Positions 1 through 64,000 of a stretch of DNA of 64,000 bases are shown piece by piece. The stretch lies in assembly GCA_050261115.1 (NCBI GenBank), contig JBLNCY010000031.1, positions 33,503 through 97,502 of the forward strand, in the 5' to 3' direction. Numbering within the stretch: the first letter of the stretch is position 1; every line of letters starts with the position of its first letter. A model generated the notes under the pieces. It had not been told where the DNA came from and ran no database searches. It worked only from the letters and a program-made list of their open reading frames with translations. Source of the stretch: Methanocella sp. Its GTDB lineage: Archaea; Thermoproteota; Bathyarchaeia; Bathyarchaeales; Bathycorpusculaceae. The translations under genes and the position numbers were made by a program.

Positions 1-1097
1 GCATTGTCCTTGATGTACTTGGCGTAAGCATCATCCTTGAGAACTTTGGCTATGCCCCACGCCAGTGAGTCGGGGTTGTTAGGGTAAACCTTCACGCCAG
101 TTACATCATGCTCCACGATCTCTGAGAGGCCACCTGTATCTGAAACAACTATAGGGCTCCTTGCAGCCATAGCCTCCAACGCTACAATGCCAAACGGTTC
201 AAACAGCGACGGCACCACCGAAACGTCGGCGCACCTTTGGAGCTTGAGCAGTGTAGGTTCATCCATGAAACCCTCGAAAAGCACCTTATGCTCTAGGCCC
301 ATGCTGCGAACTATGTTCAGCAATTGCTCCTTCATGTAGCCGCTTCCAACGATTATGAATTTAGCGTTGACCTGCGAGAGGATTTTGGGAACGGCGTTAA
401 TTAAGATGTGAACACCCTTTTCATAGACCAATCTGCCTACAAAGAGAACAATCTTTTCTTCTGGCAAAGCAAATCTGCCCCGGAAAGCCGCAATGTCATT
501 TTTCTCAGGGTAATTTTTGGGGTTAACGCCGTTGGGTACCATGACTAGTTTATCGTTTGGTAACCCGAAGACATAGCGGACATGGGAAACCATATAGTCG
601 CTGCAACAGATGACTTTCCAAGCCTCATAGGTGAGCCAAGCTTCGGTTTCGTGAATCATCCGCTCAGCGGTGGTGTGCAAGCCGTCGCGTCGGCCCATCT
701 CGGTAGAGTGCATAGTAACTAGAAGAGGTTTTCTGAAAATGTGCTTAAGCCCAATACCGGCGTTGGCAACCAGCCAGTCATGTGCGTGAATGACATCGAT
801 TTTGCTGCCGATTCTCTTCATCAACGCGGCGGTTTCCCGCTGCATATTCATGTTCATGAGGTAGACCCATGTGGCAAAGTCAGGGGAGGGGCTCTTGTAG
901 GAGTCGATGCGGTAGACTTCTACGCCGTCTACGACTTCGTGTGAGGGGGCATCGGGGAAGTCACAGGTTACAACATACACTTTTACGCCTTGCTTGACGA
1001 GGTATTTTGAAAGGAAGTAAATGTGGGGGGAAATGCCGCCGATGACTCTGGGCGGGTACTCCCAGGACAGCATCAAAACAGAGAGGTTATGTTGCAT
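1..1097 (-). CDS. GT4 glycosyltransferase (glycogen synthase-like), runs off the window edge
   Basis: Hand translation from ATG at 1097: MQHNLSVLMLSWEYPPRVIGGISPH... HAHDW ... FVGRLVYEKG ... PSLFEPFGIVALEAMA. Not in the ORF track because the stop lies outside the window. Confidence 0.9.
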   Translation of the reverse strand, partial: MQHNLSVLMLSWEYPPRVIGGISPHIYFLSKYLVKQGVKVYVVTCDFPDAPSHEVVDGVEVYRIDSYKSPSPDFATWVYLMNMNMQRETAALMKRIGSKIDVIHAHDWLVANAGIGLKHIFRKPLLVTMHSTEMGRRDGLHTTAERMIHETEAWLTYEAWKVICCSDYMVSHVRYVFGLPNDKLVMVPNGVNPKNYPEKNDIAAFRGRFALPEEKIVLFVGRLVYEKGVHILINAVPKILSQVNAKFIIVGSGYMKEQLLNIVRSMGLEHKVLFEGFMDEPTLLKLQRCADVSVVPSLFEPFGIVALEAMAARSPIVVSDTGGLSEIVEHDVTGVKVYPNNPDSLAWGIAKVLKDDAYAKYIKDN

Positions 1098-1716
1098 TCC
1101 GCTTACCCTCCGAGGCCCTACTGTAGCTTTTGAGCACCTCAGTTACCCAGCTGATCGTGTCCACAGGGATAACCGAAATCTTCTCGTTAGGAACCTGATA
1201 GATGCGTGCGACTTCTTCCTTCATCCACTCCGACTTCACATTAACCCTCACAGATTCAAAAAAACCCAGCCACTCAATGCTTTTGATAGCCAAATTATAG
1301 GCAGAGTTAGCGGTTGGCGACCGATGATCCTCCAAGCTTTCGACAGAATAGATAAATGGGATACCTAAACCGTTTTTGAGGGCAACGGCGGCGGGGATAA
1401 AATGCCAATCAAACACATCGATTAAATCGATTTGTTTAGCTGAGTCATAATAGAGATTTGCTGCGACTCGCTCGACTTCTTGGTTTAAGGTGAGTGCCCA
1501 TGTTAGCACGCCTATGTGGGTTTGCACGGGGTTGTTAACTCGTATGACTTTGACGCCGCTGGGTTCAATTGTTTCACCCGTCGCTTTGTCATCATATGTG
1601 ACAACGCTAACATTCATTTTGTGAGCTGATAGTTCAGTGGTTAATGATTTAACGTATCCTGATAGTGTTCCTACCACCCGAGGCGGATACTCCCAAGAAA
1701 AAACGATGGTACGCAT
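1087..1716 (-). CDS. GT4 N-terminal-domain-only protein
   Basis: SWEYPPRVVG and DVFDWH motifs parallel the neighbouring GT4 N-domain; the C-terminal EX7E donor domain is absent. Confidence 0.75.
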   Translation of the reverse strand: MRTIVFSWEYPPRVVGTLSGYVKSLTTELSAHKMNVSVVTYDDKATGETIEPSGVKVIRVNNPVQTHIGVLTWALTLNQEVERVAANLYYDSAKQIDLIDVFDWHFIPAAVALKNGLGIPFIYSVESLEDHRSPTANSAYNLAIKSIEWLGFFESVRVNVKSEWMKEEVARIYQVPNEKISVIPVDTISWVTEVLKSYSRASEGKRNAT

Positions 1717-1734
1717 AAGCGTGTCACGCTATCG

Positions 1735-1986
1735 CTAAGTAAATAGTGAGCAGACCTTGATGATGCCCCTTCCGTTTAGGTAATAGCGTTTCTTACCTTC
1801 GCCGTCATAGAAACTCTCTGCAAACCCCTCGTTCTTGTATTGGTCTAGTATACCCTCGATTTCTTGTGTGTCCTTTTGCAGTAGCCGTGCAACCTCTTCG
1901 CCCCGTCTCGCTAGATCGGCTGCGGTTGCACACAGGTTGTGGAGGGTCTGCAAAACCTTGTCTGGAAAAGGAAGTTCCTCTCTCAT
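1735..1986 (-). CDS. small winged-helix-like protein
   Basis: ATG at 1986 (MREELPFP...); helix pattern followed by a KRYYLNGRG wing. Confidence 0.6.
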   Translation of the reverse strand: MREELPFPDKVLQTLHNLCATAADLARRGEEVARLLQKDTQEIEGILDQYKNEGFAESFYDGEGKKRYYLNGRGIIKVCSLFT

Positions 1987-2050
1987 CTTACAATCACCGT
2001 GACACCACCTAGTACTCAAATCCAAATATAAACACCCATGTGCAAGAAGC

Positions 2051-3595
2051 CTACGATAACCCGGTGGCTTCCTGAACTTGTCGGCTTTGGCTGCTGAAGC
2101 GTTTCTTTGCAGCAGCTATAAGGGTTTTGCGGAGTTTCTCACCCTTCTGGGTTGACGAGGCTGCCTTGATGTCGCTTGCGAGTTTGGGGTCTTTTAGTGA
2201 ATGCTGTGCCCATGTTTCAAAGTCGCCGTTGACTGCATGGAACTCGACTGCCGATAGGTTAACAGCCGTGAGTGCTTTGGTGAAACCTTTTAGACTCCAA
2301 GCTTTCACACCGGTAAAGCGCGATTCGCCGCTGCCAGTATAGAAGAGGAAAGGCTCATTTGCCGTCAAAATAGCTAAGCGTAGTCTTGTTTCAAAGTCGT
2401 TGATGAGTGTCTGGGCGGCCACGAAGGCATCCATGGGAGACTCATATGGGCTGAAGTAGGAGTGCACTTCTCCGGGGCCTCCGCCTGCGGTGAACATGTA
2501 GTAGAGGTGGTCGCTTGTCTGGAAACACCGCCACAACCGCATGAACTCGGGGTCGTCGGCTTCCAGCACTAGCGGCTCTAGCCTGCGAAGGGTGGTGTAG
2601 TATGCCCATTGCATAACGTTGCCCAGCCAACCGGACTGGTCTCGTTGGATGTCTGCCCAGGAGACTGTGCCCTCTGTTTCGGGGACATCTACTTCGCCGG
2701 CGGATGCATGCCGGGCAACTACTTCGGTGGGAGTCACCATCTGCAGGTGATCATACTTGAGTAACTCGTCAGGGAGATGCCGAAGGAAGCTATGGATGCC
2801 GGTTTCTGGCCAATGATGCTCGCCGAAGGTTTCGTAGTCGGGGAATATGTTGATGACTTCACCGTTGGTTTTGGCTATCCAATTTGCATATTTGGGGGCT
2901 GTTAGCGGCCACTCAGGCCACCACCTAGCGGAGAAGCGGAATCCAACATCATCAGTTAATTTGTAGTTGCGAAGTAGCAGATGGATTTTCTTTGTGCCTT
3001 TGGGGTGGTAGACGAAGTTGGGGGATTTTTCGCCAAGAATCTTCTCGACGCCCTCAGTATAGATGCCCCTATAGCCCATCTCCTCGACGATTTTTGCGAT
3101 AGTGTTATTGTAGAGTAGCTCTGTATTCTCAAAAATCGTCGGAGAGTAGCCTAGGAGATCTTTGATTGCTTGATTGTGCATTTTTACTTGAGCGATAAAT
3201 TCGTCTTTTTCGGGGTAGAGGCTTGCAATGGAGTGGTAGTATGTTTGGTCAAGAAACTCTACACAGCCTGTTTTAGCCATCTGCTTGAAGGTTTCAAGAA
3301 GGTCCTTGTCATACATTTCGCACTGCTCAAGGTAGACGCCTGAGAGGCTGAAGGCAAATTTGGCCTGTCGCTTCTCGTGTCGGTGTTTGTCTATGACGTC
3401 GAGTATAATTTGGTTGGAGGGATAGTAGCATTTGCGTGCAGCGCGTTTGAATATATCGCGGTCTACTTCGTTATCAAAGTAATAGTTGAAGAGTTCTTGT
3501 TTGGTTTGGCGCCTGAAGGTTTTTCCTTCCCAAAACAGGTTTCGACGTAGCCGATGGGGCTGGTGAACCTCAAAAACAAACACTACATCAGTCAT
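2051..3595 (-). CDS. GH57 alpha-amylase with C-terminal DUF5752-like domain
   Basis: FEVHQP, QTYYHS, ENTEL, DYETFGEH, SWAD, QTSDH GH57 motifs; tail PFLF..G..AWSL..F...VEFH...GDF..W. Confidence 0.9.
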   Translation of the reverse strand: MTDVVFVFEVHQPHRLRRNLFWEGKTFRRQTKQELFNYYFDNEVDRDIFKRAARKCYYPSNQIILDVIDKHRHEKRQAKFAFSLSGVYLEQCEMYDKDLLETFKQMAKTGCVEFLDQTYYHSIASLYPEKDEFIAQVKMHNQAIKDLLGYSPTIFENTELLYNNTIAKIVEEMGYRGIYTEGVEKILGEKSPNFVYHPKGTKKIHLLLRNYKLTDDVGFRFSARWWPEWPLTAPKYANWIAKTNGEVINIFPDYETFGEHHWPETGIHSFLRHLPDELLKYDHLQMVTPTEVVARHASAGEVDVPETEGTVSWADIQRDQSGWLGNVMQWAYYTTLRRLEPLVLEADDPEFMRLWRCFQTSDHLYYMFTAGGGPGEVHSYFSPYESPMDAFVAAQTLINDFETRLRLAILTANEPFLFYTGSGESRFTGVKAWSLKGFTKALTAVNLSAVEFHAVNGDFETWAQHSLKDPKLASDIKAASSTQKGEKLRKTLIAAAKKRFSSQSRQVQEATGLS

Positions 3596-3799
3596 AGCGG
3601 TGTGCCTAATGGAGATGTGTTGGCGGCATATTTATCTCTAATTTTAAAGTGACATATGGGTTGCATGGCTGGTTTGTTCTCTAAAGGGGTTTTAGGATTA
3701 TTTTTCTGGTATTTATCCGAGACTGCCCAAAAATGGTTGTTTTGAAAAAGCTTTAATGACTACCTTTTGTAATTATTGTGGAGCAGTCGGGGAACGGGC

Positions 3800-5110
3800 T
3801 TGGCTGAAGGTAAAGAAGAAATCTACTCCATTATGTTTAGTTCACTTAAGCATCCAGCCCGCCGCAAAATACTACGTGTTCTATCCGACAAGCCCTTAAC
3901 GTTTTCCGAGATGCTTGAGTTACTCGGCATATCCAGCTCCAATTTAACCTATCACCTAGAAAACCTAGGCGAACTAGTCTCTAAAGACGAAAAAGGAGTC
4001 TACCGTCTCTCCACTTTTGGTCAAGCCGCAGTCGGCACCATGAAACTCGTCGAAGACGCCCCCGTGGTTCAACCCAAAAAACGTAGTGCCATAACCAAGA
4101 AATGGCGCATAATAACAGGCGTCCTACTTGTCGCTTTAATCATCGCCGCAAGCTTTGCTGCAATAGGGATAACCACCTTAAATTCGGCGGTGGGTGAGCT
4201 TGATTCTCTTCGAAAAAAGTATGATCAATTGTTATCTTGGACAAGCACCACGGATGATGCTATCGAGTTTCTGCAGAGGGTCGTGGAGATAGATACAACC
4301 AGATATGCGGCAACCCTAAGGGAACGCACAATCGAATCTAAGCCCAATTTGGGTGGGGTAACTGAGGAGACAATGAAATACACCCTAAGCGGAGTCGATA
4401 ACAGTGGCTCGGAGAGCAAATTAAGTATTACTTTCCGATTTCGTAACGGCCAATTCTCCCGCTATCAGCTTAGTATCGATGAAGGTTCACCGATATATGC
4501 GCAGCCTCAATCACCATTCGTGCTAGACGCAGCCAAGAACCTAGTCGACCGATTAGAAGACTACCTAAAAAGCCCATACTTATCTAACATGAGCCGCCTA
4601 ATGTCGCTAGTCAGCACCTCAGAGAGCATGGAGATCAAAGAAGGCAACCTAAAACTAAACGCCACCATCGCAGGAAATGACGCCGACGTCCTGATGCAGT
4701 ACACCGAAAACGGAGTGGACTTTGAACAGAAAGGTCTGCGGTTAGTGTTTGACGATGGGGTCCTTAAGGACTTGACGGATGGCTGGGGCCTATACAACAT
4801 CGGAAGCTCATCAGTAACGGTTAACCGCGACCGCGCAATAACCCTTGCAAAGAATGCCCTCAACGGCTACACATGGACCCAGAACGGTATGGTAATTTCA
4901 AGTTTCCAATACAACCCTGACCCCGCGCTTGTTATCTTCCGCCCAGCCACAAAAAACGACTTGAACCTCTATCCCCAGTACGCTATAACGTTCTTCCTTG
5001 ACAAAGTCTACGCTGGCGGCGTCTACATGATTGTAGTGTACGTGTGGGCAGATACTGGCGAAGTTGCGTACATAGAGCCGCGTGATAGCCCCTTATCATT
5101 CAGTTCATAA
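3800..5110 (+). CDS. ArsR-type wHTH + transmembrane helix + large extracellular domain
   Basis: FSSLKHPARRKIL..LTFSE..LGISSSNLTYHL; hydrophobic IITGVLLVALIIAASFAAIGI. Start placed at TTG 3800 (ORF track starts 3776). Confidence 0.8.
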   Translation: MAEGKEEIYSIMFSSLKHPARRKILRVLSDKPLTFSEMLELLGISSSNLTYHLENLGELVSKDEKGVYRLSTFGQAAVGTMKLVEDAPVVQPKKRSAITKKWRIITGVLLVALIIAASFAAIGITTLNSAVGELDSLRKKYDQLLSWTSTTDDAIEFLQRVVEIDTTRYAATLRERTIESKPNLGGVTEETMKYTLSGVDNSGSESKLSITFRFRNGQFSRYQLSIDEGSPIYAQPQSPFVLDAAKNLVDRLEDYLKSPYLSNMSRLMSLVSTSESMEIKEGNLKLNATIAGNDADVLMQYTENGVDFEQKGLRLVFDDGVLKDLTDGWGLYNIGSSSVTVNRDRAITLAKNALNGYTWTQNGMVISSFQYNPDPALVIFRPATKNDLNLYPQYAITFFLDKVYAGGVYMIVVYVWADTGEVAYIEPRDSPLSFSS

Positions 5111-5181
5111 CCCCTTTGTTTTCTGAAGGCTTTAGCCTGAAACTTTATACAAAACACAACGTACTCTCATAAAGAGCAAAC

Positions 5182-5466
5182 ATGCCTTTAACAGTAAAAT
5201 TCCTTGGCGCATTTCGTCATCTTTCTGGCAATAACCAACTATCATTAGAGTTCCAACAAGACAGCACTGTAAGAAGCCTAATTGAGCAACTCAGCCAAGA
5301 CATCCCGGGCCTGAGGCGAACCTTCACTGATGGAGACCTCAATGACGCCCGCTCCAACTCGCTGATCCTAATCAATGGAACAGAGATCAGTGTCTTAGAC
5401 GGCTATGAAACTAAGCTAAACGATGGAGACGAAGTTGTGCTGGTTCCGGTTGTTCATGGTGGCTAG
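5182..5466 (+). CDS. MoaD/ThiS/SAMP ubiquitin-like sulfur carrier
   Basis: 94 aa beta-grasp pattern, ILING, C-terminal VHGG. Confidence 0.9.
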   Translation: MPLTVKFLGAFRHLSGNNQLSLEFQQDSTVRSLIEQLSQDIPGLRRTFTDGDLNDARSNSLILINGTEISVLDGYETKLNDGDEVVLVPVVHGG

Positions 5467-5472
5467 CCAGCA

Positions 5473-6246
5473 ATGATTACGCTGACAACAGACTTTGGAC
5501 TCAAAGACCCCTATGTAGCAGAGATAAAAGCGGCAATCTTGGGCATTAATCCCCAAGCAAACATAGTCGACGTCAGCCACCTTGTCGATAAGTTCAGTGT
5601 ACGTATGGGCGCCTTTATCTTGGCTTCCGCTGCACCTCATTTCCCCAAGGGAACCGTGCATGTGGCAGTAATCGACCCAGGCGTGGGAACTGAGAGACGA
5701 GCCATCCTTATCGAAACCAAACAAGCCTGCTATGTGGGGCCTGATAATGGCGTTTTAATGCTGACTGCACAGGCACAGAGCATCAAGCACATCTATCGAT
5801 TAAGCAACCCCAAACTTATGCGCCAAGAAATCTCGAGCACATTCCACGGCCGAGACATATTTGCACCAGCTGCCGCATATCTCGACTTGGGTGTTAAACC
5901 TAAAGAGTTTGGCGAAGAAATCACTGACCCAGTCACCCCAGAATTCACGAATGTTAAACGCAGCAAAAGCGGTTCAACCGTAGGGGCAGTGTTGCACATA
6001 GATGACTTTGGTAACGTAGTTACTAACATTAAACCAGCAAATAACAAAGCCCAAACCATCAAAGTAAACCTACATCATGTCTCCTTGGAGCTACCTTACG
6101 TTAAGACTTATGGCGATGTTAAGGTGCATGAGCCTTTAGCGCTTATTGGTAGTCACGGATTTTTAGAATTCGCGCTCAACACAGGAAGCTTTAGTGAAAA
6201 ATACCGAGTTAATAACGAGGACCAAGTCGAGGTAGTCGACGTTTAG
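5473..6246 (+). CDS. SAM hydroxide adenosyltransferase (DUF62; chlorinase/fluorinase family)
   Basis: ITLTTDFG, VIDPGVGTER, GPDNG, STFHGRDIFAP, HIDDFGN. Confidence 0.92.
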   Translation: MITLTTDFGLKDPYVAEIKAAILGINPQANIVDVSHLVDKFSVRMGAFILASAAPHFPKGTVHVAVIDPGVGTERRAILIETKQACYVGPDNGVLMLTAQAQSIKHIYRLSNPKLMRQEISSTFHGRDIFAPAAAYLDLGVKPKEFGEEITDPVTPEFTNVKRSKSGSTVGAVLHIDDFGNVVTNIKPANNKAQTIKVNLHHVSLELPYVKTYGDVKVHEPLALIGSHGFLEFALNTGSFSEKYRVNNEDQVEVVDV

Positions 6247-7175
6247 GATTTTTTGAAGCCATCAACTAAGTCAGCGATGACCTTAACCGGATTTTCCAGC
6301 CCCGCCAGCTGCTCGGCTACATCAAACCGTCTACCCAGATACTTTTTTGCAAGCTCCATCACTCTGCTTTCGGCGGTTATGAATAGTGGAAAGCCTTTCT
6401 TGGCAAGGTAAGTGTTAAGAGGGGCCTTTGCTGCATCTGAGATGGCGACGCTTGGAACCCCCTGCAGCGCAGCTTCCCGACACACGGACCCACCATAGCT
6501 AACCACTAAATCCGCTTTCGAGACAAGTGCAGCTGAACTCTCAACCGAATTACCTTGACCTAGCAGGTATACTTCGCCTATTTCAGCAAGTTTTTCTGCG
6601 AGGGCCCTATTTTTTTCTGCCTGGCTTGTGCTCTGGTCATAAATGATTAAGGGCTTTTTAGAAGCTGAAGCGCTATGGGATTTTGAGCTCTCTATCCATG
6701 CAACCTCATCCACACCCTTAAACCTGACCACCCGTTGAGCACAGTAGGCTTTGGGGAACCGTTTTGGCAGAGCCTCAGAAACCACCGCCGTATGGGCAAA
6801 GGGTATGGTTAGACGGTTTAATGCATCGGCGTCGAGTTTGTCGGCAGTTAATATTATTGGGATGCCTAAGCCGTAAGCTGTTCGAACAACCTCAGCTGAC
6901 TGAGGCGTTATTGCAACATCGGGATTGTTATCTTCGAATAGCTTGCAGAATTCGATTATACGTTGGGCATTTGCCTGCAGCCCAGATATCAATGAGTCTG
7001 AGCTAGGCTTGCCTATGGCTTTAGGTTTCTCGCCATACAAACCAGCTTGCGACAGCGCTTCGGGGCAGTCAAGAGCGGTAAAAATGAATTCGTGCCCACA
7101 TCTTTTGAGTTCTTTGCTTAAAGCACAACCAAACTTTAAGTCCCTAATACTGTGCGCGTCGTACCAGACTTTCAT
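6243..7175 (-). CDS. DUF354 family GT-B-like protein
   Basis: MKVWYD start, AYGLGIP, FKGVDEVAW, GGSVCREAALQGVP. Confidence 0.75.
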   Translation of the reverse strand: MKVWYDAHSIRDLKFGCALSKELKRCGHEFIFTALDCPEALSQAGLYGEKPKAIGKPSSDSLISGLQANAQRIIEFCKLFEDNNPDVAITPQSAEVVRTAYGLGIPIILTADKLDADALNRLTIPFAHTAVVSEALPKRFPKAYCAQRVVRFKGVDEVAWIESSKSHSASASKKPLIIYDQSTSQAEKNRALAEKLAEIGEVYLLGQGNSVESSAALVSKADLVVSYGGSVCREAALQGVPSVAISDAAKAPLNTYLAKKGFPLFITAESRVMELAKKYLGRRFDVAEQLAGLENPVKVIADLVDGFKKS

Positions 7176-7687
7176 TAGCGTGGAACCTTTTGCTTTTCTG
7201 CCAAGAACTCTTCGCGTTTTTTCTCAAACTGCTCTAGGGTCATGACTTTTTTGGCTGGGCAACCAGCAACCACCGTGTTTGGCGGGACGTTTTTGGTGAC
7301 TACGCTTCCACCACCGACGACAGCTTTTTCGCCTATGGTGACGTTTGGCAGGATGGTGACTCCACCGCCTATAGCAGCCCCGTTTTTAATCACGGGGGGC
7401 GTCATGAATGGTGACTTGGGGTACTTGTCGTTTAGCAGACTGGTGTTAGGGGCTATGAATACGTTGTCGCCGAGTACGCAGCCGTTTGAGATGGTTACGT
7501 GTGCTTGGATGTTACAGTTTTTTCCTATGGTGACGTCTTTGCCTATGTCTACGAAGCTGCCGATGATAGTGTTGTCGCCGATTGTGGTGTTGTCGCCGAT
7601 GACGACGTAGTTCCAGATGGCACAGCCTTCTCCGATTTTGACGTTTGTGCCTTGGATAATGCCTAAGCCGCGCTTTGATGTTTGCAT
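7175..7687 (-). CDS. hexapeptide-repeat sugar N-acetyltransferase (WbpD/WxcM-like)
   Basis: Repeated IG.. hexapeptides, FIAPNTSLLNDKYP, GGGSVVTKNVP, VAGCPAK. Confidence 0.88.
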   Translation of the reverse strand: MQTSKRGLGIIQGTNVKIGEGCAIWNYVVIGDNTTIGDNTIIGSFVDIGKDVTIGKNCNIQAHVTISNGCVLGDNVFIAPNTSLLNDKYPKSPFMTPPVIKNGAAIGGGVTILPNVTIGEKAVVGGGSVVTKNVPPNTVVAGCPAKKVMTLEQFEKKREEFLAEKQKVPR

Positions 7688-7725
7688 GGCTTGTCTTTCT
7701 GTTGACCAACTTTAAATAGTTTAAC

Positions 7726-8664
7726 ATGGACTCTCAATCAGCAGTCGGAGACATCACTTTGCCACGTGAGAAAGTCTTACTTATCGGGTTAGGCGAAATC
7801 GGCCACACACTATTCAGCTTATACAATGAAAAAAAAGATGTTTTTTCAACCTTCGGCATAGACCTCGACGAAACAAAAATGCGCAAGCTAGACCAAGAAT
7901 GGAGCAAGGTCCCTCCACAGGTGGATACGTTGCAGGTGGCACTGCCCTGCGGCAACCCTGACCGATTCGCTGAAATAATAGCCGACTATGTCGATAAATA
8001 CAGGCCTAAACTTGCAATCATAAACAGCACGGTACCGCCTGGAACAACCCTTATAGTTGCAGAAAAATGCCACTGTGAAGTCGCCCATTCGCCTGCGCGG
8101 GGCGTCCACATAACTGCAGAGCACATGGTTTGGGAGATGAAGCGCTGGCCCAAATATGTAGGAGGCGCCACTCCAGCGGCAGGAGAGATGGCAAAAGCGC
8201 ATTTTGAAAAGTTGGGCTTAACGGTTAAGGTGCTTAAGAGTTGCCGCGAAACAGAGCTTGCGAAAATCTTTGAAACAACCTATCGTGCCTGGATGATTGT
8301 CTGCTTCCAGGAAATGCACCGAATCGCACGTTCCAACGGCGCAGACTTTAACGAAGCTGTGGACTTTCTTGAGGACACCCATCGCCAACGCCTTGATCGA
8401 CCCATAATGTTCCCCGGCTATATAGGCGGCCACTGCCTGATCCCCAACACAGAGTTACTGCTAAAAACCTACGACTCAGACATGCTACGACTCATCCTAG
8501 AATCGAATGAGAAGCGTAAAGAGGAAATGAAGAACCCCGAAATCAAAGCGGAAGCCGAGAAAGTAGCCAAGAGAGCAGAAAAACTCCAAAAGGACCTGAC
8601 GGGTGAGAAGAATCTTGTTTTGCCGCAGAGTCGGGGAGAAACCCGACTCAACTGCGATAGCTAA
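7726..8664 (+). CDS. UDP-glucose/GDP-mannose dehydrogenase family, short form
   Basis: IGLGEIG, INSTVPPGTT, ELAKIFETTY, GYIGGHCL. Likely start TTG 7759 after GGAG. Confidence 0.82.
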   Translation: MDSQSAVGDITLPREKVLLIGLGEIGHTLFSLYNEKKDVFSTFGIDLDETKMRKLDQEWSKVPPQVDTLQVALPCGNPDRFAEIIADYVDKYRPKLAIINSTVPPGTTLIVAEKCHCEVAHSPARGVHITAEHMVWEMKRWPKYVGGATPAAGEMAKAHFEKLGLTVKVLKSCRETELAKIFETTYRAWMIVCFQEMHRIARSNGADFNEAVDFLEDTHRQRLDRPIMFPGYIGGHCLIPNTELLLKTYDSDMLRLILESNEKRKEEMKNPEIKAEAEKVAKRAEKLQKDLTGEKNLVLPQSRGETRLNCDS

Positions 8665-8789
8665 AGTTGATGCCTGAATAATTTTTTCGTATGGATTCAA
8701 GCGGATTGTTTAGTGGTGCTTGAGGCAGGGTTAAAAAACAAAAATGAAAGAAATATGTTGGATTGGTTTCCGGGCAAGCAAACTTTTGC

Positions 8790-9080
8790 TTATGCTTTTT
8801 TGGTGAGAGTTATTTCCATCGTGGAAACCATTCTGGATTTGTTCTCGCCCTCACGAGGTGGCATCTCTGCGGTGCCGATTGCGATTTTAGATACTTTGAG
8901 GTCTTTGATGAAACGGTTTCTTGCGATCTCGGCTACGTCGACTGCGGTGGTAATGGCTTGGCCTCTTGCTTTGAGGGTGATCTCGTTTAGTTTACCTGAA
9001 GAGAGGCTTGTGATGATAGCCAATACATAGCTCATGGGGGGTTTGTTTCCGACGAAGATAACGTCTGCATTTTCGGTCAT
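8790..9080 (-). CDS. albA: DNA/RNA-binding protein Alba
   Basis: IFVGNKPPMSYV, KARGQAITTAVDVAE, VSTMEITL. Confidence 0.95.
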   Translation of the reverse strand: MTENADVIFVGNKPPMSYVLAIITSLSSGKLNEITLKARGQAITTAVDVAEIARNRFIKDLKVSKIAIGTAEMPPREGENKSRMVSTMEITLTKKA

Positions 9081-9287
9081 ACCATTTTACTCCTTATGTG
9101 TCTTTGTGTAACGTTGCTGTCTTGCGCTCTGTTGCGCTCAGAACGTCACTGCCCAATATTGGAAGTTCCTCCTAATAAGGTCATTGAAAGATAACGGCTT
9201 GGCAGCTAACGACTAAGTGGGTTCCAGTTAAGAAAGAAATATCTACATGCGACCCCTAATTGGCTACAACCCCCGGACGCATCCACT

Positions 9288-9929
9288 GTGCTCACCATAC
9301 TAAAGAAAAGAATTCAAGAAATGCTTGCCACAGAAGCAAAAATAGCACACGAGCTAGGGCTAACACCCAACCACATCAGCGTCATCGGCTTCATTCTTGC
9401 CATAGGCACAGCGGCAAGCTATGCCTTCACCACTACGGAGTCCCTTTGGCTGCTATTGTTGGCGGTGTTTTTCATGATGGCTTCGGGGTTTTGTGACGCC
9501 ATGGACGGTATCGTTGCACGTACATTTCAGCAGGCCTCTAAATTCGGGGGCTTCTTTGACTCCGTATTGGATCGCTTTGCTGACGCAACATCATATGCAG
9601 GGATACTGGTTGCGGGGCTTTGTAATTCGGCTTTTGGGGTTTTCTGGGGAACCATCGTGACGTTGGCGGCGTTAATTTCATCGATGCTTGTTAGCTATAC
9701 ACGGTCTAGGGCGGAAGCCATCGGGGTAAAGATGGAGTCGGTGGGTATTGCTGAGCGTGCGGAGCGTATGCTGATTCTGGCGGCTGTGAGCATAATGGGT
9801 TTTTGGTATCTGCCAATTTTGGGTTATGGGGTTGCCTTAATAGCAGCCTTGTCAACCATAACGGTTCTACAAAGAGTATGGCATGTCTATGTCGAGTTAA
9901 AGAAAGAAAAGCAGCTTAAAACTGCTTAG
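9288..9929 (+). CDS. CDP-alcohol phosphatidyltransferase (archaetidylinositol phosphate synthase-like)
   Basis: TPNHIS, DAMDGIVAR...GGFFDSVLDR, VSYTRSRAE, GIAERAER. Confidence 0.9.
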   Translation: MLTILKKRIQEMLATEAKIAHELGLTPNHISVIGFILAIGTAASYAFTTTESLWLLLLAVFFMMASGFCDAMDGIVARTFQQASKFGGFFDSVLDRFADATSYAGILVAGLCNSAFGVFWGTIVTLAALISSMLVSYTRSRAEAIGVKMESVGIAERAERMLILAAVSIMGFWYLPILGYGVALIAALSTITVLQRVWHVYVELKKEKQLKTA

Positions 9930-10219
9930 TATCGTGGGCGACGATACTTTGTGTGGCGCTCGTTTTCCGCACGGACTTTAACGATGCCACGGTGAACAGC
10001 GCACGAGATACAGTAATACTTGGTGTCGACCCAAGAGGCTAGGAAGGTGCCTTTCTGCCGGAGTTCCTTGGCGAGTTGGGGCTCAACGAATGAGACGCGT
10101 CGTGTGGATTTCTTGGCTTTATCACGCGGCACCATCGATCCGCAGTTAACGCATTGAACTAGTGTGCTACTTCCTTTGCTTCCTTTTGATCTTCCTCGGC
10201 TTTTTCGCTTAAATGGCAT
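9926..10219 (-). CDS. rps26e: 30S ribosomal protein S26e
   Basis: KRKSRGR, VQCVNCG..VPRDKA, YCISCAVHRGIVKVR. Confidence 0.95.
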   Translation of the reverse strand: MPFKRKSRGRSKGSKGSSTLVQCVNCGSMVPRDKAKKSTRRVSFVEPQLAKELRQKGTFLASWVDTKYYCISCAVHRGIVKVRAENERHTKYRRPRY

Positions 10220-10271
10220 GAAGTTTTGACTCCTTATTTTCCTTTTTTAACCATTATTTGAATTAGCTTTC

Positions 10272-11159
10272 TTATATATCTGCTCTTAACTTTAAGAGAG
10301 AAGCCACGTTTGTTTTCGATTCAATCTTTGGGACGATTTTGCCCTCGGCTGATGACATTATCGTGGTTACGCCCGGTCCATGTCCTGCGACATGGCAGTT
10401 TGCGTGGACGACTACACCGATGGATATGGCACCTTGGCGGTAGACTCTGCCATAAGAGTGGTCAGCATCAATGATGGCGATTATGTCGCCTATTCGCAGG
10501 GAGTCTAGGCCGTACTGTTCGATGATTGGTTGATCGAAGAGTTGGATGTCGTAGTCTCCTGTGTTGACATTGTTGCTGCCTAAACCTGAACCCATGATGG
10601 CGGCTGGAACAAGGTGGGTGACGCATACTTCGAGTTTGTCTCCGTTTGACTTTGGATCCCACGCCTCCAGTAGGGAGGGGTCCATGTTGAAGACTTTGAT
10701 GTCGGGGTAATCGGGGAGTTGTAGTCCTGTGCCGTAGGCTTTGATTTGTATTTTGTCGCCAATCAGCAGCTTATCGAGCACTTCACTTGAGAAGTCAACC
10801 AGCACATGTTCGACGCCGCCATGCTTACCGATGACGATGCCTCTGTCGCCTTTTGCGTCGCCGGATGCTACGATGGCTTGGTTACCTATGCAGCAGAGGG
10901 CGTTTAGGGCAGTGTTTGGGCCTCGTCCTGTGCCCGGGTCGTTTTCTTTGTTTTCTATGCTAACGCCTGGTTCTACATGGTCTGCTTCCCATCCGACTGC
11001 GGGGTCGCCTACTCGGAGGTTGTAGGTTATGCCGCCGACGCCAGGTAGAACAAACGGGTTGCCTGATGCGGAGACTTTGTATAGCTGGCGAAAGCTTGGG
11101 CTGGCGACTTCGCCCATAACGGAGAGTTTTATGAGTTTATCAGCGTTTGTTCTAATCAT
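10272..11159 (-). CDS. DUF4438 family protein
   Basis: PGVGGITYN, ADHVEPGVS, GKHGGVEHV, GSGLG, GDYDI, GHGPGVT. Confidence 0.8.
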   Translation of the reverse strand: MIRTNADKLIKLSVMGEVASPSFRQLYKVSASGNPFVLPGVGGITYNLRVGDPAVGWEADHVEPGVSIENKENDPGTGRGPNTALNALCCIGNQAIVASGDAKGDRGIVIGKHGGVEHVLVDFSSEVLDKLLIGDKIQIKAYGTGLQLPDYPDIKVFNMDPSLLEAWDPKSNGDKLEVCVTHLVPAAIMGSGLGSNNVNTGDYDIQLFDQPIIEQYGLDSLRIGDIIAIIDADHSYGRVYRQGAISIGVVVHANCHVAGHGPGVTTIMSSAEGKIVPKIESKTNVASLLKLRADI

Positions 11160-11312
11160 AAATTAGTCCTCAAATACTACATGGTGTAACCTGAGGGCAC
11201 CATATAAAGCTAGACACGGCGATTTTTTTGAACTAAGCAACTCTTAAATCATGCGCCTCTTTTTATTGTTCAATTAGAGCTAAGCCTATCTAAATTGTCG
11301 AAGGAACTTGCC

Positions 11313-11891
11313 ATGTCGGAAATTGGATTAAGACCCAAAATGCTGGTGCGAGACGTAATGAGCAGCCCAGTTGTAACTATAGACGAGGATGAAACCGCCA
11401 ATCAAGCTGCCATGAACATGGATATGAAGGATCTAGGCGCGGTTATCGTTCAGAATAAAGCGGGGAAATCTATCGGCATCATAACTGAGCGGGACCTAGT
11501 CATCAGGGTTGTTGCTAAGAACCTTAAACCGGACACTGTTAAAGCTAAAGAGATCATGACAACCCCACTTGTCACAATCGAGCCTGAAGCCACCGTAAGC
11601 GACGCTGCCAGACGCATGACGCGCCTTGACATAAGAAGGCTTGGCGTAGTCTACAAGGGTAACTTGGTCGGGATTATCTCAAGCAAAGACGTCCTAGGCG
11701 TCATGCCTGAACTGCTGGAAATCTATCAGGAACGCGAACGCATCATTGGTGACTCACGCGCTGAAGAAACCATTGAAGTGCCGCTATCAGGTTACTGTGA
11801 ACGCTGCAATGCCTTCTCAGACAGCCTAAAAGAGCGTAACGGCCAACACATCTGCGACGAATGCAGAATCGAGTTAGAAACCGAAACGTAA
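11313..11891 (+). CDS. CBS-pair protein with C-terminal Zn ribbon
   Basis: VRDVMSSPVV, GIITERD, GIISSKD; CERC...CDEC. Start placed at ATG 11313. Confidence 0.88.
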   Translation: MSEIGLRPKMLVRDVMSSPVVTIDEDETANQAAMNMDMKDLGAVIVQNKAGKSIGIITERDLVIRVVAKNLKPDTVKAKEIMTTPLVTIEPEATVSDAARRMTRLDIRRLGVVYKGNLVGIISSKDVLGVMPELLEIYQERERIIGDSRAEETIEVPLSGYCERCNAFSDSLKERNGQHICDECRIELETET

Positions 11892-11905
11892 GATCTCCTT
11901 CTTTT

Positions 11906-12133
11906 CTATTCTTTTGTCACTAGCTTCTTTTGTACAACTGCTACACCGTATTTTAGCAGGCTTTTGGCGCCACTAAGCCTTTTTCTGGGAACGATTGTAA
12001 CGCTGTAGACTAAACCGTAGAGCGATAGCAAGATAGTGGCAAGAAACGATGAGCCAGAGTAAACCACCGGACGCAGAATCAAGAGAAACAAACACGTAAA
12101 CCATTCAGTAGGGGTCTTTTTTAAACTCATCAC
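11906..12133 (-). CDS. small hypothetical membrane protein
   Basis: Fills the gap between two genes; hydrophobic core and basic tail; no family recognised. Confidence 0.45.
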   Translation of the reverse strand: MMSLKKTPTEWFTCLFLLILRPVVYSGSSFLATILLSLYGLVYSVTIVPRKRLSGAKSLLKYGVAVVQKKLVTKE

Positions 12134-12209
12134 ACCGCTTCAGTATTATAGGTTTGAATGTATGAAACTTATTAACAAACTCTTCGCTACACTATAGCCG
12201 TGAACTCTC

Positions 12210-13559
12210 ATGATAGTTGATTCTGTCCTCACCAACGCCAAAGCCTACCTCAAAGAACGGGGCCAAATCGTTGACTGCTGCATAGCCATTGAAGAAGGAA
12301 AAATATACAAAATCGGCAAAGAACCCCAAATGCCCAACGCCGACGAAAAAACTGACTTGCATGGCTTGATGGTGCTTCCAGGGTTAATTGATGAGCATGT
12401 GCATCTGCGAGATGAGGGCAGAGCATACAAAGAAGATTTTGCTTCAGGAACAGCTGCTGCCGCGGCTGGCGGATTTACCACCGTCTTAGATATGCCCAAC
12501 AATGACCCGGTTACGAAGACTGCTAAGCGGCTGGAGAACCGTATGGTGCTCGCGGACCGTCGGTTGCTAGTTAACGTGGGCTTCTACTCCGAGTTCCCAA
12601 ACACCCTCACTGAGGTCAAAGAGATTGCGGATATGGGGGCGGTTGCATTCAAACTGTTCCTAAACGGCCAAATTGGGGGGGTAAACATAGATGACGATGC
12701 CGCTCTCCTGGAGGCCTTTAAGGCAGCTGCTGGCGCTAAACGGCTGGTGGCGGTTCATGCCGAAGACCGCTCTATGATTACGGCGGCCGAAGAGAAGCTC
12801 AAAAGGGCAAAAAAGGCTGCGCCGGTCGAGTTTTTGCGGGCCCACAGCGAGGAAGCGGAACTCCGAGCGGTCCATCGACTTCTGCGATTAACCCAAAAAA
12901 CCGAAACGCACCTGCATTTCTGCCATATTTCAACCGGAGAAGCTCTAAAGGAAATCGAGCAAGCAAAAACGGAGAACCGAAAGGTCACCTGCGAAGTGAC
13001 CCCCAACCACCTTATGCTGACAGATGACGAGGTAGGCCAAAGTGGCGGTTTAGCAATCATGGCTCCACCCCTCCGTAACCGCTTACAAGTGAATGCACTC
13101 TGGAGCGCCATAGCCGATGGAACAGTTGACTGCCTAGGCTCCGATCATGCCCCCCATACACTGGAAGAGAAACAGGCAAGTAGCGTCTGGGAGGTCAAAC
13201 CCGGCATACCCGGTCTAGAAGTTACCTTGCCGCTGATGTTAACTATGGTACAGAAAGGCAAAATCTCACTCAATCAAGTCGTCGCTCTTTTAGCGGAGAA
13301 GCCAGCAGAACTCTACGGCTTAACCGATCGGGGCCAACTGAAGGCAGGCTTAAACGCCGACCTAACGGTTGCCAGCTTTAAACCTTTCAAGATAGATACA
13401 GCCAAATTCAAGACCAAAGCCAAATTCTCACCCTACAATGGCTGGGAAGTCTATGGGCGACCCATAAAAACCATAGTCAACGGTACCCTCGTCTATGACG
13501 ACGGTGACATTGTGGCTAAGGGCGGGGTGGGCGCTGTGGTGCGGGGAGGCAGCCTTTGA
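12210..13559 (+). CDS. pyrC: dihydroorotase (amidohydrolase family)
   Basis: PGLIDEHVHLR, AAAGGFTTVLDMPN, HAED, CEVTPNHL, GSDHAPH. Confidence 0.85.
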   Translation: MIVDSVLTNAKAYLKERGQIVDCCIAIEEGKIYKIGKEPQMPNADEKTDLHGLMVLPGLIDEHVHLRDEGRAYKEDFASGTAAAAAGGFTTVLDMPNNDPVTKTAKRLENRMVLADRRLLVNVGFYSEFPNTLTEVKEIADMGAVAFKLFLNGQIGGVNIDDDAALLEAFKAAAGAKRLVAVHAEDRSMITAAEEKLKRAKKAAPVEFLRAHSEEAELRAVHRLLRLTQKTETHLHFCHISTGEALKEIEQAKTENRKVTCEVTPNHLMLTDDEVGQSGGLAIMAPPLRNRLQVNALWSAIADGTVDCLGSDHAPHTLEEKQASSVWEVKPGIPGLEVTLPLMLTMVQKGKISLNQVVALLAEKPAELYGLTDRGQLKAGLNADLTVASFKPFKIDTAKFKTKAKFSPYNGWEVYGRPIKTIVNGTLVYDDGDIVAKGGVGAVVRGGSL

Positions 13560-14056
13560 GGTTCTTAGCGGATGGGATGCTGGGTGGGCTTACACGTTGG
13601 CTAAGGATGCTTGGACAAGATGTCCTGTATAGTACAGAGCTAAGCGATAACGAGTTGCTTTCCCTGTCAAAGGGCGAGGGACGTGTGCTTTTGACGAGGG
13701 ATTTGGAGCTCTACAAACGTGCCGTCAGTCGAGGAATAGAAGCCTTCTATGCAGAAGGCGAAGGGGAGGCGGAGCGGCTGGCAGGGGTTGCTAAACGCTA
13801 TGGGTTAACGCTTGAGATTGATATGGATAGGTCTCGTTGTCCGCTTTGCAATGGGAAACTTGAAGTTGCGCCAAAAGAGCAACTCAAAGACAAGCTCCAA
13901 CCCAACACCTACCGCCATTACAACCAGTTCTGGCAGTGCCCCAACTGCGGCCAAATCTACTGGCAAGGTTCCCACTGGAAACATATCAGCCAAACAATAG
14001 CCTTAGCACAACAAAAAATCGTCCCTGCACCTGTTGAGGGCACCAAGCCAGCCTAA
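13556..14056 (+). CDS. Mut7-C RNase (PIN-like) domain protein
   Basis: FLADGMLGGLTRWLRMLG, LLTRD, RCPLCN, CPNCGQIYWQGSH; TTGA overlap with the pyrC stop. Confidence 0.9.
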   Translation: MRFLADGMLGGLTRWLRMLGQDVLYSTELSDNELLSLSKGEGRVLLTRDLELYKRAVSRGIEAFYAEGEGEAERLAGVAKRYGLTLEIDMDRSRCPLCNGKLEVAPKEQLKDKLQPNTYRHYNQFWQCPNCGQIYWQGSHWKHISQTIALAQQKIVPAPVEGTKPA

Positions 14057-14110
14057 TCAATCGGTGTTCTTCGCGTCTGGCAGGTTGCCTTCAAGCGTGG
14101 GTTTACCCGT

Positions 14111-14155
14111 GTTGGTTCTATATATAAGGAAGGGGGTAGGTCGGCAAAACAACAG
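14111..14155 (+). repeat. dispersed ~50-bp repeat, copy 1
   Basis: GTTGGTTCTATATATAAGGAAGGGGGTAGGTCGGCAAAACAACAG; matches copies at 20951 and 35817. Confidence 0.75.
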
Positions 14156-14237
14156 ACAACAACAAAAACCAGAATACAAAGCTATTAGGTTGAACAAAAA
14201 AAGAAAAAGGAAAGATTGGTTGCTTTTTCCAGTCTTT

Positions 14238-16832
14238 TTATGGTCGCTTCTTCAGAGTCATGATGATTACAACGCCGACAACCACTATTGCGATTGCCAG
14301 GGCTGCAATTGCTGGGAAGAAGTATGTTTCAACCATGGAAGCTGGTTCAGCTGTTGGTTCTGGTGTTGCTGGCGGTGGGTTGGTGACGCTGACTACTGTT
14401 TCTGCCTGTGAGCCCCAGTATGAGTTGGAGCCTGAGTAGACTGCAAAGATTCTGTAGATGCCTGGTACTTCGGGTGTGTAGCTGATTGCGTAGAGTCCGT
14501 TAGCGTCGCTTGTAGCTTCGCCGATGCTTACATAGTTGCCGTTGGGGTCAACTGCCATCAAGCTGACTGTGACACCAGTGACGTCCATTGGGCGTGGCTG
14601 CTGCTCGTAAACGTATTCCATCCATGCAGTCATGCTTTCTTCAGAGACTGCGGGAACACCGTCTGGGAAGCGTGCGGCCTGCTCGTGTTGCTTTGTGCCA
14701 GGTGAAATGTCGTAGACTTTGCCCTGAATCAGTACACTGTTGCCCTGTTGGATTACGTCGTTTCGGATTTCAACTGTTGTCTTGCTTGGGCCCTTGCCTA
14801 GAGTGTAGATTTGGCCGTCGTATGCATTGAGGAATGACATGTAGCCGTCTGCGATGGCGACTGGAGCGTTGGAGGTTCCTAGACCGGATGCTGACCAGTC
14901 AAGAAGCGTCCAGAGTTCTTCGCCGGTAGTTGCGTTGAGTGCACGTGCACGGTACCCGAGGTAGAGTGGCGTGTTAGGTGAGTGCTCGCCTGACATGGTG
15001 TAGACGATGCCGTTAGCGAATGCTGCGATGTGTGTTGGGTAATTGCCCCAAGGTGTGTCTGAGCCAGTGTTTGTGCTGTTGCCTTCGCCGCCGTTGCCGT
15101 ATGTCCAGAGTAGTGAGCCGTCTTTCATTGAGTAGCAGTAGACGACACCGCCGTATCCAGCGACATAGAGGTTGCCGTATGCGGGTAGACCTTCACGTGC
15201 GCTGTAGTACTGGAACTGTGGAGGCATTTCTGGACCAACTGGACCCCAGAGTTTGTTGCCAGTGTCTAAGCTGTATGCTAAGCGTTGACCGGTTTCAAAT
15301 CTTGTCATGGTGAAGGCACGTGTAACTGGATCGATGGGTTGCATTGAGAGCATTTCGGTTTGGTTACCTTCGGGAGCTGCATAGTCTTTCTTCCAGACTA
15401 GGCGTCCGCGGTCGTCTGCTTCGTCACTAAGTGCCCACATGGTCCATGGGTTGCTGTTGGGGTTTGGCTGTGAAACTAACCCGATATTGCTGCTGCGACC
15501 AAGGATTATGTCACCTGGAAGAACACCGACAATAGCGGGGCTTACGTTACCGACAAGATCAGCAGTGATTGTCACGTTAGCCGAGTAGCATGCGGATGTG
15601 CCCGCGTTTATGACTACACCTGCGCCTACTGCGCCGGTTGTTGTAGTTGAGCCACCGTTTGGCCAGCCAGGTTCATTGTTAATAGTGGATTGGCTAAGGA
15701 TTGCTGCGGTGCTGTTCCATACCAGTAAGCGTCCAGTTTTGGCAGTTGTGTTGTAGCTTAGGACATATCGGAGGATGTCGCCAGTGTTTGTTGTGACTTC
15801 TGTACCTGAAGGGACGTTAGTGAGGTTCATAAGCCACTGCTTGTTAGCTGCGTTGTATCCGACCCAAGTGTTGCCTACAACTTGCCATAGAATACCGCCT
15901 ACAACACCGTGTTGGTTAGCGGACTCAAATTCGACAAGTGAAGCTTTTGTTGGGAAGAAGGTATCGCTTGTCCAAACAGTTTCGCCAGTGGCTAAGTCAA
16001 CGCCGACCATTTGGCCGTTACCGCCGTTTTCGCCGTTTGGTTCACGGTAGTATAGTATGCCTTGTAGTATGATGGGGTTGCCGAATCTTGTGTTGTATGA
16101 GAAGCCGCTGTAGTATGTTGGTGCGGTTAGGGTATCTTGGTCATACTGCACTGTCATGTCGCCCGTCAAGCCGCCGTATTCAAGGGGCTTTGTCCAGACG
16201 ATGTGTGCACTTTCTGGTGAAAGACCGTTCTTTTGCCAGAGGTCAGCTGTTGCTGCGCCTGCTAGCCAGTTAGAACTGATGGTGGACCAAGCATGGTTTT
16301 GGCCGAAGATTGGACGTGACCAGTACTCAGTTGGCAGTGGAATTGCAGGTAAACCAGTGACTGGAGTCTCCTGTACTGTTAGAGTTGTAGATGCACTGCT
16401 TGCTGTGTAGGTATCGTTTTGGTATTGTCCGCCGTAGTCATAGACTTGACCGGGGAAGTTGAAGTAGAGGTTGTATGTGCCGACTTGGTCAGGTGTAAAT
16501 TGGTAGTACTGTGAGGATGTTGTGTCGGTGATTGTTGGGAAGATTTTCTCTGTTCTTGTTCCGTCAGGTGCAACGATTGTCAGGTTGTAGTTGCGGAAGC
16601 GGATGTTGTTAGTGATGCCTGCGCCCTGGATGACGGTGTCAAGCCAGAAAACAATGTTTGTCTGTTGACCAACGCCAACAGGGTTTGGTGCCGCGCTGAT
16701 GTAAGCAAATGTCGTGATTTCCCAAGGTGGAGTATGTGCCGATGCGTCTGGTGGTAGTATTGACAGACCGATTGATGCTGCTAAGACAGCAACAATCAAA
16801 ACGGTTATAGTTTGCTTTTTATACAATTGCAT
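14238..16832 (-). CDS. secreted PQQ-like beta-propeller surface protein with C-terminal TM anchor
   Basis: Signal peptide, PNPVGVGQ, repeated DL.TG..W motifs, Pro/Thr linker, TM and KKRP end. Confidence 0.85.
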   Translation of the reverse strand: MQLYKKQTITVLIVAVLAASIGLSILPPDASAHTPPWEITTFAYISAAPNPVGVGQQTNIVFWLDTVIQGAGITNNIRFRNYNLTIVAPDGTRTEKIFPTITDTTSSQYYQFTPDQVGTYNLYFNFPGQVYDYGGQYQNDTYTASSASTTLTVQETPVTGLPAIPLPTEYWSRPIFGQNHAWSTISSNWLAGAATADLWQKNGLSPESAHIVWTKPLEYGGLTGDMTVQYDQDTLTAPTYYSGFSYNTRFGNPIILQGILYYREPNGENGGNGQMVGVDLATGETVWTSDTFFPTKASLVEFESANQHGVVGGILWQVVGNTWVGYNAANKQWLMNLTNVPSGTEVTTNTGDILRYVLSYNTTAKTGRLLVWNSTAAILSQSTINNEPGWPNGGSTTTTGAVGAGVVINAGTSACYSANVTITADLVGNVSPAIVGVLPGDIILGRSSNIGLVSQPNPNSNPWTMWALSDEADDRGRLVWKKDYAAPEGNQTEMLSMQPIDPVTRAFTMTRFETGQRLAYSLDTGNKLWGPVGPEMPPQFQYYSAREGLPAYGNLYVAGYGGVVYCYSMKDGSLLWTYGNGGEGNSTNTGSDTPWGNYPTHIAAFANGIVYTMSGEHSPNTPLYLGYRARALNATTGEELWTLLDWSASGLGTSNAPVAIADGYMSFLNAYDGQIYTLGKGPSKTTVEIRNDVIQQGNSVLIQGKVYDISPGTKQHEQAARFPDGVPAVSEESMTAWMEYVYEQQPRPMDVTGVTVSLMAVDPNGNYVSIGEATSDANGLYAISYTPEVPGIYRIFAVYSGSNSYWGSQAETVVSVTNPPPATPEPTAEPASMVETYFFPAIAALAIAIVVVGVVIIMTLKKRP

Positions 16833-16987
16833 TTCTTTTTCTCCTGTGGTGTCGTAACTTCATTTAAAGATGATACTTATGAGTTAGTTTTCACAGTGTG
16901 ATGCGACAGGTCGCCAAAATACCATCAAAGAAAGACCCATAGGGCACTAACGTGTCAGCCATCGATTAAAAAATTAAATAGAGAGGG

Positions 16988-17683
16988 TTAGTCTCTGCTG
17001 GATAATACCAGAATGTAGTCTGCTGTATCAGCACACATGTCTGCGGCTTGTTCAATAAACTCGATCAAGTCATCAAAGATAACCATAGCGCCGCAGTTCA
17101 TCGATACCCCATACTTGATAAATAGCCCCTTTGCTTTGAGGTACTCTTCGTCGATGAAGTGCTCGATGTCTCCGACCTTCTTGGCTTCTTTTATGGCGTC
17201 ATTGGGCGCGGAGGATATCTTTTCGATGCTTCCACGGAGCGTTTGAGCAGTCTCCACCAGCTTTGTAGTCATGAAAACTGTCTTGTCCATCAACTCCGAG
17301 GGGATGTCCGCCTCATATAGCATCTCAAGACAGCGAGCTGCGTCCTTTACGTGATCAGCTAGGGTGTCGAGGCGTTTAACGAGGTGAAGTAGATCTTCTC
17401 GATAATCAGAAACCAACGCGGCGCCCTTTGATAGCTCCATAAAGGTGTCTGTGCGGAGCTGGTCTACTTCCTCTTCGGCTTCGTAGAGGTTTGCGATGTA
17501 TTTTTTGGCGTCTTTCACGTTCTTTTCTGAGAAGCACTTCGTTGCTTTCTGCAACCAAGTAACGGTATCGAACGCTTTTGTGATCTGCTCATGTGCGAGT
17601 TCCAATCCACGGGTTCTACGTCGCTGCTCGAACCAGTCGTAACTCTTTTTTTCCACTATACCAACTCCGAATTTACTACTCAT
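16988..17683 (-). CDS. DUF47/PhoU-like phosphate transport regulator family
   Basis: Helical repeats EEEVD..R, REDLL.L..RLD.LAD, IEQAAD.CADTAD. Start may be GTG 17656. Confidence 0.8.
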   Translation of the reverse strand: MSSKFGVGIVEKKSYDWFEQRRRTRGLELAHEQITKAFDTVTWLQKATKCFSEKNVKDAKKYIANLYEAEEEVDQLRTDTFMELSKGAALVSDYREDLLHLVKRLDTLADHVKDAARCLEMLYEADIPSELMDKTVFMTTKLVETAQTLRGSIEKISSAPNDAIKEAKKVGDIEHFIDEEYLKAKGLFIKYGVSMNCGAMVIFDDLIEFIEQAADMCADTADYILVLSSRD

Positions 17684-17739
17684 TAGACTCTCTTGTAGAT
17701 ATAACCCTTCCTTCTACGCCCTGTAATGGCTCCTTGTGC

Positions 17740-18660
17740 TTAGGCATGAAGCACCGCCCGTGCCAAAGCGACCTTATCATCCAGCGACTTCATCACCGTA
17801 TTAGTAACTGTAACATCCAACCCCAACTTTTTGATAGGCTCCTTTAGTGAGACATCTTTAACATCGATTACGAGGGCGTCAAGAAAATCCGAATAAAACT
17901 TTGCTATGCCCAATGCTGAAACCTCAAATCCTAATCCCCGAAGCATCCTATCGGCAGGGCCCTTAATGGTTGCGCCAGCTACAATGGGACTTACCGCCAC
18001 CGCTCTTGCTTTGGCACGCCTTAAAGCATCGCGAACGCTGACTATCGAGAGTATTGTGCCGATGCTAACTACAGGGTTGCTGGGGCAAACAACAAGCAAA
18101 TCCGCCTCGGAAATAGCTTGCAAAACTCCGGGGGCTGGTTTTGCTTGGTCTTCACCGAGGAAGTCTACGCCTAAAAAGTCATCTTTGCATTGCCGCTTCA
18201 CAAAGTACTCCTCAAAGTGAATTGAACCGGTGGGTGTTTTGACTCTTGTTTCGAAGTGGTCGTTGCTCATGGGTAAAATTCTTGCTCTAACGCCCAATTG
18301 ACGCCGAATCTCATCAGTTACCTGGGTTAGTTTGGCGCCTTGGCGGAGGCGGTTGGTTCGATAGATATGTGTTGCCAAGTCTCTGTCGCCTAGGTTGAAC
18401 CACGCTTCTGCGCCGTATGCTTTGAGCATATCAAGGCATTGGAAAGTGTCGTTTTTTATTCCCCAGCCCTTGGTTTCATCAACGATGCCAGCTAAGGTAT
18501 AGGTGACGATGTCTATATCGGGGGATATGTGGAGTCCATGCAGAGTTATGTCGTCGCCAGTGTTGACTATTACCGTAAGGTTCTCGGGAGACATTGCCTG
18601 TGTTAAGCCGGTTAGGAATCTTGCTGCACCAACTCCGCCTGCTAACGCTGTTACCTTCAA
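17740..18660 (-). CDS. cofD: 2-phospho-L-lactate transferase (F420 biosynthesis)
   Basis: LAGGVGAARF, VNTGDD, ISPDID, WFNLGDRDLATH, HFEEY, PSNPVVSI, KGPA. Start placed at TTG 18660. Confidence 0.93.
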   Translation of the reverse strand: MKVTALAGGVGAARFLTGLTQAMSPENLTVIVNTGDDITLHGLHISPDIDIVTYTLAGIVDETKGWGIKNDTFQCLDMLKAYGAEAWFNLGDRDLATHIYRTNRLRQGAKLTQVTDEIRRQLGVRARILPMSNDHFETRVKTPTGSIHFEEYFVKRQCKDDFLGVDFLGEDQAKPAPGVLQAISEADLLVVCPSNPVVSIGTILSIVSVRDALRRAKARAVAVSPIVAGATIKGPADRMLRGLGFEVSALGIAKFYSDFLDALVIDVKDVSLKEPIKKLGLDVTVTNTVMKSLDDKVALARAVLHA

Positions 18661-18764
18661 ACAGTTCTCTCCAGTAGTTGATTTGGCACCATTAGTAAGC
18701 ATGCGGTTAGATGCTTAAAAAGCGTTTAGAACTAAGTTAAAAGTAAAGTTGGGGGTTTGGGGAT

Positions 18765-19466
18765 TTATTCAGAAGCTGAGGGAGCCTCTGGTTCTTCAAT
18801 TTCTTCTTCTATTTCCTCTTCGGTTTCCTCAGCGTCTTCTGGCTCTTCTGCTTCTTGGATTGGAGCGTCTTTTGGTAGGTTTGTGGGGGCAGCGATGAGT
18901 TTGGATTTGCGTATGCCGACGTGTCTTAGTGGCGCGACGAGTTTAGCTTGGTTGTAGATGTCTGAGGCGATTTTGCCGAGAACCATTTCTTGTACGAATT
19001 GGTCAAGAGTTAACGAGGCAGATTTTTCTCGGATAATCTTTTCCATCATGTCACGGATGAGTTTTTCCTGAGAGGTCTTTATGCGTGAGAGGGTTAATGC
19101 TGAGACGGAGATGCGTAGTTTGAAGCCGTCTTTTGTTGTGATGTTGAATAATCCGTCGACTTTGGTTGTTCTTCTGCGGACCAAGCTTCTTAGGAAGTCA
19201 CGCGAGTACTCATGACCCTTAAAGAGGGTGCGTGCGGTTTTTCCTTCGATAGCGTGGATTTGGAAGAACATTTTCAGGTAGTGATGTGAAAAGTCGCCGG
19301 TGATATCGTAGAGTGTAGCCTCGACGACTCTGCCTATTAACATCTGTTCTTCTTGGGCTGGAATTGAGCCTAGCTCTATGTTGCCGAAGAATGACGGCGC
19401 AACGACCATGTACCATGTCTTGCTGCGCCATTTATCGCGAATATGCTTTGCTGATTTAGCGGACAA
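18765..19466 (-). CDS. rps3ae: 30S ribosomal protein S3Ae
   Basis: RDKWRSKTWY, GRVVEATLYDITGD, RSLVRRRTTKVD; acidic tail. Confidence 0.95.
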   Translation of the reverse strand: MSAKSAKHIRDKWRSKTWYMVVAPSFFGNIELGSIPAQEEQMLIGRVVEATLYDITGDFSHHYLKMFFQIHAIEGKTARTLFKGHEYSRDFLRSLVRRRTTKVDGLFNITTKDGFKLRISVSALTLSRIKTSQEKLIRDMMEKIIREKSASLTLDQFVQEMVLGKIASDIYNQAKLVAPLRHVGIRKSKLIAAPTNLPKDAPIQEAEEPEDAEETEEEIEEEIEEPEAPSASE

Positions 19467-19518
19467 AGGTTATTTCTCCGAACCGTCCCAAAACAATCTC
19501 AACGATATATTAAAACTT

Positions 19519-20808
19519 TTAGCGTTTTTTAGTTATTTTTTCTCTACCGCCCAAGTATTTTCTTAGCGCATCGGGGACAGTTATGGTTCCATCACTGTTT
19601 TGGTAGTTCTCAATTATGGCGACTATGGTGCGGCCGGTGGCGATGGCGGTGCTGTTAAGCGTGTGTACGGGGCCCTGTGGCGGCGCGCCCTCTTTGATGC
19701 GGTAGCGGACGCCTAAGCGGCGGGCTTGGTAGTCGGTACAGTTGCTGCAGGATACGGCTTCGCGGTAGTCACCCTGTGCGGGCATGTAGACTTCGAGGTC
19801 ATATTTTTTGGCTGCGACGGTGCCTATGTCGCCTGTGCAGACGTTGACTACGCGGTAGGGTAAGCCGAGTTTTTGATAGATGGCTTCAGCGTTTTCTAAA
19901 AGTTCCTCATGGAGTTTTGGGGCGTCTTCGGGTTTGCAGAAGATGAATTGCTCGATTTTGTTGAATTGGTGAGTGCGGAAGATACCGCGGGTGTCTTTGC
20001 CGTGGGCGCCTGCCTCTTTTCGGAAGCAGGTGCTGATTCCGGCCAGTTTGACGGGTAGGTCGTCTTGTTTTAGAACTTCGTTCCAGTACATAGCCGCCAA
20101 CGGATGCTCGGATGTCGCGATCATGTAGAGGTCTTCCCTTTCAATCTTGTAGAGAACCTCTTCGAAGTCTCCTAGCGCCGTTACGCCTTCATATGCGTCG
20201 CGTTTCATCATGTAGGGCGGCACTACTGGGGTGTAGCCGCGGTTTTGGAGTTCCTCAAGCGCAAAATGCATAAGCGCCATATCAAGCATGGCGATGTCGT
20301 TTTTGAGGTAGAAGAATCGGGCGCCAGCGACTTTTCCTGCACGCTCCATATCGATTTGGTCGAGTGGTACTGCGAGGTCAATGTGGTTTTTGACTGGGAA
20401 ATCAAACTTGGGTATGGTGCCCCAGGTTTTGATTGTAACATTCTCGCTTGAGTCCTTGCCGACTGGAACCGAGTCCTCAAGCAGGTTGGGTAGGGTTAGG
20501 AGGTAGGTTCTGATTTGGGCTTCCTGCTCTGATACCTGCTTTTGGGCCTGTGTGATTTTCTGGTCGACTTCTGCGGCTTTGGCGAAGTGGGCGTCGGCGT
20601 TCTGGCAGGCTTTTTTGGCTTTGGCGATTTCGATGGTGATTTGTTTGCGTTCATGGCGCAGGTCGTTTAGTTTGGTGCTGTTTGTACGCCAGTCTTTGTC
20701 TAATGCGATGAGGTCTTCTAGCATTTTTAGGCATTCGGGATTGTTCCGTTTAGCTAGGTTTGCTCTTACGAGTTCGGGGTTTTCCCGGATAAGCTTGATG
20801 TCTAACAT
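19519..20808 (-). CDS. serS: seryl-tRNA synthetase
   Basis: MLDIKLIREN, IATSEH, CFRKEAG, FRTHQFNKIEQF, SCSNCTDYQARRL, HTLNST. Confidence 0.97.
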   Translation of the reverse strand: MLDIKLIRENPELVRANLAKRNNPECLKMLEDLIALDKDWRTNSTKLNDLRHERKQITIEIAKAKKACQNADAHFAKAAEVDQKITQAQKQVSEQEAQIRTYLLTLPNLLEDSVPVGKDSSENVTIKTWGTIPKFDFPVKNHIDLAVPLDQIDMERAGKVAGARFFYLKNDIAMLDMALMHFALEELQNRGYTPVVPPYMMKRDAYEGVTALGDFEEVLYKIEREDLYMIATSEHPLAAMYWNEVLKQDDLPVKLAGISTCFRKEAGAHGKDTRGIFRTHQFNKIEQFIFCKPEDAPKLHEELLENAEAIYQKLGLPYRVVNVCTGDIGTVAAKKYDLEVYMPAQGDYREAVSCSNCTDYQARRLGVRYRIKEGAPPQGPVHTLNSTAIATGRTIVAIIENYQNSDGTITVPDALRKYLGGREKITKKR

Positions 20809-20950
20809 TGGGTCCAGGACCTGATTGTGTACTTGGAAAAGGTGCTATTTAACTCTAATAGCCTAAACAAAGCCGACTAGCTAAGGCTACACTTGCGGGT
20901 CAACCTTTTGGAACATTGATGCTAGCAATTCACAGGAGCCATGTAAGACT

Positions 20951-21000
20951 CTGTTGCTTTGCCGAGGGACCCCTCCCTTATATACAGACACAGCAACCGC
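20951..21000 (-). repeat. dispersed ~50-bp repeat, copy 2
   Basis: Minus strand GCGGTTGCTGTGTCTGTATATAAGGGAGGGGTCCCTCGGCAAAGCAACAG. Confidence 0.8.
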
Positions 21001-21173
21001 AAGGAAATAGCAGAGCACAAATAGGTGTTTGCTGATTTTGGCAGTGAGCGCCTGTACGGTTGCGCGTGGGGTTGTTTTTTGGTTGCCCGACTGGTACAGA
21101 TAGAAAATACGCCTGTTCGCGAAGCGGTACAAACACAAGAATCTTTAGGATCCACTGGGTTGTGGGGGTTGTG

Positions 21174-21689
21174 TTAGGGGTTCGTTGTTGAGAAGTCGTC
21201 TGTTAATTCTTTGATGTGGTCTTTTTTCTGTTTTCTCTTCTTTCTGCCGCGGACATCGATTGCTATCATGAATATGTAGGGGAGCGAGAGGTAGAAAGAT
21301 GCGAAGAATACGTTGCTAAACAGCTGCAGATTAGAATTAGAAAGTAGCGCCTCCTGGGAGATTGTAAACCCATAATCCGCCAGAACATCAACCAACACAA
21401 AAGCGGTCAACGTCAACGCTAAACAGACGATAAATTGAACAATAACACCGCGGTCCTTGCCCAAAATTAAAGACGGAATAATAGATGACAACACGAACAC
21501 CCAAGCAAACGCATAGACAAAAACAATCATGTCTAACCTAAAAAGCAGCCAGCCACCAAAGCTAGGGAACCCAACCGCGATTGTATCTACAACTGTTCTA
21601 ACAGCAGTTTCAGTAAAAATCTGATAACTAACCATCAGAACCCAAGCGACAGATAAATAGGCGGGCGTTGCCAAGGCAGCTTTAACCAA
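21174..21689 (-). CDS. hypothetical membrane protein (about 4 TM)
   Basis: Four hydrophobic segments and a basic C-terminal tail. Confidence 0.75.
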   Translation of the reverse strand: MVKAALATPAYLSVAWVLMVSYQIFTETAVRTVVDTIAVGFPSFGGWLLFRLDMIVFVYAFAWVFVLSSIIPSLILGKDRGVIVQFIVCLALTLTAFVLVDVLADYGFTISQEALLSNSNLQLFSNVFFASFYLSLPYIFMIAIDVRGRKKRKQKKDHIKELTDDFSTTNP

Positions 21690-21704
21690 ACAGCTTCACA
21701 GCCA

Positions 21705-21845
21705 TATTTGCGGCAATTTACGTATATATAATTTATTACACAATTTACCTAGCACACAGCCGTATTTTATTTACACATCATGTTATTTACGGCAATTTAC
21801 GTGTAACACTTTACATTGAAACTTGATTTACAAACAAGCATCTAC
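21705..21845. repeat. ATTTAC repeat array including a 19-bp direct repeat
   Basis: ATTTAC at 21716, 21743, 21769, 21785, 21795, 21826, variants at 21809 and 21840; TATTT(G/A)CGGCAATTTACGT at 21705 and 21784. Confidence 0.7.
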
Positions 21846-22099
21846 GCCTAAAGAAAAAGAGGAATATTATCGGGTTAGTCAAATTTGTTAACTAAAGCAA
21901 TCAGTCTGTTTGCAGTTAAATTATCAAGCGGTCTTCATCTATTGCCACGATTAAACCATAATTTGCTGTGATTATTTTCAAGCAGCCAAAGATGGCGGCC
22001 TCGATAGTCTCGATTTGAAATTGGCAGACACTAAGTAACCGAGCAAGGTCAATAATGCTAATGCTTTTTATCCATTAGTAGAACAGAAAAATCAGTTCT

Positions 22100-22187
22100 T
22101 GGTGCGGAGGGTGGGATTTGAACCCACGAACCCCTGCGGGATAGGAGCCTCAGTCCTACGCCTTTGGCCATGCTGGGCGACCTCCGC
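22100..22187 (-). tRNA. tRNA-Leu (GAG), CCA encoded, no intron
   Basis: GCGGAGG acceptor stem, TAGGA-CTGAGGC-TCCTA anticodon arm, long variable arm, GTTCAAATC, ACCA. Confidence 0.96.
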
Positions 22188-22266
22188 GCACTGTAGCGGA
22201 AATATAGGACAAGGGCACATTTAAAGCCTTTACCGTAAAAAACAAAGAGAAAGACGAAGCGGCTGC

Positions 22267-22860
22267 TTAAATGCCAATGCGGCTAAGCAAGAAATAGCCA
22301 TATTCAGCTAGCAGGTTGGGGAAGAGTCGGACTTTGCGGTTGTCGGTCTTGTAGAAGGCGTCTTCGATGGCTATGCCTTTCTGTTTTGTGTAGTCGCGGA
22401 AGTCAGCGATGCTTAGGAAGTGCAGGTTGGGCGTATCATACCACTGATAAGGCAACGAGGGTGTAACAGGGACACGGCCCTGGAACAGTATGCTTGCGCG
22501 CGCCTTGTAGTGAGCAAAGTTCGGGATCCCGACAACGACTTTTTTGCCAACCCGAAGCGCCTCTTGCAGGACAAAATCTGGCTTCTTAACCTGCTGTAGG
22601 GTCTGGTTGACGATGACGTAGTCGAAGGATTTGTCGGCGTACTCAGAAAGGCCCGTGTCAATATCCTGTTGGTAGACACTTAAGCCTAAAGCTACACAGC
22701 CCACAATGGCGTGCTCGTCAAGTTCGATGCCCTGTGCCCGGACATGCTTTGTCTGGGAGAGATAAGCTAAGAGTTCGCCGTCTCCGCAGCCCAAATCCAG
22801 CACCGAAGACCCCGGCGCTATCCAATCAGCTATGGCTTTACAATCGATTTTACCTGCCAT
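22267..22860 (-). CDS. metW: methionine biosynthesis protein MetW
   Basis: VLDLGCGDGELL, FDYVIVNQTLQ, IPNFAH, LPYQWYDTPNLH. Confidence 0.92.
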   Translation of the reverse strand: MAGKIDCKAIADWIAPGSSVLDLGCGDGELLAYLSQTKHVRAQGIELDEHAIVGCVALGLSVYQQDIDTGLSEYADKSFDYVIVNQTLQQVKKPDFVLQEALRVGKKVVVGIPNFAHYKARASILFQGRVPVTPSLPYQWYDTPNLHFLSIADFRDYTKQKGIAIEDAFYKTDNRKVRLFPNLLAEYGYFLLSRIGI

Positions 22861-22861
22861 G

Positions 22862-23953
22862 CTAGGTGCCTCCGTTACCGTTACTTAATCCCTTAAGGAA
22901 GCCGGCGATTAACCTGTCTTCCTGCTCTGTCTCCACAAGGAAGGAGTCATGACCATAGGATGCGTTGATTTCGCAGTAACTCGCTTCCACACCGCTGAGT
23001 TTGCATGCCTTAACGATCTCCTGTGACTGGTAGGGGGGGTAGAGCCAGTCAGATTTGAAAGCGATAACCAGCACTTTAGCCCTCAAGCCGTGGAAGATGC
23101 TGCCCAGACTGTGACCGTTTAGCAGGTTAAAGTAATCCATGGCTTTGGTTATGTAGAGGTAGCTATTTGCGTCAAACCGTTTAGTGAAGGTGTCACCTCG
23201 GTTGTGAAGGTAGCCTTCGACTTCAAAGTCAGCGCCAAACTTGAAAGGTGCCTTGTCGGCTCGGATTTTGCGGCCGAACTTTTCTGCCATCGAGGTGTCA
23301 CTCATATAGGTTATATGCCCAATCATTCTGGCGATGGCTAAGCCCTTAACGGGGGTGGTTTTGCCGTAGTAGTTACCGTTTAGCCAGTCGGGGTCCGCCA
23401 TGATTGCTTGACGTGCGACTTCATTGAAAGCGATCTGCTGGGGATTATGTTTTAGTGTCGTTGCAATTGGAATTGCTGAGCGTATCCGTGTAGGATAGGC
23501 AGCCATCCATTGCAGCGCCTGCATGCCACCCATCGACCCTCCCACAACAGAGAGCAACTGCTCGATGCCAAGGTAATCGATTAGGCGACGCTGAGCGTTA
23601 ACCATGTCGCCGATGGTGATGAGCGGAAAGTCTGTTCCATAGGGCTTCCCTGTTATGGGGTTAATTGAGGATGGCCCTGTGGAGCCACGACAGCCACCTA
23701 TGACGTTGCTGCAGATAACAAAGTACTTGTCGGTGTCGATGCCTTTCCCGCCGCCTACCAGACTACTCCACCAACCGCCCTCACCTGAAACATGGGAGTC
23801 ACCACTAAATGCATGCAAAACCAAGATGGCATTGGTTTTGTCAGCGTTGAGTTCCCCGTAAGTTTCATACGCCAGCGTAACCGGACCGAGTTTTTCGCCT
23901 AACTCCAGCGTTAACTCGTCGAAGCTGAACTGGTGAACGGGTTGATTTGAGAT
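22862..23953 (-). CDS. metX: homoserine O-acetyltransferase, probable non-canonical (ATC) start
   Basis: [19 protein letters not shown]. The frame continues upstream of TTG 23824 through the conserved [20 protein letters not shown]; AGGAGGT at 23963-23969. Confidence 0.88.
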
Positions 23954-23987
23954 TAGCCTGTTACCTCCTAATAGATGAGGGGTGGGT

Positions 23988-25289
23988 TTAGGGTTGGGCG
24001 GCGGCTTTGAGGGCTTGGTCTAGATCCTCGATGATGTCTTGGACGTCTTCGATGCCTATGGATAGTCGAATATAGTCTGGTGTGACGCCAGTGGCTGCCT
24101 GCTCTGTGGGGGTTAGTTGTTGATGGGTGGTGGAAGCTGGATGGATGATGAGGCTTTTTGTGTCTCCGATGTTGGCAAGGTGCGAAAAAAGCTTTACTGA
24201 TCGGATCACTTTTTTCCCTGCTTCTAAGCCGCCTTTAACGCCAAAGCCTACCAAGCCGCCGTAGTATCCATCGAGATATTTCGAGGCGATTTTGTGGTTG
24301 GGGTTGCTGGGTAAGCCTGGATAGTTAACCCAACTGACAAGGGGGTGCTGGCTTAGGAACTGGGCTACATTGAGTGCATTTTCGCTGTGTTTGCGTTGAC
24401 GTAGCGCAAGCGTTTCTAGGCCCTGTATGAATAGCCACGCATTGAAGGGGCTCACGGCTGGACCGACATCCCGCAGAAGCGTAACCCGAGCCTTAAACGC
24501 CAACGCGACGTTGCCTAGGCCGGGGAAGTTACCGAAGGCATCCCAGTATTTGACGCCATGGTAAGCTGGGTCGGGTTCGGTGAATTCGGGAAATTTGCCG
24601 TTGTTCCATTGGAATTTGCCGCTGTCTACGATTATTCCGCCGAGGCTTGAGCCGTTCCCAGCGATGTATTTGGTGGCGGAGAGGACAACTATGTCTGCAC
24701 CGTAATCGATGGGTGCGACTAATCCTACGCCGACGGTGTTGTCGACTACAAAGGGTATGCCTGCGTCGTGAGCGATTTCTGATAGGACTTCAAAGTCAGG
24801 GACATCCAGCTTGGGGTTGCCGATGGTTTCGGCATAGATTGCCCGTGTTTTAGCGTTGATGGCTTTTTTGAATTCCTCAGGGTTCTGTGAGTCTACAAAG
24901 GTGACTTTTCTGCCCAGTTTGGGGAAGGTGTGGTGGAAGAGTTCGTAGGTTCCTCCATAGAGGTTGTTGGCTGCGACGATTTCGTCGCCGACACGTGTTA
25001 TGGTTAGGAGTGCTAGTGTGATGGCGGCTTGGCCTGAGGCGACTGCGAGCGCCGCTGTACCGCCTTCGATGGCTGCTATCCGGCGTTCAAACACGTCGGT
25101 TGTGGGGTTCATAAGTCGGGTATAGATGTTGCCGAGTTCTTTGAGCCCGAATAGGTTTGCTGCATGTTCGGGGCTTTTGAACACGTATGAAGAGGTTTGG
25201 TAGATGGGGACAGATCGCGCGCCGGTTGCTGGGTCGGGGGACTCTTGGCCGGCGTGGACGGCGATTGTGTCTATTCTTCTTTTGGTCAT
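23988..25289 (-). CDS. metY: O-acetylhomoserine sulfhydrylase
   Basis: [52 protein letters not shown]. Confidence 0.93.
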
Positions 25290-25329
25290 TGTTTGTTGCT
25301 CCTTGGTTTGGGTTTAAAACAAGAATGCA

Positions 25330-25342
25330 ATAACGGCGTTAT
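25330..25342. promoter_or_regulatory. palindromic operator ATAAC-N3-GTTAT upstream of metY
   Basis: ATAACGGCGTTAT, just upstream of a TTTTAAAC TATA-like box. Confidence 0.7.
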
Positions 25343-25436
25343 AATGGTTGTTGATTGTAATATTCAAAAAAGAATAAACTGCAAAAAAGAATGGAGACCT
25401 AGGAATATGAAAAAGGGCCCCTAAGCGCCAATACGC

Positions 25437-26495
25437 CTATTCTTTGGGCGGCGTATGGTTCTCCGTCTTATAATTCTGCTGCGGAGCCGCAATCGTAATC
25501 TTTGTTCCCGGCGGCACTGGCCCCGTAACCCACACGTTGCCACCAATTACCGAATTATCGCCCACAACGGTCTCAGCGCCAAGCAGTGTAGCACCTGAAT
25601 AGATGACCACATTGTTGCCTATAGTTGGGTGTCGTTTGCGGCCTTTGATAATGTTGCCCTTCTCGTCCTTGGGGAAGCTGAGCGCGCCAAGCGTGACGCC
25701 CTGATAGAGTTTGACATTATCGCCAATCTCAGCGGTCTCCCCAATTACCACGCCGGTACCATGATCTATAAAGAAGTTATTGCCGATTCTTGCGCCCGGA
25801 TGAATGTCTATACCCGTTAAGCTGTGCATATGTTCGCTCATAATGCGCGGGATTAGGGGCACACCACTCCGGTATAGTTCATGTGCAATGCGGTAAGTGG
25901 TGATTGCAAGAACAACAGGATAGCTCAAGATGACTTCATCAGTGCTAACCGCTGCAGGATCGCCTCTGTATGCGGCTTGTACGTCGCCACTGAGTTTAGC
26001 GCGAATTTCAGGTAGCTTCTCAAGAAGCTCCCGCGCAACTACATGCGCCCGCTTCTGGCAGATGTCTTGAGCACATTCGTTGTTTTTTCTGCAGATATAT
26101 TTGAGGCTCTTTTCTATCTGCTCGGTGAGCCTTATGTAGATGGAGTTGATTTTTATTCCAAGATTATACTTAATGTTTGCCTTGGTGAGTTCAGAGTCCC
26201 CTAGGTAACCAGGGAAAAGGACACTGAACAAATCTTCCAGTACCTCAATGACGACTTTTTTGGAGGGTAAATCGCGTCCTTCAAGGTGATCCATACCGCC
26301 GAATTTCTCGTAGCTAACCAACACTTCGTCTACGAGTTTAGGTATGCCCTTTATCATCCAGTCTTCCTCGACCTTAGGCTCTGACCGCATCAGGGTGTCT
26401 AGCATGCGCTCGGGGTTCCAGCAATCGACGTCCCGGTTTTTCTCTATACATTCTTTGCAGTCTTTTGGTCGAGTAGGGTTAGGTTCTGTCGTCAT
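25437..26495 (-). CDS. cysE: serine O-acetyltransferase (EpsC-type) with Cys-rich N-terminal extension
   Basis: GDPAA, YRIAH, TGIDIHPGA, FFIDHGTGVVIGET, YQGVTLGA, KRHPT. Confidence 0.92.
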   Translation of the reverse strand: MTTEPNPTRPKDCKECIEKNRDVDCWNPERMLDTLMRSEPKVEEDWMIKGIPKLVDEVLVSYEKFGGMDHLEGRDLPSKKVVIEVLEDLFSVLFPGYLGDSELTKANIKYNLGIKINSIYIRLTEQIEKSLKYICRKNNECAQDICQKRAHVVARELLEKLPEIRAKLSGDVQAAYRGDPAAVSTDEVILSYPVVLAITTYRIAHELYRSGVPLIPRIMSEHMHSLTGIDIHPGARIGNNFFIDHGTGVVIGETAEIGDNVKLYQGVTLGALSFPKDEKGNIIKGRKRHPTIGNNVVIYSGATLLGAETVVGDNSVIGGNVWVTGPVPPGTKITIAAPQQNYKTENHTPPKE

Positions 26496-26567
26496 GTCTG
26501 GTCCCTTCTCTGTATTAGTGAGTGGGACATATAAGAGAAGCGTTACAAAAAGAAAAAAGAGAGGAGT

Positions 26568-27521
26568 TTAGATGGTTGGGGGCAGGATGGGATCCTGGAA
26601 CAGTACGGTACTTAGATATCGTTCGCCTGTGTCTGGCAGTATGACGACAATCATTTTATCCTTGTTTTCGGAACGCTTTGCCACTTCAAGCGCCGCCCAA
26701 GTTGCAGCCCCCGCGGAAATGCCGACAAGCAATCCCTCTTCCTGTGCAAGCAACCGTGCGGTTTTCAATGCGGCCTCATCTGTCACCCGGATAATCTCAT
26801 CTACCAACTCTATCTGAAGGGTATCTGGTTTGAATCCTGCGCCTATTCCTTGAATTTTGTGGGGTCCTTTTGTGCCGCCGCTTAGCACTGGAGACGCAGC
26901 TGGCTCAACAGCTATGGCCTTAAAGGAGGGCTTTTTAGGTTTAATGAACTGTGCTACTCCTGTTATGGTTCCGCCTGTTCCGACCCCCGCGACTATTATA
27001 TCGGCTTTGCCTTCTGTGTCTTCCCAGATTTCTGGTCCAGTGGTTTCGCGGTGGATTTTGGGGTTGGCTATGTTTTTGAATTGCTGGGGTATGAAGCTGT
27101 TAGGGGTTTGAGAGGCGAGTTCTTCGGCTTTTTTGATGGCTCCACCCATACCCTCAGGGCCAGGGGTAAGGACGAGTTGTGCACCGTATGCTTTGAGCAG
27201 GTTGCGGCGTTCAATGCTCATGGTTTCAGGCATGGTTAGGATTAGTTTGTAGCCTTTGACGGCTGCAACCATCGCTAGACCGATGCCGGTGTTTCCGCTA
27301 GTGGGTTCGATTATAGTGGCGCCGGGTTTTAGGAGGCCTTGTTTTTCGGCTTCCTCGATCATGGCTTTGCAGATGCGGTCTTTGACGCTTCCGCCGGGGT
27401 TTTTTGATTCAAGTTTGACTATGACGGTGGCGTTTGTTTCTTGGGTTAGTTTGTTTAGGCGTATGAGGGGTGTTTTTCCGATGGTTTCTAATATGTTGGT
27501 TTTTATTGTCATTGTAACCAC
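26568..27521 (-). CDS. cysK: cysteine synthase A
   Basis: [47 protein letters not shown]. Start GTG 27521 or ATG 27512. Confidence 0.96.
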
Positions 27522-27525
27522 GTAC

Positions 27526-27542
27526 CTATAACACTGTTATAG
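27526..27542. promoter_or_regulatory. palindromic operator upstream of cysK
   Basis: CTATAACA-C-TGTTATAG, perfect 8-bp arms, between a TATA-like TTTAAG and the start codon. Confidence 0.75.
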
Positions 27543-27634
27543 TGTTTGTGCTTAAAGCCTTTATGGTAACCCCAAACCCAAGTTTAAAAAAAGCATCAAT
27601 AAAAAAGAAATTAAAACCACAATAAAAGAATACC

Positions 27635-28189
27635 CTAAAGCATCCTCAACAAATCCGCCTTGGTGATGATCCCAATAACAACACCCTTCTTGGAAACCAG
27701 AACCGCTGAATAATTCTGCAAAAGCGTAGTAATCAACGACAAAGGAGCATCCTCATTAATTTGCGGAAAAGCCTCCTCCATTATGCGCTCAGTCGGCAAC
27801 TTGGAAATTTCAGCCAAGTCTTTCCCGGCCAGAATTTCACGCAAAATTGCCTTTTCTGAAATGCTACCGACGGATTGTTTTCCGTCAAAGACGGGTATCT
27901 GGGAGTACCCGTGTTCCTTCATGATTTTCACGACTTCAGAGACCGGTTGGGTACGTTGTATGCCTACGACGTTGGTATGCACGAGTTTCTCAGCTTGGAC
28001 TTTTGTTTTGAATTCTAGGCGTTCTAAGACGTCAAAGATGGCTCGGACTTTGGTGTAGGATGAGTCTATGGTTCCAGCTTCGAGTTTGGCGATTAGGGAT
28101 TGGCTTACGCCGGCGGCTTTGGCTAGCTCGGATTGTTTTAGGCCTAGTTGTCTGCGTCGTTTGCCTATGTCTTCTAGTGTGGGAAACAT
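27635..28189 (-). CDS. XRE-HTH + CBS-pair transcriptional regulator (COG3620-like)
   Basis: LKQSELAKAAGVSQSLIAKLEAG; YSQIPV, GSISE, GIITKADLL. Confidence 0.9.
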   Translation of the reverse strand: MFPTLEDIGKRRRQLGLKQSELAKAAGVSQSLIAKLEAGTIDSSYTKVRAIFDVLERLEFKTKVQAEKLVHTNVVGIQRTQPVSEVVKIMKEHGYSQIPVFDGKQSVGSISEKAILREILAGKDLAEISKLPTERIMEEAFPQINEDAPLSLITTLLQNYSAVLVSKKGVVIGIITKADLLRML

Positions 28190-28202
28190 GGTTTATTGTT
28201 AG

Positions 28203-28215
28203 TTAACGGCGTTAT
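28203..28215. promoter_or_regulatory. operator overlapping the HTH-CBS gene TATA box
   Basis: TTAACGGCGTTAT; TAACGGCGTTATA is identical to the metY site. Confidence 0.7.
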
Positions 28216-28335
28216 ATATTCTTTTTTGAATACCAAACCCTAGTCTGAAGCACCCTAGAGCACTATGCAGAGAAAAACCTGCAGAACCCCAGAAACGACT
28301 TATAAGTATAAGCATGTTATAATCCAACGGTAACC

Positions 28336-28689
28336 ATGAACCCGCAATGCGAGATAATCGGCAAATACGTCCTACCGATATTCCGATCAATGCTAGCCAA
28401 AGAACTCGTACAAAAATACAAACTCTCCCAAACCGAAACCGCAAAAAAATTGGGCACTACCCAAGCCGCAGTCAGCCAGTATCTAAGCGCAAAACGCGCA
28501 TACAAAGGAGTAGAACACGTAGAGCAGTATCTCCCCAAAATCCAGGCAATGGCTTGCCAAACTGCCAAGAAACTAGTAAACAAAGAAATTACCGCAGACG
28601 ACATTACACCTGACTTCTGCAGTCTCTGCGCAAGCTTCTGCCGGCATAGAGAGGTTCCTGAATCAGAAAAACCCGAGTATTACATATAA
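28336..28689 (+). CDS. HTH regulator (COG2522/ThiR-N-like) with Cys motif
   Basis: PQCE..YVLP.FR..LAKEL, SQTETAKKLGTTQAAVSQYL, FCSLCASFC. Confidence 0.85.
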   Translation: MNPQCEIIGKYVLPIFRSMLAKELVQKYKLSQTETAKKLGTTQAAVSQYLSAKRAYKGVEHVEQYLPKIQAMACQTAKKLVNKEITADDITPDFCSLCASFCRHREVPESEKPEYYI

Positions 28690-28904
28690 GCACTCCACAG
28701 CAACAGAGCAGTTGCCCCATTCAGGGGGTTAATGATGTTGCAGAATTTCATTTCCATCTGCTAGCATACTTAATCAAAATGGCCCGTATACAAAAGCATC
28801 AACCAGCATACCAGTAAACAAAACGCCACCACACACCACGCAACATGCAAGGGGCAGCTAAGTCCTTATTTACCTCCACACCCTTAAAACTCATGGTGAA
28901 CTTT

Positions 28905-29408
28905 ATGACTAAAACCGACGAAAACCTAAAAGAGGCGTTTGCAGGCGAATCTCAAGCAAACCGACTCTACCTCGCCTTTGCCAAAGCAGCCCAACAAGAA
29001 GGCTTTCCCCAAATCGCCAAACTCTTCAGGGCCGCAGCCGAGGCAGAAACTGTCCATGCCCAAAACCACCTAAAAGTCATGGGCCAAATCAAGACCACAA
29101 TCGACAATCTAGGCACAGCAGTCTCAGGCGAAACGTATGAGTTCACAAAAATGTACCCCCAATTCATTGAGGAAGCAAAAGCTGAAGGAAACAAACAAGC
29201 GGTCAAGAGCTTTGACTATGCCAACAAAGTGGAAGCTATCCACGCAGAGCTATACAAAAAAGCCATCGAAAGCATAAAAGCTGGCAAAGACCTCCCAGCA
29301 GCTCAGATTACGGTCTGCCCAGTCTGCGGAAACACCTTTGAAGGCACCGAACCCGATATATGCCCGATTTGCGGAACACCCAAAAGCTACTTCATGAAAA
29401 TAGAATAG
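28905..29408 (+). CDS. rbr: rubrerythrin
   Basis: AFAGESQA, EAETVHA, GETYE, VEAIHA, CPVCG...CPICG. Start ATG 28905. Confidence 0.93.
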   Translation: MTKTDENLKEAFAGESQANRLYLAFAKAAQQEGFPQIAKLFRAAAEAETVHAQNHLKVMGQIKTTIDNLGTAVSGETYEFTKMYPQFIEEAKAEGNKQAVKSFDYANKVEAIHAELYKKAIESIKAGKDLPAAQITVCPVCGNTFEGTEPDICPICGTPKSYFMKIE

Positions 29409-29475
29409 GCCAAAGCCTAACTAACCTAACTTTTTATTTTAAGGATTACTTAACGTCGTCTAAAAAGGAAAGGGG

Positions 29476-30666
29476 TTAGGCTTTGATTTTTTGGCCGATT
29501 GCTTGGCCGAATTCAAAGCACTTCTTTAGCTCCTCAGCGGTTGGAACCCACTTTAACTCCATAGTCGGCTCTTGGGTTTCGAGGCCAAACTCTTTTGCCA
29601 TCTTGACCATGCCTCGGACTGCGCCGCCGCCCCAACCGTAGCTTCCAAAAAAGTACCATGCCTTCCCTTTGGGCTTCAAGCCGCCAGCATAAGTCAAAAA
29701 CGAGCCCAGAGAGGGAAACATCCCGTTGTTAAGGGTTGGCGAGCCAACTACGACTGCTTTTGCATCCACAATCTCAGTGACAAGGTCGGTGTTGTCGTTG
29801 CATCTTAGCTTGAGCAGTTTGACCTCAACTCCTTGACTTGCGATGCCTTCACCGATTGCGCGTGCCATCTTGTCGGTGCTGCCCCACATGGTATCGAATA
29901 CGACTACCGCTTTGTTTTTCACGATTTTGCCTGTACACCAATCGAGGTATGCGTTTATGATTTTCATGGGGTCTTTGCGCCATATGATGCCGTGGCTTGG
30001 GGCTATGATGTCGATGGGTAGCTTCATGGCTACGACTTCTTGGATCTTTTTAACGATAAGCGGCGAGAACGGTGTTAGGATGTTTGCGTAGTATGTAACT
30101 GCCTCTTCCATGAGGATTTTCTCATCCACTTCGTCGTCGAATCGTCCTGAACTTGCAAGGTGCTGGCCAAACGCGTCGTTAGGTAGAAGTATTTTGTCTT
30201 CAATTATGTAAGTGAACATGCTATCAGGCCAATGTAGCATTGGCGCCTCAAGGAAAGTCAGCGTCTTTTGTCCCAACGAGATTTTGTCGCCAGACTTGAC
30301 GACCTCTATGCGCTCAAACTCTGATCCGTAATGCTTGATGAGTTCTTCTTTGCCTCTGGCAGTCGAGTAAATTTTGGCTTGCGGTGCAAGGCGGGCAACG
30401 ATGGGTAGGCTGCTTGAGTGGTCCATCTCTACATGGTTGACGATTATGTAGTCGATTTTCTCAAGTGGCGTGTGTTCTTTGATGTGTTCGATGAGTTCGT
30501 TAGCGAAGGGGGCTTTTACGGTGTCAACTAGGGCGGTTTTTTGGTCCTGTATTAAATAAGCGTTGTATGTTGTTCCCCTATATGTTATATATCCGTGGAA
30601 GTCGCGGATGTTCCAGTCTACTACTCCAACCCAATTTACTCCTTCCTTCAGAGTGACTTTATCCAT
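29476..30666 (-). CDS. fprA: flavodiiron protein FprA
   Basis: GTTYNAY, NHVEMDHS, LHWPDSM, DAFGQH, PSHG, TMWGST, FGSYGW. Start ATG 30666. Confidence 0.93.
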   Translation of the reverse strand: MDKVTLKEGVNWVGVVDWNIRDFHGYITYRGTTYNAYLIQDQKTALVDTVKAPFANELIEHIKEHTPLEKIDYIIVNHVEMDHSSSLPIVARLAPQAKIYSTARGKEELIKHYGSEFERIEVVKSGDKISLGQKTLTFLEAPMLHWPDSMFTYIIEDKILLPNDAFGQHLASSGRFDDEVDEKILMEEAVTYYANILTPFSPLIVKKIQEVVAMKLPIDIIAPSHGIIWRKDPMKIINAYLDWCTGKIVKNKAVVVFDTMWGSTDKMARAIGEGIASQGVEVKLLKLRCNDNTDLVTEIVDAKAVVVGSPTLNNGMFPSLGSFLTYAGGLKPKGKAWYFFGSYGWGGGAVRGMVKMAKEFGLETQEPTMELKWVPTAEELKKCFEFGQAIGQKIKA

Positions 30667-30818
30667 ACTAGATATCTCCAAAATGTAACTAGTCTAAATC
30701 GTCAGGTTCAAGCGCTTAATATTAGTTTCGTCTGCAACCGCTTGGGTGCTTTAAAGGCTATATGGAGCAGTACACACAGTAGTTTTAGCTAATATAGAGG
30801 TTTTTGGAGGGCTAAAAC

Positions 30819-31463
30819 TTGAGTCTTCTTCCCCAAGAAAAAAGGGAACTGTTACAGAGAGACTTTGAAACCAGACTGGTGGATCCGGTTAAGCTTGTTA
30901 TGTTTACCCAGGAAACAGAATGCCAATATTGCAATCAAACCCGCAAACTTGTCGAGGACATGGCAACAATAACCGACAAAATTACTGCTCAAATCTACGA
31001 CTTTGTTTCGGACACTGAAAAAGTCAAGGAGTATGGGATCGAGCGTATCCCCGCGATTGCAGTCATCGGCAAACAGGATTATGGGGTTCGCATCTATGGC
31101 ATACCATATGGATACGAGTTGCAGACCCTCATTGAAGCCATCATAAACGTCTCCAGAGGACAGACAGACCTTTCTGAGAAAACCAAAGAAGTCGTCAAAG
31201 ATATCAAAACGCCAGTAAATATCAAGGTCTTTGTAAACCTAACTTGCCCCCATTGTCCAAGTGCAGCCGCTACCGCACACAAACTCGCCATCGAATGCGG
31301 CAACGTTAGAGCCGAAGTGATAGACGCCCAAGAATTCCCCGACTTAGCCCTAAAATATAATGTTATTGGCGTGCCAAAAATAGTAATAAACGAAAAAGTG
31401 GAGTTTGTGGGGGAATTTAGTGAGGACTTGTTTGCGGAGCATGTCCTGTTAGGAGCCTTCTAA
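30819..31463 (+). CDS. protein disulfide oxidoreductase (two thioredoxin folds)
   Basis: CQYC and CPHC motifs, GIPYGYE, GVPK. Confidence 0.9.
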   Translation: MSLLPQEKRELLQRDFETRLVDPVKLVMFTQETECQYCNQTRKLVEDMATITDKITAQIYDFVSDTEKVKEYGIERIPAIAVIGKQDYGVRIYGIPYGYELQTLIEAIINVSRGQTDLSEKTKEVVKDIKTPVNIKVFVNLTCPHCPSAAATAHKLAIECGNVRAEVIDAQEFPDLALKYNVIGVPKIVINEKVEFVGEFSEDLFAEHVLLGAF

Positions 31464-31473
31464 AAAAGGAGGG

Positions 31474-31719
31474 CTAGTGTTTGTGTCCGCATCCGCAGCC
31501 ACAGCTATGGTCGCTTGGTTCGTCGTCGCCTTCCCGCTTGTGGTAGTGAACTGGATGCTGTTCTTCTGAGAGTTTGATGTTCACGTAGAGTTCTGGTTCT
31601 TCTTCGAAGGCTTTCTTGCAGCCTGGAGCACAGAAGTAGTAGGTTTTGCCCTTGTAGACGGCTGTCCATTTTGCTGTACGCTCGTCTACATCCATCATAC
31701 ATACTAGGTCTTTTGCCAT
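31474..31719 (-). CDS. YHS/TRASH metal-binding protein with His/Cys tail
   Basis: AKDLVCMM.V..YKGKTYYFCAPGC; tail HSCGCGCGHKH; GGAGGTG SD. Confidence 0.88.
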   Translation of the reverse strand: MAKDLVCMMDVDERTAKWTAVYKGKTYYFCAPGCKKAFEEEPELYVNIKLSEEQHPVHYHKREGDDEPSDHSCGCGCGHKH

Positions 31720-31756
31720 GCTTGTTTCACCTCCAAACAATCTTACGAGGGGTTAC

Positions 31757-34174
31757 TTAGAGTTTTGGTTTAAACCGCCGCAGTAGCGCCGCGTTAGACA
31801 CAACGGTAACACTGCTAAAGGCCATAGCGGCCGCCGCATACACTGGATCAAACACTACACCAAGCAACGGATATAGCACCCCAGCAGCCATTGGAATCAA
31901 CGCGACATTATAGAAGAAAGCCCAGAATAGGTTCTGGCGAATTTTGCTCATCGTCGCCTGACTCAACTGGATTGCAACCACCACGTCACGCAGGTCATTT
32001 TTGATCAGCACTATGTCGCCTGACTCCATAGCAACATCTGTGCCCGAGCCTACAGCAACCCCGATGTCAGCTTGAGCCAGTGCCGGGGCATCATTGATAC
32101 CGTCGCCAACCATGGCCACCACATTGCCTTCACCCTGCAGACGCTTGATTTCAGTGGCTTTTTCGCTGGGCAAAACTTCCGCCAGTACACGGTCCACGCC
32201 AACCTGTGTGGCTATGGCTTTGGCTGTGTGTGGGTTATCGCCGGTTAACATTACTATTTCAAGCCCCATCTTCTTGAGCGCTGTAACTGCCTGGGCTGAG
32301 TGCTCTTTTACTACATCAGCAACCGCAATTAACCCAGTGGCTTTTCCGTCTAATGCCAGCAGCATCACGGTTTTGCCCTGCTCCTCAAACGCCGCCATCC
32401 TGGGCTCAAGTGTAGAGATGTCGATGTTGTTGGTTTCCATTAGTTTACGGTTGCCAAGCAACACCGTTTTTCCGGCATACTTAACTTCGACACCCTGCCC
32501 CGGAATCGCGTTGAAGTCGTTTGGCCATTCAACATTTAGGTTGCGTGTTTTGGCGGCTTTTACGATGGCTTCGCCTAGGGGATGCTCAGAATTCTTCTCT
32601 GCCACTGCTGCATAAAGTAATAGTTGCTCCTCATTGAGCGTATCAGTGGTTACTATGTCGGTTACTTCGGGTTCACCCTTAGTTAAGGTGCCTGTTTTGT
32701 CGAATACCACCGTTTGCAGCTTGTGAGCTGTTTCTAGTGTTTCGCCGCTTTTGATTAGGATGCCGTTTTCCGCTCCTTTTCCGACACCGACCATAATAGC
32801 TGTCGGAGTAGCTAACCCTAGAGCACAGGGGCAAGCGACGATCAGCACCGCTATAAACACGGTTAATGAGAAGATGTAGTCTGTGCCGAAGAGGAAGTAC
32901 CATGCTAACGCCGACAGTGTAGCGATGGTTATGATAGCGGGGACAAAGTACCCTGAGGCTATGTCGGCTAACCGCTGTACAGGCGCTTTAGAGCTTAAAG
33001 CGGTCTCGACTAAACTTATGATCTGGGCGAGTGCGGTATCTTTGCCGACTTTGGTGGCTTGGAACTTGAAGGTGCCAGTCTTGTTTAGGGTGGCGCCAAT
33101 GACTTGGTCGCCTTTGCGTTTCTCAATGGGAATGGATTCGCCTGTGATGACTTTCTCGTCTACAGCCGAATAACCCTCGGTGATTACGCCGTCGACTGGG
33201 ATTTTCTCGCCTGGACGCACGACTATGATGTCGCCGACTTGGACTTCCTCGACGGGTAACTCGGTTTCTATGCCGTCTCGTATAACATGGGCGGTTTTGG
33301 CTTGTAGACCCATGATTTTTCGGATCGCTTCTGATGTTCGGCCTTTGGCGGCGGCGTCGAGTAGTTTGCCGGCTAGGATGAAGGTGATGATCATGACGGA
33401 GGTTTCAAAGAAGACAGGTGAGTGGTGGAATATGTCGGGGGCGAAGGTGACAATTGTGCTGTATACCCATGCGGTTGAGGTGCCCATGGCGATTAGGGTA
33501 TCCATGTTGGCAGTTCTGTTGCGCAGACCCTTGTATGCCCCAGCATAGAACGACCAGCCCACAATGAACTGGACGGGTGTGGCTAGGATAAACATCAGCA
33601 GGTTATTTTGCTGCATTGTAGAAAGAGGCATAAACCACATGACAAGCATGATGGGAATCGTGATGGCTATGCTTGATGCTAAGAGGATTTTTAGGCGTCG
33701 GATGTGACGTTGGCGGGCCTTGCCCTCGGAGTCCTCGACTGTTTTTTGTGGCTCGATCACTTCATAACCGACGTCTTGGATGGCTTTTTTGATACTTACT
33801 AAGCTGATTTGCCCTGAATTGTACTCGACCAAAACCCGCTCTGTGGCAAAATTCACTGCTGCACTATAGATGCCCTCTTTAGCGTTAAGCGCCTTTTCGA
33901 TGGCTTTTGCGCAATTTGTGCATGTCATACCGGCGATTTGGAGGCTTATTTTTTCGTGGATAACTTGGTAGCCGACCTCTGTTATGGTGTCTTCTATGGT
34001 TTTCTGGTCTATGATGGTGGGGTTGTATTCGATGAGGGCTTTTTCTGCGGCTAGGTTGACGGTGGCTTGGGTTATGCCGTTTAGTTTTTTGAGGGCTTTC
34101 TCTATGCTACGTGCGCAGTTTATGCAGCTCATGCCGGCGATGTTTAGGGTGAGTTTTTTGGTGGGTTGGCTTAT
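31757..34174 (-). CDS. copA: Cu(I)-translocating P1B ATPase, probable ATA start
   Basis: Two HMA domains (GMSCINC, GMTCTNC), [30 protein letters not shown]. The first HMA strand KKLTLNIAG lies upstream of the ATG at 34132. Confidence 0.93.
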
Positions 34175-34327
34175 GGGGTTGCCTCCTTGAGTGTATGGTG
34201 GGGGTCACAAGCATATAAATGTGTCTGAATAAGATATATTATTTGAGTATCCATCAACCCAGAGACACAACAATCAGCCATCAAGAGACAAACTACCAAA
34301 CCCCAAACAGAAAAGCACAGCAGACAC

Positions 34328-34603
34328 CTACTCAATGCGCTTTATGATATGATAGCCGAACTGGGTTTTAACTGGCCCGCTAACCTGCCCCTTTTCAAGC
34401 TCAAAGGCACATTTCTCAAATTCCTTAACCATCTTGCCACGGGCAAAGGTTCCCAAGTCGCCGCCTTTTTTGCCCGACGAGCAGAGGCTATACTGTTTGG
34501 CAAGGTCGCTGAATTTTTCGCCTTTGGTTAGGCGGGCTTTGATGTTGTTGGCTTCGGTCAGGGTTTTTACTAGTATGTGGGCGCAGTGGACTTTGGTTGG
34601 CAT
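34328..34603 (-). CDS. parvulin-type peptidyl-prolyl isomerase
   Basis: CAHILVK, GGDLG, MVKEFE, VKTQFGYHII. Confidence 0.93.
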   Translation of the reverse strand: MPTKVHCAHILVKTLTEANNIKARLTKGEKFSDLAKQYSLCSSGKKGGDLGTFARGKMVKEFEKCAFELEKGQVSGPVKTQFGYHIIKRIE

Positions 34604-34838
34604 GGGATTGTTATGGTTGTTTTTGGAATATAACTCTTCCCCGGAGGAGGTTTCTGTTTTGGGGTTTTGGCCCCGAATTTAGAGATACAAGTGAACTTAA
34701 CCATGACGTTGTTTGCATGTGTGCTTCGGATGTGGCATAAAATTGTAGAAAAACACATCTCGAGAGAAGGTGCTACTTCGAAGTTCGAAGCAACCACTGC
34801 AGATAGTGTTATAGCAAAAGCAACCCATACAGGTAGCT

Positions 34839-34949
34839 ATGCAAGCAGAAAACATGCTCATAGACATCGAAGAGGAACAGCACCTAGACAGAGTAACCGC
34901 AGAGCAACTTGCAAAAATTGTCGAGTTCCTGCTAAACCTCGAAGACTAG
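34839..34949 (+). CDS. putative 36-aa acidic small protein
   Basis: MQAENMLIDIEEEQHLDRVTAEQLAKIVEFLLNLED*; AGGT 4 nt upstream; amphipathic helix. Confidence 0.45.
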   Translation: MQAENMLIDIEEEQHLDRVTAEQLAKIVEFLLNLED

Positions 34950-35009
34950 CAGACTTACTTTTAATTGCTAGCCTATCTGCAAAGTTGCCTATCCAGGTAT
35001 TGCGTCTTG

Positions 35010-35738
35010 TTAGAGTTTTTCGGTGATGAATTCTTTGGCAAACCCTGCTAGGAACTCCACGTTAAGCCGCGTCAAATACATGAACGTTTTAAAGCTCCAG
35101 TTCGAAAGCGCAGCAAACGGCGTCAAAAGCAGCCGCGCCGCCATCCGCCTGGCGAGCTTGTAGAAGCCAAAATGGCCATAGCGCCGATACGAAACCCCCA
35201 CAGTTACATAATCTTTCGATGTCCCCAGATGCGTTGCGCCGATGAAGGGCAGCACCTTCCACTTGTAGCCAGTTTTTAGCACGTAGCTTTTGAAGTATTG
35301 GTCTTCGCCAAAGAACAGTTTGGGCGGGTTGTAGTTTTCCATGAGTTTGCGTCGGATGATGATGTTGTTTATGTGGGGGTTGGTATCGAGTTTGCTTAGG
35401 TTGTAGACGGTGCCGACGATGCGTTCATAGCTGGCGGCGTGGGGGTTTTTGTGGACTGCGACTGTGCCTATGGCGCCTATATCGGGTGCGATGTGCGCGG
35501 TGACTTTTTGGAGCCAGTCGGGTGGTAGGAGCATGTCGTCATCTACCATGGCTACCCACGCGGTTGATGCGGCCAGGACGCCGTGCTTGCGGGCGATGCT
35601 TAGGGGTTTTTCATGGGTGTTTATGATTTTTCCTGCACAAGGCATACGACGGATTTGCCTCAGCAAGGCGGGGTTGGCTTGGTCGCGTGAGGGAACAACA
35701 AAATCGACCTTTTGATCTTTGCTCGTGCAGGATGACAT
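35010..35738 (-). CDS. GT2-family glycosyltransferase
   Basis: DFVVPS, LSIARKHG, MVDDD, PDWL, GED. Confidence 0.8.
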   Translation of the reverse strand: MSSCTSKDQKVDFVVPSRDQANPALLRQIRRMPCAGKIINTHEKPLSIARKHGVLAASTAWVAMVDDDMLLPPDWLQKVTAHIAPDIGAIGTVAVHKNPHAASYERIVGTVYNLSKLDTNPHINNIIIRRKLMENYNPPKLFFGEDQYFKSYVLKTGYKWKVLPFIGATHLGTSKDYVTVGVSYRRYGHFGFYKLARRMAARLLLTPFAALSNWSFKTFMYLTRLNVEFLAGFAKEFITEKL

Positions 35739-35816
35739 AGCCTCATATGTCCTGTGAGGTGGATAAATAGTTTATCTGACCCTGCACACACCTCCGCCAG
35801 AACCGCTACGGAAGCA

Positions 35817-35867
35817 CTGTTGCTCTGCCATAGACCCCCCTCCCTTATATATAGACTCAACAACCGC
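35817..35867 (-). repeat. dispersed ~50-bp repeat, copy 3
   Basis: Minus strand GCGGTTGTTGAGTCTATATATAAGGGAGGGGGGTCTATGGCAGAGCAACAG. Confidence 0.8.
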
Positions 35868-36030
35868 AGAACAAAACTTGGGGATGATGGGAGTTTGCTG
35901 GGTATTAGAGGAGGAAACTATGCGACTGCAGAATATGTCGATAGTTAGCTGCATGGCTGTTTCGATTGAAACGACTCACTGCGAACTGGGCTCATTAGTT
36001 GCCGATTATGAAATTAGCAAGCAGCCTTTG

Positions 36031-36411
36031 TTATCCTTCGACTTTGGCTTCAAATCCGCCATACGCCATCCGCTTAACCTCAAAGGGCATCTCAACGCCC
36101 TGGTACTCCTCTGCCCGCGTCTCCATCTCCGCCATAACCTTAGCGTTAACCTCATCTCGATGCTGCCTGGATTCAAAAACCACAAAACTGAACCACACGG
36201 TCTCGTTGGGTTGAGCTTTTGTAAGCTCTATAAATGAGAGAGGTTTCCCGCCGCCAGTATCCTTGGTTTCAAGGTCCTCGCCCATGCATTCCAGGTATTG
36301 GAGAGCACCATGTTTCATCCATAACTCTTTTCCGCCCTCAGCCATCTTTCGGTAATCGGCTTCCCTATCCTTGGGGACTACTATTACAAATCCGTCTACA
36401 TATTTTGCCAA
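36031..36411 (-). CDS. DUF1428 family protein
   Basis: YVDGFV..VP, WMKHGAL.Y.EC, ETVWFSF, HRDEVNAKVM, MPF..KRMAYGGF. Start TTG 36411. Confidence 0.88.
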   Translation of the reverse strand: MAKYVDGFVIVVPKDREADYRKMAEGGKELWMKHGALQYLECMGEDLETKDTGGGKPLSFIELTKAQPNETVWFSFVVFESRQHRDEVNAKVMAEMETRAEEYQGVEMPFEVKRMAYGGFEAKVEG

Positions 36412-36495
36412 TTGCATCACTCACACTCACAAAATTTAAGCTGACAATCTTAGGGTATCTCATGGATTTGAGCGTTTGTGTCGCCCAACAAGGAG

Positions 36496-37887
36496 TTACA
36501 TGTTGAGGATTTTCTTGGCTTTCTGAGCTGCCCGTTTAGCGCCTTTACCAGCAATCATGCCCTTCTGGACACCATTGAGTAGTTGCAGAATCATGCCCTG
36601 CTTCACATGCTCAACCATCTGCTGCTCGCTAATACCGGGAAGCTGCATACAATCGCCTATCTTCACGTTATGGGTTGCTATGCCGTACCTTTGGGCTATG
36701 TGGTAGAGTTTGCTGCCTATGATCGGGTTGGTTATGGACCAACTGATGTATTCTATGAGGTTATCGCGGAGGCAGGCTTTGGCGAAGTCAAGAGTGTTTT
36801 GCACTTCCTCGGGGGTTTCATACTCGAGTTTGCCGTTTGTCTCCCACGCATTATAGAGCATCAAGAACCCATAGACTTTAACGCCGTACTTTTTGAGTAG
36901 TTCCAGTGTGCGTATGTTGTCGGCTTGAGTAGCGTTTTTACCTATGCCCTTTAATACACGATCGTTGGCGGACTCTAACCCTATATGAGCCAGCCACACA
37001 TGGGTGTCACTTAGCTTCTTAGCCAACTCGTCGTTGAGTTTGTCGGCTCGGAGGTTGCACTGAAACACCATGCCCCGCAGCTTAAGCTTCTGGATCTCGT
37101 CTAGCACTTCAAGGCACCATTTGATGTCCACGTTGAAGGTGTCACTGCGGATGTAGACTTCTCGGATGCCTCTGCCGTAGAGGTAGCGGACTTCTTCGGC
37201 GATGTTCTTGGGGGAGCGCATGCGTATCCAGGGCTTCTCCAGCTTCCAGACGGGGTTGCTACAGTATGTGCAGTAGTTGGGGCAGCCACGGATGGGTAGG
37301 AGGTAAGCCATGCGTTTATGTTTGCTGACAGCTATGTCATAGTTTTCAAAGTTGATGAGATCCCACGCAGGGAAAAAATCCAGATCCCGCAGAAGAGGAC
37401 GTAGACCGTTGTTTTTTTGGCGATTAACAGTGCCTACAACATCAGTTACTGGTTGGCCGACTTGGGTTTTTTGGATGATTTCGGTGCAGGTTTCCTCACC
37501 CTCACCCACCACGCAGGCGTCGACCGCCGTGTTCTTAAGCACATCCTGCGGATTGATGGTTGGATGTGGGCCGCCTGCCAGCATAAGCATCGGTAACCCT
37601 AGCGCCTCTACCTTCGTCAGTGTCTCAAAAGAGAAGTCGCGCCGGGGCGTCGTAAATGATATGGCGTAGATGTCTGGCTTAACTTCTTTAACCTTCTTGA
37701 GATGCTCCTCCATCGATAGGAATGGTTCTAGATAAGTGAATTCTACATCAGGCAAACGCTGCCTTGCATAGCCTATGATGTAGAGTATGCCAAGGTTCGG
37801 TGACTCGGTTACGGATTCGCCCTTTGCTTCCCTGCCAAACGGTGGATCAGCAAAAACAACTCTTAACTTCTTAGATTTAGGCGCCAT
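36496..37887 (-). CDS. B12-binding radical SAM protein (class B-like)
   Basis: PNLGILYI, GGPHPT, GEGE, RGCPNYCTYC, RMRSP, GLES. Confidence 0.9.
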   Translation of the reverse strand: MAPKSKKLRVVFADPPFGREAKGESVTESPNLGILYIIGYARQRLPDVEFTYLEPFLSMEEHLKKVKEVKPDIYAISFTTPRRDFSFETLTKVEALGLPMLMLAGGPHPTINPQDVLKNTAVDACVVGEGEETCTEIIQKTQVGQPVTDVVGTVNRQKNNGLRPLLRDLDFFPAWDLINFENYDIAVSKHKRMAYLLPIRGCPNYCTYCSNPVWKLEKPWIRMRSPKNIAEEVRYLYGRGIREVYIRSDTFNVDIKWCLEVLDEIQKLKLRGMVFQCNLRADKLNDELAKKLSDTHVWLAHIGLESANDRVLKGIGKNATQADNIRTLELLKKYGVKVYGFLMLYNAWETNGKLEYETPEEVQNTLDFAKACLRDNLIEYISWSITNPIIGSKLYHIAQRYGIATHNVKIGDCMQLPGISEQQMVEHVKQGMILQLLNGVQKGMIAGKGAKRAAQKAKKILNM

Positions 37888-38038
37888 CTACTCTGTCACC
37901 AAGAGCCATCTTACAAGAACGCACACACGCAACCGTATATATCTTCTGCATCATACCGCCATGGAGCCGCAAGCAGCTAGTAAACTTCTTTAGAGCCCAG
38001 CCAATGAATGTAACAACTAAAAACTGAGCTGAAACGGC

Positions 38039-39166
38039 TTGGCAACCTTCCTGGTGGTTCACGCATACCTAGACATCTATGGCGGCGGCGAACGCGTCTG
38101 CCACAACGTAATCAAAACTCTAGTTAACCAAGGCCAAAAAGTGGAGCTGCTAACCTTCGACTTCAACCCTGACCGCTACCGCGACATAGTCGGCGAAAGC
38201 TTTCCCCCAGAGGTCACTTTGCACTCGCTTGGCAAACGCACCCAAGAAAAATCCCCCTTCACCATATACAAGCGCCACCACAACTACGTTAAGCTACTCA
38301 AAAAGTTCCGCAACCAACTCCAATACGATTACCTCTTCTCCACCCAATCAAGCTCCCCCTTTGAACCAACATTCTTAAACAAAGCCAAAAAAAACATCGC
38401 CTACGTCCACTTCCCAGAAATCCACCATGACTACCAACGAAGTTCATTAAAGCGTAAACTCTACCTGTGGCTCTTTAAGCGCTGGGTAGAGCAAGGCATA
38501 GACAAACTTGACATAGTATTCTGCAACAGCAACTACACCAAAGAGGCCATGCTAAAACTCTGGAAACGCCACGGCGTAGTAGATCCCATTGTAGTCTATC
38601 CGCCTGTGAACCTTGAACGGTTCTGGTGCAAAAAACCCCTCACACAGCGCAGAAAGCGAATAGTGTATGTAGCGCGATTCATACCTGCCAAGCGGCATGA
38701 GATCCTCAAACGGCTGGCAACGGATTTGCCGATGTACGAGTTTGTGAGCGTAGGGGGCTTAATTGAAGCAGAAAAAGACTGGTTCAACAAGTTCCAAACC
38801 GATCTCCCCCAAAACTACACTCTAAAACCCAACCTTCCCACCTCAGACCTACTAGAAATCCTTCATGACTCCCGCATCTACGTTCACTTGATGGAGGGGG
38901 AACACTTCGGGATAGCGCCTGTGGAAGGGTTAGCCAGTGGATGCGTTACACTGGTGCATGACAGTGGAGGCATGAAGGAGTTTATACCTGAAGCGTTTAG
39001 GTGGCAAATCTATGAGGAGCTTAAACAGAAAATAATCGACAACATGGATAACCCCAGTTGGGATGCCACGCGGCAAGAGTTGTGGCGCAAAATCGAGGTT
39101 TTATCTCCCCAGCACTTCGAAAAAGCCATCTGGACAAACCTTAAGCAGGTTTTGGCGACGGAGTAA
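38039..39166 (+). CDS. GT4 glycosyltransferase (ALG11-like motifs)
   Basis: GGGERV, YVHFP, CNSNYT, YPPV, ARF.P.KRH, EHFGIAPVE, HDSGG. Confidence 0.88.
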   Translation: MATFLVVHAYLDIYGGGERVCHNVIKTLVNQGQKVELLTFDFNPDRYRDIVGESFPPEVTLHSLGKRTQEKSPFTIYKRHHNYVKLLKKFRNQLQYDYLFSTQSSSPFEPTFLNKAKKNIAYVHFPEIHHDYQRSSLKRKLYLWLFKRWVEQGIDKLDIVFCNSNYTKEAMLKLWKRHGVVDPIVVYPPVNLERFWCKKPLTQRRKRIVYVARFIPAKRHEILKRLATDLPMYEFVSVGGLIEAEKDWFNKFQTDLPQNYTLKPNLPTSDLLEILHDSRIYVHLMEGEHFGIAPVEGLASGCVTLVHDSGGMKEFIPEAFRWQIYEELKQKIIDNMDNPSWDATRQELWRKIEVLSPQHFEKAIWTNLKQVLATE

Positions 39167-39261
39167 CCACTTTTTTGGTCGCCTCTCTTTTAGGAATAAC
39201 TTTAAATCAAAAAGCTACCCTAGCATATTGAATAGGTTGATAATGCTGATTAAGCCCGAAA

Positions 39262-40788
39262 TTGGCTTCTCCCCCCAAAAAAAGAGGATCTTCTGGAAGG
39301 AAAGCGCGTTTGATAAATCATAAGATGCATCTATTACTAGGCTTCAACCCTCCTACACCAGAACCCGTTGCCAGAGACGAACCCGCAAAGAAGCGGAAAC
39401 TACGGTTCACCAAAACCACAAAGATGCTCATCGGAGCTATATTCGTCGTCGCGATTTTGGTTTCATGTTTTAGCTTCTACCCCCAACAACCCCTCGACAC
39501 TAACTCTAGCAACAACTCCACTCCCGACCCCACCGACCAAACAGAACCAACCACTAACCCAACTAACGATGGCGGCAGCAGTACGCAGCCAACACAGGGA
39601 ACCAGCAGCACAAATAAGCCCACCTCTAAACAAGATGGCCCGCGCCCCACACCAGACAGTACACACAAAATTGTAACCAACGCCAAAGGCAACCTCACCA
39701 AAGCAGATTGGAAAAAAGTAGCGGAGTACGCATGGAAGTACTTTGAGTTGTACACTAATTATAAAACGGGGCTTCCGGGGTCAACTGAGGAATTCTCCGC
39801 TTTCACTGACTGGGATTTGGGCGTGTACATCCAAGCGGTCATGGACGCACAGCGCATAGGTTTAATAGGGACAGAGGGAGAGTGGGGAGCCTATTCCCGA
39901 ATAGACAAAATATTAACATTCCTTGAAACCAGGGAACTCAACGCAACCACAGGCTACCCCTACTGGTTCTATACAAGCGACGGCAAAAACTACAAAGAAC
40001 AATCCGACAGAGCCACGGTCACAGTTGACATAGCGGATACGGGTCGTTTGCTGGTTGCACTTAACAATCTTAAGAGCTACAATCGTACTTTATTCGAAAA
40101 TAGGGTCGACAACTTTGTCTATAATAGACTCCCCTATAACAGATCCGACTATGCAGCGCTAATTCCAGGAATTAGAGCCGAGGGTATGGCGTCCGATAAC
40201 ATCTATGCCTACTATGTTTTCGCGGGCTTCGCAAGTTTCTGGCCAAATGAACTCAAGGGAGTAACTGATCAAATCCTTGATAATATACTTAGCAAGCCGA
40301 AATTAAGCTATGGAAACGTCACTCTACCGGAGAGCAAACTTCTCTCTGAGCCACTCTTCTGCTCAGTTTTCGAAATAAGAAATCCCCCCGAAAAACTCTA
40401 TGCAATAGCAGAGAAGGTCTATGCAGCCCACGAAACATATTATAATATGACTGGCCTGTACCGGGCGTTTAGTGAAGGCCCAACAACTGGGACGAACTGG
40501 GTATGGGAGTGGACAGTAAACGGCGACGACGTTTGGGTTGTCTTGCCTGAAGAAATCAGCAATATATCACCGATAATTTATACAAAGACAGCTTTTAGCT
40601 TTTTAGCGCTCTACAACAGACCCTATGCCGTGAACCTCTGCATGTTCCTTGAGGATAAGCTCAGCGTGCCTTCAAGCGGCTACTATAGCGGTATCAGCGA
40701 AGACGGGGTAGGCCTCCAAACTACCAGTCTACATACCAACGGTGTTATCATAACAGCTGCTAGATACGCCTTTGAGCATGTTTCTTAA
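39262..40788 (+). CDS. membrane-anchored DUF3131-like protein
   Basis: TM + Pro/Thr linker; AWKYF, TGLP, TDWDLG, DTGRLL.AL, SEP, AFSEG, TKTAF, HTNG.I. Confidence 0.7.
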   Translation: MASPPKKRGSSGRKARLINHKMHLLLGFNPPTPEPVARDEPAKKRKLRFTKTTKMLIGAIFVVAILVSCFSFYPQQPLDTNSSNNSTPDPTDQTEPTTNPTNDGGSSTQPTQGTSSTNKPTSKQDGPRPTPDSTHKIVTNAKGNLTKADWKKVAEYAWKYFELYTNYKTGLPGSTEEFSAFTDWDLGVYIQAVMDAQRIGLIGTEGEWGAYSRIDKILTFLETRELNATTGYPYWFYTSDGKNYKEQSDRATVTVDIADTGRLLVALNNLKSYNRTLFENRVDNFVYNRLPYNRSDYAALIPGIRAEGMASDNIYAYYVFAGFASFWPNELKGVTDQILDNILSKPKLSYGNVTLPESKLLSEPLFCSVFEIRNPPEKLYAIAEKVYAAHETYYNMTGLYRAFSEGPTTGTNWVWEWTVNGDDVWVVLPEEISNISPIIYTKTAFSFLALYNRPYAVNLCMFLEDKLSVPSSGYYSGISEDGVGLQTTSLHTNGVIITAARYAFEHVS

Positions 40789-40872
40789 CCCCCTTTTTAT
40801 GGGGCGCTCTTTTTACACCTGAAGGGTTTATAACTAAATTAGCGCTTCACTATGGCTGGCAACTGAAGACGA

Positions 40873-42390
40873 ATGATAAAACTAAGAATTGACGTAGACT
40901 ACCCCTATCCCTCAAGAGCAAAAAGCTTCCTATGCGTAGCTCTAAGAATAAAGCAAAAACACACCAGCGACTACCTAAAAAACGCGCGAATCATCGCAGG
41001 AATGATCAATGAATCAAGCCAACCAGTAAAAGCATACTGGTTTTTCACGCCCTACACTATCCCAGACAAAGAATTACTCGAGTTATTAAACTCCGAAAAA
41101 CACGAAGTGGCACTTCACGTTGCAAACAACCCCATAAAAGAATGGAATGTATTAGAAGAAAAGACAGGAAGGAAAGTCCAATACTATACTATCCATGGTA
41201 CCGAGCGGCTTTTTGCCAGGCTATTATGGGGCCGAAAAATCAGCCAAGGACAAGCTATAATCCCCCAAGATTTCCCCTTAATCTCTTTGCATGACTTTCA
41301 CACTATGAGTCTTGACCGGGACCGTTATCTCTACGGTTATGAAACTGCGATAAAAGAGACGCGTGAGTGGATTGAACAAGGCATAGTTATGTCTATGCAT
41401 CCCGAGTGGCTCTTTGCATCCACCAAGAAGACCAAAAGGGGACCCTTTTATGATGTCTTAAAAACCATGTTAGATGTTGATAGGGATTTAGAGAGTCTTA
41501 GCGATCGCAATAAATTCTCTCTTAAGATCGCTCACGACGTCACAGAATACACCAAGAGCGTTAATCCAACTGAGAGTTTTCTCAATAAGCTCCGGCTAAG
41601 AAATATAGACATTTTTGCGTTTCGGGAGCGGAGCTGGTGCTGCCCCATCGCTAACCCGCCGAAAACTTGGATAAAAGAAGAGGATAACGTAGGATTATTG
41701 GATATAAAGGACTATGCGGCATGGTGGAGTAGTATCGGCAAAAAGACCCGAAATCTAGTACGTAAAGCCCAAAAAGAGGGCATAACAGTTTCCGTTGTTC
41801 AGCCCAGTGATAAACTAGCGGAGGGGATATGGAGAATCTACAATGAGACACCAATCCGTCAGGAACGAGCGTTTACTCACTACGGCGAAACACTCCAGAC
41901 GGTGGCTGCCAACATGTATGCAGAAAAGCAATCCACGTTTATCGGCGCCTACCTCGGCGACGAATTGGCAGGGTTTATACAGATACAACACGGAGACAAC
42001 ATCAATATACTCTCGAATATTCTCTCGCTGCAAAAGCACTGGGATAAAGCCGTAAACAACGCGCTCATAGCTAAAGCAGTTGAAGTCTGTGCAAGCAGAG
42101 GCGACCGATGGTTGATGTATGGACGCTTCGGCAATCACCCGTCCCTTGATAGGTTTAAGGGAAACAATGGTTTTAAAAAGTTCCCGATAAACCGGTACTA
42201 CATTGCCTTGACATACAAGGGGCGGTTGGCAATCAAACTGAGGCTGCATAAAGAAACAAAAGATGCCTTACCAGACTCAATTAAGTACAGAATTCTTCCA
42301 GTATTCAATTGGATAAGCCGAACCAAAATTAAACTGAAGCTTTGGTTAAAACAGAAAAAGCCTCTGCCAAGCGAGCAGCAGAAATCTTGA
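40873..42390 (+). CDS. polysaccharide-deacetylase-like + FemAB/GNAT-like fusion
   Basis: N-half LRIDVD, EVALH, TIHG, MHPEW; C-half KKTRNLVRKAQKEG, NNALI, SLDRFK.NNGF. Confidence 0.65.
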   Translation: MIKLRIDVDYPYPSRAKSFLCVALRIKQKHTSDYLKNARIIAGMINESSQPVKAYWFFTPYTIPDKELLELLNSEKHEVALHVANNPIKEWNVLEEKTGRKVQYYTIHGTERLFARLLWGRKISQGQAIIPQDFPLISLHDFHTMSLDRDRYLYGYETAIKETREWIEQGIVMSMHPEWLFASTKKTKRGPFYDVLKTMLDVDRDLESLSDRNKFSLKIAHDVTEYTKSVNPTESFLNKLRLRNIDIFAFRERSWCCPIANPPKTWIKEEDNVGLLDIKDYAAWWSSIGKKTRNLVRKAQKEGITVSVVQPSDKLAEGIWRIYNETPIRQERAFTHYGETLQTVAANMYAEKQSTFIGAYLGDELAGFIQIQHGDNINILSNILSLQKHWDKAVNNALIAKAVEVCASRGDRWLMYGRFGNHPSLDRFKGNNGFKKFPINRYYIALTYKGRLAIKLRLHKETKDALPDSIKYRILPVFNWISRTKIKLKLWLKQKKPLPSEQQKS

Positions 42391-42432
42391 TTAATTCCAA
42401 AAAACGATACTTTCTGTTAAGCTGGATATTTC

Positions 42433-43566
42433 ATGGCAAAATTCCTCGTTGTACACCCTTACCTTGACATTTATGGCGGCGGAGAAAGGGTCTGCCACCA
42501 CATAATCAAAGCACTCAACAACCATGGTCAGCGGGTGGAACTGTTAACTTTTGATTTTGACGAGGATAAATACGCAAGTATAATGGGTGAAAAGCTGCCA
42601 GATGGCATTACTGTGCGTATGTTGGGTAAACGGGAGACTGTTGAGGCTAAGCCGCCATTGTCGGTGTATAAGCGGCGCCGGAAAATCGTAAAACTACTCA
42701 ACACCTACAAAGCTACCGCGAGATATGACTATACGTTTAGCACTCAGACGCTTTCTGCCTTTGAAACCACGCTCTTTAGTAGGGCGAAGAAAAATTTTGC
42801 CTACGTGCACTTCCCAGAAATCCCCTATGACTATGAGCACGCTAAAAAATCTAAACGGATGTACCTGTGGCTGTACAAGAAACTCCTTGAAAGACACCTA
42901 AACGAGTTAGACTTGGTTTTCTGCAACAGCAACTACACCAAGGATATGACAGAAAAATACTGGAGCAAATTCGGCATCAAAAACGCAGTTATTGCCTACC
43001 CACCTGTAGAAAATGTGTTCTGGTCAAACAAACCGCTATCCGAGCGAACTAATCGGGTCTTGTATGTAGCGCGGTTCGTTCCCGGGAAACGGCATGAAAT
43101 CCTAAAGCAATTAGCCACTAACTTCCCAAATCTTGAGTTCGTTAGCGCAGGTCTGCTGCGTGATAGCGATCAAGGCTGGTTTAAAAATTTCTCAAAAGAC
43201 CTCCCCGCAAATTATCATCTCAAACCAAACCTCAGCGAAGCCGAACTAATCGAGCTGTTCCAAGACTCCACTATCTACTGCCATCTTATGCAAGGCGAAC
43301 ATTTCGGCATCGCCCCGATGGAAGCACTAGCAAGTGGTTGTATAACCATAGTGCATGACAGCGGTGGAAGCGGAGAATTTATTCCCAAAGAGTTTCGATG
43401 GACAACCTTTGAAGACCTTAAAGCAGCTATCGCTAAACTTCACTCATCAGACGCTTTTGCTTCTTGGGAAAAGCGGAAAGATGAACTGCGGGCAAAAATT
43501 TCAGTGTTGCGACCCGAAAAGTTTCAAGATATTGTTTGGTCATATGTCAGCAAACATATTGAATAA
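42433..43566 (+). CDS. GT4 glycosyltransferase, paralog of 38039..39166
   Basis: Same motif set (YLDIYGGGERVCH, YVHFPEI, CNSNYTK, EHFGIAPME). Confidence 0.88.
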   Translation: MAKFLVVHPYLDIYGGGERVCHHIIKALNNHGQRVELLTFDFDEDKYASIMGEKLPDGITVRMLGKRETVEAKPPLSVYKRRRKIVKLLNTYKATARYDYTFSTQTLSAFETTLFSRAKKNFAYVHFPEIPYDYEHAKKSKRMYLWLYKKLLERHLNELDLVFCNSNYTKDMTEKYWSKFGIKNAVIAYPPVENVFWSNKPLSERTNRVLYVARFVPGKRHEILKQLATNFPNLEFVSAGLLRDSDQGWFKNFSKDLPANYHLKPNLSEAELIELFQDSTIYCHLMQGEHFGIAPMEALASGCITIVHDSGGSGEFIPKEFRWTTFEDLKAAIAKLHSSDAFASWEKRKDELRAKISVLRPEKFQDIVWSYVSKHIE

Positions 43567-43585
43567 CAAAAAAACCCCGTTACTG

Positions 43586-44677
43586 TTATTTTAGGAGTTC
43601 TTTATAGATTTTCCAATACTTTTCCGCTTGATTAAACCAGCTATAGTTTAAGGCGAGTGCGCGACTTTTAATAGCCATTTCCCCTAGCCGGCTATCGTCA
43701 TTAATGATTAGGTCGATTTTTTCCTGATAGTTCACGGGGTTGTCGTCATTTATTACAAAGCCTTGGACGCCGTCTTTGATTATTTCACCCATGTTTGACT
43801 CTTCTGAGACTATGATTGGCAACCCACAAGCAAGCGCTTCCAATGGAGCCAACGGGAACCCCTCATAGACAGTTGGAAAAATCAGTACATCAGCTGCACT
43901 ATATGCGGCGATTAAGTCCTGCTCAGGTATTTTTCCCAAAAAAACGGTTTTTTCTGTGTTTTTTCCGTTGATACCAACGACTAGAAGTTTTGAGCATTTG
44001 GATATAGATACAGCTTTAATTGCCATTGAAAGTCGCTTTCTCTGAGGGTTGCTGCCTACCCATAAGGCATATTTCTGGTTGGGGGAGAGCGAAAGTCGTT
44101 TTCGCGCCTGCTGCTTATCCATGGGAGTAAACTTTTCTGTGTTAACCCCATTATGGATCACTCTTATTTTTTTAGCTGGGCAACCATAATATTGGATAAG
44201 CTCCTTCTTTACGGCCTCTGAGCATGCGACGGCAAGATCGCATCTGGATGCGGCTATTTTCTCGGTATATACATGGGGAATCTTTCTTGGGTCAGATGAG
44301 TCCTGTAATACTTTTACAATAGTGCCATGAAAAGTCATTAGAAACGGGGTTTTATCCCTAAATAGGGCAGTGAAGACACAGTTATCCCCATGTCCATGAA
44401 TTAGGTCATAAGGCCCATACTGTTTTGTTTTTCTCCAAACTCTGAGGTTATACTCGTATTTTCCATAATGCGGAATTCCAAATCCATGAGGTATAAAAGA
44501 GTAGTCGCGAACGCCAATTAGTCTACACCTACGCTCTTGCTCTATAAAGTCTTGGTTGCTCCGAGCAAAAACATCTACCTCTGCATTGTGTGCACCTGAG
44601 TACTTACTCAATTCGGCGACGACACTTTCGACTCCACCAGGAAATTTGGCTAGCCCTGAAACCATGCACACTTTCAT
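43586..44677 (-). CDS. GT4 glycosyltransferase
   Basis: GGVE, TFHG, VIHNGV, YEGFPLAPLEALACG. Confidence 0.9.
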   Translation of the reverse strand: MKVCMVSGLAKFPGGVESVVAELSKYSGAHNAEVDVFARSNQDFIEQERRCRLIGVRDYSFIPHGFGIPHYGKYEYNLRVWRKTKQYGPYDLIHGHGDNCVFTALFRDKTPFLMTFHGTIVKVLQDSSDPRKIPHVYTEKIAASRCDLAVACSEAVKKELIQYYGCPAKKIRVIHNGVNTEKFTPMDKQQARKRLSLSPNQKYALWVGSNPQRKRLSMAIKAVSISKCSKLLVVGINGKNTEKTVFLGKIPEQDLIAAYSAADVLIFPTVYEGFPLAPLEALACGLPIIVSEESNMGEIIKDGVQGFVINDDNPVNYQEKIDLIINDDSRLGEMAIKSRALALNYSWFNQAEKYWKIYKELLK

Positions 44678-44813
44678 GTTCTCACATAATCCGTTAACAT
44701 GTAATTCCTAGAATGCTTCGAAGGGTTCTGCATCATCTGACATATCCTTGGCGTTGGCGCTCCTTGTACATTGTTTTCTCTATTAATAGCTGCTATGGCG
44801 CTCAGGTTTTAAT

Positions 44814-45875
44814 CTACTGCAATATTTTTTCTAAATCAGCCCGAGGCGAATACCTCGAGCCTACCTTTTTATGAATCAACCATTTTAGACCCAGCATCTC
44901 TGCCATAAATTTGTTTTTAAGCTTGCTTATACGTGCAACGTCTTTGCTTAGGCAAATACTCTTGATGTCTATGGTGGTCTCGATTGCTAACAGAACAAGA
45001 CGGTGCATCAGGGATAGCCCGCGTTCAGTATCGTAGAGTCTGTAGAATAGAAGTCTATCTTCGGTGTAGAGTAGCGCTTCCTTTTTTGCCTCTTTGATGT
45101 TTCTTGACAAGGATTGCCCATGATGTACATGGTAAGCTTTAATCTCTGAGTTAAAAAGTACGTTATACCCCTTTTTCCACAGATACCACCCTAAGTATTG
45201 CTCAAATGTTAGACCTAAAATCCATGAGTCGGGGAACCTAAATCCTTTAGCAGCGTCGGCCAAAATAGACATGTTTGCGCCTTTGGCAAGAAGCGAGTTT
45301 ACGGGTTGGCTAAGCGCCCGATTTGCAACCTGGAAGTGAAAGGAGACAAATCCAGCTTTCGACAAATAAAAAAGATAATCATCCAATCCATTTATGGGAC
45401 GGTTACAAAGTTTCCATATAAAGGCATTTTCCGAATAATATTTTTTATTTACTTCCAGGATTTCTGATGAGGCGCCTTTGATTTGGCAGAGTTTGTTATC
45501 CTTGATGGTGACTGGTATAACATCGCCAGCAACTCCGCCCACTCCAGCTGTCCTGTAAGCCATGATGTATGCGGATATCAGGTCAGGCAAGGGCACTGCA
45601 TCGTCATCAAGAAAAACGAGTATTTTTCCTCGTGCATGCATTAATCCAAGATTTAAAGCATCGACCACATAGCCCTGGTTCTGTTTAACTACTTTTATTG
45701 CAAGTTTCTCACTGTACTCTTTGATTACTTCCTCAGTTGTGTCTCCACTTGGTTTTACTATCATTAACACTTCGAAGTCTTTGCTGGTTTGATTGGTTAA
45801 TGCTTCTAAAATAAACGTTAGCAGGTGTCCACGTCTGTATGTGGGTATGATAACGGATACTGTCGGTGTCTTCAT
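44814..45875 (-). CDS. GT2 glycosyltransferase
   Basis: VSVIIPTYRR, LNLGL, FLDDDA, GANMS. Confidence 0.9.
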   Translation of the reverse strand: MKTPTVSVIIPTYRRGHLLTFILEALTNQTSKDFEVLMIVKPSGDTTEEVIKEYSEKLAIKVVKQNQGYVVDALNLGLMHARGKILVFLDDDAVPLPDLISAYIMAYRTAGVGGVAGDVIPVTIKDNKLCQIKGASSEILEVNKKYYSENAFIWKLCNRPINGLDDYLFYLSKAGFVSFHFQVANRALSQPVNSLLAKGANMSILADAAKGFRFPDSWILGLTFEQYLGWYLWKKGYNVLFNSEIKAYHVHHGQSLSRNIKEAKKEALLYTEDRLLFYRLYDTERGLSLMHRLVLLAIETTIDIKSICLSKDVARISKLKNKFMAEMLGLKWLIHKKVGSRYSPRADLEKILQ

Positions 45876-45966
45876 TATCGGTATCTCTTTATTCAGGGTG
45901 CCGTTTGGGTGTTTGTTGCTTTGGGTATTTAGGGTTATCTTGTAATCCTCAAGTAAGCGACTGAAA

Positions 45967-46236
45967 TTAAAGCAAGAGCTTAATGAGAAAATCCATTAGT
46001 TCAGTTTTGGTTTTGAATCCTCGAAAAATGGCTTTGCCACTAGTGTAGAGCCGAAAAGAGACCCCCTCAAACGTCAACTCAAAGATGATGCCCGCGACCG
46101 AATTCTTCAAAGTCGCCCGCTTCATAATGGTGGCTATGGCTTCATCCTTCCGCTCATACTTAAAATTCACTATAACGTCGTTTTCGGCTCCGCAGGTTCC
46201 CTCGATACGTGAAACGTAATCAGCTACGGTTGACAT
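45967..46236 (-). CDS. small hypothetical protein, last gene of the Fe-S operon
   Basis: TAATG overlap with sufS; GTCG and FRLYTSGKAIFRG. Confidence 0.7.
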   Translation of the reverse strand: MSTVADYVSRIEGTCGAENDVIVNFKYERKDEAIATIMKRATLKNSVAGIIFELTFEGVSFRLYTSGKAIFRGFKTKTELMDFLIKLLL

Positions 46237-47462
46237 TAGAGTTTATCTAACTCTCCTAGGATGTCTATGAATCGGTCTATTTCTTCTTTTGTATTGTAGA
46301 GATAAAAGCTTGCCCGCGCCGAAGAAGATATCTTGAAAATTTCATGAAGGGGTTGTGCGCAGTGGTAGCCACTTCGAAGCATTATGCCATAGTTGTCAAA
46401 GAACAAAGCGGTATCGTGGCTGGATAGGCCTTTGATGCTGAAGGGTATGATTCCACATTTTTTAGAAAGATCCCTTGGCCCATATATGGTAACTTTTTCG
46501 CATTGCATCATGCGCTGGGTCGCGTATGCGGTAAGTTCTTTTTCGTGATTGAAAATGTTTTCCATACCTATTGCTTCGAGGTATTTTATGGCTGCTCTTA
46601 GCGCGATTACCCCACAAATGTTTGGTGTGCCTGCCTCAAACTTGTAGGGTAACCCATTCCAAGAAATGCCGCATCTACCACTCTGGAGGGAGACTTCACG
46701 GATCATTTCGCCGCCGCCTTGGAAGGGAGCCATTTTCTGCAGGAGGTCTCTCTTGCCGTAGAGAACCCCTATTCCCGTGGGGCCAAGCATTTTATGGCCC
46801 GAAAAAGCCAAAAAGTCAGCATCGAGGTTTTGTACGTCGATTTTCATGTGGGGCACCGATTGGGCGCCGTCGACAAGCATCAGTGCACCGTTGTCGTGGG
46901 CTGCTTTTGCTATGCGTTTAACGTTGTTTATGGCGCCTGTGACGTTTGAGACTTGGCTTAGGCAGCAGAGTTTTGTGTTTTTGGTGATTTTGTTTTCGTA
47001 GTCGTCGTAGTCGAGGGTTCCGTCGTCGTTGACTTTGGCGTATTTTATTGTGAAGCCTTTGATTTTAGAGACGATTTCCCAGGGTACAATGTTGCTGTGA
47101 TGCTCCAGTACAGAGGTAAGTACCTCGTCGTCTTTGCTAAGGTTAGCTAACCCCCAAGAGTAGGCGACAAGGTTGATGGCTTCGGTTGTGCCCCGAACAA
47201 AAATGACTTCTTCGGGTGATTTGGCGTTGATAAAGTCGACTGTGCATTCTCTGCCCCGCTCATAGAGGTCGGTTGCTTCGGCGCTGAGGGTGTGGACACC
47301 TCGGTGGACGTTACCGTTGTGGTTCTCGTAGTAGTCAGTTATGGCATCGATGACTTGGCGGGGTTTTTGGGTGGTGGCCGCGTTGTCAAAGTAGATGAGG
47401 GGGTAGCCATTTATTTTCCGCTGCAGGATGGGGAAGTCTTGGCGCAGGGCTTGGAGGTTTAT
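46236..47462 (-). CDS. sufS: class II cysteine desulfurase SufS, probable ATA start
   Basis: Open frame of 408 sense codons: (I)NLQALRQDFPIL..YFDNAATTQKP..EHHSN..DGAQ..SGHKM..EAGT..RSGYHCAQP..RASF. The ORF track truncates it at ATG 46880. Confidence 0.92.
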   Translation of the reverse strand: MNLQALRQDFPILQRKINGYPLIYFDNAATTQKPRQVIDAITDYYENHNGNVHRGVHTLSAEATDLYERGRECTVDFINAKSPEEVIFVRGTTEAINLVAYSWGLANLSKDDEVLTSVLEHHSNIVPWEIVSKIKGFTIKYAKVNDDGTLDYDDYENKITKNTKLCCLSQVSNVTGAINNVKRIAKAAHDNGALMLVDGAQSVPHMKIDVQNLDADFLAFSGHKMLGPTGIGVLYGKRDLLQKMAPFQGGGEMIREVSLQSGRCGISWNGLPYKFEAGTPNICGVIALRAAIKYLEAIGMENIFNHEKELTAYATQRMMQCEKVTIYGPRDLSKKCGIIPFSIKGLSSHDTALFFDNYGIMLRSGYHCAQPLHEIFKISSSARASFYLYNTKEEIDRFIDILGELDKL

Positions 47463-47968
47463 TGTTTTTCTGCCTCAGCTTTCATCTTCTTTGAGAGTTT
47501 TTGCGCCAACTCTTCCTCTTCAAGCGCTTGTTTTTCTTCAAAGGTGTGTTCTTTGCTGAGCCAACTTGGGAACTCTGCGCCCTTTTGAGTGAAGTATTGG
47601 CGTATGGCACGTTTTAGAGCGCCCACTGCTAGAACACCGCAGTGGAATTTTACGCTGGGTAAGCCGCCGATTTCTTCGGTAACTTTTTGCCAGGTAACGT
47701 TTTTCCAAGCATCCTCTAGGGTTAGGCCTTTGATCATTTCGGTGACTATGCTAGAAGTGGCTATGTTGGCGGCACAGCCGTAGCTTTCAAACTGGGCTTT
47801 TTCGATGATTTGTTGGTCGTTGATTTTTAAGTAGAAGGTGATCATGTCGCCGCATGCAGGGTTGCCTGCGACCGCGACGACGGTTGCATCTTCCATTTTA
47901 CCCAGGTTCTTGGGGTTTCGAAATAGATCCATGACTTTGGGGTTATACGGTAAGGGTATACGTGACAT
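47459..47968 (-). CDS. iscU: Fe-S scaffold IscU/NifU-N
   Basis: FRNPKNLG, GNPACGD, YGCAA, KFHC. Start ATG 47968. Confidence 0.92.
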   Translation of the reverse strand: MSRIPLPYNPKVMDLFRNPKNLGKMEDATVVAVAGNPACGDMITFYLKINDQQIIEKAQFESYGCAANIATSSIVTEMIKGLTLEDAWKNVTWQKVTEEIGGLPSVKFHCGVLAVGALKRAIRQYFTQKGAEFPSWLSKEHTFEEKQALEEEELAQKLSKKMKAEAEKQ

Positions 47969-47969
47969 T

Positions 47970-49193
47970 TTAGTGCACTCCTGTTGAGCCAACTATCCCT
48001 CTGATACGGTTGACCGCTTCTGGTAAAACTTTCAGGACGTAGTTTATATCGTCTTCTGTATGGCTGCGGTTAACCTTCATTAGTATGCTGCCGTGGGCTT
48101 CTTCAAATATTCGGCCGATAGCGATTAAGACGTGGCTGGGCTGTAATAATCTACGACTGCAAGCTGATCCGCTAGAAACGTAGACGCCTTTGAGGCTGAG
48201 TTCGATGGTTAGGGCTTCGCCTTCAGCTCGTAGGATGCTTATGTTGGCGTTGTCGGGGCTGCGCTTGTCGCCTTTGGGGCCGTTAAAGCGGAGATCAGTT
48301 AACTCGTTGAATATGCCATCGACCAACTGGTCACGGAGACCGCGTAGTTTAGCTACGTTTGCATCAAAGTCGGTAAAGGCTAGTTCTGAGGCTTTGGTGA
48401 ATCCGACGATAAGTGGGGTGTTTTCGACGCCGGGCCAAAGCTTTTGGGTGCCAATCGGTCCTTCTAGGATGCGGTCTAAATTGACGCCTTCCTTGACGTA
48501 TAGGGCGCCTACCCCTCGTGGACCCTGGATCTTGTAGCTGCTGACTGTGGCTAAGTCTACGCCGAGGCTCTGGACATTTAGAGGGATTCTGCCGTATGCA
48601 TCGGAGGCGTCGGTGTGGAAGAGAGCGTTTGGGTTTTTGGCTTTGACGATGTCGACGGCTTGCTTGATTGGCTGGATGGTGCCCACTTCGTTGTTTACGC
48701 TATGGAGGCTTACTAGGGCGGTATCGTTGTCGACTGCGGTTTTGAGTTTCTCAAGGTTGATTTCACCCTCAGTGTTTACGGGGATTTTTTGTACGTTGAA
48801 CCCGAATTTGCTCATCATTTCGGCGACTTGCAAGACATTTATGGGTTCGATTTCTGAAATGACGATTTTTTTTGCTTTGCCTTTCTGTGAGAAGCAGCCG
48901 CCTATGATGGCGAGGTTGTTGGCTTCGGTTTCGCCGGGGGTGAAGGTGAGTTCCTCGGGGTTTTTTGCTCCGAGGTAGCTGCCGACTTTTTGGAAGCAGC
49001 CCATGAGTGTTTCGAAGGCTTCCCAGCCGGGTTTGTGGGTTAGGGTGGGGTTTCCGTAGGCTTTTTGATTCCAGTAGGGCATCATAGCGTCTAAGATTTC
49101 TTGGGGGACTCTGCAGCTGTTTTCGTTATCCAAGTAGACTTCGTGGGTGATTCCCTCGTGGAGTTGGAGAAGGTTCCTTATGTTTTCAACCAT
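47970..49193 (-). CDS. iscS: class I cysteine desulfurase-like (IscS/NifS) with atypical active site
   Basis: YGNP, TEANN, NNEVGTIQP, K..GPRG, VSSGSACS; several PLP/substrate residues substituted. Confidence 0.8.
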   Translation of the reverse strand: MVENIRNLLQLHEGITHEVYLDNENSCRVPQEILDAMMPYWNQKAYGNPTLTHKPGWEAFETLMGCFQKVGSYLGAKNPEELTFTPGETEANNLAIIGGCFSQKGKAKKIVISEIEPINVLQVAEMMSKFGFNVQKIPVNTEGEINLEKLKTAVDNDTALVSLHSVNNEVGTIQPIKQAVDIVKAKNPNALFHTDASDAYGRIPLNVQSLGVDLATVSSYKIQGPRGVGALYVKEGVNLDRILEGPIGTQKLWPGVENTPLIVGFTKASELAFTDFDANVAKLRGLRDQLVDGIFNELTDLRFNGPKGDKRSPDNANISILRAEGEALTIELSLKGVYVSSGSACSRRLLQPSHVLIAIGRIFEEAHGSILMKVNRSHTEDDINYVLKVLPEAVNRIRGIVGSTGVH

Positions 49194-49278
49194 ACAGTAT
49201 CCTGCCTGTTTTGAGAGATTAGATAACTCGTCACTGTGGATTATGACTGTTCAGGTAATAAAATGTAGCTGTATAAAA

Positions 49279-49291
49279 ATAACGGTGTTAT
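49279..49291. promoter_or_regulatory. palindromic operator upstream of iscS-iscU-sufS
   Basis: ATAACGGTGTTAT abutting a TTTTATAC TATA-like box on the minus strand. Confidence 0.7.
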
Positions 49292-49357
49292 CCATTGTTT
49301 GCTTGATAATTTTAAGGAGCAAGAGAGGAGGGGCAAGTTTGTTGTAAATTAAGGCCG

Positions 49358-49912
49358 CTATGGGGTGTATGTTCCGTTTTGTGTAGGCGCTCGATTTAGC
49401 ATATCAACACGATCAAGATACAATGGCGTAAGGGTGCAGTTTGTGAGGGCTGATCCAGTGTAGGGCAAGGAGACACCAAAGCCAACCGCCATATGCGCAG
49501 TTATCCCCGTAAAGGACTGCTTAGTGTCTATGGCTATCCCTTCATTGTTCATGGCAACTATATGGAGCATTCCATCGTATGCGGTCCCGTCGCCGGTGTT
49601 GTTAAGAAAACCTCTTATGTTCAGGCTGCTTGTGGTGTTGGTTCGGTAATCCTGCGCCGTCAAGTTTACGGTGACTACGTATGGTTTGTAGTCGCCATGG
49701 TAGCGTTGCTGGTCATTGTGAATAACGGGGATATAGTTTACTCTAACTGTAGCGCCAGGCCCAGGCAATGGCTGGTAAGGCCTTTGGTTGCTAAACTGCT
49801 CGGTAATTTGACTCTGGAGCGAGCTAAGCATGAATAGCCCGACAAAGATTCCTCCGCCGAAAAGTATGGCGAAGTACAAGGCGACTAAGGCCACTATCCA
49901 CCTTTCACGCAT
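49358..49912 (-). CDS. hypothetical membrane-anchored exported protein
   Basis: N-terminal TM followed by a beta-rich domain (LNNTGDGTA). Confidence 0.7.
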   Translation of the reverse strand: MRERWIVALVALYFAILFGGGIFVGLFMLSSLQSQITEQFSNQRPYQPLPGPGATVRVNYIPVIHNDQQRYHGDYKPYVVTVNLTAQDYRTNTTSSLNIRGFLNNTGDGTAYDGMLHIVAMNNEGIAIDTKQSFTGITAHMAVGFGVSLPYTGSALTNCTLTPLYLDRVDMLNRAPTQNGTYTP

Positions 49913-50054
49913 AATTCTGACCTTAAAGGTATTAGTTATTGTGTTTCCATAAAAGATTTGCCTAAATCAGGGAAATTGCCGCAAGAACCTAAAAAACCCT
50001 AATAACCAACAGCGGCATACATACCGACAACCACACTTATTCGGCGAACTCCGA

Positions 50055-52340
50055 TTGAAGATTGCAGATTTACCCATTGCAGACAGCGTTAAAGAAGTCC
50101 TAGCCGGCATCGGTATCGTAGAGTTGTTTCCGCCTCAGCAGGCATGTATAGAAAACGGGGTGCTCGATGGCCAAAACGTTCTGCTGGCAAGCCCGACGGC
50201 TTCGGGTAAGACCTTGATTGCGGAATTATGCGCCATGAAGCATGTGCTTGAGGGCGGCGGCAAAGTCATCTACCTCTCACCTCTACGCGCTCTTGCCAGT
50301 GAAAAATTTGAGGAGTTCAAGAAGTACCAAGGCATCGCTAAACCCGACGGACGGAAGGTGGCTGTCGGAATCAGCACCGGCGACTTCGACACAGCCGACA
50401 ATTGGCTCCAACGCTATGACGTAATCGTCACCACTAACGAGAAAGCGGATTCTCTTCTTCGGCACCGTGCTAAATGGATGGAGAGCATATCCGCAGTTAT
50501 CGCTGATGAGGTGCATTTGCTAAACGAAGCCGACCGAGGCCCGACTCTGGAAATTGTGTTGGCACGGTTGATACAATGTAACCCTAACATCCAAATCCTC
50601 GCCTTATCCGCCACCATCAACAATGTGGATGAACTCGCGGGTTGGTTAAACGCTAAACCCATCGTCACCACCTGGCGCCCCATCAACCTAAAAGAAGGCG
50701 TCATATTACAAGACGAAATCAGCTACCGAGACGGCGACTCCCGCAAAATAGAGCAAGAAACCCGCTTCACAGTAATCAACCTAGTTCTAAACACCCTACG
50801 TAACGGTGGACAAGCACTGATTTTTGCATCTACACGCAAGAACGCTGTGGCCGCGGCAAAGCAGGTTGCCAACCACATGGATAAGGTACTTGTGCCCAAG
50901 TCGGGTTCAAAGATTGTCAGAAAGGGTCTTGAGGAGCAGACCAAAGGTGTTTTAGAGAAGGAGGCGCGTAAGATTTTGGAGGCTGGCGAGCATACCCAGC
51001 TCAGCGATGAATTGGCTGATTTAGTGCGCTGTGGAGTTGCTTATCATCACGCGGGGCTTTCGGGTCCTCACCGAGCAATCATAGAGCAAGCCTTCAAGGA
51101 CCGCCGAATTAAAGTGTTAACGGCGACGCCGACGCTGGCTTGGGGAGTCAACCTTCCGGCGCGCACCGTCATCATTCAAGATTACCGTCGCTTTGAAGCA
51201 GGCCTAGGAAACTACCCCATTCCCGTCTTGGACTATAAGCAGATGGCAGGCAGGGCAGGCCGCCCCAAATACGACAAATTCGGCGAATCCGTCATTATAG
51301 CCAAAACCGCCGATGAAGCCGACTACCTCATGGAAAACTATGTCCTCGCAAAGCCCGAACGGATATGGTCACGTCTTGCGGTTGAAAAGATCATCCGTAC
51401 TCATGTGCTTGCCACCATCGCATCCGACTATGCGCACACCGAAGAGGGTATATACGCATTTTTCCGGAAGACTTTTTACGCTTACCAGTATGACGTGAAA
51501 GCCATACAGAGCGTCATCGCCAAGATATTGCGTTTCCTGCATGATGAAGAAATGATATGTGTCGTTGGCGACCAGATTTTGGCCACTAAGTTTGGTAAAC
51601 GCATAAGCGAACTCTACATTGACCCCCTGTCGGGAGTTATTATCCGTGATGCTCTGCAGACCAAACCGCCAGTTCTCACAGAATTCAGTCTGCTCCAACT
51701 CATAGCACATACACCCGACATGGGTCCCATCATGCGCCCATACCAACGCGAAGTCGACAAACTATCTATCACATTGGAGGATCATCGGCAGGAATTCTTT
51801 TCCGAAATCCCTGACCCAGCAGGCGACTATATCGGATACGCCGAGTTTCTTGGTGAAGTCAAAACCGCATTAGTGCTCAACAACTGGATTGAGGAAGTAC
51901 CAGAAGACAAGATTCTTGAGCGGTTCAATGTGCAGCCCGGCGACTTGTACCGCACAATAGAGAACGCGAAATGGCTGCTCCATGGAATAGAGGAGCTCTC
52001 TCCAGTGGTCGCAAAGAACAAAGAAGTTACGGCGCTGAGTGCTGAGCTTGTGGAGCGGGTCTCTAAAGGCATCAAACGGGAACTTTTACCCATCGTGGCC
52101 CTAGAAGGCGTCGGCAGAATCCGCGGACGCAAAATCTTCGATGCAGGATACCAAACCATAGAAGACCTAAAACACGCCTCCATCGACGAATTAACCACCC
52201 TCGTGGGCCCCGCCTTAGCTAAAAAAATCAAGGAGCAAGTCGGCGGCTACGTAAAGAAGGAGGAGTGGGAGAACCTCAGGGAAGCCGCAAAAGCGCCGCC
52301 TGAACAGCAGCCCCAGCAAAAAGGGCTATTTGACTTCTAA
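50055..52340 (+). CDS. hel308: Hel308/Hjm SF2 DNA helicase
   Basis: PTASGKT, DEVH, LSAT, YHHAGL, GVNLPA, QMAGRAGRP, GVGRIRGR. Confidence 0.94.
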   Translation: MKIADLPIADSVKEVLAGIGIVELFPPQQACIENGVLDGQNVLLASPTASGKTLIAELCAMKHVLEGGGKVIYLSPLRALASEKFEEFKKYQGIAKPDGRKVAVGISTGDFDTADNWLQRYDVIVTTNEKADSLLRHRAKWMESISAVIADEVHLLNEADRGPTLEIVLARLIQCNPNIQILALSATINNVDELAGWLNAKPIVTTWRPINLKEGVILQDEISYRDGDSRKIEQETRFTVINLVLNTLRNGGQALIFASTRKNAVAAAKQVANHMDKVLVPKSGSKIVRKGLEEQTKGVLEKEARKILEAGEHTQLSDELADLVRCGVAYHHAGLSGPHRAIIEQAFKDRRIKVLTATPTLAWGVNLPARTVIIQDYRRFEAGLGNYPIPVLDYKQMAGRAGRPKYDKFGESVIIAKTADEADYLMENYVLAKPERIWSRLAVEKIIRTHVLATIASDYAHTEEGIYAFFRKTFYAYQYDVKAIQSVIAKILRFLHDEEMICVVGDQILATKFGKRISELYIDPLSGVIIRDALQTKPPVLTEFSLLQLIAHTPDMGPIMRPYQREVDKLSITLEDHRQEFFSEIPDPAGDYIGYAEFLGEVKTALVLNNWIEEVPEDKILERFNVQPGDLYRTIENAKWLLHGIEELSPVVAKNKEVTALSAELVERVSKGIKRELLPIVALEGVGRIRGRKIFDAGYQTIEDLKHASIDELTTLVGPALAKKIKEQVGGYVKKEEWENLREAAKAPPEQQPQQKGLFDF

Positions 52341-53674
52341 TCGCCCGATGCGAAGCTTTCAGCCTGTTTAGCGGCGGTTCCCGTGTAGTTTTTGGGGTTT
52401 AGTGCGTAGTCGATTTCCGCTTCGGTTAATTTGCTGCTGACGGTTGGATCTTCAAGGAGAGTTTGTTTGAAGGGTTTTTTCTCTACTGCACTTTTGATGG
52501 TGAGTTGCCGTAGTAGTTCGTGGGCTTCCTGTCGGGGCACGCCTTTCTTGACTAGGGTTATCATAACTGACTCCGACATGGAGCGACCCTCAGTGACGGA
52601 AAGATTAGCCAACATACGTTGACTATCGACACGGAGATTAGCAACAATGTTAATTGTTAGGTTTAAAATGTAGTCGAGTAGGATGCTTGATTCGGGTAGC
52701 ACAAAGCGCTCAGTAGATGATTGTGTGAGGTCTCGTTCATGCCAAGTCACCATATCCTCCAAAGCGGGCAATACGAGACTGCGAACGATTCGAGCTAACC
52801 CGGCAACGCGCTCACAAGTCTCAGGGTTCTGCTTGTGCGGCATCGTGCTGCTACCAACCTGCTTTTTAGCCTCAAAAGACTCGAAGACCTCAGCGATTTC
52901 AGGACGCTGCAATTCACGGATTTCGGTAGTAAAGTTCTCAAGCGAAGTAGCAATCATCCCGTAAATGGCGATTAACTCGGCATAGCGGTCGCGTTGCACG
53001 ATTTGGGTTGAGATTTCGGCTGCATGAATGCCAAGCCGCTTCATGACCAGCACCTGGATTTCCTCGGCGTGTTCGCCAAGACCCGCTTGGGTGCCTACTG
53101 CGCCGCTGATTTTGCCGGCGACCACCCGTTTTTTACATTCTTCAAGGCGTTGGAGGTGGCGGTTGATTTCATAGCCCCAGACCGAGAACTTGAAGCCCAG
53201 CGTGATCGGGAGGGCGTGTTGGCCGTGTGTTCTGCCAATCATAACCGTGTCCTTGTATTGGCCTGCCTGCTTTTGGAGTACGGCTTTGAATTCCCTTAGA
53301 CGGTTCTCGAGGACTTCAATGGCGTCTTTTAGTTGGAGTGCGTTGGCGGTGTCTACGATGTCATAGCTTGTGACGCCGTAGTGGACATAGGCGCCGGATT
53401 TGCCGCATTGCTCAGAGAGCGCTCGGACCATGGACATTATGTCGTGTTTGATTTCTTTCTCTATGGCTTTAATCCGTTCGACTTTGACGTATTTGGTGGA
53501 GGCCATCTCGGCGATTTTCTCTGCGTCCTCTCTGGGGATGTTGCCGACTTCGGCGTGTGCCATAGCCAGCGCTGCCTCAACGTCTAAGAGTTTCTGAACG
53601 CGAGTTTCTTCGTCAAAGATTTTTAGCATCTCGGGTGTGCCATATCGGCCTGTGTCTATGGGTAAGATTGGCAA
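52337..53674 (-). CDS. purB: adenylosuccinate lyase
   Basis: KHD, HYGVTSYD, GRTHGQHA, GSSTMPHKQNP, HERDL. Confidence 0.95.
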   Translation of the reverse strand: MPILPIDTGRYGTPEMLKIFDEETRVQKLLDVEAALAMAHAEVGNIPREDAEKIAEMASTKYVKVERIKAIEKEIKHDIMSMVRALSEQCGKSGAYVHYGVTSYDIVDTANALQLKDAIEVLENRLREFKAVLQKQAGQYKDTVMIGRTHGQHALPITLGFKFSVWGYEINRHLQRLEECKKRVVAGKISGAVGTQAGLGEHAEEIQVLVMKRLGIHAAEISTQIVQRDRYAELIAIYGMIATSLENFTTEIRELQRPEIAEVFESFEAKKQVGSSTMPHKQNPETCERVAGLARIVRSLVLPALEDMVTWHERDLTQSSTERFVLPESSILLDYILNLTINIVANLRVDSQRMLANLSVTEGRSMSESVMITLVKKGVPRQEAHELLRQLTIKSAVEKKPFKQTLLEDPTVSSKLTEAEIDYALNPKNYTGTAAKQAESFASGD

Positions 53675-53812
53675 GCGGATTCCTCAAGGGTAGGTAATTA
53701 GCGTTTAAGATTAATGTTTTGTAAACAAGTTACGGGATTCTTGCCGCCGCCATGCAGTTTGCTACGGCTAAAGATTGGGGCTGGTTGGTGTACAAAAAAT
53801 GGTGGTGTGGGA

Positions 53813-54160
53813 TTAGAGTATCCCTAAAAGACCCAGCACACCGACGACTATGGCGATGACTCCGATGATGGTTTGGAATCCGCCAAGCCATTGAGCGAGT
53901 TTTTTGAGGTGTTTGCCTAATGCGGGGATGCTTGAGAGGATACCCATTGCCAGTATTAGGCCGCCTATGATGGCGACGGTGCCTTGGATTAAGCTAAAGA
54001 AGAGTATGCCAACGATGATGGCGATAATGCCGATTATGGTTTGGAATCTGCCTAGCCATTTTGCGGCTTTCTCTAAGCTTCTTCCAACAGCAGGCAATGC
54101 GGGTAGAATACCGATTGCCAGAATAAGTCCTGCGACTATGTTTGTTAATTCAACTATCAT
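53813..54160 (-). CDS. small membrane protein made of two tandem ~50-aa repeats
   Basis: GLILA.GIL...PA.G..L.K.A.WLG.FQTIIG.IAI.VG occurs twice. Confidence 0.8.
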   Translation of the reverse strand: MIVELTNIVAGLILAIGILPALPAVGRSLEKAAKWLGRFQTIIGIIAIIVGILFFSLIQGTVAIIGGLILAMGILSSIPALGKHLKKLAQWLGGFQTIIGVIAIVVGVLGLLGIL

Positions 54161-54350
54161 TTAAATCACGGTTTATTCAGTATTCGAATATGCCGCTTAT
54201 AACCTTACCTATAGCACGATTGCTATGCTTGCAAGCTGGCTCACCTCCTTTCATTCACTGCAGAAAATGCTGAGCATAAGAAAGCGGCTTCAGAACGTTA
54301 ATGTTCCACCCCAACCTCTAATTCAGTACGCAAACCTGAGGGCTAAGAAA

Positions 54351-55802
54351 ATGAAAGTCACAATAGCGCTATTGGACAAAAACGGAAACAACGCAGTAAC
54401 AAGAATGCTTGACGTACTCCACTCTTTCGATGTCGGACAAACATCACATTTCGCCGTCCTGACGCCCAAAAAGAGCTTCTTTGAAAAACCCCTCGGCATA
54501 ATAAACAGACAAGGACTAGAAACCACCACCTTGCTGGGTTGCATAAGCTCCCGAGCAATCAGCTCAAGCGGATATGACGCACTCCAGCTATCAGACGCCG
54601 CCGTCATGTTCGATGGCAGAGTATATGCACCCATCCAAAAAGAAGCCCTAACCAAGCAAATATCTCAAGAGCCCCAGCGCTGTGAAACCGCCCTACAAGC
54701 CCTCATAGAGCAGGCAGACGGTGACTATGCGTTTTGGATGCTTAGGGAAGGCTACATAGCCGCAGGGCGTGACCCCATAGGTGTACAACCACTCTACTTC
54801 GGCGAAACCCGAGACATCGCCGCCTACGCAACAAACCGCAAGGCGCTATGGCGATTAGGCATAGATGACCCCAAGAGTTTTCCGCCGGGAACCTTGGGCT
54901 TTGCGGATAGAGAGGGCTTCAAATTCAAACCTGTCAAAACCCTCACCTACACCTCGCCCAGGCAGGTAACACTTGAAGAGGCAGCACAAATCCTCCAAAC
55001 ACTACTTGTCGAATCCATCAAGCGCCGTGTTCACAGTCAAGAGAGGGTGGCGGTGGCGTTTTCAGGCGGGTTAGATAGCAGCATAGTCGCCTACTTAGCC
55101 AGCAAGCAGGGCGTCAAAGTAGAGTTACTGCATGTAAGCATGGAAAACGAAGCGGAAACCGAGACTGCAGTTGACGCGGCAGAGGCGCTGGATTTGCCAT
55201 TACGAATTGACCTCTACAAAGACAGCGACCTCGAAACTGCGTTGCCCTATGTGGTGGAGTTGATTGAGGAAGTTGACCCCGTGAAGGCAGCTATTGGGGT
55301 CCCCTTTTACTGGACTGCAAAGCAGACCTCAGAAGCCAAATACAGAGTGTTGCTGGCGGGGCAGGGGGCAGATGAACTGTTTGGAGGCTACCAACGCTAC
55401 GTCAACGAATGTCTAAAAAGTGGACCCGAAAAAGTGCGTCGAACAATGTTTGATGATGTGGTGAAAATACATGAGAGCAACCTCGAGCGGGACCTCAAAA
55501 TCACTGGTTGGTTTGATGTGGAGTTACGGTGTCCCTTTGCATCTTATGAGATAGCCGAGTTTGCCATGGGTTTGCCGCTGGAATGCAGAATCGAAGCCAA
55601 AGCCGACACACTGCGAAAGTTGGTGCTGAGGAAAGTCGCCCAAAATCTCGGCATGCCAACATCGATCGTGGATAAGCCAAAGAAGGCAGTGCAGTACTCG
55701 ACAGGAATCAACGATGCCCTAAAACGCATTGCTAGGCGTGATGGGAAGACGGTTAATGAGTATGTCTCGGGGTTGTTTGAGTCTTTTAGAGGGCGAATGT
55801 AG
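54351..55802 (+). CDS. asparagine synthetase-like protein
   Basis: RDPIGVQPLY, AFSGGLDSS, GQGADELFGGY, ELRCPF, KKAVQYSTG. Start ATG 54351; no N-terminal catalytic Cys. Confidence 0.82.
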   Translation: MKVTIALLDKNGNNAVTRMLDVLHSFDVGQTSHFAVLTPKKSFFEKPLGIINRQGLETTTLLGCISSRAISSSGYDALQLSDAAVMFDGRVYAPIQKEALTKQISQEPQRCETALQALIEQADGDYAFWMLREGYIAAGRDPIGVQPLYFGETRDIAAYATNRKALWRLGIDDPKSFPPGTLGFADREGFKFKPVKTLTYTSPRQVTLEEAAQILQTLLVESIKRRVHSQERVAVAFSGGLDSSIVAYLASKQGVKVELLHVSMENEAETETAVDAAEALDLPLRIDLYKDSDLETALPYVVELIEEVDPVKAAIGVPFYWTAKQTSEAKYRVLLAGQGADELFGGYQRYVNECLKSGPEKVRRTMFDDVVKIHESNLERDLKITGWFDVELRCPFASYEIAEFAMGLPLECRIEAKADTLRKLVLRKVAQNLGMPTSIVDKPKKAVQYSTGINDALKRIARRDGKTVNEYVSGLFESFRGRM

Positions 55803-55874
55803 GCCTTTAACCTAACCGGCCGCCATAGAAACAAATATCATCAAAAAAGTGAGTGTGTTAATAAAAAAGGAAGC

Positions 55875-55894
55875 TCTCTCAGCACGGTGAGAGA
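55875..55894 (-). terminator. hairpin + T-tract downstream of the ferredoxin gene
   Basis: TCTCTCA-gcacgg-TGAGAGA followed on the minus strand by CCTTTTTT. Confidence 0.45.
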
Positions 55895-55904
55895 CGAGTT
55901 TGGT

Positions 55905-56084
55905 TTACTCGATTACCTGAATTGCACCTTCAGGACATTGTGCCTCGCAGGCCCTACAAACCAAGCATTCACTTTCTTTTGTAGGACTTGCCTTGCCGTT
56001 TACAATCTCGTAAACGCTGACTGGGCAAGTGTTGACACAAGTTTCGCATCCAGTGCATTTAGGGTCGACAACAATTTTTACCAT
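55905..56084 (-). CDS. 2x[4Fe-4S] ferredoxin (59 aa, missing from the ORF track)
   Basis: MVKIVVDPKCTGCETCVNTCP...CLVCRACEAQCPEGAIQVIE*; GAGGT SD. Confidence 0.93.
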   Translation of the reverse strand: MVKIVVDPKCTGCETCVNTCPVSVYEIVNGKASPTKESECLVCRACEAQCPEGAIQVIE

Positions 56085-56151
56085 TTTTGTCTTACCTCAC
56101 TGTAATTATTTCTTGGAAAGCTGTTATGTAAAATAAAAGGGTTTAGGTAGA

Positions 56152-57915
56152 CTACCGTATTTTTTCACGTAATTTCAAAAGGATTCCATTTATGGCTAAT
56201 TCAGCCTGACGGCGGGTTTTTTGAGGGTCAACAACAGCTTTCTTGTAGGTTTCAAGCGAGATTTCACCCTTACTTAGCCGTAACTCAAACGCGTTTAGGG
56301 TTTCCTGCGCGTAGGCAAGATCAGCTTCCGCCAGATCCAGCTGCTTAATTAAATCCGCATACACTCCAGATGCGCCACGGAATAATGCTTTGTTGCGCTC
56401 AATGATTCGAGTTACGCTGTCAATGCGGTTTTCAAGCGCCGCCCGCTGCGCCTTATACTGCCGCCGAGAAATCTTGTCTCGTAAGCCCTTCATATCCAGC
56501 GCATGGAGTTGGGCGGTTAGTTGCTTTTTATCCTCGTATGCATCCGTGAATTCCCTAAGCATATCAGGCGTAACTTGTGCGCCTTTGATGGTTTCATACA
56601 CCGGCGCCTCAACTTTCGATGCTTTGAGGTCGGCTGGTTTGGGCCGGGTAAGGTAGGTTTGTTTGGGTCTTTGCCGCCGATAAACAACCGCACCAACACT
56701 GACAAGCACACCTGCCAACGAAGCGTAGAAGGTTGCGCCAAAGGAAACCCAGACGGGATTATAATTGTAGGAAAGCCAAGTGTTCTCTTGAGGCGCTAGG
56801 GCATCAACGTAGCTGATGTCGCTTGCCCTAACGGTTAGGATGTCTTGGTAAATGTTGCGTATGAGGGTTGCAGAGGAATCCATCTCAGATGCAGCCGGTG
56901 AGGTGATGGTTGCGCCTTCAGGTAGGATGAAGGTTATGGTTGCATATTGCACTACATAGGGGTATTTAGTGAAGAGCTGGAAGTCCGGAAGCATATACTG
57001 CGAACCCCGCAACACTGCGCCGGGTAAATTGTACTGCACAGTCAAGGCTGTGGCCTCTTTAGGGGCTAGGGGAGCGCTAAAGGTTGCGTTAACCAACTGT
57101 ATATCGCTACTTGGCACCACGCTTGATTGTAAGGTGACATCTGCCGAATCCTTAACTGTGATGTCGGTGGCATCAAGGGGTAAGCTTAGTACAAACGAGT
57201 TGAGGTCTGAGGATGCATTGCTGGCTAATTGGTAGGTGTCAGCGGCTCTCACAGCGCCTGTGGCATCCACAGTTATAGACCGATACAACGCAGGTACCGT
57301 GACTGTCTCTAGGGTTCCTGAGGGAACTTGGATGTTTGCTGAGGCGATGGAGTAAGTGTAGGGGGATAGGTCGTTTTTGCGGTAGCTTGTGGTTGTGGTG
57401 TTGGTGTCTTCTTTTTGGATGCTTATGCTTATGGGTGCGGTGGGGCAGACGACATTGACGTTGACGACTTTTGCTGTCTGTGTTAGGCTTGGGTAGGCTG
57501 GGAATTCGATTAAAAAGTTGCCGTTGCCTTGGTCGGTGGTTAATCTGTTTGAGAGCACAAAGGCTACGGTGAACTCGCTTGGTGTGGCACCGTTGAAGTC
57601 TACTGAGACGCCGTAGAATCCGCTTTGGTTAGGTAGGGGGACGCCGACTTTTACGTTGTAGACGTGGGTGCTGTCGTAGGCTAAGACTTTGAGGACGTCT
57701 GCGCTGTAGATGTATGGCAGCGCTATCAGAAAGCCATCTTGAACTATGCCTGAGACGTGAACGGTGTCAAGGACCACCATGTTCCCCGAATATAGGATGG
57801 CTATGGTGTGGTCGACTTGGTTGATGCTATAGCTTGTTTGGGCAGTAACCACGCTAGGATACAATGCAAGGGTTATGAAAGCTACAAGTAAAAGCGATGC
57901 GAGGATTCGCTTCAT
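56152..57915 (-). CDS. ribophorin-I-like type I membrane protein
   Basis: Signal peptide, two similar beta-rich domains (HTI.I...G..V.DT; RSITV...G.V...DTY; LPEGA), TM, then a helical cytosolic tail. Confidence 0.6.
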   Translation of the reverse strand: MKRILASLLLVAFITLALYPSVVTAQTSYSINQVDHTIAILYSGNMVVLDTVHVSGIVQDGFLIALPYIYSADVLKVLAYDSTHVYNVKVGVPLPNQSGFYGVSVDFNGATPSEFTVAFVLSNRLTTDQGNGNFLIEFPAYPSLTQTAKVVNVNVVCPTAPISISIQKEDTNTTTTSYRKNDLSPYTYSIASANIQVPSGTLETVTVPALYRSITVDATGAVRAADTYQLASNASSDLNSFVLSLPLDATDITVKDSADVTLQSSVVPSSDIQLVNATFSAPLAPKEATALTVQYNLPGAVLRGSQYMLPDFQLFTKYPYVVQYATITFILPEGATITSPAASEMDSSATLIRNIYQDILTVRASDISYVDALAPQENTWLSYNYNPVWVSFGATFYASLAGVLVSVGAVVYRRQRPKQTYLTRPKPADLKASKVEAPVYETIKGAQVTPDMLREFTDAYEDKKQLTAQLHALDMKGLRDKISRRQYKAQRAALENRIDSVTRIIERNKALFRGASGVYADLIKQLDLAEADLAYAQETLNAFELRLSKGEISLETYKKAVVDPQKTRRQAELAINGILLKLREKIR

Positions 57916-58134
57916 GGTTTTTCGCCCAACGCGGTTGTTTAATGTTAGCCTTTGGTGTTTATTTACCTTTACAGTAAAACATTAAAAATATGAGTCCAGT
58001 TCCGCTGTGCAGAGAGGGCGGTTCTTGTATCTGCTTGCTCTTGATTTTGGTATACATACCGCATATTTAACCGCTAAACCGGCTTGTTTTTGTGCCAATA
58101 AAACGAATAACAATAATTTTTTTGGGGTTACTTG

Positions 58135-58213
58135 TGGTAGCGGGGAGTAGATTTGAACTACTGATCTCTGGGTTATGAGCCCAGCGGGTTAATCCTGGCT
58201 ACCCCACCCCGCT
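58135..58213 (-). tRNA. initiator tRNA-Met (CAT), CCA encoded
   Basis: A1-U72 (AGCGGGG/CCCCGCT), three G-C pairs in the anticodon stem (CTGGG-CTCATAA-CCCAG), TTCAAAT loop. Confidence 0.95.
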
Positions 58214-58341
58214 CCATTTCGGGACATAATTAGGCTTGGTGCAGTCTATTATCCACATGTCAGATATTAATAGTTTCTTTTCCTCAAGTCAGCAAAAGCC
58301 TTTTAGTATCGAAGATATTTCCCTATGGCTGGATGGTTTAG

Positions 58342-59013
58342 ATGGATAAGCCGTATTTACGAAAACTCTCAAATCCGACCCTTGATAACCCAATCTTTGT
58401 ACAGGGGCTACCGGGCTTTGGCAACGTGGGGCGGATAGCGGCTCACTTACTAATCAAGTTCTGTGATGCTAAACCATTCGCGGAACTCTACTCCCCAACC
58501 TTCCCAGACTACATATCGGTAACCAGCAAAGGCATCGCACACCTACCCCGCTACGAATTCTACTACGCCCCCATGGAAAAAAACAACCTAATCATCATGA
58601 CAGGCGAAATCCAACCGAGCTTTGATGACGTCGTCGCCCATTATGATGTCTGCGGTGCCGTTTTGGATTTTGTTGAAGAAATCGGCTGTAAATTCGTTGT
58701 GACCATGGGCGGTGTTCCTATAACTGAGGATAAGACTCAGGTTTTCATAGCAGCCACCTCGCCACGCCTTGCCACCGAATTCATGGAGAAAGGCGGCGTC
58801 ATATATAGTAAAGGCCGCATTGTGGGCGGAACAGGCTTAACTTTGGCGTTGGCAAAAGAGCGTAAGATGAATGGCGTCAGCTTGCTTGGTACAACGATGG
58901 GTTTCAAGGCGGATAAGGGTGCTGGATTTCTGGTTTTCAAGTTTTTAATGAAGGCTTTAGGAAAAGAGATAAAAGAAGGTTTTGCGGAAAACAATCAATC
59001 TGAAGAGGCTTAA
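58342..59013 (+). CDS. PAC2-family proteasome assembly chaperone
   Basis: GLPGFGNVG, ELYSPTFP, LPRYEFY, GEIQP, TMGG. Confidence 0.88.
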   Translation: MDKPYLRKLSNPTLDNPIFVQGLPGFGNVGRIAAHLLIKFCDAKPFAELYSPTFPDYISVTSKGIAHLPRYEFYYAPMEKNNLIIMTGEIQPSFDDVVAHYDVCGAVLDFVEEIGCKFVVTMGGVPITEDKTQVFIAATSPRLATEFMEKGGVIYSKGRIVGGTGLTLALAKERKMNGVSLLGTTMGFKADKGAGFLVFKFLMKALGKEIKEGFAENNQSEEA

Positions 59014-59026
59014 GTTGGGCGCTGCC

Positions 59027-59260
59027 ATGACTGAAATTGATGAAAATAATGAAGAACTCCAAGTTGGAGGATCCAAGTTCACCCGAATAGTTTTAACTTT
59101 GGTTGCGGTGGTGCTGATTTTTGCTGGCCCAACTTATGTTCCGTGGCTATTCATTTCCGCAGGCGTCCCAGACGTGGGCGCAATAGTCATTGGCTTTGTG
59201 CTGTTCATCCTCGGATTGGGTTTGCTGATCTATTTGATCCGCAAGAAAGTCATAACCTAA
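59027..59260 (+). CDS. small two-TM membrane protein
   Basis: ATG 59027; two hydrophobic helices, FAGPTY. Confidence 0.7.
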   Translation: MTEIDENNEELQVGGSKFTRIVLTLVAVVLIFAGPTYVPWLFISAGVPDVGAIVIGFVLFILGLGLLIYLIRKKVIT

Positions 59261-59288
59261 AACAACCAACCTATTTTTAGTGAATTTT

Positions 59289-59342
59289 GCCTCAGATACC
59301 CTAGAGTGCATCATCAATCAGCTTTTAAGATTCTTCATCGGC
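59289..59342 (-). ncRNA. C/D-box guide sRNA
   Basis: gc-CGATGA-agaatcttaaaag-CTGA-t-TGATGA-tgcactctagggtat-CTGA-ggc; TTATTAAA box about 25 nt upstream. Confidence 0.8.
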
Positions 59343-59470
59343 GACCAAATTAGGATAAGCCTGTTTTAATAACCATTCCGCTGGGCCACACAATAAACAA
59401 CCCTCAAACCATCGCCGCAAACGTGAGAGTTAGGAAAACTTAATCTGATGCCAAAACAAGAAAGAAAAGT

Positions 59471-60445
59471 ATGCTCTTCCCTAAGAAGCGCTATCTCGCA
59501 ACCTTTAGGAGAATCTTAGTTGCGACACTTATGTTGCTTGTACTGGGTATGGCATCTCAAACATGCGTAGCTCAAGACGCTAATCCCCCATACGATGAAA
59601 CGTTTGAGTCAGAGATCCAAATCTTGGTTACTTCACCCAAAAACCTAACCAGCTACAACGCTGGATTACTAAATCTAGCCTTTGACGTAACAGTGGCAGA
59701 GGACACCAAGAACGCCCTTATCTCTGAAGTCAGCTACATCGGCGACTGGCAACACAAAGCCGCCACCATCTTTGCCTACGATGGATACCTCCCCAGACCA
59801 CGAAGCGCTCAACTTGCCAATCCACGCGAATTTAGCAACCCAATAAGCCAATTCTCCACATCCCTGAAACTAAACGACATCCCCGAGGGGCACCATTCAA
59901 TTACCATCCAAGTGTCAACATGGCATTACAATAAACTCGAAAAGATAGATGACCCTCTTGAACCCTACATACAATACACCGACCTGGTGATGGCAACCAA
60001 AACATGCAGTGTCTTTTTCACGGTAGATAATACACCGCCAACCATGGAGTTCCTAACAAAGAACAACACAAACTTCTACGCTTACCCTATAGCAATTGAA
60101 ATTTTCCACGATGAGCCCACAGCACAACTCAGCTACAGCATAGACGGCCAAGAAAAACAAACCGCAGAGGGGAATATAACACTTAGCGATCTCCCAAACG
60201 GCCTCCACACAATAACTATTGACTTAACTGACGCCGCAGGAAACAGTGCAGCATCAGCTACGCTGGTCTTTTCGGTTACGGTGGCTTCACCTTACGCGTT
60301 TGGAGCTGTCACTGCCCTCTTGGCTAGTGTCGGACTGCTGTTTTCCTTTAACCATTACAAGCGAACTAAGAAAGAAAAAAGCATGCCCAGCGTCTACTGT
60401 TTATGGTGGTGTTCGGGGTCTTGCAGCGCCCCAAACGCATTCTGA
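59471..60445 (+). CDS. exported Ig-like-domain protein with C-terminal TM
   Basis: Signal peptide, SPKN.TSY, IPEGHHSITI, VDNTPP, LSYSIDG, GLHTITI..DAAGN. Confidence 0.75.
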   Translation: MLFPKKRYLATFRRILVATLMLLVLGMASQTCVAQDANPPYDETFESEIQILVTSPKNLTSYNAGLLNLAFDVTVAEDTKNALISEVSYIGDWQHKAATIFAYDGYLPRPRSAQLANPREFSNPISQFSTSLKLNDIPEGHHSITIQVSTWHYNKLEKIDDPLEPYIQYTDLVMATKTCSVFFTVDNTPPTMEFLTKNNTNFYAYPIAIEIFHDEPTAQLSYSIDGQEKQTAEGNITLSDLPNGLHTITIDLTDAAGNSAASATLVFSVTVASPYAFGAVTALLASVGLLFSFNHYKRTKKEKSMPSVYCLWWCSGSCSAPNAF

Positions 60446-61782
60446 ACCACCTCATTGAGCGCGGGGTGAATATGCATTCCCCGCACAATGGGCCCATAGT
60501 CTCCCGGCGGAGTAACCATGGCGTTTGTAATCTCCTGAATCAGCACCGATGCTTCGGGGCCAATTATGTGGGCACCTAAAATCTTGGCACTCTCTCTTTC
60601 TACGATTACCTTCACAAATCCCTCGGGGTTACCCATAGCAGCCCCCATAGCCGTGTCCCGATAAAACGCTTTACCCACCAATATCTTGTAGTGCTGCTTG
60701 GCTTCAGCCTCCTTCAAGCCCACACTGGCAATCTGCGGATAAGTAAACACTGCATGAGGCGTAGCCGAGAAATCCATCGACACCTTATGGTCATGGGTAG
60801 CATTATGCCACACAACACCTGCCTCATAATTTGCCGCGTGCCTAAACATCTCCTGCCCAATAGCATCGCCAAAAGCGTAAATATGCTTCTTGCTGGTCTC
60901 TAGGCGATCGTTAACTTGGATGAAGCCACGCTCATTAAGTTTTATACCCGTTTTTTCTGGCTTTAGGAGATCAGCGTTAGAGACTCTGCCTGTGGCAATC
61001 ATCAAAGCTTCTGCGGAGAATTCCTGCTCGGTGCCGTCTAGGCGGTTGCGTACCCGAAGCGTTTTCTGGGTGCCTTGCTGGCGAACCTCTAAGGCTTCAC
61101 AGCTCGTGTAGACCTCCATACGCCGCCCAGCCTCGTTGAGTAGCAACTCGGATACTTCGGGTTCCTCTTCGGGTAGCACTCTATCGGTGCGTTGAATAAC
61201 CGTCGTTTTGGTGCCGATGGCTGAAAAGAAGTGTCCGTACTCCATGCCGATGTAGCCGCCGCCTACAATGAGTATGTCTTTTGGCTGCGTTTTCAGTTCA
61301 AGTACGGTGTCGCTTGTGAGGTAATCGACGGCGTCTATGCCTTTTATGGGGGGGATTGCGGTTCGTGCGCCCGAGGCGATGAATATGGTTTTAGCTTTGA
61401 TGGTTTGGGCGCCGACTTGTAGGGTGTAGTCGGAGATGAATTCGCCGGGTTCTTTGAACCATGTGAGTCCAGGGGTGGCTTCTACGGCTGCGGCTTGGTG
61501 GCTTGTGTCGCGGGTGACAAGAGCATGCATGCGGTTCATGATGTTTTGGAAATCCACCTGGTTTACTGTGACTTTGATGCCTATCTTTTCAGCTTCGGAT
61601 AGGCTTGCAAGTACGTCGGCGGGGTGAATCAGCATCTTGGATGGCACGCAGCCGACGTTGATGCAGGTGCCGCCCATCCTGCCGCTCTCAACTAAGGCGA
61701 CTTTGTAGCCTGCTTCTAGTGCAGCGGAGACAATAAGCATCCCCGACCCTGACCCGATTACGATTACATCGAATTCTTCCAT
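60394..61782 (-). CDS. dihydrolipoamide dehydrogenase/mycothione-reductase-like flavoprotein disulfide reductase
   Basis: IGSGSG, GGTCINVGCVPSK, GGGYIG, ATGR, HIHPALNE. Confidence 0.88.
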   Translation of the reverse strand: MEEFDVIVIGSGSGMLIVSAALEAGYKVALVESGRMGGTCINVGCVPSKMLIHPADVLASLSEAEKIGIKVTVNQVDFQNIMNRMHALVTRDTSHQAAAVEATPGLTWFKEPGEFISDYTLQVGAQTIKAKTIFIASGARTAIPPIKGIDAVDYLTSDTVLELKTQPKDILIVGGGYIGMEYGHFFSAIGTKTTVIQRTDRVLPEEEPEVSELLLNEAGRRMEVYTSCEALEVRQQGTQKTLRVRNRLDGTEQEFSAEALMIATGRVSNADLLKPEKTGIKLNERGFIQVNDRLETSKKHIYAFGDAIGQEMFRHAANYEAGVVWHNATHDHKVSMDFSATPHAVFTYPQIASVGLKEAEAKQHYKILVGKAFYRDTAMGAAMGNPEGFVKVIVERESAKILGAHIIGPEASVLIQEITNAMVTPPGDYGPIVRGMHIHPALNEVVQNAFGALQDPEHHHKQ

Positions 61783-61857
61783 AAAAACGCCTCAAGCATA
61801 TACAAGATTATGACTAAATAAACGCACATAAACTTTTCAATGGCACAAGCTTAGCAG

Positions 61858-62637
61858 TCAAAAAGTTGTAGCTTCGCTCAGGAACTTGGGGAGACACCGC
61901 TTATCCGTTAGGGGATCAAAGCTTTCCAGCTCACTCCTTTTTAGCGGCAACACGATTCGAGAGACCAAACCATTAAGACTATAGGGTAAACGGATTAGGC
62001 GGTACTCGCCGCTTGTAACCCACTCGTCAATATGAAACCCCCTCTGCTTGGCTTCACGCACTAAGCTAATCCGCTCCCCTGTATTGAGCAGATAAGCGTC
62101 TTGGTCTAGCACATGCACATGAAATCCCCGCCCCGAATAAACCACACATAAATCAGAAAACCGCCCCTGCAAGTACTCATATAGCTCAATGGCTTCCCTG
62201 CGTACCATATCTAACTCCAATTCACAGAAGCCAAGGCCCTGCTGCCGAGCCATCTTATCGGCAAGGCTGCCATGAATGGGGCAAACGACGTTTTCGGGAT
62301 CTAAATCAAAAGCCAACTCCTGCCCCACCTGTCGACCGTCCGCGTCGTAGAGGTTGCGGTCGTAGTAAACGGCTTCGGGGAGAAACTCAATAATCTGCAG
62401 TTGCAGGTCCCGTAGGTCGGTGTATTCATCGATTATGACGGTGGTAGCTGTCTCTTCTTTGTATTTGTCTAGCACTATTTTGGTGTGTCGACCCATAATT
62501 ACCGCAAACTTTACACCGCCAAGTTTGTCGCCGAACCATTCTTTGATTTTTTGGGTGTTGAATTCTTGGGTGTAGAATTGCCTGCGTTCGGCTAAGGTGG
62601 AGTACCGCATGCCTTTGGGGAAAAGATATTGCTTCAT
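61858..62637 (-). CDS. AEP-superfamily PriS-like protein
   Basis: ELAFDLDP, CPIH...C, YSGRGFHVH, IDEWVT, RLIRLPYSLN. Confidence 0.78.
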   Translation of the reverse strand: MKQYLFPKGMRYSTLAERRQFYTQEFNTQKIKEWFGDKLGGVKFAVIMGRHTKIVLDKYKEETATTVIIDEYTDLRDLQLQIIEFLPEAVYYDRNLYDADGRQVGQELAFDLDPENVVCPIHGSLADKMARQQGLGFCELELDMVRREAIELYEYLQGRFSDLCVVYSGRGFHVHVLDQDAYLLNTGERISLVREAKQRGFHIDEWVTSGEYRLIRLPYSLNGLVSRIVLPLKRSELESFDPLTDKRCLPKFLSEATTF

Positions 62638-62730
62638 AAGTTCACACTACAGAGGGAATAGGCTGCAGAAAAGGGTTTGTGGAAAAACCTATATTCAGCC
62701 AGAGACGCAGTTATTTGTGGTGAATTATTT

Positions 62731-63048
62731 TTGCCGATAGATCCTGATTTTCAAACCAAACGCCAAGTAGCCAGTGAACATAATGGTCATAAAGTTTGGG
62801 GCCCCGTCGAGCCGCCTCAAACGCTGGGTATCCACGGAACATTTGCAGCGGTGGATTGGGATGTTTGCGTGGGAGACGGCGTTTGTGCAGATGTCTGCCC
62901 AGTATCCCTCTATGACATGGTAGATACGCCAGGGCATCCCCTTAGTCAACGCAAAGCAGATCCGGCCCGCGAGAAGGACTGCATCCAATGCTTAGCCTGC
63001 GAGCTCCAGTGTCCTGCTGCTGCGATAAAAATCACTCCGCCACCCTAA
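62731..63048 (+). CDS. zfx: zinc-containing 7Fe ferredoxin
   Basis: PIDPDF..EHNGHKVWGPVEPP..LGIHGT, CVGDGVC...CP, CIQCLAC...CP, closely resembling Sulfolobus Zfx. Start TTG 62731. Confidence 0.88.
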   Translation: MPIDPDFQTKRQVASEHNGHKVWGPVEPPQTLGIHGTFAAVDWDVCVGDGVCADVCPVSLYDMVDTPGHPLSQRKADPAREKDCIQCLACELQCPAAAIKITPPP

Positions 63049-63077
63049 ACCGCAGAGTCTAAACAAAAATGTGAGAA

Positions 63078-63093
63078 CTGACCAGACGGTCAG
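63078..63093. terminator. hairpin between convergent zfx and sod
   Basis: CTGACC-agac-GGTCAG. Confidence 0.35.
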
Positions 63094-63104
63094 CCCCATT
63101 CCAT

Positions 63105-63740
63105 CTATTTTACTAAGGAGAGGTTCTTGTTGATTCTGTCCCAGTTGACGATGTTCCAGAAGTTCTCGACGAATTTGGCGCGGTCATTCTTGTAGTCAAT
63201 GTAGTATGCGTGTTCCCATACGTCAAGAGCCATCACGACTGTCAAGTTGGGGGCGAGGTTAACATTGTGTTTTTCTATCTGCAAGATGAAGGCGCGATCG
63301 ATGCAGGGGTGAACTGCCAGCGCGACCCAGCCTGATCCCTCCGTGCTTGTTGCGGCGTTGTTGAATATTTTTTTGAAGGATTCAAAGCTGCCAAAGTTGT
63401 TGTTTATTAATTCGGCGATTGCGCCAGTTGGGGCTCCTCCGCCGCCGCTGCCTTGGGGCGCCATGTTTTCCCAAAATATTGAATGCAGCATGTGACCGCC
63501 GACGTTAAAGGATAGTTCTTTTGCCAGACTTTTTACATAACCGTAGGATACCCAATAGTCAAGTTGTGTGCTTTCCTTGGTTGCCTCATCTATTCTGCCC
63601 ATTAGGGCGTTGGCTGCGTTTACGTATGCTTGGTGGTGTTTGCTGTGGTGGAGTTTTAGTTGCTCCTCGGATATGTAGGGGGCTAATGCGTTGTATTCAT
63701 AGGGTAGTTTGGGTAGAGTGAATGTTTTTACTTTTTCCAT
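63105..63740 (-). CDS. sod: Fe/Mn superoxide dismutase
   Basis: LPKLPY, HHSKHHQAYV, GGHMLHSIFW, GSGW, DVWEHAYY. Start ATG 63740. Confidence 0.95.
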   Translation of the reverse strand: MEKVKTFTLPKLPYEYNALAPYISEEQLKLHHSKHHQAYVNAANALMGRIDEATKESTQLDYWVSYGYVKSLAKELSFNVGGHMLHSIFWENMAPQGSGGGGAPTGAIAELINNNFGSFESFKKIFNNAATSTEGSGWVALAVHPCIDRAFILQIEKHNVNLAPNLTVVMALDVWEHAYYIDYKNDRAKFVENFWNIVNWDRINKNLSLVK

Positions 63741-64000
63741 AAGTTTCACCAAAAACCGGGTAATTTCAAAGAAGTATTGCTCTAATATACTTTGCTTTAA
63801 GGTGCATAGCGCTTGGCGTCTTGATGAAGCATGCAATCACATGACAAAGGGACAAGAAAACACAGAAATCGACTAATCTAAAAATAAATCTTATAAAGCG
63901 AGCTTTCATAGAAGTGCTATGAAAACCCTTTTTGCCTAAAGCTACCTTAAATGGTGTAGGAGCGGCTGGAAGAAACACCGTCTCTTTTTTGGGGCTCTCT

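Follow-up and report, generated by a model that had tools for sequence, protein, structure and literature searches.

A conserved pair of palindromic operators, A (ATAAC-N3-GTTAT) and B (TATTC-N6-GAATA), together with two adjacent XRE-type regulators, appears to form the core of a sulfur amino-acid regulon in this bathyarchaeal lineage, a model to which we assign a probability of roughly 0.55. The sites, their conservation, their gene linkage and their phyletic patterns were observed directly in a window of 64,000 nucleotides (the whole stretch of DNA analysed) and in related genomes. Our literature search found no published description of such a regulon, and the model gives a first, testable view of the possible control of sulfur amino-acid supply in archaea of this kind.

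Operator A in cysteine and methionine gene promoters

Gene names in the window agree with Pfam and NCBIfam profile matches (MetW, MetX-type hydrolase, MetY, hexapeptide CysE, CysK, HTH_3 with two CBS, HTH_3, NifS/IscS-type desulfurase, NifU_N/IscU and SufS; Table 1), and the cysE product also scored 158 bits against the NCBIfam profile for EpsC-type serine acetyltransferase (cut-off 150).

Table 1. Genes, putative operators and a promoter element in the window, numbered from its first nucleotide
Feature	Position	Strand	Evidence and placement
metW	22267-22860	-	Pfam MetW
metX-type hydrolase	22862-23824	-	Pfam Abhydrolase_1
metY, O-acetylhomoserine sulfhydrylase type	23988-25289	-	Pfam Cys_Met_Meta_PP, E 5.6e-134; first gene of metY-metX-metW
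Operator A, metY type (ATAACGGCGTTAT)	25330-25342		Perfect; 40 nt 5' of metY ATG at 25289 (minus strand)
Operator B (TATTC-AAAAAA-GAATA)	25361-25376		About 17-18 bp from A; A+B form the composite metY module
cysE, hexapeptide serine acetyltransferase	25437-26495	-	cysE domain 166.5 bits, below equivalog cut-off 210.65
cysK	26568-27512	-	NCBIfam cysK 469.8 bits, above cut-off
Operator A, cysK type (ATAACACTGTTAT)	27528-27540		Perfect; 15 nt 5' of cysK ATG at 27512
TATA-like element (AAAGGCTTTAAGC on gene strand)	27550-27566	-	About 10 nt 5' of cysK operator
HTH-CBS regulator, XRE-type HTH + CBS pair, 184 aa	27635-28189	-	Pfam HTH_3 40.3 bits, CBS 63.8 bits (2 stretches)
A-like site (TTAACGGCGTTAT)	28203-28215		One mismatch; 13 nt 5' of HTH-CBS ATG at 28189
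Operator B (TATTC-TTTTTT-GAATA)	28217-28232		Over HTH-CBS promoter
A-like operator of small HTH gene (ATAAGCATGTTAT)	28308-28320		One mismatch; 15 nt 5' of ATG at 28336
Small Cro/C1-type HTH regulator, Cys-bearing, 117 aa	28336-28689	+	Pfam HTH_3 25.4 bits, cut-off 23; candidate A reader
sufS	46236-47474	-	Pfam and NCBIfam; frame read stop to stop
iscU	47459-47992	-	Pfam and NCBIfam
iscS/nifS-like desulfurase	47970-49193	-	Pfam and NCBIfam
Operator A (ATAACGGTGTTAT)	49279-49291		Perfect; 85 nt 5' of iscS-like ATG at 49193

Scanning the window returned perfect copies of A at 25330, 27528 and 49279, against 0.09 expected, and none of 100 shuffles reached at least three; allowing one mismatch gave nine copies against 1.79 expected, a count likewise reached in 0/100 shuffles. 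All five sites reported by the first-pass annotation, including the one-mismatch copies in the regulator-gene promoters at 28203 and 28308, were found where it had placed them, as were the 13 identical bp shared by the metY and HTH-CBS sites (TAACGGCGTTATA), and the 8-bp arms that it ascribed to the cysK copy stand when read around one base (CTATAACA-C-TGTTATAG, 27526-27542). Four further one-mismatch copies that it did not list are all within reading frames: at 25768 in the hexapeptide/cysE gene, at 42980 in a glycosyltransferase gene, and at 49722 and 46172 in frames of 184 and 89 aa without a Pfam match, the last being intergenic by our map of ORFs of at least 100 aa. These four look like chance occurrences.

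Across the whole genome (2.15 Mb), the bare motif is only modestly enriched (seven perfect copies against about 2.8 from a base-composition estimate; 20 permuted-arm control palindromes gave 0-13 copies each), but five of the seven lie outside ORFs of at least 100 aa, in DNA that makes up 16% of the genome. Copies within one mismatch of ATAACGSCGTTAT were intergenic in every case (5/5), as compared with 7 of 57 two-mismatch copies. The signal of A resides in its position and extended sequence, not in the bare 10-base motif.

The motif is kept in orthologous promoters of related Bathyarchaeia, which bears out the view that it is a genuine regulatory site associated with the Cys/Met genes and with both neighbouring regulator genes. 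Specifically, a perfect A lies within 130 nt 5' of metY in 24/26 related genomes (with one mismatch in one more), the spacer being GCC or GGC in 20/24, and 26 of the 29 same-genus cysK promoters hold a perfect copy, with varying spacer and flanks. The TATA-like element upstream of the cysK site recurs at the same place in the cysK promoters inspected as GGCTTTAAGCA, GGTTTATTTCC or GGTTTATAAC, and this conserved element is presumably the TATA box. From these patterns, we regard it as very probable that A is a selected cis-regulatory site. The coupling to Fe-S assembly that had been proposed fares less evenly: only 5 of 30 orthologous iscS promoters carry the site, perfectly in the window, G034 and G005 and with one mismatch in G032 and G008, a distribution that marks it as lineage-specific; the link is real in this genome but young.

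A candidate reader of A

The small HTH gene is preceded, 13-20 nt 5' of its start, by ATAA[G/T/A]-N3-GTTAT in 29/30 loci, and the site is also found in other families of the order, at 42-52% protein identity; such order-wide conservation of an own-promoter site is the usual signature of autoregulation. C is absent from the fifth position of this site (G 15, T 10, A 4), so that the gene's own site, lacking the C of ATAAC, may represent another class of site. NCBIfam and structure searches gave the protein no named family and no fold match. Among 29 aligned sequences, three cysteines (C5, C95 and C98) and the recognition-helix residues T41, Q43, A44, A45, S47, Q48 and Y49 are invariant, T42 is nearly so, and V or I occupies position 46. 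The gene adjoins a ThiI/PP-loop sulfurtransferase gene in 4/4 loci of other families, and a perfect A precedes the sulfurtransferase gene in G053 and G050. Within G025, from which HTH-CBS and MetY are both absent, the small HTH gene still diverges from cysK-cysE, and each of the two promoters keeps A.

On this evidence we lean towards the small HTH protein as the reader of A, and of the two neighbouring regulators that the first-pass annotation had considered, it fits the better. The assignment is nevertheless tentative, because three nearly complete genomes, G008 (100% complete), G017 (97%) and G019 (98%), keep A at cysK with no small HTH ortholog found; the same holds for the less complete G009 and G021. 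Overall, A stands at cysK in 21/22 genomes with the small HTH gene and in 5/7 without it, a weak contrast among related genomes. The G019 cysK promoter differs from that of a small-HTH-bearing relative, G031, at few of about 75 positions, and its retention of A may therefore be too recent to count.

The retention of A in G017, G019 and G008 could instead reflect a genus-wide third factor, whether a small HTH paralog or an unrelated global regulator, with the two neighbouring regulator genes as targets and not readers, or else the reading of A by both local regulators. Nearly all genomes searched contain the paralog, whose recognition helix is very like that of the small HTH protein, and the three classes of A site keep class-specific letters. 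However, the paralog's own promoter holds a different conserved operator, ATGAC-N4-GTCAT, twice, distinct from A in both letters and spacing. Its helix carries R in place of Q at a base-contact position, a substitution that would fit the A-to-G change in the half-site and so favours the small HTH protein as the reader of A. Further, in this genome no regulator gene other than the local ones adjoins an A site, and the autoregulation signature at the small HTH gene and the near identity of the G019 and G031 promoters also speak against a third factor, which we consider unlikely.

Operator B and the HTH-CBS regulator

A second palindrome, B, and the composite module that it forms with A were absent from the first-pass annotation. 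The B palindrome has three copies in the genome, two of them intergenic. It lies within 70 nt of the HTH-CBS start in 27/29 loci, including one from another genus, at 60% protein identity, where B is identical, the recognition helix (SQSLIAK) is the same and the rest of the intergenic region is different. Among other-family loci with a SQSLIAK-type helix, L110 and L033 show ATTAC-N5-GTAAT at B's place, while L111 is unclear. B also occurs 5' of metY in 25/26 genomes, and it keeps both arms where no divergent gene requires a promoter, as at metY in the window. These associations make the HTH-CBS protein a likely reader of B.

Across the order, the HTH-CBS gene tracks metY, hcyBio or metK. Eight of the ten same-genus genomes without it also lack MetY, and in relatives it adjoins hcyBio (G052, G060, G045 and G053) or the archaeal SAM synthetase gene (5/6 other-family loci with neighbours tested), so the protein is very probably a regulator of the methionine/SAM pathway, in agreement with the first-pass annotation, and probably senses SAM. 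Our search found no solved structure of a full-length relative.

The main proposal of the first-pass annotation put the HTH-CBS protein in charge of the entire regulon through ATAAC-N3-GTTAT, in which case B would be only its core promoter or another factor's site. In favour of this, the window's genome and G034, its closest relative, have A-like sites in the HTH-CBS promoter, and in most relatives the gene diverges from metY across an intergenic region that contains A. Moreover, A is kept at metY in G024, G008 (one mismatch) and G009, in none of which was a small HTH ortholog found; the metY-type A always accompanies B at a fixed distance, such that one oligomer could span both; and a metK-linked HTH-CBS subfamily has ATAAC-N5-GTTAT just 5' of its own start (13/15 perfect, 2/15 with one mismatch). 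Yet the HTH-CBS promoter holds A in only 2/29 loci, as opposed to B in 27/29, and A persists at cysK in four genomes where no HTH-CBS ortholog was found (G025, G017, G019 and G021). A-type sites also precede the small HTH gene where the family's HTH-CBS recognition helix differs, and B retains both arms where it has no divergent gene to serve. We judge this reading improbable, more so than a third factor. In the window, the copy at 28203 is not squarely over the HTH-CBS TATA box, as had been described, but just 3' of the TATA-like ATATATAA, between that element and the ATG.

The composite module (A, about 17 bp, B) precedes unrelated transcription units. Two more copies occur in this genome, on contig C27, where the targets are a 901-aa PQQ/Ig-like protein and an alpha/beta hydrolase with no evident sulfur link. 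G020 has five within 30 kb, at metY; a BcrAD/HGD-D operon; an NMT1-type ABC binding protein gene divergent from sulfite reductase and a CysK-like gene; LivHM permeases; and an EamA exporter gene divergent from a Liv-type binding protein gene.

Transcripts and the remaining alternatives

RNA-library contigs (four coded runs) cover metY and cysK. The metY contigs stop at 25298 and 25302, and the small HTH contigs start at 28341 and 28342, in each case beside the A site, which as expression evidence is a weak hint only. The cysK contigs extend through the site to 27571 and 27579, and A would therefore sit inside the cysK leader, not at the start site. This would suit a palindrome that acts as RNA, a 5'-leader hairpin controlling translation or stability, as would the capacity of the cysK copy to fold into a 7-bp hairpin 15 nt 5' of the start codon and the enclosure of the Shine-Dalgarno sequence by the N5 version in other families. 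However, the predicted fold of the cysK leader does not surpass that of shuffled sequences (z -0.74), the loop varies whereas the arms keep one sequence and show no compensatory substitutions, and five-base AU-rich arms are weak as RNA; the metY and small HTH contigs, which do not include the site, count weakly in the same direction. An RNA role is very improbable.

Chance, or an AT-rich promoter composition with no dedicated regulator, would accommodate the genome-wide count, which is within the control range, and the TATA-like letters (TATAA) of arms near TATA boxes, but it is already largely refuted by the shuffled windows, by position-specific conservation of both arms across 24-29 genomes while flanks diverge, and by the separate TATA-like element 5' of A at cysK.

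A model for the regulon

We infer the pairing of proteins with sites, the sign of regulation and both ligands as follows. Operator A would be a protein-binding DNA site at or just 3' of the TATA region in three promoters, those of cysK-cysE, the small HTH gene and metY-metX-metW; in this lineage it also stands 5' of iscS-iscU-sufS and of the HTH-CBS gene. The divergent 117-aa Cro/C1-type protein would bind A as a dimer and act as a repressor that obstructs the pre-initiation complex, while the three cysteines invariant in this protein may respond to the status of sulfur, thiols or Fe-S. The HTH-CBS protein would bind operator B, which lies over the TATA region of its own gene and 17 bp 5' of A in metY-type promoters, and its CBS pair is proposed to sense SAM or a related adenosyl compound. 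Promoters of the metY type could then integrate a methionine/SAM signal through B with a cysteine/sulfur signal through A.

Comparison with known systems

The archaeal repressors MDR1, LrpA and Phr bind at or just 3' of the TATA box and are autoregulatory. The proposed system shares with them a palindrome that follows a TATA-like element and precedes the transcription start or start codon, as well as putative autoregulation, but would involve other protein families and signals. A CBS-domain protein that would act on archaeal promoters via an upstream site has a parallel in HhpR of Pyrococcus yayanosii, a CBS-only transcriptional activator (PMC11705074); unlike the HTH-CBS protein, HhpR lacks an HTH, contains four CBS domains and responds to pressure (PMC11705074). 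The HTH-CBS protein scored 17.9 bits against the NCBIfam HhpR profile, far below the cut-off of 520.

SurR of Thermococcales is a winged-helix protein, and neither the HTH-CBS nor the small HTH protein gave a winged-helix Pfam match. It resembles the present case as an archaeal, sulfur-related regulator that has redox-active cysteines and a short palindrome whose spacer is 3 bases long, but its half-sites, GTTn3AAC (PMC12162507 and three other papers), are reversed relative to the AAC-N3-GTT inside ATAAC-N3-GTTAT. Moreover, the targets of SurR belong to hydrogenase and S0-reduction energy metabolism and not to Cys/Met synthesis.

IscR belongs to the Rrf2 family and holds a [2Fe-2S] cluster by three Cys and one His. 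In function, the small HTH protein recalls IscR and CymR/CysK of bacteria, being a small, presumably dimeric regulator that has three conserved cysteines, would regulate itself and would control cysteine synthase, cysteine desulfurase/IscU and sulfur-transfer genes. It differs from IscR in being of the Cro/C1 HTH_3 type, with no Rrf2 match in Pfam or NCBIfam and no structural match, and in an iscS link confined to few genomes; any cluster in it would be hypothetical.

Finally, as with MetJ and its SAM corepressor in Escherichia coli and other gammaproteobacteria, and with SahR (regulons treated in PMC4239095 and PMC3228920), a protein and not a riboswitch is proposed as the sensor of the methionine/SAM end product. 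Palindromic boxes precede methionine genes and the regulator's own gene in both systems, and metJ is likewise divergent from met genes. A Pfam search gave no MetJ match among the tested window proteins. MetJ, which binds SAM directly, is of the ribbon-helix-helix type, whereas the regulator proposed here is archaeal, combines an XRE-type HTH with a CBS pair and would use another operator.

Operator A in the window and across the genome

A pattern scan of the 64-kb window returned three perfect copies of operator A (ATAACNNNGTTAT; ATAAC-N3-GTTAT), located before metY, cysK and the iscS-like gene, as the first-pass annotation had claimed; 0.09 copies would be expected by chance, and none of 100 dinucleotide-preserving shuffles reached three. 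Allowing up to one mismatch, the window holds nine copies against 1.79 expected, including the two that had been reported before a pair of divergent regulator genes, one encoding a helix-turn-helix protein with a CBS pair (HTH-CBS) and the other a 117-aa, Cys-bearing helix-turn-helix protein (small HTH). The accompanying statement that every copy noticed lies in a promoter holds for these five sites, but four further one-mismatch copies (25768, 42980, 46172 and 49722) fall within open reading frames, the frame enclosing 46172 being only 89 aa long and without a family match. The gene names in the window agree with both Pfam and NCBIfam. Specifically, cysE, encoding a hexapeptide serine acetyltransferase (25437-26495), sits between cysK and metY, and the start of cysK is likelier to be the ATG at 27512 than the GTG at 27521.

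Operator sites in the window and composite A+B modules in the relative G020
Feature	Window position	Location	Basis
Operator A, metY	25330	40 nt to metY ATG	DNA and ORF list
Operator A, cysK	27528	15 nt to cysK ATG	DNA and ORF list
A-like site, HTH-CBS	28203	13 nt to HTH-CBS ATG	DNA and ORF list
A-like site, small HTH	28308	15 nt to small HTH ATG	DNA and ORF list
Operator A, iscS-like gene	49279	85 nt to ATG	DNA and ORF list
Operator B, HTH-CBS promoter	28217-28232		genome pattern scan
Operator B, metY	25361-25376	18 nt from metY A site	genome pattern scan
G020 module 1		upstream of metY	
G020 module 2		upstream of BcrAD/HGD-D (2-hydroxyacyl-CoA dehydratase-like) operon	
G020 module 3		NMT1-type (sulfonate-type) ABC binding protein, divergent from sulfite reductase and CysK-like gene	
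G020 module 4		upstream of LivHM-type permeases	
G020 module 5		EamA exporter, divergent from Liv-type binding protein	

A scan of the whole assembly (2.15 Mb in 66 contigs, with the window at G000:C31:33503-97502) gave a divided answer. The bare count was unremarkable, with 7 copies versus ~2.8 by a base-composition estimate, 0-13 copies for 20 control palindromes with permuted arms and 0-8 for other spacers, but the position was notable: ORFs of 100 aa or more leave 16% of the genome uncovered, and five of the seven perfect copies are found there. Because the genome-wide enrichment of the bare motif is weak, we relied on position and conservation. All five genome copies of the extended form ATAACGSCGTTAT within one mismatch are intergenic, as are just 7 of its 57 two-mismatch copies genome-wide. 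Over-representation and confinement to promoters, the pattern expected of regulon sites, were thus both found for operator A.

Two of the five ATAACGSCGTTAT copies lie on another contig, C27, upstream of genes for a 901-aa PQQ/Ig-like protein and an alpha/beta hydrolase, neither with an obvious link to sulfur. A possible 47-codon ORF (L001 4049-3906, on the minus strand of G000:C27) opens 20 nt past the A site at C27:4070 and precedes the hydrolase gene. Other intergenic one-mismatch copies, at genes for a proteasome subunit, a glyoxalase-like protein, an epimerase, a PUA/TGT protein and an Ig-like protein, share no theme and were therefore treated as chance; the 13-mer also occurs outside the genus and in the relatives G006, G025, G026 (contig C84) and G015 (contig C22), where its copies lie within long ORFs and look like chance.

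Conservation of operator A among relatives

The search took in 60 related genomes, 36 of them from the same genus and 24 from other families of the order. Most genomes of the genus have metY and the HTH-CBS gene as a divergent pair, and the region that the two share contains ATAACGGCGTTAT at a distance of ~28-48 nt from the metY start; the stretch from this site to the ATG is variable. By pattern count, a perfect operator A lies within 130 nt upstream of metY in 24 of 26 genomes, and that of G008 carries one mismatch; in G004, the contig (L078, G004:C8) turns into GC-rich, unrelated DNA at metY codon 14 and looks like a chimeric assembly, for which reason this promoter was left unscored. Of 29 genomes of the genus, 26 have operator A upstream of cysK, the spacer varying among them (AGT in 9, ACT in 5, ACC in 5 and others in 7), and ATAAN-N3-GTTAT lies 13-20 nt upstream of the small HTH start at 29 of 30 loci, a count that covers other-family genomes in which the protein identity is only 42-52%. 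Conservation in orthologous promoters amid diverged flanks was therefore found, which confirmed that operator A, with conservation taken into account, exceeds chance by far, and the idea of a regulon, as far as it concerns the Cys/Met genes, is supported by this check in related Bathyarchaeia.

The proposed coupling to the Fe-S operon stood in part. Operator A is perfect before iscS in the window, but only five of the 30 orthologous promoters have a site, three of them perfect (window, G034, G005) and two with one mismatch (G032, G008), and this link is young and lineage-specific. Most of the 30 genomes share the iscS leader itself (window 49194-49278; loci L048-L077), in the form GGTTAGGTTTTTTTAGTTGAAC ... 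GACGAGTTATCT ... AGGTAGGATACTGTATG, and this leader may represent a further control element that is independent of the A site. Downstream in this unit, the sufS frame (46236-47474, minus strand) is full length from stop to stop at 412 aa, contains no ATG, GTG or TTG before residue 199 and opens over the iscU stop codon, an arrangement pointing to a non-canonical start or to coupling by termination-reinitiation. A 184-aa ORF (49358-49912, minus strand) with a hydrophobic N-terminus lies just upstream of the iscS operator; it encloses the one-mismatch copy at 49722 and has no match in Pfam or NCBIfam.

The hcyBio-CBS gene (G000:C53:63341-64990; loci L192-L221), for homocysteine synthesis of the methanogen type, has an A-like site with one mismatch 54 nt upstream in this genome; the other 29 genomes all lack the pattern there (1/30 overall), and the gene was dropped as a conserved target and retained just as a weak, genome-specific candidate. 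Its promoter has an element of its own, TGCG(C/T)AAA(A/T)ATTA...GCG, in most of the 30 genomes. Directly adjoining the regulator pair are genes for a rubrerythrin, a flavodiiron protein and a double thioredoxin-fold protein (28845-31463), and no A or B site was seen upstream of these oxidative-stress genes.

A second operator and a composite module

When the HTH-CBS promoters were aligned, a second palindrome became apparent, (A)TATTC-N6-GAATA(T), which we call operator B; at 27 of 29 loci, it sits directly over the TATA-like letters of the gene. In another genus, in which the protein is 60% identical, B has the same letters within an intergenic region that otherwise differs. Its pattern has three copies in this genome, two of them intergenic. 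Together, A and B form a composite module with the order gene start, ~40 nt, A, ~17 nt containing TT-TTG(C/A), and B, which is found at metY here, at the two sites on C27 and upstream of metY in G034, G014, G005 and G008. The relative G020 (L034/L035; G020:C90:1-33000) carries five such modules within 30 kb, in what looks like an expansion of the regulon in that one genome. Further, both arms of B are kept where no divergent gene needs a promoter, and the DNA past B diverges. Hence, B is a site in its own right, beyond its place in the HTH-CBS core promoter.

Promoter geometry and transcripts

The cysK promoter has a conserved TATA-like element (GGCTTTAAGC or GGTTTATTTCC), then operator A ~10 nt downstream and, after A, a Shine-Dalgarno-like GGTG; the A-type site of the small HTH gene directly adjoins TTTATTAA or TTATAAG. 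These positions suit a repressor, which, when bound, would occlude assembly of the transcription machinery at A promoters. Four coded metatranscriptome runs were examined as contigs, which cannot prove transcript starts and come from RNA libraries that may contain DNA. The contigs at metY end with adapter letters at 25298 and 25302, 9-13 nt before the ATG, those at the start of the small HTH gene begin at 28341 and 28342, and those at cysK pass through A and reach 27571 and 27579; one contig from run X18 spans cysE, B, A and the start of metY. Cover was absent at 27588-27841 and had a depth of 0-3 over most of the HTH-CBS gene, where it is uninformative. These contigs weakly suggest that two of the promoters have A beyond the transcript and that the cysK leader may contain it. 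A reading of A as an RNA hairpin was rejected on a fold z-score of -0.74 and an absence of compensatory changes.

Which protein reads which operator

The HTH-CBS protein belongs to the XRE/Cro-C1 group (Pfam HTH_3, PF01381; 40.3 bits versus a cut-off of 23) and carries a tandem CBS pair (Pfam CBS, 63.8 bits in two stretches, residues ~62-183), the part of the protein that is matched by CBS-only PDB chains. The first-pass annotation had proposed that either this protein or its divergent neighbor reads operator A. For the HTH-CBS protein, this proposal is unlikely: its own promoter has an A-like site at only 2 of the 29 loci, nearly all of which have B, and A is kept at cysK in G025, G017, G019 and G021, genomes in which no HTH-CBS ortholog was found. 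We therefore assigned B, not A, to the HTH-CBS protein, and predict it to be the reader of B with a probability of roughly 0.7. Among three other-family loci of the same helix type, two (L110 and L033, but not clearly L111) carry a related palindrome, ATTAC-N5-GTAAT, in the same place.

The neighborhoods of HTH-CBS genes suggest what the protein may sense. The gene is absent from 10 of the 36 same-genus genomes, and eight of these ten also have no MetY match at E of 1e-40 or better. In G052, G060, G045 and G053, relatives that share the recognition helix SQSLIAK adjoin hcyBio. A second subfamily, with helix SQAHIAK, is divergent from the gene for the archaeal SAM synthetase at all five of the loci whose neighbors were tested; a sixth such test, on a locus with helix SQSLIAK, gave a PALP enzyme as the neighbor instead. 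This linkage to genes of homocysteine, methionine and SAM (metY, hcyBio and metK) makes it plausible that the CBS pair senses an adenosyl ligand such as SAM, AMP or ATP. The metK-linked subfamily (L112-L126, in other families) has a palindrome of its own, ATAAC-N5-GTTAT, around the Shine-Dalgarno sequence GGAGG and 3-6 nt before its own start, perfect at 13 of 15 loci and with one mismatch at the other two; the arms are as in A, the spacing is different, and an ATATAT..GATAT element lies upstream.

The small HTH protein also matches HTH_3 (PF01381; 25.4 bits versus a cut-off of 23), and its relatives bear PF09048 (Cro) in a precomputed list. Recognition-helix residues T41, Q43, A44, A45, S47, Q48 and Y49 are invariant in 29 aligned sequences, as are Cys5, Cys95 and Cys98. 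Its AlphaFold model is all-helical (mean pLDDT 76.9), and a Foldseek search of this model against the PDB gave no match at E <=0.001 and none at E <0.6. By sequence, neither regulator has a full-length relative in the PDB or an NCBIfam model at cut-off, and the ESM Atlas gives only unnamed archaeal 'transcriptional regulator' clusters.

As the alternative reader of A, this divergent neighbor fared better, with evidence on both sides. The A-type site at its own promoter is conserved across the order. In G025 (95% complete), which is without HTH-CBS and MetY, the gene and cysK-cysE still form a divergent pair, each with an A-type site at its promoter. In four other families, it adjoins a ThiI/PP-loop protein gene, which has a perfect A upstream in G053 and G050; further neighbors or targets in other families include Thi4, FdhD, a PALP enzyme and the FTR1 iron permease. 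Against it, A is present at cysK not only in 21 of 22 genomes with an ortholog but also in 5 of 7 without, including G008 (100% complete), G017 (97%) and G019 (98%), and retention of the metY module in G024 and G008 was likewise counted against it. The cysK promoter of G019 has few differences in ~75 positions from that of G031, a relative that bears the small HTH, so a recent loss is possible there; retention in G017 is not so easily explained in this way. On balance, we favor the small HTH protein as the predicted reader of A, somewhat less firmly than we assign B to the HTH-CBS protein. The model should therefore shift to one of two regulators and two operators, both pairings being predictions.

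A paralog of the small HTH protein (G000:C53:12602-12886; L162-L181), present in nearly every genome searched, marks a putative separate regulon. Its promoter has two conserved ATGAC-N4-GTCAT palindromes just upstream of its own TTTAAATA TATA box, which hold in about 20 genomes, other families included. The paralog has the helix TQSAVSRY, versus TQAAVSQY in the small HTH; a position that differs contacts bases in phage repressors, and the pairing of Q with A and R with G is textbook reasoning rather than a result.

In a broader and more doubtful reading, the 117-aa Cro-like protein would found an archaea-wide family that senses Fe-S clusters or persulfides and rules sulfur trafficking, paired here with a SAM-sensing HTH-CBS repressor. 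Its targets would comprise cysteine synthase, cysteine desulfurase/IscU, PP-loop sulfurtransferases and iron uptake, making it a functional equal of IscR/CymR with an unrelated fold, and the composite two-operator promoters would gate methionine synthesis by both sulfur supply and SAM demand.

Significance and comparison with known systems

To our knowledge, archaea are without the bacterial regulators CysB, CymR, MetJ and MetR, and mostly without SAM riboswitches. In the mainly open literature searched, we found no described transcriptional control of archaeal cysteine or methionine synthesis. The composite module, if it works as predicted, would be an unusual case of two-signal integration at an archaeal promoter, and under the broader reading, if true, promoters with two inputs would be described for the first time in archaeal amino-acid metabolism. 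Both regulator families appear to extend well past the genus, and DNA near-identical to window positions 23900-28800 occurs in contigs from digester, sludge, compost and biofilm metagenome runs. Given that the organism is an uncultured member of the Bathyarchaeia, a regulon map is one of few routes to its physiology, and the locus offers two defined operators and two small, soluble candidate regulators that are directly testable at the bench.

The statement that no description of such a regulon was known agrees with the mainly open literature we searched on COG3620, archaeal CBS regulators, XRE and CBS in archaea, cysK and operators, and Bathyarchaeia regulons, which yielded no archaeal Cys/Met regulator, no characterized HTH-CBS transcription factor and no description of the A motif. 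The system differs from that of SurR, whose motif is given as GTTn3AAC in PMC12162507: the half-site order of A is opposite, SurR governs different genes, and Pfam on both regulators matched only HTH_3-type families. By function, MetJ/SAM and SahR are closest to the HTH-CBS protein, and IscR/CymR to the small Cys-HTH. Neither regulator matches the ribbon-helix-helix MetJ domain in Pfam or NCBIfam, and no Rrf2 match was found in these collections despite the three invariant Cys residues of the small HTH. As for the CBS pair, HhpR is a CBS-only activator according to PMC11705074, and passages of PMC1282579 treat CBS as a SAM-binding fold and contain no mention of regulators such as these. Set against these systems, the regulator and operator described here are of a known kind, built from uncharacterized archaeal regulator families.

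Follow-up and report, generated by a model that had tools for sequence, protein, structure and literature searches.

A sufS gene of Bathyarchaeia without a canonical start, probably initiated at an AUA codon that overlaps the iscU stop

How is a protein made from a gene whose reading frame offers no canonical start before half of it has gone by? The question is raised by a sufS gene of Bathyarchaeia, on contig JBLNCY010000031.1 (33,503-97,502) of assembly GCA_050261115.1; coordinates given here are positions in the 64,000-nt window, the whole stretch of that contig that was analysed. The gene is the third of an iscS-iscU-sufS operon, whose parts are the following.

49219..49221, minus strand: RNA contigs of three runs break off here in sequencing-adapter letters, likely marking where the operon transcript begins
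47970..49193, minus strand: NifS/IscS-type cysteine desulfurase gene, first of the operon, an ORF of 407 aa with an ATG start
47459..47968, minus strand: gene for an Fe-S scaffold of iscU/nifU type, encoding 169 aa from the ATG at 47968, with its stop TAA at 47461-47459
46236..47462, minus strand: proposed sufS coding sequence, running from the ATA through 408 codons to its TAA
45967..46236, minus strand: ORF of 89 aa after sufS, with an ATG that shares one base with the TAA of sufS (TAATG)

The product of the first gene matches the NCBIfam models TIGR03402 (NifS, 357.8 bits) and TIGR02006 (IscS, 277.4 bits), all matches lying below the cut-offs. That of the second matches Pfam NifU_N (133.8 bits, residues 8-129) together with the NCBIfam models NifU_clost and IscU, and its last 40 or so residues form a charged C-terminal tail. 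For the 89-aa ORF no NCBIfam match was found, and the only Pfam match, to DUF3378, is sub-threshold; a similar small ORF lies 3′ of sufS in another family (L028). The genes iscU and sufS are joined on single RNA contigs in three runs. The contig ends give a weak hint that the transcript begins some 26 nt 5′ of the first gene's ATG, contigs being unable to prove the end of a transcript.

The sufS frame is open from stop to stop over 412 codons (46236..47474, minus strand). From the stop that closes it at the 5′ end it reads TGA GGC AGA AAA ACA ATA AAC CTC CAA GCC CTG CGC CAA GAC TTC CCC, and the first ATG, GTG or TTG is codon 199 (the ATG at 46880), 194 codons past the ATA. A sequence-only reading of this DNA had reported just such a stretch, with essential SufS motifs inside it, and both can be read directly in the sequence: RQDFPIL, YFDNAATTQKP and EHHSN all lie 5′ of the first canonical start. 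The stretch is not a product of chance, because it is the longest preceding a canonical start among 3414 stop-to-stop ORFs (at least 100 codons) of the whole genome.

Where, then, could translation begin? The iscU frame ends GCT GAG GCA GAA AAA CAA TAA, and the elements that bear on the question lie within or beside these codons, with the exception of the distant ATG.

47475..47477, minus strand: TGA, in frame with sufS, at which the open frame ends on its 5′ side
47473..47476, minus strand: GAGG, Shine-Dalgarno-like (SD-like), inside iscU and 10 nt 5′ of the ATA
47465..47469, minus strand: run of five A (GAAAAAC) in the last iscU codons, the only conceivable site of –1 slippage
47460..47462, minus strand: proposed sufS initiation codon ATA, whose last two bases are also the first two of the iscU TAA (ATAA at 47459-47462)
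46878..46880, minus strand: ATG, the earliest canonical start that the sufS frame offers, leaving an ORF of 214 aa

Given the in-frame TGA, translation of sufS must begin, or shift frame, within the five codons before AAC. The ATA is the sole ATH, CTG or ACG between that stop and the conserved block, except for a CTG three codons before DFP. That the ATA overlaps the iscU stop as ATAA had been claimed earlier and is plain in the sequence, as is the TTGA at 13556 with which the overlap had been compared. GAGG is among the k-mers that this genome shows enriched 5′ of unambiguous canonical starts (GAGG, GGAG, AGGT, GGTG and GTGA); the SD consensus is taken from these k-mers and not from the anti-SD of 16S rRNA, the 3′ end of which was searched for in the assembly and not found. 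No codon here other than the ATA at 47462-47460 is a plausible start for sufS.

A critical issue is whether the ATA is really there, and is still there in the message. An assembly error would have created the puzzle artificially, and RNA editing that turned the ATA into a canonical start would solve it trivially. All sampled words of the stretch are present in 11 DNA runs from four studies, and RNA contigs from three studies (X12, 46286-48240; X13, 46780-48085; X17, 46854-47860) pass through the junction with zero other letters and zero gaps; DNA contigs, too, are free of differences there. The sequence-only reading had named ATGA at 47460 as the mark of an assembly error; the DNA and RNA consensus there is ATAA. 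This agreement between DNA runs and RNA contigs excludes assembly error, majority editing and majority slippage, and the same state recurs in about 40 independently assembled genomes. A small edited fraction would escape the contigs, which drop rare variants (and whose depth figures cannot rank genes). We nonetheless regard error or editing as exceedingly improbable.

A second issue is whether the frame still encodes a working protein. The operon holds another cysteine desulfurase gene, two genes upstream, and gene callers do produce the 214-aa form; sufS could thus be decaying or silent, yielding just the piece from the ATG at 46880 or nothing at all, with the IscS-type enzyme sufficing. The protein itself speaks against this. 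Residues 9-409 of the open frame match NCBIfam TIGR01979 (SufS) over model positions 2-398 of 403, scoring 582.8 bits where the cut-off is 475.1. The protein also has SGHKM and RSGYHCAQP – motifs that we take to be functional in SufS, the first (GHK) carrying the PLP-binding lysine and the second being the catalytic cysteine loop. Among rows with a non-canonical start, 41 of 42 retain the loop RSG[YF]HCAQP, as do 56 of 59 with a canonical one. A frame of more than 400 codons is intact in all 42 non-canonical orthologs. Median dN/dS is 0.067 over 64 non-canonical pairs and 0.075 over 63 canonical pairs and, across 53 pairs, 0.078 in the 5′ half before the first ATG versus 0.069 in the rest: the whole ORF is under purifying selection in both start-codon groups. 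The gene is moreover covered in RNA libraries of three studies, and the 214-aa piece would lose half of the PLP fold. Decay or silence is therefore very improbable. SufS is encoded by a real, intact, transcribed and selected gene, albeit one on whose expression RNA contigs are weak witnesses, and that gene must start at a non-canonical codon.

Evidence on which codon this is came from orthologs within the genus. On a tree of 93 orthologs (a quick tree, with SH-aLRT support only) the codon eight positions before the D of DFP (–8) was read. It is GTG in 49 and TTG in two, giving 51 canonical starts; ATG stands at this position in none of the 93. The remaining 42 are non-canonical, most of them having an ATA placed at the iscU stop, with ATA at –8 or –9 in 36, CTG in two, CTA in two, TTA in one and TTT in one, and they lack any in-frame canonical start 5′ of DFP, four of the ATA orthologs, which also have ATG at –6, aside. 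The ATA at 47462-47460 thus stands where 51 congeneric orthologs have their GTG or TTG start. It had been suggested that a finding of ATG in all close orthologs, with this copy not expressed, would speak against a true AUA start; the closest orthologs (L031 and L032) likewise have ATA, and this copy appears in RNA contigs.

Non-canonical starts occupy several well-supported clades on the tree, of 15 rows (99% support) and 19 rows (97%), two pairs or triplets (99-100%) and singletons, and CTG arose at least twice, beside GTG sisters. A match to the SD, 4 nt or longer, lies 10-15 nt 5′ of the position in 42 of 42 non-canonical orthologs versus 24 of 51 canonical ones, a correlation that, like the clade counts, overstates independence because the species are related. 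Stop and start overlap as GTGA in six parsed orthologs; L033, with a longer overlap between iscU and sufS, is an exception. Part of the recurrence of ATA could be a by-product, since any iscU whose last codon ends in A puts an ATA beside its TAA or TAG.

Our data lead us to propose, with considerable confidence, that sufS is initiated at the near-cognate AUA with the help of GAGG, termination of iscU probably contributing. The ordinary initiator Met-tRNA (CAU) would pair with the AUA at 47462-47460 with a mismatch at the third position; the GAGG 10 nt upstream, inside iscU, would place the small subunit at the AUA; and ribosomes ending iscU at the overlapping UAA probably also help, by termination-reinitiation. 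The weak start codon probably holds SufS output low. We infer that AUA is the codon actually used, that methionine is the first residue, that termination coupling contributes and that expression is low. Stop and restart codons overlap on one transcript, as termination-reinitiation would require, and coupling to iscU may plausibly operate here. The sequence-only reading had proposed termination-reinitiation as the mechanism, with a low SufS:IscU ratio as its possible purpose; either may hold.

Initiation might instead occur at some other non-AUG codon close by – in this genome the CTG three codons before DFP, in the 15-species clade an ATC or ATT two to three codons 5′ of the aligned position. 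CTG is near-cognate and in frame at –3, and all 15 rows of that clade have ATC or ATT at –10 or –11, compared with ATA in 12 of the 15. Indeed, in three orthologs of the clade CTA or TTA stands at the aligned position and the only candidate is an ATC two to three codons 5′; the codon used may accordingly differ between clades, and the argument from aligned position is imperfect to that extent. For the genome at hand this alternative seems quite improbable: the corresponding interval contains neither ATC nor ATT, position –3 is an ordinary hydrophobic residue in orthologs (ATC, ATA, CTT, GTT and others) with nothing start-like about it, and the codon aligned with the canonical start is the ATA.

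A more radical alternative does away with a sufS start altogether: IscU and SufS would be made as a fusion, by programmed –1 frameshifting or by transcriptional slippage on GAAAAAC. The sufS frame is indeed –1 relative to iscU, nearly all non-canonical orthologs have a run of five to eight A within the 15 nt that separate the sufS-frame TGA from the iscU stop, and a –1 shift on A-AAA-AAT is documented in an archaeon, in the fucA1 gene of Saccharolobus solfataricus (PMC8211752, in its account of that site). The junction resembles fucA1 in having an A-rich stretch where two frames meet, and departs from it in lacking a proper heptamer, in the poor conservation of the A run and in orthologs that keep sufS separate with its own GTG. 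With only five A, and the iscU frame offering no X XXY YYZ heptamer, nothing beyond single-tRNA slippage on AAA is conceivable. The length of the run varies (8, 7, 5, 3), also within clades (8, or 5 interrupted by C), and the ATA is kept; L072, which has no canonical start (CTG is aligned), has only three A; L033 has iscU in the other frame and would require a shift in the opposite direction; and a run of five A occurs also in the GTG-start orthologs L008, L055 and L082. RNA contigs of three studies show no indel at the run, minority slipped transcripts being of the kind that contigs would drop. Finally, the same loss of canonical starts is seen in purF, which has no overlapping gene 5′, and in dnaG. 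A fusion of this kind is improbable.

These two genes also carry near-cognate codons at start positions beyond sufS. In purF of 30 genus genomes, the codon two positions before the catalytic cysteine is ATG in 7, ATA in 13, ACG in 8, CTG in one and ATC in one, and 17 of the 23 non-canonical cases have no other in-frame canonical start. For dnaG, 23 of 27 orthologs are without a canonical start before the conserved N-terminus, and an invariant ACG follows AGGAG or AAGGTG. Neither gene has an overlapping gene 5′; in the case of purF, each of the three frames is stopped 5′ of the gene and a TATA-like box is present. Near-cognate starts in this lineage can do without coupling, purF having no overlapping gene 5′ and dnaG being likewise startless. 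A genome-wide test of SD context, which we do not count as evidence for sufS, found ACG enriched (9/94, uncorrected p 0.0024) and ATA not (9/232), at a power that is low because a 5-nt SD precedes only 18% of unambiguous canonical starts. Two further startless candidates are a TrpE-like gene (C16:9009-10445) and a methyltransferase gene (C8:43144-43983), with runs of five or six A behind an ATG that lies in another frame; they may be cases of frameshift, indel or near-cognate start.

The machinery of initiation appears ordinary. One initiator tRNA gene lies in the window.

58135..58213 (C31:91637-91715), minus strand: initiator tRNA gene, found with aragorn, CAT anticodon

Its sequence has A1/U72 and a GGG:CCC anticodon stem, which we take to be the hallmarks of an archaeal initiator. 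A search with aragorn found no tRNA with a TAT anticodon and detected two of the expected three CAT tRNAs, a run allowing introns giving fewer tRNAs. A special AUA initiator tRNA is ruled out by the ordinary CAT initiator and the lack of a TAT tRNA. Loss of aIF1 is also ruled out, on presence: its SUI1 domain scores 82.8 bits and its gene has an ordinary ATG start.

How does the proposed AUA start compare with known systems? In bacteria, AUU is the start codon of infC and pcnB of E. coli. The sufS start is like such near-cognate starts in being one base off AUG, in a conserved housekeeping gene, with an SD 5′ and low output expected. It differs in its archaeal host, with initiation factors of eukaryotic type (aIF1, aIF1A, aIF2), in being polymorphic between species at one position (GTG, TTG, ATA, CTG) and, unlike infC, in having no evident autoregulatory role. 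Annotations of bacterial genomes include ATA, ATT, ATC and CTG as rare starts, and these gave 0.02-3% of AUG in E. coli, according to the relevant parts of one study (bioRxiv 10.1101/063800). Against the AUA reading it must be weighed that this codon is a very weak start in that one measured system, E. coli, where by the same portions of the study one construct gave 1-2% of AUG with it and others 0.02-3% (bioRxiv 10.1101/063800).

The junction is also like the stop/restart overlaps described in passages of two papers (PMC6728339; PMC10666635): the overlap is of four bases (ATAA), the SD lies inside the upstream gene and the genes are functionally linked. It differs in that the sufS restart codon is not ATG, GTG or TTG. 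In the same passages non-canonical starts figure solely as one possible explanation of rare –5 overlaps (PMC6728339; PMC10666635). As to archaea, the archaeal starts named in the pertinent sections of a review of initiation (PMC7531240) are AUG, GUG and UUG only, and the sections of a 2021 review that concern non-canonical translation events in archaea have them shown for elongation and termination only. A literature search for AUA, ACG and ATA starts in archaea and prokaryotes, covering few subscription journals, returned no paper on archaeal near-cognate starts.

A further parallel, in the codons used, is eukaryotic. In eukaryotes the initiator tRNA is accepted on AUA, ACG and CUG by machinery of the eIF1/eIF2 type. 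In this genus the same set (ATA, ACG, CTG, ATC) occupies the place of the start in sufS, purF and dnaG. There is, unlike in eukaryotes, no scanning from a cap, and the ribosome at sufS would be positioned by the SD and the overlapping stop. It is possible – and here we consider the arguments for and against evenly balanced – that this genus, and perhaps Archaea more widely, selects starts with a eukaryote-like looseness, AUA, ACG, AUC and CUG replacing AUG or GUG at the same site of sufS, purF and dnaG from species to species. The start codon would then be an evolvable dial of protein output, with sufS held at weak settings (GTG, TTG, ATA, CTG).

There are consequences for annotation. The prediction that standard gene callers would halve SufS was borne out in part: the exact 214-aa truncated protein occurs on 40 public contigs. 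It does not hold for every caller, NCBI having a 408-aa protein that begins MNLQALRQDFPIL, with the ATA read as methionine. Given the halved SufS on those 40 contigs, metabolic reconstructions of Bathyarchaeia from metagenomes will under-call or mis-size sufS and similar genes.

Beyond annotation, the locus provides a natural case in which an unorthodox start state is common to many species, polymorphic between them, backed by RNA and paralleled in genes that are not coupled to a gene upstream. It makes testable the question of how strictly archaeal aIF1 and aIF2 read the start codon, and of whether weak starts may serve to set the ratios of enzymes encoded in one operon.

Reading of the minus-strand frame, a match to the NCBIfam SufS model and a genome-wide ORF scan bear out exactly the claim of the sequence-only reading that sufS lacks a canonical start (ATG, GTG or TTG) and that an ATA codon sits upon the iscU stop. 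The 3′ end of iscU runs ...GCT GAG GCA GAA AAA CAA TAA (TAA, 47461-47459), and the sufS frame runs TGA GGC AGA AAA ACA ATA AAC CTC CAA GCC CTG CGC CAA GAC TTC CCC ATC CTG: 412 open codons from stop to stop (46236..47474), of which the earliest canonical start is the ATG at 46880, 194 codons past the ATA (47462-47460). Residues 9-409 of the open frame match TIGR01979 (582.8 bits; cut-off 475.1); the conserved SufS protein therefore starts a few codons past the upstream stop. This 2.15-Mb genome contains 3414 stop-to-stop ORFs that reach 100 codons or more; among them the sufS ORF has the longest run before a first canonical start. The gene is the third of a co-directed row.

Neighbours of sufS in the window
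47970-49193, NifS/IscS-type desulfurase, first gene of the row
47459-47968, IscU/NifU_N scaffold, second gene of the row
45967-46236, minus strand, 89-aa ORF, function unassigned, its ATG overlapping the sufS TAA as TAATG

The 89-aa ORF has no family match above threshold; a similar small ORF also lies 3′ of sufS in L028, a locus from a genome of another family. Beyond NifU_N, IscU carries a charged C-terminal tail of ~40 residues (..FEEKQALEEEELAQKLSKKMKAEAEKQ; 47459-47580, minus strand) that is probably helical, and the Shine-Dalgarno-like (SD) motif and start of sufS sit within its coding sequence. RNA contigs from three independent runs stop in adapter letters at 49219-49221, ~26 nt 5′ of the ATG of the IscS-type gene – a weak hint of the 5′ end of the operon transcript.

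Four studies (anaerobic digester, compost, sludge, biofilm) supplied eleven DNA runs that contain all 293 sampled operon words; some of these runs were possibly the source of the assembly. Six RNA-library runs contain 83-97% of the sampled words. Contigs from three RNA studies – X12 (46286-48240), X13 (46780-48085) and X17 (46854-47860) – run across the iscU-sufS junction without gaps or differing letters, and a 28-kb DNA contig from a compost run likewise crosses it without differences. Because DNA runs and RNA contigs match the junction as read, misassembly is excluded as the source of the ATA; RNA editing of that codon and slippage in the adjoining A run, each as the majority state, are excluded at the level of contigs, in which minority variants are invisible.

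Comparison was extended to the 120 species genomes of the genus, in 111 of which sufS was matched at E <= 1e-100. Junctions were fetched as loci L001-L110, with codon numbers counted from the D of DFP, a conserved motif, and a quick tree was built from 101 intact sequences: 93 genus orthologs, four paralogs and four outgroup sequences. Left out were L011, L025, L108 and L110 (for length) and L033, L106 and L028-L030 (by a motif filter).

Codons at the sufS start in the 93 genus orthologs
GTG at the aligned start position (-8): 49
TTG at -8: 2
ATA at -8 or -9, no canonical start ahead of DFP: 32
ATA plus a new ATG at -6: 4
CTG at -8: 2
CTA at -8: 2
TTA at -8: 1
TTT at -8 with ATA at -10: 1

None of these 93 orthologs has ATG at the aligned position, and the two closest relatives, L031 and L032 (81% and 80% identity), share the ATA overlapping TAA. 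GTG orthologs keep the junction layout of the window (a TGA stop overlapping the start as GTGA, or GTG 0-2 bases past a TAA); in outgroup families the junction reads TAA-ATG, ATA-ATG or GTG. On the quick tree, from which all supports come, the non-canonical start falls in several supported clades – 15 rows (99%), 19 rows (97%), L006 with L049 (100%) and L001 with L031 and L032 (99%) – and singly in L046 and L074, while CTG stands next to GTG sisters through at least two separate origins. A second sufS copy, ~64% identical, is present elsewhere in some genomes of the genus (L104, L105, L107, L109); it has a TTG start of its own, preceded by GGAGG or GGGGG, and lacks an upstream iscU. Single-base indels split or shift sufS in L011, L025, L106, L108 and L110, from genomes whose assemblies comprise few contigs; long-read homopolymer errors, and not pseudogenes, are the probable explanation.

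Purifying selection is similar throughout. Of 150 pairs sampled from the non-canonical group, 64 were usable and give a median pairwise dN/dS of 0.067; 63 canonical pairs give 0.075. Divided at the first ATG of the window's gene, dN/dS is 0.078 for the upstream half and 0.069 for the downstream half (53 usable of 250 pairs), many pairs having been discarded because synonymous sites were saturated. Of the 42 non-canonical rows 41 retain the catalytic loop RSG[YF]HCAQP, as do 56 of the 59 canonical ones. The low dN/dS upstream of the first ATG, together with the kept loop, indicates that the N-terminal half of SufS is translated and needed in species that have no canonical start.

The sufS frame is -1 relative to iscU, with an A run in the 15 nt between the sufS-frame TGA and the iscU stop, so an IscU-SufS fusion, made by a -1 shift or by transcriptional slippage, had to be weighed, and archaeal -1 frameshifting on A-AAA-AAT does have a precedent in the accessible text of a 2021 review (PMC8211752). 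The window, however, offers A5 only, without a proper heptamer; A5 occurs also in some GTG orthologs, and the length of the run varies inside clades in which the ATA is constant. In L072 the junction is TAA-CC-CTG, with CTG as the start-position codon and three A's only; L033 has its iscU in the other frame, with an overlap of ~14-17 nt with sufS; and the RNA contigs carry no indel at the run. We thus regard a fusion as very improbable.

Initiation at the ATA itself is the simplest reading. From the upstream TGA to the conserved block, the window has a single near-cognate codon in line with the start of the orthologs, the ATA; a CTG lies in frame three codons ahead of DFP. GAGG stands 10 nt 5′ of the ATA; with GGAG, AGGT, GGTG and GTGA it belongs to the k-mers enriched ahead of those canonical starts of this genome that are unambiguous. 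SD matches 4 nt long or longer, 10-15 nt upstream, occur in 42 of 42 non-canonical orthologs (GAGG 25, GGAGG 15, AGGA 2) against only 24 of 51 canonical ones, a contrast that is suggestive only, the species being related and not independent. The initiator tRNA (58135-58213, minus strand) has a CAT anticodon, A1/U72 and a GGG:CCC anticodon stem; a tRNA search of this genome found none with a TAT anticodon, and the gene for aIF1, an initiation factor, is present with an ordinary ATG start. The SD motif would place the ribosome at the AUA, Met-tRNAi would initiate there by near-cognate pairing, and ribosomes ending iscU at the overlapping UAA probably assist, much as terminating ribosomes do at the ATGA-type overlaps of archaea (PMC6728339, in its accessible portion). 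Ortholog comparison and RNA contigs lend good support to the AUA as the real start of sufS; termination-reinitiation and a role for a weak start in setting SufS against IscU output, both proposed from the sequence, are plausible.

The lack of a canonical start is not confined to sufS. Ranking of the ORFs of this genome by coding potential ahead of the first canonical start, followed by a Pfam scan, recovered several other genes whose domains start well ahead of any such codon.

Genes with Pfam domains ahead of a canonical start (C-numbers, contigs of this genome)
C16:9009-10445, minus strand, TrpE-like (L111 or L115): domain 34-171 aa, first canonical start codon 153
C31:7339-8823, minus strand, outside the window, PurF: domain 72-214 aa, first canonical start codon 125
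C8:43144-43983, plus strand, methyltransferase (L111 or L115): domain 41-166 aa, first canonical start codon 71
L116, Acyltransferase_3: domain 21-351 aa, first canonical start codon 105
L119, AsnC/Lrp regulator: domain 7-48 aa, first canonical start codon 57
L122, Fer4 protein: domain 46-86 aa, first canonical start codon 55

Conserved domains likewise begin ahead of any canonical start in L120 (PolB-like) and L114; in these two and in L116, L119 and L122, in-frame ATA, ATT, ATC or ACG behind GAGG-like motifs are candidate starts. In the TrpE-like and methyltransferase genes an out-of-frame ATG precedes runs of A5/A6; these two may be cases of a near-cognate start, an indel or a frameshift.

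Across 30 genomes (L125-L154) the purF codon two before the catalytic Cys (X-G-C-G-I-F) is ATG in 7, ATA in 13, ACG in 8, CTG in 1 and ATC in 1 – here ACG, immediately following a TAA – and all 30 share an upstream GAGAAGGGAC context with a TATA-like AAAATTGATAAA ~45 nt upstream. Seventeen of the 23 non-canonical cases lack any other in-frame canonical start past the upstream stop; six have one 12-34 codons upstream. For dnaG, encoding a DnaG-like primase (C28:22582-23838, minus strand), 27 of 30 loci (L155-L184) were parsed: 23 lack a canonical start ahead of the conserved TGTSQTFTIKYVV block, four have one 32-59 codons upstream, and an invariant ACG, 7-10 nt behind AGGAG or AAGGTG, is the likely start. 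Both genes have stops in all three frames upstream in this genome, which rules out coupling of either to an upstream gene that overlaps it. Since these uncoupled genes too have near-cognate start positions, such starts would seem to be a trait of the lineage, for which the stop overlap at sufS is no precondition. A genome-wide test of SD context had little power: only ACG stood out (9/94, uncorrected p 0.0024; ATA 9/232).

Near-cognate start codons as such are already known. The accessible text of one preprint (bioRxiv 10.1101/063800) describes ATA as a rarely annotated bacterial start and has AUA, AUC, AUU and CUG initiate in E. coli at 1-2% of AUG (0.02-3% on other constructs). For archaea, the 2021 review, in its accessible text, confines demonstrated non-canonical events to elongation and termination and cites work in which aIF1 discriminates against non-canonical starts. 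Among papers on coupling, the available part of PMC10666635 brings up non-canonical starts solely as one way in which rare -5 overlaps might arise, and a term search of the text of a 2025 review (PMC12548453) found neither AUA, AUU nor near-cognate. A literature search, with most subscription journals outside its reach, found no papers on AUA or ACG starts in archaea. One pipeline already annotates sufS from the ATA: the 408-aa NCBI protein MNLQALRQDFPIL..., encoded on a 97,502-nt contig, reads it as Met. A truncated 214-aa form is found on 40 contigs (NCBI, JGI/IMG, Logan), and SufS of relatives appears in public collections as 184-290-aa pieces.

The value of the sufS case lies firstly in its depth – ~40 species with repeated GTG/ATA/CTG exchanges and a position from which ATG is missing – secondly in the RNA data, and thirdly in its tie to lineage-wide ATA, ACG, CTG and ATC starts, the use of which appears to be new to print.
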